Shown: one piece after another, positions 1 through 64,000 of the stretch | Layout: each line of letters starts with the position of its first letter | Numbering within the stretch: position 1 is the stretch's first letter | Assembly: GCA_963514005.1 (NCBI GenBank) | Contig: OY740805.1 | Span: 20,646,001 to 20,710,000, forward strand | DNA length: 64,000 bases | Source: Raja brachyura | Lineage: Eukaryota | Direction: 5' to 3' | Position numbers and translations under genes: made by a program | The notes under the pieces: generated by a model | Told to the model about the DNA's origin: nothing | Database searches by the model: none | What the model saw: the letters and a program-made list of their open reading frames with translations, nothing else

Positions 1-109
1 CCATTCTGCAACCAGCTGACATTGATGGCCGGTGGATAAAATCCAAACACAGTGCAGTACAGGACTGAATGATCATCAGGGCGGGCAGTGAGAGTGACTT
101 CAGGGGAAA
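1..109 (-). CDS. MHC class I alpha3 (IgC1) exon, 5' part, truncated by window edge
   Basis: Acceptor actgtcttgtag|TT TCC CCT. Translation (V)SPEVTLTARPDDHSVLYCTVFGFYPPAINVSWLQNG. Not in the ORF track. Confidence 0.92.
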
Positions 110-261
110 CTACAAGACAGTAAGTTGGTTATTTTCACCTTCAGTAAAACTTGCACAGTCACCCACCACAAAATATTCTTCAGTCTACTACAACAACCAA
201 GTTACTGTCCACATCTGCCCCATTTTACCTCTTTCGTCACCATCAACCAACCACGTGGTTT

Positions 262-748
262 AAAAGAGGTGTACAAGAATGAACCCAGGAATGAATGGGT
301 TAACATATGATGAGCATTTGATGGCAGAGAACCTGTACTCGCTGGAATTTAGAAGAATAAGGGGGGACCTCATTGAATCATATCAAACAGTGAAAGGGTT
401 GGATAGAGTGGATGTGGAGAGAATGTCTCCACTGGTGGGAGAGTCTACGACTAGAGGTCATTGTCTCAATATTAAAGGACATTCCTTTAGGAAAGAGATG
501 AGGTGGAATTTATTTTGTCAGAGGGTGGTGATTCTGTAGAATTATTTGCCACAGAAGGCTTTGGAATCCGTCAATGGATATTTTTTAAGGCATAGATGGA
601 TTCTTGATTATTATGCATGCTAGGGGTTATGGGGAGAAGGCAGGAGAATGGGGTTAGGAGGGAGAGATAGATCAGCCATGATTGAATGGCGGAGTAGACT
701 TGATGGGCCGAATGTTCTAATGCTGCACCCATCACTTATGACCTTATG
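262..748 (+). mobile_element. CR1-clade LINE 3' fragment
   Basis: ORF2 C-terminus LYSLEFRRIRGDLIESYQ...TRGHCL, followed by the typical 3'UTR (gatcagccatgattgaatggcggag...gggccgaat) and short repeat tail. Confidence 0.85.
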
Positions 749-1062
749 CATCAGTTGGCTTCCTCCATGTGCTCCAGTTTTGTCCCATGTACCAAGGACG
801 TGCCGGTAAGTTAGTTGGACATTGCAAATTATCTGAAGTGGAGCTGAATGAATGGAGAATCCGAGGGAGCTGAGTGCAAGTTGTGAGAGAGAGCTGTTGA
901 GCAGTTAGTCGACATTGCATTGAAAACTAGCATAGACTAAATGGGCCGAATTACCTTTCCCTCTGTCATGATTGGGTCAGAGATAATATTACTCATTGCC
1001 TCAGAGTGAAATATTACTCATCGCCCACCATCAAAAAACAACATCCTTTGTTCTGAACTCAC

Positions 1063-1338
1063 CTTCCCTGGTCAGGTATGTCTTTCCAATTGCATAGTAT
1101 GTATGTCATCGTTCCACACAGTCATTTTCTAACAAGCTCTTGAAATAACGGTTCATTTTTACATTCTTGTCCCATTTCTCTTTGAAGGGCTCAGCTGCTG
1201 GATCATGCACTGTCCACTTTAGTGTGTTCTTATCAAAACTAAATGCATATCTTCCATCATAAGCCAACTTCAATATCCCTCCATTGGGACTGTGATCGTT
1301 CACCTCACAACCAAACTGTCCTTGAATATAGTGATAAT
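1063..1338 (-). CDS. MHC class I alpha2 domain exon (276 bp) with in-frame TGA at 1108-1106
   Basis: Acceptor tttgtctttctttcag|AT TAT CAC, donor GAA G|gtgagt. Translation (D)YHYIQGQFGCEVNDHSPNGGILKLAYDGRYAFSFDKNTLKWTVHDPAAEPFKEKWDKNVKMNRYFKSLLENDCVER*HTYYAIGKTYLTRE. Confidence 0.93.
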
Positions 1339-1474
1339 CTGAAAGAAAGACAAAATCATTATTTGATTAATTGTTATGACACCAGGGTCCAAGTCATTTA
1401 TAAATGTCACAAGTAGCAAGGGTCACAGCACAGACCCTTGCAGAACTCTACTTGTCACTGAACTACACCCTGAA

Positions 1475-1930
1475 TATTTGGCCTTCCGTGCAACTGTAGA
1501 GACCATACTATTGTACGGGTGTGAGGCATGGACTCTCACTCCAGCACTGTCCAAGTCTCTCGATGGTACCTACACCCGAATGCTCAGAATAGTTCAAAAC
1601 CACATCACCAATGCTCAGCTCCATGGGGAGACTCCACCTCTGGCCGAGAAGATCACGTTGAGAAGGATGAGGCTCGCAGGTCACTGCCACCGCCACCCAG
1701 AAATGCCAGCAAACAAAGTTGTGCTGTGGGAACCAACCCATGGAAGACTCGACCCGGGACGACCAATCAAGACGATGCTGAAGATGTTTATGGAAGACCC
1801 ATCTGCAGAGACAAAAGAGCAGCTTGCCAGCTGAATGGAGGACAGAGATGTGTGTTGTGTCTGTCATCGTGCCCGTCAGAAACCAGCATGGCACTAATGT
1901 TATCAACGATTAGTATTATTATTATTATCA
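1475..1930 (+). mobile_element. RTE/RTE-X-type LINE 3' fragment
   Basis: FRATVETILLYGCEAWTLT...YTRMLR...RRMRLAGHCHRH...LWEPTHG, ending in an (ATT)n tail at 1914-1930. Confidence 0.8.
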
Positions 1931-2051
1931 TCCACTACACCGCTCTATCCTGGGGATTTATCCACATTTCTCTTCAAGTGACCCAACATCTCCTTCTTAC
2001 TTAACTTCAAAGTGCCCCTGCATGTTAACATTCTCCACATTGATTCTCCAT

Positions 2052-2846
2052 GTGTAAGAAAGAACTGCAGATGTTAAAATCGAAGGTAGACACTAAATGC
2101 TGAAGTAACTCAGCAGGTCAGGCAGCTTCTCTGGAGAGAAGGAATGGGCGTTATTTTGGGTCGAGACCCTTCTTCAGACTGATGTCAGGGGAGGGACAAA
2201 GATAGAATGTAGGCGGTGACAGTAAGACTGGTGGGAGAATTGCAAAGGGGGAGGGGATGGAGAGATAAATGGAGGGCTATCGAAAGTTATAGAAGTCAAT
2301 GTTCATAACGCTGAAGTGCAGACTGCCCAAGCGAAATACGAGGTGCTGTTCCTCCAATTTGTGCTGGGCCTCACTCTGACAATCGAGGAGGCCCAGGACA
2401 GAAAGGTCAGATTGGGAATGGGAGGGGGAGTTGAAGTGCTGAGCCACTGGGAGATCAGGTAGGATAAGACGGACTGAGCGGAGGTGTTCAGCAAAACGTT
2501 CGCCGAGCCTGCGCTTGGTCTCGCTGATGTAGAGAAGTTGACAACTGAAACAGCAGATACAGTAGATGAGGTTGGGGGAGGAGCAAGTGAACCTCTGCCT
2601 CACCTGGAAAGACTTTGGGTTCATGGATGTAGTCGAGGGGGGAGGTAAAGGAACGGGTGTTGCATTTCCTGCGGATGCAGGAGAAAGTATCGGGGGAGTG
2701 GGTCGTTCGGGTGCGAAGGGACGAGTTGACCAGGGAGTTTCGGAGGGAACGATCTCTGCGGAAAGCAGAAAGTGGTGGAGATGGGAAGATGTGGCCAGTA
2801 GTCGGATCCTGTTGCAGGTGGTGAAAATGTTGGAGGATTACATGCT
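2052..2846 (-). mobile_element. Penelope-like element 3' fragment (GIY-YIG endonuclease plus terminal repeat)
   Basis: ORF 2277-2624 FQVRQRFTCSSPNLIYCICC...LYISETKRRLGERFAEH...VAQHFN; terminal repeat with degenerate hammerhead core at about 2140-2180. Confidence 0.85.
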
Positions 2847-3081
2847 GTACTTACTATTAAAAGTCCTTACTTTTCTCCATGTCTTTCTTGGTGAAACCAA
2901 ATGCAAAGTATTTGTTTCGTACCTCGCCTCCGTCCACAAACACCAAGCACATATTCGCTGCTACATCTTTAAGCAATCCCACCTTCTCCCTCGTGTTTTG
3001 GTGCAATGGCTGCCTCGCCAAAACTCTGCCTGTCCCTTCCTTCTTTGTGTCGGTTTTGTATGTATTGAATGTATGTTCTTC

Positions 3082-3404
3082 ATGGGCCTGTCCGACTGGT
3101 GATTTTTTAGGCAACTGCCGGCAACTGTCATAGTTGTAGCAGGTCAACGAAAAACCAGTAACAACCTACGTCATCCTGGCGACAACCTACGACAGCACCT
3201 ATGTCAGGAGAAGTTAAGCTCTGCTCAATGAAGTCAAACCCACTGTCACTGTAAAATTTTCAACGTTCAAAATTTAGTGGTGAGCAGAAAGACACTACAA
3301 CGTTTTCCGTGACTGAGACTACCCCCGACGACCACCGGCGAGCATGTGGAAATAAACTAGTCACCTGCAGTTGCCTGAAAAATCGCCTAAGTGGGACAGG
3401 CCCA
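3082..3404. mobile_element. PIF/Harbinger-type MITE
   Basis: Terminal inverted repeats tgggcctgtcc(g)act ... agtgggacaggccca, shared with several other copies in the window. Confidence 0.65.
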
Positions 3405-3689
3405 TTAGTGTGGGGGTTGGGAGATGGAGGAAACTTTTTCTAATCTCTTACCTCGATGTAGAAGCGATTTTTTTTTGGTATCGTATCTCCGGCCACACTG
3501 GGGCCTAACATCGAGGTGTTGGCGGCCTTTGCTTTTTTTTTAAGTGTGACTATATCGTAATCTGAATTTCATTGAACCTTAATTGGTACATGTGACAATA
3601 AACTGACCTTGAAACCTTGAAAAAGATGTGGGATTTTCTGTAATCCGACTCACCAAAGCCACTTTGTGGCCTCTATGGGCCCCTTTAGT

Positions 3690-3952
3690 TTTAAGCTTTA
3701 GAGATACAGCGCAGAAACAGGCCCTTCAGCCCACACTAGGGACAATTTACATTTATTCTAAGCCGATTTACCTACATACCTGTACGTCTTTAGAGTGTGG
3801 GAGGAAACCGAAGATCTCGGAGAAAACCCACGTAGTCATGGGGAGAGCGTACAAGCTCCTTACAGGCAGCGCCCGTAGTCAGGATCAAAGGCGGGTCTCC
3901 AACGCTGCAGGTGCTGCAAGGCAGCAACTCTCCAGCTGTGCCACTGTGCCAC
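3690..3952 (-). mobile_element. tRNA-derived V-SINE (HE1-like)
   Basis: tRNA-like head (ggcacagtggcacagc...), V-domain (gtgggttttctccgagatcttcggtttcctcccaca) and ctctaaa(ct) tail. Further copies at about 5530-5780, 5972-6270, 13205-13495, 13965-14240, 20767-21067, 22900-23420, 24225-24445, 32930-33205, 34090-34605, 38955-39240. Confidence 0.8.
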
Positions 3953-4622
3953 CCTCTACTCACCCACTCGAGTTATTCCCTCCTTTCTTTACATTCCTCA
4001 TAGCTCCTGCCTGATTCCATCCTCCTGATCCTTACATGCACTTTCTTTTTCTTTCTTTCTAGTTAAGTTTATCACCTTTTTGGTTATGCAAGCTTCCATT
4101 CCTTTGCCATTCTCATCCTTCCTCACACTGGAACTGGTGATTAAATAACTCATACATAAGTCATGGGAGTCACGGTAACAGGACAATGTACCAGGACATT
4201 GTAACATGTGCATATCCATTCCACCTGTGCTTATAATGCAGAATACTTCCTACTTTCAATGGGATTTTCCGCCAATAATATAAACCACCTGATTGCCACA
4301 TGCATGAAGTCAACACAATTTAAGAAGGACACAAGATAGACACCAGAAGCTGGAGTCACTCAGCATCTCAGGTGAAAAGGAATGTGACATTTTGGTGGCA
4401 GGTGTGAAGGAGGTCTCAACCAGAAACATCATCTATTCCCTTTCTCCAGACTTGCTGCCTGACCCACTGAGTGACTCCAGCTTTTTGTGTTAATCTTCGG
4501 TTTCAATCAGCATCCGCAGTTCCTTCCTAAAATTAAGAAAGACACAAAGTGTTGGGGTAACTCAGCAGGTCAGGCATCATCTCTGGATAATACACAGGCT
4601 ACGATCTTTAGGTCCATCTGCT

Positions 4623-5460
4623 TGCCGTTTCCTAGGAAACTGTTCCTGATTAATCTGTTCAGTGCCACCCCCGGGTATACTCGGGTCATGGCCAATAGTG
4701 AAATAAAAACGTGGCAGCAACAGATTAACAAGGTGTGGACAGAATGTGGGGACTTCAGTACAAGTTTTTGATCCAAGACCAGGTGAGAGAGAGGGGGAAG
4801 ACAGAGGGGGGAGAGAGAAGGGGGAGAGAGAGAAGAGGGGAGACGGGAGCGTGGGGTTCATTTTCCCCACACAAGCCATAGGTGACTGGGTAATCCGAAC
4901 CCAAGCACCAAGTTGAAAGCGGCCGAAGGTGCGCACCCCTCGGTTCAGCCCCCACTCTCCCACGACCACCCTCTGCGGGCTGCGGGTCGGATGGAGCCGA
5001 GATGTGGGACAATGTTCATCCGTTCACAGTGATGTGATGGACGCGGGGGTCTGGACCAATCGCTGACAAGTCCCGCCCCGGGCAACGTCAAGACCGTTAT
5101 TGGACTGATCTGTTGAGCGGTAGTCGGTCCTTTAGCTTGGAGGTGATGCCGACTTTCGGATAGGTGGTGTTTCGACAGAGCAGCCATTCGGTAAGTTTGC
5201 TTTTGGCGATGCAGCTTTTCGGCTCGTTGGCTTTTAGGCGTCCCACCCTTTTGGTTACTTTGTGTTTAGGCGTCCCATCCTTTCGGTTAGTAGGGGTTTC
5301 GTCTTCGTCTTCATTCGGTTTATTGGCGTTTCGGCCTCATTTCTATTTGGTTCTTTGGCTTCGACGTCTTTGCTTCAGCTTCTCGTCCGTCAGTGCCACG
5401 TCCGGGTACCGGACCAAGGGTCTGGTAGCATCTCCACATAGTGAGAGGGAGCTGTGTTAC
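4623..5460 (-). repeat. Unclassified CpG-rich, LTR-like insertion
   Basis: Abruptly CpG-rich; minus strand runs gtaacacag...ggaaacggCA with internal short repeats, CCAAT boxes, a GC box (ggggcggg) and a pyrimidine tract. No clear TSD found. Confidence 0.35.
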
Positions 5461-6756
5461 CCCTTCTACTTTGCTCCCGCTTCCCAAAGAGGAAAATGGA
5501 AGGACGAGGAGCATGACATGGACAATGGAAGCATGGAAACAGGCACTTCGGCCCAGCCAGTCCGCACTGACCAGTGATACCCGCACATTAACATTATCCC
5601 ACACACACTAGGGACAATTTATATTTATATAAAGCCAATTAGCCTGCAAACCTGTATGTCTTTCAAGTGTGGGAGGAAACCAAGATCTCTGAGAAACCTC
5701 ATGCGGTCACGGGGAAAAAGTACAAACTCCATACAGACAGCAGGCTTGTACCTTGGTCTATGGCACTTTGAGGCAGCAATATGTTTACAAAAGTTGGAAG
5801 AATTATGCCTGTGGCAGAAACACCACTGCAGAATCCCAACCTGATCCTATCTTATGGATGGCTCTTCCTATCAGAGAACCTGGAATTAAGATGAAAGGAA
5901 AGAAACCCTGGATCTATGCCCCAGGTGTGAAATAAGCTCATATTTGTTACAAGGACAATTATTTCGTATAGGTTAGAGATAAAGCATGAAAACAGTCCCT
6001 TCAGCCCACTGTACCCACATTGACCAGCAATCTCTGTACATCAGCACAATCCTACATACGAGGTACAATCTACATTTTTTACCGAAGCCAATTAACCTAC
6101 AAACATGTGTGTCTTTGGAGTGTTGGAGGAAACTGGAGCACCCAGAGAAAACCCTCACATTCACAGGGAAAATGTACAAGCTCCGTACTGACAGCACCCG
6201 GAGTCAGGATCGAACCCAGGTCTCTGGAGCTGTGAAGCAGCAGCTCCACCGCTGTGCCACCACGCTACCCTGTTGTCATTAGTATTGTGCGCTGAAATGT
6301 TTCTATCAGTGATTATGGCAACTCTCTCCAAACCTCTATACATTTTCAGTAGACCAAACAGTTCCTCCTTCCACCTTATTAGGCTGAGTTATTGGATGGC
6401 TGAACTCTTTGGGAACCTCCTTAGTGCAAGTTTGATTTAGTTTAGTTTAGAGATACAGTGCAGAAACAGGCCCTTCAGCCCACGGAGTCCGCACCAACCA
6501 GTGATCCCAACACATTAACAATATCCTACACGCACTGGGGACTATTTACATTTATACCGAGCCAATTAACCTACAAACCTGTACGCCTTTGGAGCGTGTG
6601 TGGAAACTGAAGATAGCGGGGAAAGCCCACACAGATCACGGTGAGAATGTGAATGTAAATCTTGAATCAACACTGTAAAATGGTTCTGTGAAGGGAAAAT
6701 GGAGGTCAGGCGAACTGGGTTGAAACTTAAAATGTCTGCTGACCAAAGTTGCTGAC

Positions 6757-6947
6757 TACACAAAAAGCTGGAGAAACTCAGCGGGTGCAGCAGCATCTAA
6801 GGAGCGAAGGAGATAGGCGACGTTTCGGGTTTTCGACCCGAAACGTCGCCTATCTCCTTCGCTACTTAGATGCTGCTGCACCCGCTGAGTTTCTCCAGCT
6901 TTTTGTGTAACCCTCGATTCTCCAGCATCTGCAGTTCCTTCTTTAAC
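6757..6947. repeat. Inverted pair of Penelope terminal repeats (long hairpin)
   Basis: Arms 6757-6830 and 6836-6909 are reverse complements with about 1 mismatch; flanked by direct repeat aaagttgctgacta (6745-6758, 6950-6963). Confidence 0.85.
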
Positions 6948-7298
6948 AGAAAGTTGCTGACTATGTGGCTGCAGGTTTCAGAAAGTTGTGATCCTGAGAA
7001 ATACACATTATCCTGCTGATGCTGATCTGCTGATCGCTACTTTGATATTCCTCGCACCCGTCTGATTGAGGTGGCTGATTTTCAGAAGGCTGAAGAATAT
7101 GCAAACCACTGGCTCCCGAAAGTCTGAGAAATGTCCCTGTCTTAGCGCTAGTGTTGTTCCACTAATTAACATCTCCCACTGTGTACGTGCCTGTTATCAT
7201 GACCATTGTGTACAGGTCTGTTGGTTAATTGGGTAATGTGGGAGGGGCTAAACGGTGGCATTAACATATATAAAGCATTGGGGTTGGACAAGCCCAAG

Positions 7299-7990
7299 TC
7301 TTAAGGGGTTGGACAAGCTAGATGCTGGAAGATTGTTCCCGATGTTGGGGGAGTCCAGAACAAGGGGTCACAGTCTAAGGATAAGGGGGAATTCCTTTAG
7401 GACCGAAATGAGGAAAACATTCTTTACACAGAGAGTGGTGAGTCTCTGGAATTCTCTGCCACAGAAGGTAGTTGAGGCCAGTTCATTGGCTATATTTAAG
7501 AGGGCGTTAGATGTGGCACGTGTGGCTAAAGGGATCATAGAAACATAGAAACATAGAAAATAGGTGCAGGAGTAGGCCATTCGGCCCTTCGAGCCTGCAC
7601 CGCCATTCAATGTGATCATGGCTGATCATCCAACTCAGTATCCCGTACCTGCCTTCTCTCCATACCCCCTGATCCCTTTAGCCACAAGTGCCACATCTAA
7701 TGCCCTCTTAAATATAGCCAATGAACTGGCCTCAACTACCTTCTGTGGCAGAGAATTCCAGAGACTCACCACTCTCTGTGTAAAGAATGTTATCCTCATT
7801 TCGGTCCTAAAGGAATTCCCCCTTATCCTTAGACTGTGACCCCTTGTTCTGGAATCAGGGTGTATGGAGAGAAGGCAGGTACGGGATACTGAGTTGGATG
7901 ATCAGCCATGATCACATTGAATGGCGGTGCAGGCTTGAAGGGCCGAATGGCCTACTCCTGCACCTATTTTCTATGTTTCTATGTTTCTAT
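7299..7990. mobile_element. CR1 LINE 3' end containing an internal inverted copy of itself
   Basis: Forward 7299-7537, reverse 7538-7852, forward 7853-7990 with (ctatgttt)n tail. Confidence 0.85.
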
Positions 7991-8599
7991 TGCAATTAAG
8001 GGCAGAGAGCTTGGCTCTTTGCTAGGTTGTTAACCTGTGTGGAGACTCCTGCTCAATAAACGTACGTTTAAAGTGACCCCGGTGCCTGGTCGATTATTGT
8101 CGAAACGACCGATGTGAGAGAAAAACGTGAATCAACAAGAACGTACAAACTCCGTACAGAGACCACTCATAGCCAGAATCAAACCCACGTCTGTGGCGTT
8201 GCAAGTGCTGTAAGGCAGCAACTCTACCACTGTGCCACCGTGCAGCACAATCTCTTGGCTTTGTTTATAATTATGATCATGTATTAATCTTATATTGTGG
8301 TTTTTGTTTTGCTTTTTGCCTATAAACAAATGTAAAGCTGCACATAAGGTTAGATCCTTTCAAGCTCCGAGCTGCCCCTTTCACCGCAAAATTGCTTCCT
8401 ATTTTTAGAGAAACATGGATATAATAAGGCTCACCCCTCATGGGCATTGAAGGCTTTCTCCAATATATGCAGACCATTAAGCTGTTCATTGCCAAGTTTA
8501 TTTGTACTATTGGCCATGAGCCGAGTACACTCGGGCTTGCATTGCATAAAGATATCCAGTGCTGTGTAACTGCACTACCTTTCCTTCGTATTCTTACTC

Positions 8600-10266
8600 G
8601 AGGATGGTCGCTGGCAAATTGGTCCGTGAATGAGCACGACCCCCTTCCACCTCAGAGAACCACACCGAAAACCAACAACGACCAGTGACGAGTGTCTACA
8701 GCTCAAATGATCACCTGATAAAATGACGTCACGTCTGCATATTTTTCCTCACTAAAAAATGCCTTCCAGGTTGTTTTTTTTTTAAATCATTCTGAACCAT
8801 GCAAGCAAGGAAGGAACTAGTTTGGATGATGTTACTAAAAATACAACTGCTGTTGTTTGCAGTAGCCCTTTTGCTTCAGCAGCCTTTTAAGAAAGGCAGA
8901 AGGGGAAGAGCAATAGTGAAGAGGAAGCACAAGAAGTGGTCTCAATGGGTGAATGGAGATGGTGTGATGGACTGTCCCAGTACACCAGATGACTGGAAGA
9001 GAGTGGCGCTGGGCTTTGACAAAATATGGAACTTTAAGTACACATCAGGGGCAGTGGATGGCAAGCATGCCATTCTTGTCCCTGTCCCTGTACCCCTCAT
9101 TTTCCTTTTCGTACAGGATGGCATTCTGCTGGAACCATTCCTCAAGGTTCCCCTCCTGCTGCCTGGTGAAGGTGTAGGGCATAACCTTCCTCCAGCCCTC
9201 CCTCACCACCAATGGGGCATCTGCAACTGATGCTGTGTCAGACACAGGAGAAAGGGCTGCTTTGCTGCATTCAAATGAGGCAGTGAAGGATGGGGTGATG
9301 GTGGGGACATATATTACCACCCTGGCCTTCCCCCGCAGGGGTCTCTCATGCAGGGCTACCTCCTCCTGCACTATCTCCTCCTGTGGCAGCACCTCCTGCC
9401 ACTCCTCCTCCTGGGTGGGCAACACCTGTATGGCAGGATTTTTTGAGGGTTGTGCCCTCCTCCTGCGATGCTGTCATTTTGGTGCCATCTCTAAAACACA
9501 AGTCTCCTCTGCAAAAAACTCTCCAGCTATGAATGAACATGCCTTGGTGTGAAAGAGGTGACGTTCTGCTGTTTAAATTACCGTTTTTTTCCACTGAACT
9601 TTCTTTCACCCCGGAGCTATTACAAAATTCTAAAAGGACTGGACAAGCTAGATGCAGGAAAAATGTTCCCAATGTTGGGCGAGTCCAGAACCTGGGGCCA
9701 CACTCTTAGAATGCAGGGGAGGTAATTTAAGACTGTGGTGAGAAAAAAACTTTTTCACCTAGAGTGTTGTGAATTTATGGAATTCCCTGCCACAGAGGGC
9801 AGTGGAGGCCAAGTCACTGGATGGATTTAAGAGAGAGTTAGATAGAGCTCTAGCGGCGAGTGGAGTCAAGGGATATGGGGAGAAGGCAGGCACGGGTTAT
9901 TGATCAGCCATGATCACAATGAATGGCGGTGCTGCCTCAAAGGGCCGAATGGCCACCTCCTGCACCTATTTTCTATGTTTCTTTGTTTCTATTATCTTCG
10001 ACTACCTACGACTAGCATCATGGCCAACTACGACCGGCTTCAACTAGACCAACAACTAAAAAAATATAGATTTTTCCCACGGCGACCTATTTTTAGTCGC
10101 GGTCAACTTTTAACATTTTGAAAAATACGCCACGGCCTAGCTGAACCCTGGACTACGCGGAGACCACTCTCGACCATGAAGGAGAGTGACGAAGACCTCC
10201 TACGACCTCGTGGCGACCTTGCCGCGACTATGGGTCGCGGTAGAGGTCACCCAAGTGGGACAGGAG
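8600..10266. mobile_element. Degenerate PIF/Harbinger transposon remnant, interrupted by a CR1 at about 9612-9990
   Basis: Transposase fragment CPSTPDDWKRVALGFDKIWNFKYTSGAVDGKHA (about 8970-9072) resembles the Harbinger/HARBI1 WNFP..IGAIDGKH motif. Right TIR aagtgggacagg at about 10253-10264. Left boundary uncertain. Confidence 0.6.
9612..9990 (+). mobile_element. CR1 LINE 3' fragment
   Basis: ggactggacaagctagatgcagg...gatcagccatgatcacaatgaatggcgg...ctatgtttct tail. Confidence 0.85.
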
Positions 10267-10600
10267 CTTTAGTTGAATCATTCCCTCTGGCATTGATTGA
10301 TGAATCAAAGGAGGTTGGAGGAGGGGGTGTAGAAATTTGTAAGGATTTGCTGGTGAGTTTTCTTAAAAACTGCTCAATCCTTGAAAAGAAGAGTCTGTGA
10401 ACTTTAGCCCAGAGATAAAGAACAGCCTCCTGAGCCCACTTTATCCCTGAGAACAACACGGATCTTCCTCACTTCTATCAATGCCACAAATGCACCTTTA
10501 CGAAGAGAAATTTGCACGGGTGGATTAATCTACTAAATCAGCACATTTTTGGTATGTGGGAGGAAACTGGAGAACAAACATTGTCACAGGGAGAATGCTT

Positions 10601-11295
10601 AAACCCCTGTCCCACTTACTTGTCCTTGACACGCTAATTAAGCGACCTCGTGGTCGCGTTGAAGCGCGACGGTCCAGTCAAGGTCGCGTGCGACTTCATA
10701 CGCCTGCACAGCCGTCTGGAGCGCGTGACGTCATTTGAAGATGGACACCAAATGCTGGAGTAACTCAGCGGGACCGGCAGAATCTCTGGAGAGAAGCAAT
10801 GGGTGATGTTTCAAGTCGAGACTCTTCTTCAGTCTGAAAGAAGGGTCTTGACCCGAAACGTCACCCATTCCTTCTCTCCAGAGATGCTGCCCGTCCCGCC
10901 GAGTTACTCCAGCATTTTGTGTCTATCTTCAATTTTCTTGGCCCCGCTCTGGGAGTAGAAGTGGGGGCGGATCCGGACCGCAACGGCCGTGATCCCCAGG
11001 CCGAGCTCGGCGATCGTTTGCCTGCTTCTGCTGCTGGAGGTGAGACGTTGCATCGCGCCAGAGTCTTGGGCCTGTCCCACTTTGGCCGTCAGTTACGCAA
11101 CAGGCCGGTGGCGCGCGAAGATTTAGTTCGCTACAAAGTTTCGGAGCGCCGCACGATGCCGCGCACAACTACATACCCCTCCGCGCCTCTCAGTGGGACC
11201 GGCCCCGCGCGGCCACTGGATGCCCGTGCGCCTCAACGCAACGACGAGGTCGATTCATTTGCTTGCCAAGGACACGCAAGTGGGACAGGCCCTTT
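10601..11295. mobile_element. Harbinger-type MITE composite containing an inverted Penelope-repeat pair (10742-10930)
   Basis: TIR cccctgtcccactt (about 10604) and aagtgggacaggccc (about 11278-11293), plus an internal second TIR pair near 11068 and 11192; CpG-rich. Confidence 0.6.
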
Positions 11296-11389
11296 ATACT
11301 CCACACAGGCTGCACTGGAGATGATTGAACCCGGATCACTGGAGCTGTGAGGCAGCAGGGCTCTTTGCTACAAAAGCAGTCATAGAGAG

Positions 11390-11840
11390 AGTCACACAGC
11401 ATGGAAACAAGCCCTTTGGCTCAACTTGTTCATGCTAATCTAGATACCCCATCTAAGCTAGTCCTATTTACCCTGCAAAGAATAGATACTGTATCACTCG
11501 AAACCTTTCCCATGCCCTGTCCAAGTGTCTTTTAAATATTGTCATTGTACCTGCCTCAACTCCATTCTCTGGCAGCTCATTCCATATACTTACCACTATC
11601 TGAGCACAAAGATTGCCCCCCAGGTTCCAATCAAATCTTCCCTCTCTCACATTAAACCCATGTCCTCTGGAATTTTATTCCCCTTCTCTGGGTAAAAGGC
11701 TCCGCGCATACACTCTATCAATTCCCCTCATGATTTTAAGCACCCCTATATGATCACCCCTTAGCCTACTGTGCTCCATGGAATAAAGCCCTGGCTTGCC
11801 CAATCTCTCACTCTTGTTCACACCCTTGAGCCCCGGCAAT
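11390..11840 (-). mobile_element. Older CR1-clade LINE 3' fragment
   Basis: Minus-strand LPGLKG...GLYSMEHSRLRGDHIGVLKIMRGIDRV...VVSIWNELP. Confidence 0.75.
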
Positions 11841-12594
11841 ATGCTCATAAATCTCATAAACATAACAATGTTGCAGATAATATGCGCACCATGATTAATG
11901 CAAATAAAACATCATATTTTTGAAGGCAATATGATTCGATAAACATGGTTCAATCAATCTGACGATAATCCAATAAATGTCTTATTCACATTAATTCACA
12001 TGCAATTTGAAAATAATAATAAATATTGCAAGGTATGGAAAATTGATAGAAATTATGCCCAGTGCATAATATTTTGATGTATTGTACACACCTTATCCTG
12101 TCCAGAGTTATAGTTTAAATATAATTTGTTTAATGAGTAACCAAAGAGGTAACAAAAAGCAATGTCTTAAAGAGTAATTAATCATGAATCATGAATAGAT
12201 GAATATGTGTTCATAATGAATACCCAAGGTATGCAGAGTCTTCTATCCAGAGATGCTGCCTGTCCCACTGAGTTACTCCAGCATTTTGTGTCTATGCTGT
12301 AAACCAGCATCTGCAGTTCATTCCTACACATCTACAGTATGTTATCCACACTCTCACCCAATCTCTGCACAACAAGAGCAATTTACAGTGCCCAATTAAC
12401 TACAAACCTGCACGTTTGCACGATATAGGACAAAAATGGAGCACCCGGAGGAAATATGTGTGGTCACAGGGTGAACGTGCCGACTGGCTTGAGGTCAGGA
12501 TCTAACCTGGATCTCTGGCACAGCGCGGTATTTCTGAGAGATTTTTTTATTTACATTGATCACAATCCAACTTTATTCAAATGAATGAACTAAC

Positions 12595-12855
12595 CTGTTG
12601 TTTTGCTATGCCTCCGCATCCATTCGTCGACTTCCCCTTTGATGATTCCATGGAAACCAGTTGTGAAAACTGTATTTCTTACCCAGTAACTCCTGTCAAA
12701 TGCAGCCGCCATACATTTCTGTCTTGGAACTGTAATGGCCATGTTTTTGTCATGATACTGTATCTCACAACCGTCCAGAACACCCACCACACTATATTCT
12801 GGTAGATTAGTATTCCCGTGGTTCAGGGTGTAGTAATAGATCAGTGTGTGAGGCC
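12595..12855 (-). CDS. MHC class I alpha1 domain exon (261 bp)
   Basis: Acceptor ttttatttgtgtctag|GG CCT CAC, donor ACA G|gttagt. Translation GPHTLIYYYTLNHGNTNLPEYSVVGVLDGCEIQYHDKNMAITVPRQKCMAAAFDRSYWVRNTVFTTGFHGIIKGEVDEWMRRHSKTT. Confidence 0.92.
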
Positions 12856-14929
12856 CTAGACACAAATAAAAGAATACAATTATTGTCAAGCAATAGACAT
12901 TTCTATGGATAGGAAAGGTTTGGAGGAAAACCGGCAAAACACCAATTGGACTTAATTTGCACTAAACATGATACCCTTTATCCTGTATCTATATATTGTG
13001 AACGGCTTCATAGTAATGTAGTCTTTTCACTGACTGGATAGCACACACAAAACATTTTCACGTGACATTAATAATCAATTAAATTAAGCTAAAATATAGG
13101 TAGGTGGGTCAAGGTTAGATGGGGCATCTTGGCCGGCATAGATAAGGTGGGCTGAAGGGCCTGTTTCTATGCTTATATGATTCCAAATGTCAAGCTAACT
13201 TAGATTATTTTAGTTTAGCTTAGACATACAGTGTGGAAACAGGCCCTTCAGCACGAGTCCGCACATTAACACTATCCTACACACGAAGGACAATTTACGT
13301 TTATATCAAGCCAATTAACCTACAAACCTGTACGTCTTTGGAATGCGGGAGGAAACTGAAGATCTTCGAGAAAACCCACACTGGTCATGGGGAGAACGTA
13401 CAAACTCCCTACAGACAGCACCCATAGTCAGGATCGGACCTGGGGCTCTGGCACTTTAAGGCAGCAACTCTATCACAGCCCCACTGTGCCGCCCTTACTG
13501 ATCAACATTTGGAAATGATATGATATTCAGATATTCCACCCACAAAGGTGAGTCACGGCAGTTATTTGGTTCCCAGGCCACCATTTATTACACCGTGTGT
13601 CATTAAATAGTAAAATCTAGGGGTGGGTATTGGAAATGTCAGGAAGATAAAAAGAGATCAGGTCCCAAAAAGGTTAGCATGGACTTAGTGGGTCAAAGGG
13701 CTTGTTTCTGTGCTGCACTCTCTATGCTGCACTCTCAATTAGTTGCATCACATAATATTTATGTCGTAACCTGCATTTGATTAGTCTAACAAGGGTTCAT
13801 TCACTTGTGTGTCAGACGACATGTAGCTCGCTGTTGGCTCCTGTCGTCATCCAACATGTTGACAGAATTGGTCGCCCGACACGTCACAGAGTACATCGTG
13901 CCGTCGGTTCCGGGGATCGCCACGACGAGACTTCTGTCACGATTCCACACAAAAGGGTGACGGTGGAACAACGGTAGAGTTACTGCCTTACAGCACGAGA
14001 GATGGCCAGGTTCAATCCTGACCATGGGTGCTGTCTGTATGGAGTTTTTACATTCTACCTGTGGGTTTTCCCTGGGTGCTTAAGTTTCCTCCCACACTCC
14101 AAAGACGGGTTTGTAGTTTAATAGGCTTTGGTAAAGATTATAAATTGTTGCAAGTCTATTAGATATTTCTACTGTACGGGGATCGCTGTTCAGCATGGAC
14201 TTGGTGGGCTGAAGAGCCTGTTCCCATGCTATATCTCTATATCATCTTGAGCTGCAATATACAGTAGGCTGGCCAAATCGGTTTGCATCATGCCAGTACA
14301 TCAAGAGCAGACTCTAAAAATATTAATGTAACATTTAACTTCTGTTTTGATAGGACCACCTGGTGACTTTCTGATAGTTCACCACATCCCCTTTTGTCAG
14401 GGAGTTCCACTATTATCTCACTGGAGAGGCCCCACATTCACACTTCCTCAAATACCACACATTTCCTGTTCGACTAGTTTTTCAACTGTTAACTCTCACA
14501 GTCTGCCCTGTGAACATGCAGAAATTAACATCACAAATAAATCAAGATTGAACAACTCATTATCAACCTTAGACACTAAGTGCTAAAGTAACTCAGCAAG
14601 ACCACAGCATCTCTGGAGAAAAAGGCTGGATGGCACTTCGTGTCAGGACCCTACTTCAGTCTCATGCAGGTTTAGTCTGAAGAAGGTTCCCAAACCCAAC
14701 GCATCAGTCTGAAGAAGGGTCCCAACCTGAAGCTTCACCCATCATCACCCATCCTTTTTCTACAGAGATGCTGTCTGACCCGTTGAGTTACTCCAGCATT
14801 TTGTGACACACTTTGGTACAAACCAGCATCTGCAGTTCGTTGTTTCTACATCATTATGTATCTTTTTGAGAAAGCGTTCCGATAGAATTTGCATCCAAGC
14901 AAAATAAGATCACACAAAGTTACCAATAA

Positions 14930-15243
14930 GGGCGGCACAGAGGCACAGCGGTAGAGTTGCTGCCTAGGGTTTGCAGTGCCAGAGACCCGGTTTCAATCCT
15001 GACTATGGATGATGTCTCTACGGAGATAGTACGTTCTCCCAGTGACCTGCGTGGATTTTTGTCGATATCTTCGATTTTCTCCCGCACTCCAAAGACGTGC
15101 AGGAATGTAGGTTAACTGGCTTGATGCACGTGTTAAATTGGCCCTCGTGTCCATAGGATAGTGTTAGTGTGCGGGTTAGTCGCTGGCCGGTGCAGACTTG
15201 GTGGGCCGAAAGGCCTGCTTCCATGCTGTATAGCTAAACTAAA
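14930..15243 (+). mobile_element. V-SINE (HE1-like), near full length
   Basis: gggcggcacagaggcacagcggtagagttgctgcc head, central V-domain, gggccgaaaggcctg...ctaaact tail. Confidence 0.8.
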
Positions 15244-16349
15244 AAAACGAAAGAACCTATTTTACATATCTCACTTCCTTTGGTTCAGGCAGTGTTCTCT
15301 CCGGTGAAGCCTGCTTGATAGTCATTTTCAGTGCTTATTCTGGCTAATAGTGTTAGCAACATGAAAACCACAGAAATAATCTTAAAAAAACTGAATCATG
15401 CAGCATATAAACAGGCCCTTTTGCCCAATCTTGTCTATGCTGACCGAGATGCTTATCTACAATTACATGAATTATGCCCTTATCCCTCCCTGACTTTCCT
15501 ACCAAAAGCCCAAATGTTGTATAGACATTGTGGTTATATCTGCCTCTACCATCTCCCCTGCAGCTCATTCCAGATAACAACTACAGTGAGAAACATCTGC
15601 TCAGATCCCCTTGACATTTCTCTCCCATCACGTTAAAACTCCAGTTCTAGTCTCCACTGCCCTGGGAAAGAGGCAGTTACCCTCTATACTATCTATACCC
15701 CAAATATTGTCCCAAAATGCTGGAGTAACTCAGCAGGGTAGGCAGTACTTCTGGAGAGAAGGAATGGATAATGTTTAGAAATGTCACTCATTCCTTCTCT
15801 CCAGTGATGCTGCCTGTCCTACTGCGTTACGCCAGCATTTTATGTCTGTCTCCTGTGTAAACCAGCATCTGTTGAACCTTCCTGAAGAAGGGTCAAAACC
15901 TGAATAAAAAGGGTCTTGAGCCGAAATGTCACTCATTCCTTCTCTCCAGTGATGCTGCCTGCCCCACTGAGTTACTCCAGCTTTTTGTGTCTTTCTTTGG
16001 TTTAAACCAGTATCTGCATATCCTTCCGTCACTACCTATAGCCCTCATTATCTCACTCCTGCATTCCAGTGAGAATAAATGCAGCCTATCCAATCTCTTC
16101 ACATAACCACACACCTTTATTCCAGGCAACAACCTGGCAAAACCCTTCTGCACTATTCATCACATCCTTTTTAGTTTAGAGATACATTGCAGAAACAGGC
16201 CCTTCGGCCCACAGCCGACCAGTGATCCCCGCACAGTAACGTTAGTACTGGAACGACCACAACTCTAAACAATACTCCATGTGCAGCCTAACCAATGTTT
16301 TGTTTGATTTCTCAACTCATATACTTGATGACTGAGTCTATTCAGTTAT

Positions 16350-16866
16350 ACATGGCCCTGATGAGACTCCACCTGGAATACTGTGTGCAGTCTTTGTCTC
16401 CTAGTTTGAAGAAGTACATTCTTGCTATTGAGGGAATGCAACAAAGTTCACCAGGACGGCAGGACTAACATATGATAAAATAATGAATCAACTGGGCTTA
16501 TATTCACTGGAATTCAGAAGGATGAGAGGGGATCTTACGGAAACGCCGAAAACGATAAAGGGATTTGACAGGCTAGATGCAGGAAAATAAGGGGAAGACC
16601 ATTTAGGATTGAGATGGGGAAAAACATTTTCACCCAGAGTGTTGTGAATCTGTGGAATTCTGTGCCACAGAAGACAGCGGAGACCAATTCACTGAATGTA
16701 TTCAAGAGAGAGTTAGCTCTTAGGGTTAACGGAATCAAGGGATATGGGGAGAAAGCAGGAACGAGGTACTGATTTTGGTTGATCAGCCATGACCATATTG
16801 AATGGTGGTGCTGGCTTGAAGGGCCGAATGGCCGACTCCTGCACCAATTTTCTATGCTTCTATGTC
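16350..16866 (+). mobile_element. CR1 LINE 3' fragment
   Basis: RLHLEYCVQ-type motif through ORF2 C-terminus and the 3'UTR/tail. Confidence 0.8.
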
Positions 16867-17859
16867 TAAGCGGACAAACATGCCAAAGTGCATTCTTTGC
16901 TTTCCTGTCTACCCTTGTCGGCATTTTTACGTAACTTATGAACTTGCAATCCAAAGAGACTCTGTACATTAACACCCCTCAGGTTCTGACCTTTTATGTC
17001 CTACCAGAACATGACATGAGGATGCACACAACTTCACACATGTCCAGATTACATTTCTTCTACTATTGCTCCATCCAGCTCTCGAGATAATCTGTATCCC
17101 ACTGTATCCATAGACAACCTTATTCAATGTTTATGAATCCATCAATGTACATGTCATCTGCAAACCTAGTAATCAAACCACCTATATTCACATCCACATC
17201 ATATATACTATGCACTGCAAAACACAAAGGGCTGCAGGGACGCAGCAGGTCAGGTAATATCTGGAGCAATGTTTTCCACTCAGCACGTACTCCTGCAGTC
17301 TAGAATGGACAGATGATGTTTTGGGTCAGACACTTCTTCAGACTGACTGTAATAGAAAGCTGAAAAAGAGAGGTGGGGCTGGGACAAAGCCTGACAAGTG
17401 ATACAGGTGATAAGACATAAAATGCTGGAGCAACTCAGCGGGCCAAGCAGCATCCCTGGAGAGAAGGAATGGGTGACATTTTAGGTCAAGATTCTTCATC
17501 AGACTAGTTGGGGATAAGGGAAACAAGAGATATAGACAATGGTGTAGAGAGGTAAAGAACAGTGAATGAAAGATATGCAAAAAAGTAATGATGATAAGGG
17601 AAACAGGCCATTGTAAGCTATTTGTTGGGTGAAAACGAGAAGCTGGTGCGACTTAAGAACAGATTTGATAAGTAGATGGGTGGAGTAAGTGGCAACGGCT
17701 AGAGGTGAAAAAGTGACAAAGGGTCTGAAGATGGGTCTCGACCAGAAACATCACCCATTCCTTCTCTCCAGAGATACTGCCCGTCTCGCTGAGTTACTCC
17801 AGCTTTTTGTTTCTATCTTCGGTTTAAACCAGCATCTGCAGTTCCTTCTTACACAAGAG

Positions 17860-18690
17860 ACAACGGGTGTCAGGTAAGGAGATAAGAGGAGTGAAATCTA
17901 AAGCCAGATGAAGGGCCAAAGGTGGAAGGAGACAAGGGGGTGGGGGGGAGGAGAAAGATAGGGGATAAAAGTGCAATGAGAGAATTGGGGAGGGGAGATG
18001 CATAAACAAAGGGGAAAGGAACTGAGTGATTGGGAGGAAAGATCCTAAAGCGGGGGGGCAAGATAGATCACTCCTGCCAAATGCAATGGGCTGACATGGA
18101 GTACGGAACGGAACGGAATAAGGGCCTTGTTTTCATCCATTTCCGTAAACCGACCCGACCCGACTCGCAGTGTAATCAACGTTGCGGGGGAACAGTTTGT
18201 GTTAATAAATTAAAATTCTGAAAACGAGGAGAAGATTTTTACCAAATTACTTTTATTTTTACGAGGATGTTTCCGTAACCAGCTTCTGTTTGTCGAGTGA
18301 TCTATCTTGCTTGCTATAGGATCTTTGATTGGGAGAGTGGGTGGTAGTGGGAGAAATAGGTGAATAGGTTCACACCAGGGTGGACAGGAAAGAGCGGGTG
18401 TTGGGGGGGGGGGGGAGGGGGGGTTGTCGGATTAGAGGAAGGGGTGGGTATTGCCTCAAATTGAACAATTCAATGTTGATATCATTGGACTGTAAGCTAT
18501 CCAAGTAGAACATGGAGTGCTGTTCCTCCAGATTTCATGTGTCCTCACTCTGGCAATGGCAGAAGCTAAAGACAGGATAGTTGGTCTGGTACTGGGAAGG
18601 GGAGTTGAAAGGTTAGGAGCTGGGAGATCCAGCGGGCATTGACAGACAGAATGCAAGTGCTTTTTAAATGGTCGTCCAGTCTATGCCGAT
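17860..18690 (-). mobile_element. Degenerate Penelope-like 3' fragment, interrupted by a MITE
   Basis: Decayed GIY-YIG C-terminal sequence at about 18456-18690, homologous to 2277-2624. Confidence 0.55.
18037..18327. mobile_element. MITE with CAAAGATCCTATAG-type TIR and 8-bp TSD (P or hAT superfamily)
   Basis: Ends gaaagatcctaaagc / gctataggatctttg; perfect TSD ATTGGGAG at 18029-18036 and 18328-18335. Confidence 0.8.
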
Positions 18691-19366
18691 GCAAAAGAGG
18701 CTGCTTTGGGACACAGAAAGTGGTAGATGCCTGGAACACACTCTCAGGAGAGGTGGATGCAGATGCTACAGCACAATATATGTGGATAAGCATTCACACA
18801 CATGAACAGGCAGGAAATAGAGGGGTATAGACCACATGGTGACGTGGAATTAATGTAAATAGGGTCTGAAAAAGGGTCTCGACCAGAAACATCACCCAGA
18901 AACAGAGATGCTGCCTGTCCCGCTGAGTTGCTCCAGCTTTTTGTGTCTATGTTCTGTTTTAACCAGCTTCAGCAGTTCCTTCCTGTACATCCTGCCTTGT
19001 GCATCATTGTTCTGTGTTTACAAATACAGTGTAAATAAAACCTGGCATCCTGTGTACCATTTAAATCAATTATGATTGATGTATGTTTTTATTCCACGTA
19101 ATCCTACAAAGTATCCCACAAATATACCACTCAGTGGCAGCATTCAGTGGATGGTGGCTGAGGTAAGGCAACGATCAACTAGTTCATGGATCACATTTGT
19201 TTTCTGTTGACATTGTCCTTTACAATGTAATTTAACAATTATTTTTAATCTTTTTTCCCCAAGTTACTGAACGTTTTCCACAGGGAGTACTTTTTTATGG
19301 CCCATTCTAGTGAGAATATTGATGATTGAAAAACATGGAAACTGTTCCAGTGGGCAGCATTATTAT

Positions 19367-19686
19367 GGGCGGCACGGTGCAGTAGAGGTAGAGTTACTGC
19401 CTGACAGCGCCAGTGACCCGGGTTCGATCCTGACTACAGGTGCTGTCTGTATGGAGTTTGTACATTCTCCCAGTGACCCGCATGGGTTTCCTCCAAGACC
19501 TTTGATTTCCTCCCACACTCCAAAGACGTACAGGTTTGTAGATTAATGGGCTTGGTGTAAATATCAGATTGTCCCTAGTGTGTGCGTGTATGTGTGTGTA
19601 AAGTGGCGATAGTGCGGTAATCGCTGGCCGGTGCGGACTCGGTCGGCCGAAGGGCCTGTTTCTGTTCTGTATCTCTAAACTAAACT
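19367..19686 (+). mobile_element. V-SINE (HE1-like), near full length
   Basis: A-box-like head, B-box-like ggttcgatcc, V-domain, tail gtatctctaaactaaact. Confidence 0.8.
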
Positions 19687-19784
19687 ATTAACGTCTGTAT
19701 CAAAATACTGATGAAAATAAAGTAATCGAACACGGAAACTTGTGTCTGTGCGAGCGGTCAAGCACTAATCCCACACAAAACTGT

Positions 19785-20170
19785 TCCAAATGTTGCGGGA
19801 GTCCAGAACCAGGGGTCAGTTTAAAACTAAGGGGTAGGCAATTTAGAACTGAGATGAGGAAGAACTTTTCAACCACATAGTTGTGAATCTGTGGTATTCT
19901 CTGCCACCGAAGGCAGTGGAGACTAATTCACTGGATGTTTTCAAGACAAGACTAAGAGTTAGATTTAGCTCTTAGCTATTGGAATCAAATGATATGGTGG
20001 GAAAAGCAGGAACGAGGTACTGATTTTGGATGATCAGCCATGATCATATTGCATAGATACAGACGTTAATAGTTTAGTTTCCAGATACAGAGCAGAAACA
20101 GGCTGGTTCGAAGGGCCGAATGGCCTCTTCCTGCACCTACAGTATTTTCCATGTTTCTTTGTTTCCATGT
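19785..20170 (+). mobile_element. CR1 LINE 3' fragment
   Basis: gagtccagaaccaggggtca...gatcagccatgatcatattg...gggccgaatggcct...tail. Confidence 0.75.
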
Positions 20171-22535
20171 AAATCTCACATTCCCATTAACTTCCCTCGC
20201 CTCTCAATTTTCCCATCACCCACATTTACTCGGGGAAAATTACCTTCCAGTAAAATAACCTGATCCTACCTCACAAATGTTTACAAATGCTTTAAGTGTA
20301 ACCTTGTTAAATGTCTACTGAACTGGTGATTAATCTTTATCTCCCATTTTCCCTCCCTTCTCAAAAATGTACATACTTCAGCAGGCATAACTGCACTCAT
20401 ACACATCCTTACTGTTCTCTCTGATAAATCCACAACAGGTCAAGAGAACAATTGCTCGAGTCCTGAGGATTGTATTGCTGGACTCGACTCTCAATATTAA
20501 TCAGCAAAAGACCCATGTTCTAGGGTATGATTACATTACAAAAACTACCAAATAACCTTTCCGTTTTCAGTAGAAAATAATGTAAAATAATGTCGTGGTG
20601 CTATAAACTTGACACAGAAATATAACATGTTGGAAATGGTCCAACAGCATCTGTGGAGGTAAATAGAGTTGCGACATTTTAGTTGCCAAATTAAATGATG
20701 ACGGTCCAGAACGTGAATTCAGATTTCCTCTCCTTAAGCTTAACATTTTCCATGCTTTCTGGGAATTTAGTTTGATTTAGAGATACAGTGCAGAAACAGG
20801 TCCTTCAGCCCACCGATTCCATGCCGACCAGCGATCCCCGCACACTATCACTATTCTATGCACACACTTGGGACAATTTAGAATTTTACTAACGTAATTG
20901 GTATGTCATTGGCGTGTGGGAGGAAACCGGAGCACCCGGAGGAAACCCGCGCCGGTCATGGGATGGGAAGTTCGTACAAACCGTATGAACCGACAGAAAC
21001 CGTAGTCAGGATTGAACCCATGTCCTTGTGCTGTGAGGCAGCAGCTCTGCCGCTGCACCACCGTGCCGAACCATATTTTTAGCATTTCCTGCCAAATCCT
21101 AAACTGTATCACAAGATGACTTCTCATGCAGGCTTGGTCTTATGTCATTTAAAATATTACTACATACCCCAGCAAATGGTTTATGAATAATAGAAGTGAC
21201 TTACTGTACCAGTTAAAAATCAATGTGAAAAATTTAATTCCCTCCAAATTTCATTCCCTTCTGATGTGCAGCAAGGAAGAATCTCATTGTCCTATCTGGG
21301 ACATGTGACAATAAAACACTCTTGACTGTTGAAGATGTGAGGAAGGGTCTCAACCTGTAACGTCACCTATTTCTTTTTGTCAGAAATGCTGCTTGACCCA
21401 CTGAGTTTCTCCAGCATTTTGTGTCTATCTTCAGTTCCTGCATCAGCAGTTCCTTCTTACAAAGGTGTTCCACCACCACCTGAGTTCCTGCAGCAGTTAT
21501 TTTTATGATACTAGGTTGACATGCAATTGAGACATGCTGTGAGCTTCCCTTCAAAACACAAGGACAATTAAGCCCATATGTTAATTCCTTGCACATTTTA
21601 ACCAATTACGTATTGTAAAGCCTTAACAGTGCAATTTACATTCAGCTTTCAGATAACGCATTTGACCACGAACAGATGTCTATCTCATTAAATTCTACCA
21701 GATAATGCTTCGAAAGTCTGGAAAAGAGCCTCGACCTGAAATGTCACCCATTCCTTCTCTCCAGATATGCTGCATGTCCCGCTGAGTTATTCCAGCTTTC
21801 TGTGTTTATCTTTGAAAGACATTCTCCCTCCCCCACACTTCCTGCAACTTAACATGCTTCTTTTTTCTCCTAGAAAAATAAACAAAGTGCTGGGACAACT
21901 CGACAGGTCAGGCAGTATCACTGGAGAACATGGATATGAGTTGTTGTGGAAAAGGATCCTTCTTCAGACTAATTATAGGAGGTTGGTATGGGCAGTGTGG
22001 ATGGGGAGGAGGCGATGAAGGAATCTGGATGAGAGGAGTTGGACAAAAGTGCTGGAGAAACTCAGCGGATGAGGCAGCATCTATGGAGCGAAGACAATAG
22101 GTAATGTTTCAGGCCGCATCCCTTCTTCAGAGGAGGGGCAGGTAATAGGTGAACATAGGTGAGGAGGCGATAATGTTGGTATCTATCATCTATCATCTGC
22201 CACACTTTGTCCTGCCCCTCCTCGCTTCCAGCTTTATTTACCCTCACAATCAGTCTGAAGAATGGCCCCAACCAGAATCATCACCATCCCACATTCTCCA
22301 GTAATGCTGCCCGTCCCACTGAGCTATTCCAACACTGTGTCTTTTTTTGTTAACTAGCATCTTCAGTTCCTAAATTCTTCTTTCTACTCCTTCCCGGTAC
22401 TGAAGGGCCTCTGGCCTGAAACATTAGCTCTGCTTTTCTTCCCACATATGACCTACTGCATATTGCAAAGTGTTTTCTGTATTTTACTAAAGTCAATTGT
22501 AACATTATTATTCTTGCGAGCATTAGTGAATTAAT

Positions 22536-22866
22536 GGGCCCTGTCCCACGATGCGCGTTCATTCAAGAGCTCTTCCGAGTTTAAAAAAAAATCTAACTCG
22601 TGGGAAGCACGGAGAATGAATGTAGTGGGTATGTCGGAGCTCGGGGACGTCTCTTAGCGGATCGTAACGCTACCGGCAGGTACTCGGGAAGACTTGCTAA
22701 TGGCAGGTAAGCTCGAGAAGACTCATGAAGATTTCTCAACATGTTGAAAAATGTCCACGAGAGCCCCGAGTACCGACGAGTGGCCATTACCGTAAATCTC
22801 TGAGTTCGAATCAGGGCAAACTCGGGAGAACTCTTCGAATGTACTCGTACAGTGGGACAAGGCTTT
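22536..22866. mobile_element. Harbinger-type MITE
   Basis: TIRs gggccctgtcccac / gtgggacaaggct; interior is homologous (opposite orientation) to 39278-39596. Confidence 0.75.
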
Positions 22867-25800
22867 TACTATCCTTTTCAACAATGTTCAACATGGCTAT
22901 GTTTCGAGATACAGCGCGGAAACAGGCCCTTTGGCCCACCAGGTCCGTGCTGACCAGTGATCCCTGCACATTAACGCGCACCTGGGACAATTTTTACATT
23001 TACCAAGCCAATTAACCTACAAACCTGCACGTCTTTGGAATGTGGCAGGAAACCAAAGATCTCAGAGAAAACCCACGCAGGTCAAGGGTAGAACGTATGA
23101 ACTCCATACAGACATCGGGATCGAACCCGGGTCTCCTTCAGGGCCCTTCAGCCCACAGAGTTCATGCTGACCATTGATCTCCCATTCACTCTAGTTATTC
23201 CACATTCTCATCCACTCATTACACTAGGGGCAATTTACATAGGCAAATTAACCTACAAACTTGCATGCCTTTGCGGTGTGGCATAAAACCAGAGCACCCA
23301 GAGGAACCACAGCGGTCACGGCGAAAACGTGCAACTCCACACAGACAGACCCGAGGTCAGGATTGAACCTGGGTCTCTGGCACGATGAGGCAGCAGCTCT
23401 CTACCATTGCACCATTGTGCTGTATTTCACAAAACCCATTAACCAGCTCAACACAGGTTAATGGAAAAAACAAATCAAAGGAGCATTGACGGCCATGAGT
23501 GACTGTGTTTTATGGAAAATATGGTGGGAGGAATAGGATCGATGAATGAAGGAAAGAATGAATGATACTCTATTGTGACATGTACCCAGGGTACCTGGGT
23601 ATAGTGAAATGCTTTGTTTTCCATACAACCTCGGTCTATCCTAGACTGGACTTTGCTGGCTTCACTTTGCACTAAACATTATTCCCTTATCATGTGTCTC
23701 TACACTGCAAATGCATTGATTGTAATCATGTATTGTATTTCTACTGACTGGTTAGCATGCAACAAAAAGCTTTTCACTGTACGTCGGTACACGTGACAAT
23801 AAACCAAACTGAACCTAGGCAGTACAAAAGTGTCGCCATGTGTTGGTACAGACAAAGTTACAAAAGTACCGAACAGTCCTATCCACTGCCTGTTGTCAAC
23901 CATGGCAGCAGACCACATCCCCACCAGTTCCCCCTTCATTCTTGGTGGCACTCCCACCCCCACAGTTCCCCCTTTGTCCTCGTCCCCCCTCAATGGGACA
24001 GCCTCCCTGTGCTGAATGCCCTACTGCTACAATGTTCAAAGTATAACATTAGATTAAGCAATGCTCACTGTTGGACTTTCTACCTGCAAACCTTTAGTAC
24101 TTTGTTGTTCTCTTTGAATAAAAACATTCTTGGGTGTTCTTGTCTGAACAAACTAAAATGTGTTGGTTTTTCCGTGACGTTTGAATTCGGGTATCATGCT
24201 CACCAATCTTTTTTAACAGATGCAGCATGGAAACAGGCCTTTCTGCCCACTGAGTCTGCACTGACCATCAATCACGCATACACTAGTTCTATGTTTTCCC
24301 TGTTTCACATCCTACACACTCAGGGCAATTTACAGAGGCCAATAAACCTACAAACCCACACGTTGTTGGAACGTGGGAGGAAACCGGAGCACCCAGAGGA
24401 AACCCGAGCGGTCACAGGAAGAACATATAAACTCCATACAAACAGAATCCATTGTTGGAAACCTTCTTGTGCCTGTGTAGGAAGGCATTGCAGATGCTGG
24501 TTTACACCAAAGATCGAGACAAAATGCTGGAGTAACGCAGTGGAACAGGCAGCATTCCCGGATAGAAGGATTTAGCATTTTAAAGATCAATACTTTGAGG
24601 GCCCCATTTACAATGACATGTGCATCCCATCATTTGGAATGCCCCTTCACCTACTCTTACTTTCAAAGCATTCTCCACACATATAGTCACAGAGACACAC
24701 AAACAGACCCATCAGCCGCCAGAGTCCACTGACCATGAAGCACTAATTCCATACCATTCCATTCCATCATTGAATGGATCTACAGGAGGTGCTGCCTCAG
24801 AAAGACAGCTAATGTCATCAGAGACCCACACCACCCTGGCCATACTCTCAGGGCCGGCCACCCTGGACCGGGAATTCGCCCTGAAAATCGGGCCCATCCA
24901 TCATGGACCGAGTTCTTGGTCGCTGTGGACCAAGGATGGAGGAACCATCTGGAAGGCTCAACTCGTCGGCCCAGAGTGGAAGGAGTCAGATGGATGGCTG
25001 ATAGACAGACTGGCTGCATGAGGGAATGCACTGCCTCAACAGTGGAGTGGGTGCTGGAGGCCCTGCAGCAGCCTGGGGCTTGGCTGTTCCAGGCGCCGCT
25101 CCAAGAGGCCGGGCGCATGGACCAGTTACTCCCTGCAGCAGTAGAGGACATCACAGCTTCGCTTGGCCAGGCCGACCCTGGAACAACACCAGGACAGTGG
25201 GGCTCATGGTCAGGCCAAGAACCCTCACTTACAACAACTGGGATGTGAAAATGGCACAAATAACTGGCGACACGTACTGCATCTGAGATGCTTATCTAAG
25301 ATATATCTAAGGGCTTATATATATATAGTGATACCTGTATTAAACTGTACACAAAAATAAATTTCACTGTACCTTGGTACATGCCACAAATAAAATACCA
25401 TTGAAACAATGAACTACCTTTGAGGTTAGAGAGCCTGAGAACTGTTAGCTCCAGGTTTAAGAGCAGCTTTTTTCTGACGAGCAACAGGCTTTTAAACACT
25501 GTACAACACTAACCACAACCTTACCTCAACAACTCTGATCTGTGATGGACTTTATTTTGCTTGCAGTAAGGAAGTTTTGTTTTTCCACTGTTATGGTTTG
25601 GTTACCTAGTATAACTATTATTAATTTATTGTGTCATTGATTATCTTATATTCAATATGTGCATGAGAATTTCATTGTCCAATTGCCAGTACAGATGACA
25701 ATTAAACTCTTGCTCTCGACCAACCCATTCTTATTCTCTGCAAATTCCCATCATATCTCTCCAGATTATATTACTTACCTACAAATGAAAGTCAATTTAC

Positions 25801-26280
25801 ACTGTGGAAACAAGGAACTACAAATGTTGGTTCACAAAGAAAGATGCGTAAAGTGCTGGATCATCTTAGTGGGTAAGGCAGCATCCCTGGAGAACATGGA
25901 TATGTGATGATGGATAGATGTTTCGGGTCAAGACCCCTTCTTCACCCAGTGGAAGGGTGTTGATCCTAAACGTCATCTATCCATGTTTGCTGGAGATGCT
26001 GCCTGACCAGCTGAGTTACTCCGGCACTTAGAGATTGACACAAAATGCTGGAGTAACTCAGTGGGACACGCAGCATCTCTGGAGAGGTCTCGAGCTGAAA
26101 TGCCACCTATTCCTTTTCTCCAGCGTTGCTGTCTGACCCGCTGAGTTACTCCAGCTGTTTGAGTCTATCTTCGGTTTAAACCAGCATCTGCAGTTCCTCC
26201 CTACGCAGCTCTTCCCTTGGCATTGTTCCTCAGCATTGCAAACCATCTTCCAGTTTTAATCAAGAGTTGAGTGCTTAATT

Positions 26281-26283
<3 letters not shown>

Positions 26284-26315
<32 letters not shown>
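26284..26315. repeat. (TA)n microsatellite
   Basis: Direct inspection. Confidence 0.95.
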
Positions 26316-26318
<3 letters not shown>

Positions 26319-28129
26319 CCCCCTGCACCAAATTATATATACACACATACACACATATACACAACGAGAAACGGAACAATGAGATTTTTACTCAGAGCAT
26401 GATAACAGGTCTGTACAGACAATAAACATAGAAAATACATAATACAACTAACAAAAAAACAAAATCAATAAATTACCAACCTCAATACTAGGGCAAACAA
26501 AATCTGAAAGTCCTTAGTGCAACCAAAGACAGTCCATAGAATTTCACAGTTGAGGTTAGCATTGTGTAGTGTTCATTTGCATGATAGTTGTTGGGAAGAA
26601 GCTATTCTTCAACCTGGTGGCTATGGTTTTCAAGCACATGTACTTTCTTCCCCATGGTAGGAGGTAATGAGAGTGTGGCCAGGGTGATGATGTTGGCTAC
26701 CTTTTTGAGACAGCGTCTCGTGTGGATCCCTTCAATGGTGGTGAGGTCAGTACCCATGATGAACCGGGCAGTATAATATCCTGATTATTCACAAATGTAA
26801 GTACTTCATCTGAAGAGTAGGCCTAAGTCGTAGAATTGCTCTCTATATATCCCTTCCTCTATTTTTCCTTTAAGATGCACCTTAAATGTTTATTTTCTAA
26901 TTGTCATGTAATGTCATTATACTGCTCGAAGTAAAATGTTACAGAATAATATTCTTACTTGAAGCATTCTCAGTGAAGCATTTTCCTACATTGGAACTGC
27001 TTTAAATATGTTATTCTTTATATCTATGTCTGTTTCCCCTTTCACCAACTTAGATTATTACCATCAAAGGAGAATGTCATTTTTTGTGTGCTGCTGGAAT
27101 GTGATCATTTGATGTGTGCTGGAATGTGATCATTAAAATCTTCCCGTATATTGAACCCTGAACTACAGTACACTCAACTATGAATAATGAACAAAATAAA
27201 GTCAAAGTGTTGGAGTAACTCAGCAGATCAGGCAGCATCGCTGGTGACAGTGGATAGGTGATGTGTCAAGTCAGACGCTGTAGACCTATGGACAGTCTTT
27301 GGTTAGACTAAGCATTCAAGGTGTTTTTTGCACGCATTGGGACTATCAATTTGCTGAATTTTTAGTATGTTATTTATTTGTATTGTCTTACAGTTCTGCT
27401 CAGCTGCTACGAGAATGTCATTGATTTGTAGTCAGCACATATGACAATTGAACATTCTATACTCTCTTTCCTTCTGGACTCTCTTGTGGAGTGGGAACAA
27501 ACCTAACATAAGTAAAGTGGTGCCATTCATCCTTTGTCCCCAATCTGATATTCTATAAGATCATAATGATCCTCTAGCAGACCACCATTTTTCCAAACTA
27601 ACCTTTTCCTTTTGTATCCAAGCATCTTCCAACCCTGCCTCAAGCATCTGATTGACTGAATGCCCACAGCCTTCATGGACAGAGAATTTGAAAGACTAAT
27701 TCCCCTCTGGGTGAAATAATTTAATCTCTTTACTACACTGAATTCAATGATTCAATAGTATTTTATTATCACAGGCACCTAGGTACAGTGAAAAGTTTTG
27801 TTCCGTATACAACTCAGTAAAATCATATAGCAGATCGAACCTAGGCAATACACAAGTGTCACCATGTTTTGGTGCCATAAGAATGTCTGAAGCCTTATTT
27901 GTAAACTGTGAATTTTGGTTTCAGACACACCAGTCTGGGGAGAAATAAAAAGACCCTCCCTCATGTTCTGAACTTTGACTCGCTTCATAAAGTGCAGAAT
28001 TTGGATGTTCAGCCCTTCGAGTTTACTCCACAATTTAATCATGGCTGACCTATCGTTCCCTCTCAACGCCAATCTCCTGTCATCTCTCTGTGACCTTTGA
28101 CACTCTTAGAAATCTGGCGACATGCTGGC

Positions 28130-29935
28130 ATTTTATGGGTTTGTATTCCAGTCCTCGTGATATAAATCACCTTCCTGACTACCGGTTCAATTTGCAAATT
28201 AACCTTTTGGGAGTCCTGCACCAACACTCGCAAGTCACTTTGCTCCTCCGATTTCTGGATTCTATCTCCATTTGTAAAATAGTCTATGCCTTTATTCTTA
28301 TTACCAAAATGCATGTCTCCACACTTTGCTATACTGAATTTCATCTGCCTCTTCTGTGCCCACTCTCCCAACCTGTACACGTTCACATTACTGGAGTAGA
28401 ATTAGGCCATTCGGCCCATCGAGTCTACTCCACCATTTGATTATGGCTGATCTGTGCCTCCTAATCCCATTTTCCTGCCTTCTCCCAATGATAACCCGTT
28501 CTAATCAACAATGTGTCGATCTCTGCCTTAAAAATATCCACCACCGTGGCTTCCACTGCCCTCTGTGGCAATGAGTTCCACAGATTAACTACCCTCTGAC
28601 TAAAGAAATTCCTCCTCACCTCCTTTCTAAAAAGGCACCCTTTAATTCTGAGGCTATGACCTCTGGTCCTAGACTCACCCACCAGTGGAAACATCCTTTC
28701 CACATCCACTCTATCTTTGCTTTTCATTATTCTGTAAATTTCAATGAGGTTCCCCCCTGAACATTCTCAACTCCAGCGAGTAGAGGCCCAGTGCTGTCAA
28801 ACGCTCATCATATGCTAACCCACTCATTCATGGAATCATTCTTGTTAACCTCCTCTGAACCAGAGCCAGCACATCCTTCCTCGGATCGGGGGCCCAAATT
28901 TGCACACTGTACTCCAAATGTGGCCTTTTGGAGCCTCAGAATGACATATCTGTTTTTGTATTCCAGTCCTCTTGATATAAATCACCTTCCTGACTACCGA
29001 TTCAATTTGGAAATTAACTTTTTGGGAATCCTGCACCAACACACCCATGTCACTGTGCACCTCAGATTTCTGGATTCTCCCTCCATTTGTAAAATAATCT
29101 ACGCCTTTATTTGTATTACCAAAATGCATGACTCCACACTTTGCTATACTGAATTTCATCTGCCACCTCTCTGCCCACTCTGCTAACCTGAACAAGTCCT
29201 TCTGCAAAGTCCTTGCTTTCTCTACACTGCCTGTCCCTCCACCTATTTTAGCATCAACTGCAAACCTGGCCACAGAACCTTACCACGTAAACACGATGAC
29301 CGCACGTTTGGAGCTAAGAGTTGTCACTCAGTCAATAGCAAAATCCACAGTGTGTGGAACATTCCAGAAGATTAGTCAAGCATGATTTCCATTTCATAAA
29401 TCCATGTTGACTTGGACTAATCATTTTACTGCTATCCAAATGCCCCATTATTACCTCTTTAATAATTGACTCCTGCATTCCTCCCACCACCGAAGTCAGA
29501 CAAACTGGTCTGTAATTACCCGTTTTCTCTCTCGCTCCTTTCTTGAAAAGTGGGATAACATTAGCTATCCTCCAAACCACAGGAGCTGATCCTGAATCTT
29601 TTGAACATTGGAAAATGATCACCAACGGGTCCACTATTTCCAGAGCCTCCTCCCTGAGGACCCTGGGATGCAGACCATCAGGCCCAGGGGATTTATCATT
29701 CTTCATTCCCATTAGCCTACCCAATACTATTTCTCGCCTAATGAACATGTATTTCAATTCCTCTACCCCCTTAGGCCCTCTGTCCCCCAGTATATCTGGG
29801 AGATTGTTTGTGTCTTCTTTAGTGAAGACAGATCCAAAGTACCTATTCAACTCCTCTGCCATTTCCTTGTTGCCCATACTAATTTCACCTGTGCCAACCT
29901 TCAAGGGACCCACATTTGACTTTGCTAATCTTTAG
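28130..29935 (-). mobile_element. Cluster of CR1 LINE ORF2 and 3' fragments
   Basis: KSPGPDGLHPRVLRE...NYRPVCLTSVV...QHGFMKWKSCLTNLLE (29332-29913); KFAxD-like RFAVDAKIGG...WQMKFSIAKC (28845-29273), partly repeated at 28130-28375; 3' end at about 28385-28800. Confidence 0.9.
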
Positions 29936-30031
29936 TGACTGTGCTAATCTTTTCCTGATTTTGCATTGTACTCGTGCCTCTCTCTCTTCCGACATTTGGC
30001 CATAAACTTGAACCTGTCAAACAAAGCACTT

Positions 30032-30950
30032 TGTGTAGGAAAGAACTGCAGATGCTAGTTTAACTCGAAGGTAGACACAAAATGCTGGAGTACTCAGCAG
30101 GCAGGCAGCATCTCTGGAGAGAAGGAATGGGCGACCTATCGGCTCGAGGCCCTTCTTCAGACTGATGTCAGGGGAGTGGATGGGACAAACATAGAATGTA
30201 GGCAACGACAGTAAGACTGGTGGGAGAACTGGGAAAGGGGAGGGGATAGAGAGGGAAAGCAAGGGCTATTTAAAGCTGGAGAAGTCAATGTTCATGCCGC
30301 TTGATTGTAAACTACCCAAGCAAAATATGAGGTGCTATTCCTCCAATTTGCACTGGGCCTCACTCTGACAATGGAGGAGGCCCAGGACAGAAAGGTCAGA
30401 TTGGAATGGGAGGATAGATTGAAGTGCTGAGCAACCAGGAGATCAGGTAGGTTAAGATGGACTGAGCAGAGTAGTTCAGCAAAATGATTGCCGAGCCTGC
30501 GCTTGGCCTCGCTGATGGAGAGAGGTTGCCACCTGCAACTGCGGAAACAGTAGATGAGGTTGGAGGAGGTGCAAGTGAACCTCTGCCTCACCTGGAAAGA
30601 CTGTTTGGGTCCTTGGATGGAGTCGAGGGGGGAGGGAAAGGGACATGTGTTGCATTTCCTGCCGGTGCTGGGGAAAGTACCTGGGGAGGGGGCAGTTTGG
30701 GTGGAAAAGGACGAGTTGACCAGGGAATTTCAGGGGAACGGTCTCCACGGAAAGCAGAAAGGGGTGGAGACGGGAAGATGTGGCCAGTACTGGGATCCTG
30801 TTGGAGGTGGCAAAAATGATGGAGGATTATATGCTGTGTGCAACGGCTAATGGGGTGGAAGGTGAGGACAAGGGGGACTTTGTCATTGATACGAATGGGG
30901 GGAATGGAGGGGGGGGGGAAGCAACAGCGGAGCATCGAGGAAACCCTGGT
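30032..30950 (-). mobile_element. Penelope-like element 3' fragment
   Basis: KVPLVLTFHP...QHIILHHF...AFRGDRS linker, GIY-YIG RQRFTCTSSNLIYC, then terminal repeat at 30032-30170. Confidence 0.85.
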
Positions 30951-31331
30951 GAGTGGCCTCGCCCTTGTTTGTTTTACACGAGTTAAAATCAGTTTAAACC
31001 AAGATCTGCAGTTCTTTCTTCCTCAAAGGAAACGGGGCATGGTGCAAATCAAAGCAGAAATTTCAGTCTGGATTTTACTGAAACAGGAGAGATTAAACCT
31101 TTTCAACTTTTTTAAAAAAAATTTCAAAATAGACTTTATTCAAGTAATAAATATTTACAATACATCAACCGTGCGAAAAATCCATCCGACATTTTCGGAG
31201 GCAACCTTTTTAACGTCTGCATGTTCCTCAGACTAACGCGCGTTTTAAAATTTAGTCGCCTCCTGTCCAGATTGAGATTAAGTCAAGACGCTTTTAGCCA
31301 GTAGAGAATAAAATTAGAATCATTAACTTAC

Positions 31332-31383
31332 CGGCTAGAGCCCCTAGTACACGAATAAAACTCAGCAAGACGAACAGAATCAT
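31332..31383 (-). CDS. MHC class I leader (signal peptide) exon, MILFVLLSFIRVLGALA+G
   Basis: ATG at 31383, 17 mostly hydrophobic codons ending in A-L-A, then G|GTAAGT phase-1 donor matching the phase-1 alpha1 acceptor. An in-frame upstream ATG at 31404 is an alternative start. Linkage over 18.5 kb is inferred. Confidence 0.75.
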
Positions 31384-31457
31384 TTCGCGCACAACATCTC
31401 GCATCAACAGCAGCAACTGAGCCAAACTTCACCAACATGAAAGCAGGATCTCATCAT

Positions 31458-31500
31458 GCAATCAGAATAAAAACACGACGGGTCGTCACCAGTTGTCGAG
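31458..31500 (-). promoter_or_regulatory. Putative MHC X1/X2-Y promoter module
   Basis: Minus strand CTCGACAACTGGTG (X1-like) overlapping TGACG (X2/CRE half-site), 21-nt spacer, then CTGATTGC (Y box, 1 mismatch); 75-117 nt upstream of the leader ATG. Confidence 0.5.
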
Positions 31501-34500
31501 CGGTGCCATTGGACCAGCACAAAACAATTGACTGCAATGGAGACGCGAGGAGGTGTTGTTGCCGATTTACAACAAAGAAAAAGACACAAAGTGCTGGTGT
31601 AACTCAGCAGGTCAGCTCGCAACTCCGGAGAGCATAGATTGGCGACGATAGACACAAAGCACTGGAGTAACACAAGGAATCGAGCAGCATCTTTGGAGAA
31701 AAAGGATGGGTGACTATTGTCAGTCTGAAGTAGGTTCCCAATCTGAAACAGCGCCTGTCAATGTCCTGCAGAGATGTTGCCCGACCTGCTGAGTTACTAC
31801 AGCACTTTGTTTTTTTCGCACTCTATAGCAAATGGAATGGAATGGCAGGGCGTAGTTGCCTGGAACTGTAATTACATTTCAGATACCGCTCCATTCTTGT
31901 GCTGCTAACTGCTCCTAATGTTATTTTATGATTCAGGAGACCCATAAATCCAATCACCTGTCCTAACTTGAATCATTACAATGCAGAACAAAAAGGAGGA
32001 AACCAAACACTGTCCACAGCTGGTAGAGCTGCCGCCTCACTCACAACATCAGAGACCAGCGTTAGATCCTGACCTCACGCATTGTCTGTGTAGGTTTTCT
32101 TTAAGAAAGAACTGCAGATACTGGAAAAATCGAAGGTAGACAAAAATGCTGGAGAAACTCAGTGGGTGAGGCAGCATCTATGGAGCTAAGGAATAGGCAA
32201 CGTTTCAGGTCAGACCCTACTTGGAGGGTCTCGACCCGAAAAGTCACCTATTCCTTCACTCCATAGATGCTGCCTCACCTGCTGAGTTTCTCCAGCATGT
32301 TTCCCTATCTTCAGCGTAGATTTTGCTCGTTCTTCCTGTGACCAGCTGGGTTCTTCCCGGGTGCTCATGTTTTCTCCCACATTCCACAGATGTGTGGGTT
32401 TGTCAGTTAATTGTAAATTTCCCCTAGTGTGTGTGTGGGGTTTGACATAAAAGTGGGATAACATTGAACTATTGTGAACGGGTGACCGATGGTCTGCATG
32501 ATGGGCTGAAGGGCCTGTGTCCATATTGTATCTTTCAACTCAAAATGGAATTCTGTAAAGACATTCTATTGGAAGCTAGTTTGGACATTGAAACTGTGCA
32601 GCACATGGTGGTGGATATCGACGGCAATGGTGTCTGTGAAGTTATCAAGGACCTATCTATCAGAAATGGGGAGAACTTACACAATAGCATTGCTATTGAT
32701 TTATTATTGTCACTTGTATTGAGATACAGTGAAAAGTTTTTGTTTGCGTGCTAACCAAATCAGATCAGGAATGACTAAGGGATTGTACTAAATGACAGGG
32801 CAGGCTTGTGGGGGCTGTTTCAATGCAATAAACTCCATATTAATGTACCATATAAAGAATCCAAGTGCTGGTATGCTTGGTGATGAGCCCAAAATATTGA
32901 TTTTGTAATTCAAGATCTCCTCAGTGTTGCAAGAGTAGAGTTGGTGCCCATAGCAGCAGGGACTCGGGTCGATTCTGACCAACGGTGCTGTCTGTACAGT
33001 GTTTGTACATTCGCCCTGTGATGGCGATGTTTTTCTCTGGGTGCTCCAGTTTCCTCCCACATCTCAAAGAAGTGCAGGATTTCAGGTTAATTGGCTTTGG
33101 TAAAATTGTAAATTGTCACTTGCCGTGCTATAGTACTAGTGTATGGGGGTCAGCGAGGACTCAGTGGGCCAAGGGCCTATTTCCGTGACGTACCTCTGAA
33201 GTCTAAAGTCAAAATGTTAATTTCTATTCATTTTAATTTTCAGCTCTTAACCAAAATCATTTCAATCAACCCAAAGATGACCTTGTTTCTCCCTCACGAC
33301 ACCAGATTTAAGTCTGCACTTTTAAAGAGGCTGTTAATTTTGCTCGGATAGTGCTGAACTAATTCACTTATGTTACTGAAGTTATAACTCACAGCAGTGA
33401 CCACAGTAAGCAAGAGACATCAAATGCATGAACACAAGAAACGGGAAGCAGGAATAGGCCCACAAGTCACTGGCAGAACTAGTTCAAAGGAATGTTTGGG
33501 TCCATATTAATCATCCACTGATTGGGGCCACATTATTCTGCTCCCTTCTCCCTAAAGTTTAGTTTAGTTTATTATTGTAATGTGTACAAAAATACGGGGA
33601 AATACTATATCTTGCATGCTCTCCAGTCATAATACATCATACATGAGTCCAATCACAGACAAGTAAGAATGTAATGATTGTAGTGGGTAATTGTAGAGAT
33701 CGCAAGAAAAATGAAGCATTTGTTGGCCGTGAGTAAAGTCTGTTCTGCAGCTCAATTAGGTCATGACTGACCTACTCTTGACCAGAAGAGTCTGTAACCA
33801 GTAACCCACAACTTCTCAAAGAAACAAATCCATCCTTCTCAGTAATGTAATGAAACTACACACTGCAGTTGAAAATTCCCACAATTCATTATCATCTGGG
33901 AGAAAAATAAAAACAAATTCTCCTCACTTTGAAAACCTGGCGTCCGAGGTCCAGTTTCCTCCATGAGGGGAACTATCAAGAACAGGAGGAAATAGAACAG
34001 GAGTAGGCTATCAGCCCCTGAGAATAGGAACCAAACTTGTCCCACCATTCAATGAAATGATCACTGTTCAGTTGGTCTCAGCTCCTTAGATTAGTTTGGT
34101 TTAGGGGTACAGCATTGAAACAGGCCCTTAGTCCCACTGAGTCTGCGCTGACCAGTGATCCCCATACACTAACACTATCCTACACGCACTTGGGGCCAAT
34201 TAACCTGCATATCTTTGGAGTGTGGGAGGAAGCTGGTATCCCCAGGGAAAACCCACACAGGTCATGGGGAGAACATAAAAAATCTATACATACAGCACCC
34301 ATGGTTAAGATCAAACCTGGGTCTCTGGCACTGTAGTATCTCTACCGCTGCACTTCTGTACCACCCTTTGCGTCACCGTGCTGCCTACACAGTTCTATCC
34401 TATACATGTGGTACAATTTACAGATGCCAATTAACCTACAAACCTGCAGGTCTTTGGAACTGGGAGGAAACCGAAGCACCAGGGGAAAACCCATGCAGTC

Positions 34501-34707
34501 ACCGAGAGAACATGCAAAGTTGGTACAGACAGCACCCATAGTCAGGATGAAACCTGAGTCACAGGCACTGCAAGGAAGTAACTCCACTGCTGTGCCACTG
34601 TGAGGCCCCGCTGTCTGAAATGTTGGTTGCTAGTTGTAACTTTATTCATGAGGGCAATCGTCAAGAACACAAGAAAATATAACAGGAGCAGACTAAGAAG
34701 TAGTCTC

Positions 34708-34837
34708 GAAGAAGGAACTGCAGATGCTGGAGAATCGAGGGTTACACAAAAAGCTGGAGAAACTCAGCGGGTGCAGCAGCATCTAAGGAGCGAAGGAGAT
34801 AGGCGACGTTTCGGGTCGAGACCCTTCTTCAGACCCC
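34708..34837 (-). repeat. Penelope terminal repeat with intact minimal type I hammerhead-ribozyme motif (34801-34836)
   Basis: Minus strand GGGU-CUGAAGA-A-GGGUC(UC)GACCC-GAAA-C-GUC-GCCU. Confidence 0.7.
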
Positions 34838-35479
34838 AGCTCCTCTGTTCCATTACCCCATAACCCTCAATTACCTGAATCTTTCAAAGATTTCACTAAC
34901 TGTTCTTAAGCATTAATGCCTTAGCCACCACCACCTCTGGGCACATAATTCCAGTGATTCACTTCCTTCTGAAATAAGTAATGTTTATGTACCTTAGTTT
35001 TAAACAACTGGTCCCTTATTCTGTAGTTGTTTCCCATTGTTTTTAGACTTTACCACCAGTGAAACATCTCAACTTCTATCATGAAAAGCCCCTTTAGATA
35101 TTGCATGTGTGAATAAGGTCACTCATCACTTTCTACACTCCAGATGCAGACCTAAACTGTTTACCGCTCTTGATGGGACAACCTTTTCATCCCTTGACTT
35201 AGTTTTCTGAATTTCATCTGGGCTGCATCCAATCCTCCTATACCCTTTTTAATTTAAAAACTGTGTGCAGTATTCCAGTTATTGACTCACCTGCATAATT
35301 CCAATATAATATCCCTATTCTTAAATTACATCCCCTTTGCAGTAAAGACTGCATTTTTCCCATTGGTTATTGGGCCTGCTGCTAACTATTTTTGATGCAT
35401 GCACTTGAATACCAAGATCCCATCTGAACTTCACTCATTTACAGTCTCTCTCCATTTAGACAATAATCAACCATTTAAG

Positions 35480-36230
35480 GTTTAGCTTGGGGTTTGTTAT
35501 TGTGATGTGTACCAAAGTATGATGAAAAGCACTGTTTCTGCTGCTGTATACATAAATACTATCAAGCCAAAGACAAGTACAATATGCAGACTGAAGGATA
35601 AGATACAGAGTGAAGAATATAGCTCACAACATTATTGTACAACAGTTCCAGAGACAAAATCCAATGGTCATATTGAGGTAAATGAGAATTGGGACTGGGT
35701 CATAGCATTTGCAATGACCATTCAAAAGCCTGATACAGAGGAGAAGAAGTTGTTCCTGTGTCTGGTGCTCTACACCTTCAAGCTCTGCATCTTCTGCCTG
35801 ATGGGAGTAGAGAAAAAATGAATCACTAGTGTGAGAAAGGTTTTTGACTATGTTGGCTTCCTTCCTGAAGCAGCAGGAAATGTAAATGGAGACAATAATG
35901 GGCCGTCTGGTCTGCGGCATGGACTGGGCTACATCCACATCTCTCTGCAATTTCTAGTGATCTTGAGCATAGCTATTCTGAAAACAAGCTGTGACGTAAC
36001 CTGATATGATGCTTTCTATGGTGCATCTGTGGAAGTTGGTAAGAGTCATTGGACACATACCAAATTTCCTCTGTCGGCTGAGGAAGTGGAGGCATTGGTG
36101 TGCCTTCTTGACTGTCCCTTCTGTGTGGTTGGTCCATCAAGGTTCGTTGGTAATACTTACACCAATGAATTTGAAGCTCTCAACCATTTCTACTTTGACA
36201 CCATTGATACTGATTGGGGCATGCTGACTT
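35480..36230 (-). mobile_element. Rex1/Babar-type LINE 3' fragment
   Basis: Minus-strand KKAHQCLHFLSRQRKFGMCPMTLTNFHRCTIESIISG, typical of the Rex-Babar RT C-terminus. Confidence 0.65.
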
Positions 36231-63960: not shown

Positions 63961-64000
63961 TACCTCTTCTTTATGTTCACCATTATCTTAATTATTATTA

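Follow-up and report, generated by a model that had tools for sequence, protein, structure and literature searches.

Gene structure

The window, i.e. the whole 64,000-nt stretch of DNA that was analyzed, carries on its minus strand four exons with the layout of an MHC class I heavy chain: a leader, an α1 domain, an α2 domain with its disulfide, and an Ig C1-type α3 domain, each in a separate phase-1 exon. The features are given below in the order of transcription.

31458..31495, minus strand: putative X2/Y-box-like promoter elements (TGACG at 31488 and CTGATTG-C at 31465, 18 nt apart)
31332..31404, minus strand: exon 1, leader peptide; ATG at 31383 (31383-31332 = 52 nt, from ATG to G/GTAAGT)
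12856..31331, minus strand: intron 1; 18,476 bp, GT..AG, at least 44% repeat, with a weak RT fragment at 29335-29931
12595..12855, minus strand: exon 2, α1 domain; 261 nt, frame open; Y52H, W65C, and N101S compared to relatives
1339..12594, minus strand: intron 2; 11,256 bp, at least 36% repeat
1063..1338, minus strand: exon 3, α2 domain; 276 nt, phase 1-1, both Cys residues kept; contains a stop codon
1106..1108, minus strand: premature TGA in the spliced frame (codon 182), in the context C-V-E-R-stop-H; the α2 donor follows 43 nt later
110..1062, minus strand: intron 3; 953 bp; a high-copy repeat lies at ca. 250-770
1..109, minus strand: exon 4, α3 Ig C1 domain, first 109 nt; cut by the window start

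The two promoter motifs were read as X2/Y-box-like against the SXY consensus. All exon ends are of the AG/GT type, and the remainder of α3, the TM segment, and the tail lie outside the window. Pfam matched α2 to MHC_I (E 1.9e-13) and the α3 piece to C1-set (E 3.3e-6); α1 had no Pfam match, yet it is 77-84% identical to skate class I proteins. When relatives were used as tblastn queries, the matches fell on these four exon sites, and in the window they revealed neither a leader closer to α1 nor another set of class I exons. Exon 1 was matched by residues 1-34 of an Amblyraja UGA-type protein (E 2e-7); 12-13 of 17 leader residues and 31-34 of 35 residues in the α3 piece are identical to those of skate relatives. 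A second in-frame ATG occurs at 31404, 21 nt upstream of that at 31383; this codon matches the start of the Amblyraja and Leucoraja models, so that the leader may include 7 more residues.

A contig of run X20 (whose RNA origin is a guess; none of 22 runs is recorded as RNA) aligns exactly across 1063-1338; the 1063/109 joint was derived from contig-depth arithmetic and does not appear among the 15 joints listed. No MHC marker genes were recognized among the long ORFs of the window, and Rfam and tRNA scans had no match. The exon borders, phase-1 splice sites, and intron sizes (18.5 and 11.3 kb) put forward in an earlier, sequence-only reading of this DNA agree with the exon ends, Pfam, tblastn, and the measured lengths. 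The exons, order, and phases of its leader-α1-α2-α3 assembly also stand; its open frame does not, as the TGA at 1108-1106 had been missed.

Assignment to the UGA lineage

Judged by its sequence, the gene is a member of the named UGA lineage and not of a new or unassigned one. In phmmer searches, PDB entry 9CH4, the title of which is 'shark nonclassical MHC class I, UGA', ranked first for both α1 (117 bits vs. 39.7 for the classical shark molecule 6LUP) and α2 (119 bits vs. 61; MR1 scored 45). By-eye comparison found the Gcirratum_UGA rows in the supplement of PMC10751288 to be the same as the 9CH4 chain, and the Lerinacea_UGA α1 row (Supplemental File 10) is one residue off the Leucoraja proteins P0005, P0026, and P0027; that supplement has no sequence labeled UEA. 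Over α1-α2, the gene is identical to Rhinoraja P0004 at 150 of 178 positions, to Leucoraja P0027 at 144, and to zebra shark P0008 at 109, as opposed to 53-69 of 178 for five outside proteins; expressed as percentages, identity is 81-84% to skate UGA-type proteins, 61% to the zebra shark counterpart of 9CH4, and 30-39% to the remaining class I proteins in the comparison. The RefSeq names of the relatives are generic only.

A quick maximum-likelihood tree (IQ-TREE, 67 rows, SH-aLRT support, without bootstrap) nested the window gene within the group of skate sequences (SH-aLRT 100), that of batoids (99), and that of all UGA-type proteins (99). As outgroups it had 45 of the 74 eligible representatives, among them Triakis class Ia (named) and UDA-like and UCA-like proteins (classified by eye); the zebra shark counterpart stood in for 9CH4, and UBA, UEA, UFA, CD1, and MR1 were not knowingly among the sequences. 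The seven-sequence structure model of P0004 was of insufficient quality for an analysis of pockets (pLDDT 54.9, pTM 0.33), and the fold search with it yielded a tie (Z 14.7 for 9CH4 vs. 14.2 for the next entry). The earlier reading of the locus as a non-classical class I gene of cartilaginous fish was thus correct according to the 9CH4 match, identity, and tree. That reading held that tight clustering within a described lineage would remove the novelty; the gene falls within the described UGA clade, and the suggested novelty is lost.

Introns and gene span

Sequence matching elsewhere in the window makes up 44% of intron 1, 36% of intron 2, 50% of intron 3, and 0% of the exons. The upstream flank (31405-39800) has 43%; the introns had rightly been described as filled with repeats, but they are no richer than the flank. 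The RT fragment in intron 1 matched Pfam RVT_1 at E 0.005, below the cut-off, and no transposon-type match was obtained for 11 intronic ORF fragments scanned with Pfam. For the repeat in intron 3, the summed contig depth in run X1 was at most 4.7 million vs. ca. 60 in unique parts. Ordinary retroelement accumulation, like that in the DNA around the gene, would account for the long introns.

The expectation of compact class I genes fails for sharks: of 30 shark MHC-Ib models among the matches listed, 16 exceed 31 kb, namely 8 of 18 in white shark and 8 of the first 12 listed in catshark, each with a span of at least 31.4 kb; the white shark UAA (partial) spans 33.4 kb. The gene may nevertheless be large for a batoid, because the six sawfish MHC-Ib models among the matches listed span only 3.7-21.8 kb (none above 31 kb).

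The premature stop and other changes in this copy

The spliced exons do not form an open frame through α3, as an in-frame TGA occupies codon 182. All four related sequencing runs compared have TGG at this site at full depth and none has TGA; the stop was seen in the window sequence alone. The run contigs drop variants and are therefore compatible with the presence of a heterozygous TGA allele or with its absence. Among 33 relatives, codon 182 encodes Trp in 27 and Cys in five, with one gap; the residue is not invariant, as 9CH4 has Leu. Cryptic in-frame donors upstream of the stop (at 1308 and 1119) are weak matches. Recoding of the TGA as selenocysteine was considered and rejected, given the Trp or Cys at this site in relatives; the 3' UTR is beyond the window.

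Further conserved residues are changed. The α1 glycan Asn (N101) is present in all 33 relatives and is Ser here, which removes the sequon; W65 (32 of 33) is Cys, and position 52 (Tyr or Phe in 33 of 33) is His. W65C, Y52H, and L181R occur in none of the 33 aligned relatives, the rows of which are not independent of each other. In the quick tree, the terminal branch of the window gene measured 0.11 vs. 0.008-0.021 for the Rhinoraja copies. The residues I109, N142, T143, and E196 differ from those in the RefSeq skates, but the intact X20 contig has them as well, and they are therefore not decay.

The closest run was X1 (99.4% identity over 692-1326). Five exon sites differ between it and the window, four of them amino-acid-changing where ca. 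80% is expected without selection; five changes are too few for telling relaxed from positive selection. Because the stop is accompanied by five other substitutions relative to the X1 main contigs (at 89, 99, 907, 1197, and 1281), the window resembles another haplotype or species rather than noisy X1. The comparison with the runs covered 1-1420, with α1 outside that range, and so the α1 changes may be ordinary species differences.

Interpretation

The explanation that we favor, with a probability of roughly three in four, is that the window contains the 5' portion of a skate UGA gene (MHC class Ib) with a TGA in α2 that is likely non-functional, i.e. a young pseudogene or null allele. It is a new, probably inactivated member of a known lineage. 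Intact orthologues would be spliced as leader-α1-α2-α3-TM-tail, and the product would pair with β2-microglobulin. In this copy, a G-to-A change would have converted Trp182 to a stop. Nonsense-mediated decay of the mRNA would be expected because the stop sits well upstream of later exon junctions; any product would comprise ca. 164 residues of α1-α2, would be devoid of the helix end, α3, the membrane anchor, and the α1 glycan, and could not present a ligand at the surface.

It is unlikely that the stop is real and a product is still made, whether as an α1-α3-TM isoform that skips α2, a secreted α1-α2 fragment, or a read-through protein. The length and 1-1 phase of the α2 exon would leave the frame open upon skipping, for which HLA-G2 is a precedent, and the Leucoraja model P0006, having no α3, demonstrates that exon-skipped models are annotated in this lineage. 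The TGA is directly followed by C (UGA-C), which is a leaky context. However, no transcript carrying the TGA was seen, the X20 contigs include α2, an α1-α3 chain would have no complete groove, and W65C and the lost glycan site would likely harm α1 too.

Quite unlikely is an intact UGA gene whose TGA stems from an error of base calling or consensus in the assembly. The TGG in four of four runs, including the closely matching X1, and the otherwise intact splice sites and frames of both exons are what such an error would leave. On the other hand, local accuracy looks high, because two tandem 4.39-kb copies within the window are one substitution apart (plus homopolymer and microsatellite lengths); the 698 coding bases contain no frameshift, the stop does not stand alone among the differences from X1, and conserved α1 residues have been lost independently.

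That the gene represents a divergent, unassigned class Ib lineage, as the sequence-only reading held possible, is very improbable: the low identity to classical, UDA-like, and UCA-like proteins (30-33%), the α1 unmatched in Pfam, and the generic RefSeq names could be cited for it, but it is refuted by the labeled UGA sequences and the 9CH4 title, along with 81% identity to the Leucoraja proteins that match the labeled rows, 61% identity to the zebra shark counterpart of 9CH4, and the nested position in the clade.

Comparison with known class I molecules

Classical positions are numbered as in HLA and were read off the HLA-A2 row of the alignment. The probably inactivated UGA copy shares the domain order, exon phases, and α2 disulfide cysteines with classical UAA (Triakis AAB97342.1; nurse shark 6LUP), and the equivalents of Y7, Y59, R84, K146, W147, and Y171 are kept. 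The peptide-terminus anchor set is incomplete (T143 to F, Y159 to L, and W167 to R vs. the Triakis row); α1-α2 identity is 32%, and the two fall in separate clades. With the UGA lineage (nurse shark UGA, 9CH4; little skate UGA, PMC10751288), it shares a clade, the leader-α1-α2-α3 order, and the hallmarks TLNHG, LDGCEI, GFHGIIKG, F at classical T143, and L at classical Y159; it differs by the stop at codon 182, the lost α1 N-glycan site, W65C, Y52H, and L181R. In a by-eye comparison with no score, the window gene appears very different from UFA and CD1 as given in the supplement.

The likeness to UFA, CD1, and MR1 would be one of function (CD1-like lipid binding) in the intact UGA lineage. The review PMC12562908 describes both UFA and UGA as CD1-like lipid binders and, citing a personal communication, UGA lipid binding as much like that of CD1d. 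A literature search found no primary paper on UGA or its lipid binding, a search for 9CH4 returned unrelated matches only, and passages of PMC11850509 had no bearing on the question.

The gene call itself is ordinary, as UGA has a name, a crystal structure, and annotated orthologues in skates, rays, and sharks. The lineage is thinly documented, however, and a copy with a stop, together with an apparent expansion in another skate, bears on the dispensability or copy-number variation of a proposed CD1 analogue. A null allele, if segregating within a species, would be a natural test of the role of UGA in lipid-reactive T cells. As a tentative extension, UGA may be in rapid birth-and-death in skates, one genome having ca. 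9-10 near-identical copies and the present one a natural knock-out, perhaps of its sole copy; if true, an ancient system of lipid presentation would vary naturally among skates by both gain and loss.

Over α2, run X1 has essentially one main contig. UGA is described as single- or low-copy in PMC12562908, against which one skate genome has ca. 9-10 near-identical UGA proteins. One Rhinoraja cluster contains 10 proteins, nine of them distinct over 215 residues, counted as proteins and not as loci.

Gene structure and splice junctions

The four class I exons proposed by the sequence-only reading were recovered on the minus strand with unchanged borders, each with AG/GT ends in phase 1, and relatives' proteins searched by tblastn fell on the same four exons:

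31383-31332, minus strand: exon 1, leader
12855-12595, minus strand: exon 2, alpha1
1338-1063, minus strand: exon 3, alpha2
109-1, minus strand: piece of exon 4, alpha3

Their assembly into an open leader-alpha1-alpha2-alpha3 frame did not hold, as a TGA at 1108-1106 (codon 182 of the spliced frame, 43 nt ahead of the alpha2 donor) had been overlooked. The introns measure 18,476, 11,256 and 953 bp. A Pfam scan identified MHC_I in the alpha2 exon (E 1.9e-13), C1-set in the alpha3 piece (E 3.3e-6) and nothing in alpha1; this last exon matched 8 elasmobranch class I proteins (of 12 candidates) at 55-84%. Searches of the window by tblastn of relatives picked up no further class I gene. An extra in-frame ATG at 31404 corresponds to the longer start of the Amblyraja and Leucoraja models. 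About 60-110 nt 5' of the first ATG (31512-31458, minus strand) lie CCAAT, TGACG and a Y-box-like CTGATTG-C, the final base of which departs from the Y-box consensus.

The suggested RNA check of the junctions could be carried out in part. Contigs of four related sequencing runs (X1, X3, X5 and X20; 22 runs were listed) were aligned to 1-1420. An X20 contig matched exactly 1063-1338, plus 65 extra letters, and the bin depths of this run fit a second contig over 1-109 plus 30 nt of alpha2, with unique intron parts uncovered. X20, putatively RNA, has a different organism code. Exact contig and depths together support the use of borders 1338, 1063 and 109 in X20, a relative whose codon is intact; the 1063/109 joint, absent from the joints listed, is deduced from the depths. 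For 31332/12855 and 12595/1338, the junctions are predicted from homology; relatives, including three Logan proteins, read straight through both.

Premature stop codon

The copy in the window, which belongs to the elasmobranch class Ib lineage UGA, is probably inactivated: we put at roughly 0.75 the probability that the nonsense codon late in alpha2 leaves no surface product with ligand. Because alpha3 and later exons lie 3' of the stop, the transcript would be expected to undergo NMD. Any translated product would end 4 residues past the second alpha2 Cys and, having no alpha3, membrane anchor or glycan, would not be expected to arrive at the surface with ligand. Survival of a product via exon skipping, secretion or read-through is unlikely. 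The inactive copy would be either a null allele or a dead paralogue.

That the TGA is an assembly error was judged slightly less likely again. In all four aligned runs the TGA is absent and TGG stands at full depth, which favors an error; contigs drop variants. Against it, units 2 and 3 of a neighboring tandem array (44-53 kb) differ over 4.39 kb by one substitution and homopolymer/microsatellite lengths, and the window coding sequence has no frameshift. The closest run, X1, gave a 635-nt contig with four differences from the window (907, 1106, 1197 and 1281) and an alpha3 contig with two (89 and 99). At five exon sites all four runs concur and the window alone differs; four changes alter a residue (G/V, A/V, stop/W, T/A) and the fifth is synonymous (80% residue-changing is expected without selection), a sample compatible with relaxed selection and too small for proof.

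Inactivation of the copy may also have left marks in alpha1, outside the 1-1420 over which the runs were aligned. The window has Ser for the glycan Asn that all 33 aligned relatives keep, Cys for the Trp65 of 32 of them, and His at position 52, where all 33 have Tyr or Phe. The aligned rows are not independent of one another; these losses may be signs of decay independent of the stop. The window's end branch in a quick tree was 0.11, vs. 0.008-0.021 for the Rhinoraja copies. Some "odd" residues (I109, N142, T143 and E196) also occur in the intact X20 contig, which counts against the decay reading.

Two alpha2 types were seen at 1110-1112, E-R-W in X1 and X3 (window-like) and D-L-W in X5 and X20. 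Types and organism codes do not go together: X1 and X5 have one code and two types, X1 and X3 one type and two codes; paralogues, shared polymorphism or labelling would each account for this.

Assignment to UGA

The gene is real and is a new member of the known UGA lineage. The top PDB match was 9CH4 (nurse shark; 'Crystal structure of shark nonclassical MHC CLASS I, UGA', release 2026-03-18) for both alpha1 (117 bits, with classical shark 6LUP at 39.7) and alpha2 (119 bits vs. 61). In the available portion of Supplemental File 10 of PMC10751288, the Gcirratum_UGA rows looked identical to the 9CH4 chain by eye, and the Lerinacea_UGA alpha1 row was one residue off three Leucoraja proteins (P0005, P0026 and P0027). 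Over alpha1-alpha2, identity of the window to UGA-type proteins was 84% for Rhinoraja P0004, 81% for Leucoraja P0027, 71% for sawfish and 61% for zebra shark, vs. 32% for Triakis class Ia, 32% for a UDA-like, 30% for a UCA-like and 39% for a sister paralogue. These values point to a skate as the most likely host. Relative to class Ia of Triakis, the groove retains the equivalents of Y7, Y59, R84, K146, W147 and Y171 and has lost those of T143, Y159 and W167 (HLA numbering). P0004 searched against 1.84 billion representatives gave three matches at 64-87% and then ≤39% among the 150 matches listed. The phylogeny proposed earlier was run as a quick maximum-likelihood tree without bootstrap, on the window, 21 UGA-type rows and 45 of 74 eligible outgroups (67 rows in all), with UBA, UEA, UFA and the proposed CD1 and MR1 not knowingly among them; the window nested within skate members (SH-aLRT 100), batoids (99) and the whole UGA group (99). 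With 9CH4 first, labelled UGA rows and this placement, the unassigned lineage raised earlier as a possibility is very improbable.

Leucoraja P0071 (XP_055486430.1), a divergent class I protein 39% identical to the window, branched as sister to all UGA rows together (SH-aLRT 97); its accession adjoins that of a UGA model, and the contigs of the two are equal in length. By eye, no labelled row in the available portion of the supplement corresponded to it, and an unassigned lineage may be represented by P0071 rather than by the gene in the window.

According to the available text of PMC10751288, the class Ib genes of elasmobranchs all lie within the MHC. A review that cites a personal communication (PMC12562908) describes UGA as a lipid binder in the manner of CD1d. 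A literature search, with most subscription journals outside its reach, found no primary UGA paper.

Copy number

Over alpha2, one main contig was present in X1 and up to three in X3. Ten UGA-type proteins of Rhinoraja longicauda (P0004, P0012-P0020) fell in one cluster; with 0-10 differences between them, they make up nine different sequences over 215 residues. The lineage, which PMC12562908 describes as single- or low-copy, has thus apparently expanded in recent times in this skate. Sawfish and sawshark have three UGA-type proteins each, and these counts together suggest birth-and-death in the lineage. In RefSeq models P0005, P0006 and P0021-P0025 (Leucoraja LOC129716032), skate UGA is fused to a downstream GPR139-like 7TM gene, through either read-through transcripts or an annotation artefact.

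Intron size and neighboring repeats

Transposon inflation of the introns had been proposed. At least 44%, 36% and 50% of introns 1, 2 and 3 were matched elsewhere in the window, and contig depth in intron 3 climbs from ~60 to millions. Because the flank at 31405-39800 is similarly matched (43%), the introns are repeat-rich but no more so than their surroundings. The premise that class I genes are compact fared poorly in the available part of the supplement, the span counts covering 30 of its 45 MHC-Ib places: spans of at least 31.4 kb occur in 8 of 18 MHC-Ib models of the white shark and in 8 of the first 12 of the catshark, and white shark UAA (classical class Ia; partial) spans 33.4 kb. Some long shark models may be read-through models. 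Six sawfish rows there span 3.7-21.8 kb, so by batoid standards the gene in the window may be a long one.

Beyond the gene lie the following:

61287-62510, minus strand: 407-codon open frame, endogenous retrovirus envelope-like
53400-58230, plus strand: DIRS-like retroelement with overlapping frames
39852-53012: head-to-tail tandem triplicate of 4.38-4.39 kb units, 99.6-99.8% identical

The Pfam matches of the envelope-like frame (TLV_coat, E 1.3e-4; Ebola-like HR1-HR2, E 0.006) were below cut-off. The element at 53400-58230 encodes a reverse transcriptase (E 1e-19), a Dam-like methyltransferase (E 1.6e-4) and an integrase SAM-like domain (E 2e-6), and its gag-like ORF had no Pfam match; the domain order points to DIRS. 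Each tandem unit has (TA)n at its end and contains a truncated LINE reverse transcriptase that runs over two frames, with the break at a position common to all units; its Pfam matches were RVT_1 (E 2e-17) and, weakly, zf-RVT. The array reflects either a very recent tandem triplication or assembly over-expansion.

What the first reader, a model, noticed from the sequence alone, without database searches (positions are those of the whole stretch)
34801..34836. One of the most abundant short repeats carries a minimal hammerhead ribozyme (more than 20 loci in 64 kb)
Seen: the ~130-bp repeat contains CUGAAGA-A-GGGUC(UC)GACCC-GAAA-C-GUC, i.e. hammerhead core, stem II and a loop-less palindromic stem III (ACGU), with short stem I (GGGU/GCCU here; GGGU/ACCC at 17721-17756). 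Predicted cleavage is after 34805 on the minus strand. Variants lie near 2145, 10800-10865, 14675-14740, 17721, 18862, 22255, 30130, 31723, 38292 and 40659 (x3). It forms the 3' terminus of the GIY-YIG Penelope fragments. Known: Penelope-like elements carry minimal type I hammerheads that cleave as dimers. Inference: a very high-copy ribozyme-bearing repeat, mostly solo, tandem or inverted, may propagate as a non-autonomous retrozyme-like unit, with intact intronic copies selected against on the sense strand.
Basis: partly seen in the sequence, partly recalled or inferred. Interest (0 to 1): 0.7.

Follow-up and report, generated by a model that had tools for sequence, protein, structure and literature searches.

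The report
Decayed ribozyme ends of Penelope retrotransposons
The short repeat that makes up about 8% of this window is the end piece of a Penelope-like retrotransposon; it carries a known minimal hammerhead ribozyme motif that is intact in only 1 of 43 copies, and the copies are likely dead-end insertions made by the parent element, not a self-spreading ribozyme.

Summary
The motif at 34801-34836 (minus strand) is real and fits the published minimal hammerhead of Penelope-like elements (PLEs). The repeat has 47 hits (43 independent, 7.8% of the window), but only this copy keeps core, stem II and the ACGU palindrome. The core decays no more slowly than the rest (13% vs 10% mismatch). The repeat is the 3' end of a Neptune-type PLE, likely from a skate or ray: three GIY-YIG fragments run into it. 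Copies have two 3' ends about 35 nt apart (the known PLE 'tail'). Nine head-to-head pairs occur, 7 with one short and one long arm, and 5 of 14 insertions tested have 7-14 bp target duplications. A retrozyme reading is not supported: no tandem arrays, and 0 of 43 copies start at the cleavage site, so the template was uncut. Less expected: 16 of the 36 copies without a long upstream pLTR start within 5 nt just before the ribozyme core, at an initiator-like YAGTCT. They may be 'strong-stop'-like cDNAs running from the tail to the transcript's 5' end (inferred). Known kind; modest interest.

The parts
34801..34836 (-). Only intact minimal hammerhead motif: stem I 5' GGGU 34836-34833; CUGAAGA 34832-34826; extra A 34825; stem II GGGU/CUCG/ACCC 34824-34813; GAAA 34812-34809; C-G-U-C 34808-34805 (predicted cut after 34805); stem I 3' GCCU 34804-34801
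34707..34836 (-). Whole solo copy (motif + about 60-nt body + about 35-nt tail), young subfamily; no target duplication found
6756..6946 (.). Young head-to-head pair (short arm on -, tailed arm on +) joined inside the stem II palindrome, with a 14-bp target duplication AAAGTTGCTGACTA; near-identical to the 34707 copy
2051..2856 (-). 5'-truncated Neptune-type PLE: GIY-YIG C-terminus (2856-2277), about 100-nt pyrimidine-rich 3' UTR, hammerhead region (2180-2150), body and tail
30034..31021 (-). Second PLE 3' fragment (EN 30887-30269, repeat 30164-30034) with an opposite-strand tail-only piece at 30989-31021
37001..38419 (+). Third PLE 3' fragment: inverted ORF piece 37303-37001 (-), EN 37331-37822 (+), 3' UTR interrupted by an inserted ~375-bp element, repeat 38291-38419
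4328..4531 (.). Head-to-head pair (short + tailed), abutting a third copy at 4516-4613
10735..10935 (.). Head-to-head pair joined at the TCAG-T-CTGA palindrome (both arms short)
14566..14845 (.). Head-to-head pair (short + tailed) with a 7-bp duplication and a partial hammerhead (14675-14706) in the junction
15698..16027 (.). Head-to-head pair plus a direct third copy
25808..26203 (.). Two adjacent head-to-head pairs, tail to tail
31554..31813 (.). Head-to-head pair plus a direct third copy
32100..32316 (.). Head-to-head pair (tailed + short)
17720..17853 (+). Solo tailed copy beginning AGGGTCTG, lying opposite-strand in what looks like another PLE 3' UTR; stem II closing pair and palindrome broken
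18862..18986 (+). Solo tailed copy beginning GGGTCTG
21334..21815 (+). Two solo copies (21334-21461 tailed, 21714-21815 short) starting at the hammerhead's 5' edge
17220..17505 (-). Two short copies, each with pyrimidine-rich upstream pLTR of a different subfamily
21879..22371 (.). Three copies with full or partial upstream pLTR (21970-, 22131-, 22251+)
40656..41110 (.). Two solos (40656+ short, 41110- tailed), each with a 7-bp target duplication touching the 5' GT; repeated at 45037/45491 and 49425/49879 by the block triplication
36246..36556 (+). Two direct copies, 88% alike; the second starts at AGTCC
12240..12328 (+). Copy truncated 3' of the hammerhead; similar truncated copies at 24476-24577 (-), 27196-27274 (-), 59524-59645 (+)

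Best explanation
The repeat is the terminal ~95-130 nt (minimal hammerhead motif, body, optional tail) of a Neptune-type Penelope-like retrotransposon, and its copies are likely dead-end insertions written by the parent's endonuclease and reverse transcriptase from uncut RNA. Shown: linkage to the GIY-YIG C-terminus, two 3' ends, inverted pairs, target duplications in some insertions, neutral-looking decay, and no copy starting at the cut site. Inferred from the anole PLE in vitro work: the endonuclease nicks DNA and the RT primes inside the RNA at one of two sites about 35 nt apart, giving short and tailed ends. When both strands are extended, the two cDNAs join at palindromes in the hammerhead (TCAG-T-CTGA, stem II), giving head-to-head pairs. 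Inferred here (about 40-45% by itself): the sharp 5' boundary at YAGTCTG is the transcript's start, so priming in the upstream pLTR yields a short cDNA from tail to RNA 5' end. Priming in the downstream pLTR yields the longer copies with 3' UTR and EN. The motif probably cleaves weakly, as a protein-assisted dimer, in the parent RNA (untested); nearly all genomic copies cannot.
For: Three EN fragments lead on the same strand through a pyrimidine-rich UTR into the repeat. A profile of 78 full-length relatives (about 830-1130 aa, RT + GIY-YIG; 76 of 78 with the CX2-5CxxC linker) maps onto them, and PMC8557442 ties that linker to Neptune-type EN (passages). 3' ends are bimodal: 19 at consensus 86-105, 1 at 111, 23 at 125-130. 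Contigs of three coded organisms pile heterogeneous loose ends at 2087-2088, which is consensus 93-94. PMC8557442 describes a 30-40 bp tail often at one end only; PMC11167929 equates it with two RT start sites and finds unprocessed RNA the dominant template. Of 9 head-to-head pairs, 7 are short + tailed, 2 short + short, 0 tailed + tailed; partners are more alike than background (0.819 vs 0.747, p=0.006). Target duplications of 7 bp or more in 5 of 14 insertions tested, vs 2.1% by chance. 0 of 43 copies start at consensus 30-34. Core non-CpG mismatch is 40/308 vs 237/2361 downstream (p=0.11, core higher), and the stem III CpG is intact in 10 of 39, like other CpGs. 5' boundary: 17 of 36 copies without long pLTR start at +1 to +5 (16 after setting aside 22131, which has partial pLTR), vs 18 spread over 7-46. 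In run X4, 396 contigs break off exactly at 2180, the A of AGTCTG, into unrelated sequence (agreement 0.32).
Against: No full-length element or 5' pLTR-ORF junction lies in the window, so the parent and its start site were not seen. Rfam gives no hammerhead hit even at E<=1. The hammerhead fold is not favoured: stem II probability 0.01 or less in context, double hammerhead -14.5 vs best dimer -26.3 kcal/mol. Base-pair covariation does not exceed shuffles. Nine of 14 insertions show no clear duplication, junction windows were set after looking, and the 4395/4401 match may come from the neighbouring related copy. The pair-similarity signal rests mainly on 3 of the 9 pairs. The short + tailed pattern (7 of 9) is not significant on its own. 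Local-alignment edges blur by a few nt. Three solos of two subfamilies start with (A)GGGU, not AGU, which this model does not explain. The 2180 pile was among the listed rows for X4 only (4030 rows not shown).
Confidence: 0.78

Rival explanations
1. The solos are a non-autonomous, SINE-like PLE derivative: short copies are transcribed and re-inserted by the PLE protein, and the (A)GGGU start that lengthens stem I to 4 bp was gained in such lineages.
For: Three solos (17720, 18862, 34836) start with GGGU, which pairs with ACCC/GCCU, and none of the pLTR-linked copies does. Solos and pairs outnumber EN-linked copies about 10 to 1 in the window. pLTRs act in cis for trans-mobilisation in rotifers (PMC3846280, passages).
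Against: Solos fall in the same subfamilies as pLTR-linked copies (alignment). GGGU arises in two different subfamilies and also matches the internal GGGTCT, so slippage could make it. The EN 3' part also collects very high summed contig depth (same order as the repeat, not a copy number).
Confidence: 0.15
2. The repeat is a retrozyme that spreads through self-cleaved, circularised RNA and rolling-circle reverse transcription.
For: Retrozymes derive from pLTRs and were reported in one chondrichthyan genome (bioRxiv 2026.07.22.740005, parts 1-3 of 5). Two direct neighbour pairs are 88-91% alike. One junction (14675-14706) could be a 5' cleavage fragment joined to a full copy.
Against: No tandem array; no two adjacent intact motifs; 0 of 43 starts at the cut site; minimal, not canonical, motif; fixed 5' and 3' ends, not circular permutation.
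Confidence: 0.05
3. Same PLE origin, but the sharp 5' edge has another cause: YAG|T after a long pyrimidine tract is a 3' splice site (as at the Drosophila virilis Penelope hammerhead), or RT simply stalls or folds back at the TCAG-T-CTGA palindrome. This competes only with the start-site step of the best explanation.
For: The 7 long-pLTR copies have 71-85% pyrimidine upstream, 6 of them ending in YAG. In D. virilis the intron ends at helix I (PMC4209133). Pair junctions fall on palindromes, and PMC3846280 explains such junctions by self-priming.
Against: Solos share no upstream exon. In 40656 and 41110 the target duplication touches the GT directly, leaving no room for one. Only 1 copy ends within the 80 nt upstream of the boundary while 7 extend past it, which fits a hard end better than a pause.
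Confidence: 0.35
4. The motif is a fossil or chance look-alike that does not cleave even in the active parent.
For: No Rfam hit, unfavourable fold, 2-bp native stem I, no covariation.
Against: The window consensus has every feature of the published consensus in the expected pLTR position, across several subfamilies. Published examples include 2-bp helix I, and the anole PLE ribozyme also needed protein.
Confidence: 0.15

Closest known systems
Minimal type I hammerheads (min-HHR) of metazoan PLEs (Cervera and de la Pena 2014, PMC4209133; main text parts 1-2 of 4 and supplement part 2 of 3 read)
   Same: CUGANGAH, G-C closing pair, GAAA, palindromic C-G without loop 3, pyrimidine-rich 5' side, position in the pLTR, thousands of mostly single copies attributed to truncated PLEs, and opposite-strand pairs.
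   Different: No cartilaginous fish in the supplement file searched (0 hits for Callorhinchus, Leucoraja, shark; file 1 could not be searched). Helix II is short (4 bp + tetraloop) and native helix I is 2 bp. Local density is high (43 copies in 64 kb).
Neptune-clade PLEs with tail and inverted pLTR (PMC8557442 and PMC3846280, passages)
   Same: C-terminal GIY-YIG with CX2-5CxxC linker, 30-40 bp optional tail at one end, inverted 5'-truncated arm, palindromic junctions, solo pLTRs, 8-10 bp target duplications.
   Different: Here the insertions are mostly reduced to the last 95-130 nt and share a sharp 5' edge at the ribozyme. Rotifer solos were ascribed to recombination or deletion; here some solos keep target duplications.
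Poseidon PAc of Anolis (PMC11167929, parts 1-2 of 4)
   Same: Two internal RT start sites about 110-120 nt downstream of the hammerhead, both DNA strands cut and extended, uncut RNA as template, insertion into its own pLTR.
   Different: Other clade. In PAc the ORF starts at stem II; here an ATG lies about 20 nt after the cut site and is open through the tail only in the young subfamily.
Animal non-LTR retrozymes (PMC7229834, passages; bioRxiv 2026.07.22.740005, parts 1-3 of 5)
   Same: Type I hammerhead in a short pLTR-related repeat; monomers exist.
   Different: Retrozymes are tandem arrays of 150-450 bp units with mostly canonical motifs and circular RNAs. No array and no adjacent intact motifs occur here.

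Membership tests
PLE minimal type I hammerhead | Core CUGANGAH...GAAA N palindrome NUH | tested here: met
   34832-34805 and the window consensus vs the published consensus; intact in 1 of 22 full-span copies
PLE minimal type I hammerhead | G10.1-C11.1 pair, helix II, extra nucleotide between 9 and 10.1 | tested here: met
   4-bp GGGU/ACCC with A before it; 74.8% of cells paired over 30 copies
PLE minimal type I hammerhead | Helix I of 2-5 bp | tested here: met
   4 bp with two G-U at 34836; 2 bp, 3 at most, in pLTR-linked copies
PLE minimal type I hammerhead | Covariation supporting the fold | tested here: inconclusive
   No measure above shuffles among 30 decayed copies; RNAalifold predicts only 3 pairs, none in the motif
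PLE minimal type I hammerhead | Self-cleavage as dimer | not testable with these tools
   The double-hammerhead fold can be drawn but lies about 12 kcal/mol above the best dimer
Neptune-type PLE | C-terminal GIY-YIG EN with CCHH and CX2-5CxxC linker | tested here: met
   Window ORF 37295-37822 shows the linker and the CxxC; its relatives P0001-P0003 hit Pfam GIY-YIG, one above the cutoff; the window fragments alone gave no Pfam hit
Neptune-type PLE | RT and EN in one ORF of about 900 aa | tested here: inconclusive
   True of relatives; the window holds only EN-side and one N-terminal fragment type. The clade is assigned by motif; no tree was built
Neptune-type PLE | Hammerhead in the repeat downstream of the ORF | tested here: met
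   3 EN fragments
Neptune-type PLE | Optional 30-40 bp tail, often at one end | tested here: met
   Bimodal ends; 7 of 9 pairs one-tailed
Neptune-type PLE | Inverted 5'-truncated arms and target duplications | tested here: met
   9 pairs; duplication of 7 bp or more in 5 of 14
Non-LTR retrozyme | Tandem array with two or more consecutive units each holding a complete hammerhead | tested here: not met
   (window only)
Non-LTR retrozyme | Canonical type I motif with loop 1-loop 2 contacts | tested here: not met
   Minimal motif; no Rfam hammerhead hit
Non-LTR retrozyme | Units delimited or permuted at the cleavage site | tested here: not met
   0 of 43 start at consensus 30-34
Non-LTR retrozyme | Expressed as unit-length linear and circular RNA | not testable with these tools
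   Only contigs were offered, no raw RNA reads

The most novel reading that the evidence does not exclude
The short copies are a genomic record of PLE 'strong-stop' DNA. Transcription starts at an initiator two bases before the ribozyme core, RT primed in the upstream pLTR runs off the capped 5' end after 95-130 nt, and these products (singly, or doubly primed and joined at ribozyme palindromes) became a top repeat class of a cartilaginous fish genome. Tens of thousands of junctions would then map PLE start site, both priming sites and double-strand priming in vivo, and show that the ribozyme does not cut the transposition template. No such reading appeared in the listings of searches.
Probability: 0.35. 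Interest if true: 0.6.

Novelty: new member of a known kind. Interest (0 to 1): 0.36.

Why it matters
As a ribozyme finding it is ordinary: thousands of single minimal hammerheads from truncated PLEs were reported in other vertebrates in 2014. Its value is mechanistic. PLE transposition is understood mainly from one in vitro system, and the role of the hammerhead is open. A very abundant family with sharp ends gives a natural data set to test whether the template is uncut, where transcripts start, and whether inverted structures come from priming on both strands. It also explains what a dominant short repeat of skate- or ray-like genomes is.

Tried and rejected
No whole genome is held, so no genome-wide count or intron strand test. 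Rfam at E<=1: 9 hits, none a hammerhead. DNA pattern scans: 0 in metagenome contigs, genome contigs and viral contigs. A shorter 20-nt pattern gave 10 metagenome loci that match only the pattern itself and were dropped as chance. The search for related loci with P0002 found no confirmed locus in viral or genome contigs. Earlier scan findings: nothing by sequence or by words. No RNA holder was listed; X18 is only guessed to be RNA and was not used as evidence of expression. Summed contig depth was rejected as a copy-number ratio, because it depends on how close the window copy is to each subfamily. A downstream structure (8-bp helix between body and tail, inner hairpin) is possible by complementarity, but folding z-scores are weak (-0.8 to -1.1) and covariation is at shuffle level; kept as a lead only. 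A cap-derived G before the start: the plurality first loose letter in X4 is G on the element strand, but at 40656 that G belongs to the target duplication; not claimed. An ungapped identity count was out of register and is not used. The phmmer search added only more unnamed relatives. Literature searches listed no paper on this repeat in cartilaginous fishes; Lunse et al. 2017 on dimer cleavage is recalled, not seen; Repbase and Dfam could not be checked, and bioRxiv supplements are closed, so the chondrichthyan retrozyme families of the 2026 preprint could not be compared.

Full report
Observation. The minus strand at 34836-34801 carries GGGU, CUGAAGA, A, GGGUCUCGACCC, GAAA, C, G, U, C, GCCU. 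A strict pattern for this minimal hammerhead hits once in the window, against 0.03 on average in 30 shuffles. Rfam lists no hammerhead at E<=1; its models probably do not cover the loop-less variant (inference). An HMM from 10 window copies finds 47 hits (7.8% of the window) and none in 3 shuffles. Four are repeats within a triplicated block and were dropped before all counts, leaving 43. Of these, 22 span the motif, 5 keep all 11 scored core positions, and only the 34836 copy also keeps stem II and the ACGU palindrome. The title's 'more than 20 loci' is therefore true of the repeat and not of intact ribozymes.

What it is. Three fragments of a GIY-YIG C-terminus (2856-2277, 30887-30269, 37331-37822) continue on the same strand through a pyrimidine-rich stretch into the repeat; the third is interrupted by an inserted element. 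A fourth, weaker EN piece lies at 18608-18454. The named protein relatives are from Mobula, Rhincodon, Chiloscyllium and Rhinoraja, so the host is likely a cartilaginous fish, probably a skate or ray (inference). Full-length relatives carry RT and GIY-YIG, and 76 of the 78 aligned have the CX2-5CxxC linker, which PMC8557442 associates with Neptune-type EN. The window consensus matches the published consensus for PLE minimal hammerheads point by point. PMC4209133 already reports about 4,000 and 9,000 such motifs in coelacanth and Xenopus, and says of the schistosome motifs that most are single and probably from truncated PLEs.

Ends and arrangement. 3' ends cluster at consensus 86-105 (19 copies) and 125-130 (23 copies), with one at 111. 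Contigs from three coded organisms show piles of heterogeneous loose ends at the short end. This is the optional PLE tail, which in the anole element corresponds to two internal RT start sites. Nine head-to-head pairs join inside the motif, some exactly at its palindromes. Seven have one short and one tailed arm, and partners are more alike than random pairs (0.819 vs 0.747, p=0.006), though only three pairs are strongly so. Target duplications of 7-14 bp flank 5 of the 14 insertions tested, against 2.1% by chance; the other 9 show none. These marks point to direct insertion by the PLE machinery.

The 5' boundary. Seven copies carry 80 nt or more of pyrimidine-rich upstream pLTR from several subfamilies. 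Of the other 36, 17 begin at consensus +1 to +5 (one, 22131, has partial pLTR), 18 begin at 7-46, one is tail only, and none begins at the cut site. In run X4, 396 contigs leave the reference exactly after the A of AGTCTG. The native context YYAGTCT fits the initiator consensus YYANWYY (recalled, no call); PLE promoters lie in the pLTR. The simplest reading is that RT reached the RNA's 5' end, as with retroviral strong-stop DNA. A splice acceptor or a fold-back at the TCAG-T-CTGA palindrome remain possible. In each case the template included both sides of the cleavage site, so it was uncut, as found in vitro for the anole element.

Is the ribozyme working? Not shown. Core positions mismatch the consensus in 40 of 308 cells, downstream positions outside CpGs and subfamily-variable sites in 237 of 2361 (539 of 3293 if those variable sites are kept), and the stem III CpG survives in 10 of 39 copies, like other CpGs. 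So genomic copies look unconstrained. The motif's presence in the consensus of several subfamilies suggests constraint in active parents (inference). Folding disfavors the active form: stem II probability is 0.01 or less in context, and the double hammerhead is about 12 kcal/mol above a dimer paired through the stem II palindrome. Covariation is at shuffle level. Published minimal motifs also cleave poorly or need protein.

The retrozyme reading. Retrozymes are defined by tandem units each with a complete hammerhead. The window has no such array, no two adjacent intact motifs and no permuted units. A milder form, in which some solos are re-mobilised as non-autonomous elements, is not excluded: three solos begin with GGGU, which lengthens stem I, and that start is unexplained. 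Intron strand bias could not be tested; strands are 22 to 21.

Verdict. A real motif of a known kind in a new host group, mostly dead. The sharp 5' edge and the one-tailed inverted pairs are worth a genome-wide look because they could test PLE mechanism directly. Interest 0.36.

Noticed in passing
window 14675-14706 (+): A partial hammerhead running from +1 to about the cleavage position sits directly before a full copy. It could be a 5' cleavage fragment captured by template jumping, but its last letters also resemble the native upstream pLTR; single ambiguous case.
   Followed up: partly
window 17720, 18862, 34836: Solos of two subfamilies start with (A)GGGU instead of AGU, giving a 4-bp stem I; the same letters occur at the start of stem II, so slippage or a distinct subfamily are both possible.
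   Followed up: partly
consensus 51-58 with 109-116, and 67-82 (e.g. window 34707-34790): CCAGCAT occurs before each of the two 3' ends and can pair with an upstream AUGCUG; a candidate RT-positioning structure. The tail end can also pair with the core GAAGAAGG. No covariation support.
   Followed up: partly
window about 40600-53700: A 4.39-kb block occurs three times; the first two are 99.9% identical. It holds an L1/Tx1-like RT fragment, a PLE N-terminal fragment (41911-42129), two solos and a TA repeat. Recent tandem duplication or assembly artefact.
   Followed up: partly
window 53809-58229 (+): DIRS-like element: gag-like ORF, RT (Pfam RVT_1) and tyrosine-recombinase-like ORF (Pfam integrase N-terminal domain), with frameshifts.
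   Followed up: no
window 61287-62510 (-): 407-aa env-like ORF (weak Pfam TLV_coat and HR1-HR2 hits, below cutoffs), likely part of an endogenous retrovirus.
   Followed up: no
window 8796-9473: Opposite-strand ORFs that look by eye like a Harbinger transposase piece and a MADF-like partner; no Pfam hit at E<=0.01.
   Followed up: no
window about 37830-38205 and 18069-18286: A ~375-bp element with short inverted ends (AAAGATCCTA) sits in the 3' UTR of two different PLE fragments.
   Followed up: no
window 37001-37810: The PLE ORF fragment has a 5' inversion with overlapping profile positions 748-794, like twin priming.
   Followed up: partly
window 3732-3911, 5535-6647, 13259-15238, 19374-19684, 34195-34598 and others: A second abundant family, SINE-like by eye, with self-BLAST depth up to 18.
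   Followed up: no
P0004: A Rhinoraja neuromedin-U receptor 1 gene model ends in this PLE's endonuclease C-terminus: exonisation or mis-annotation.
   Followed up: no
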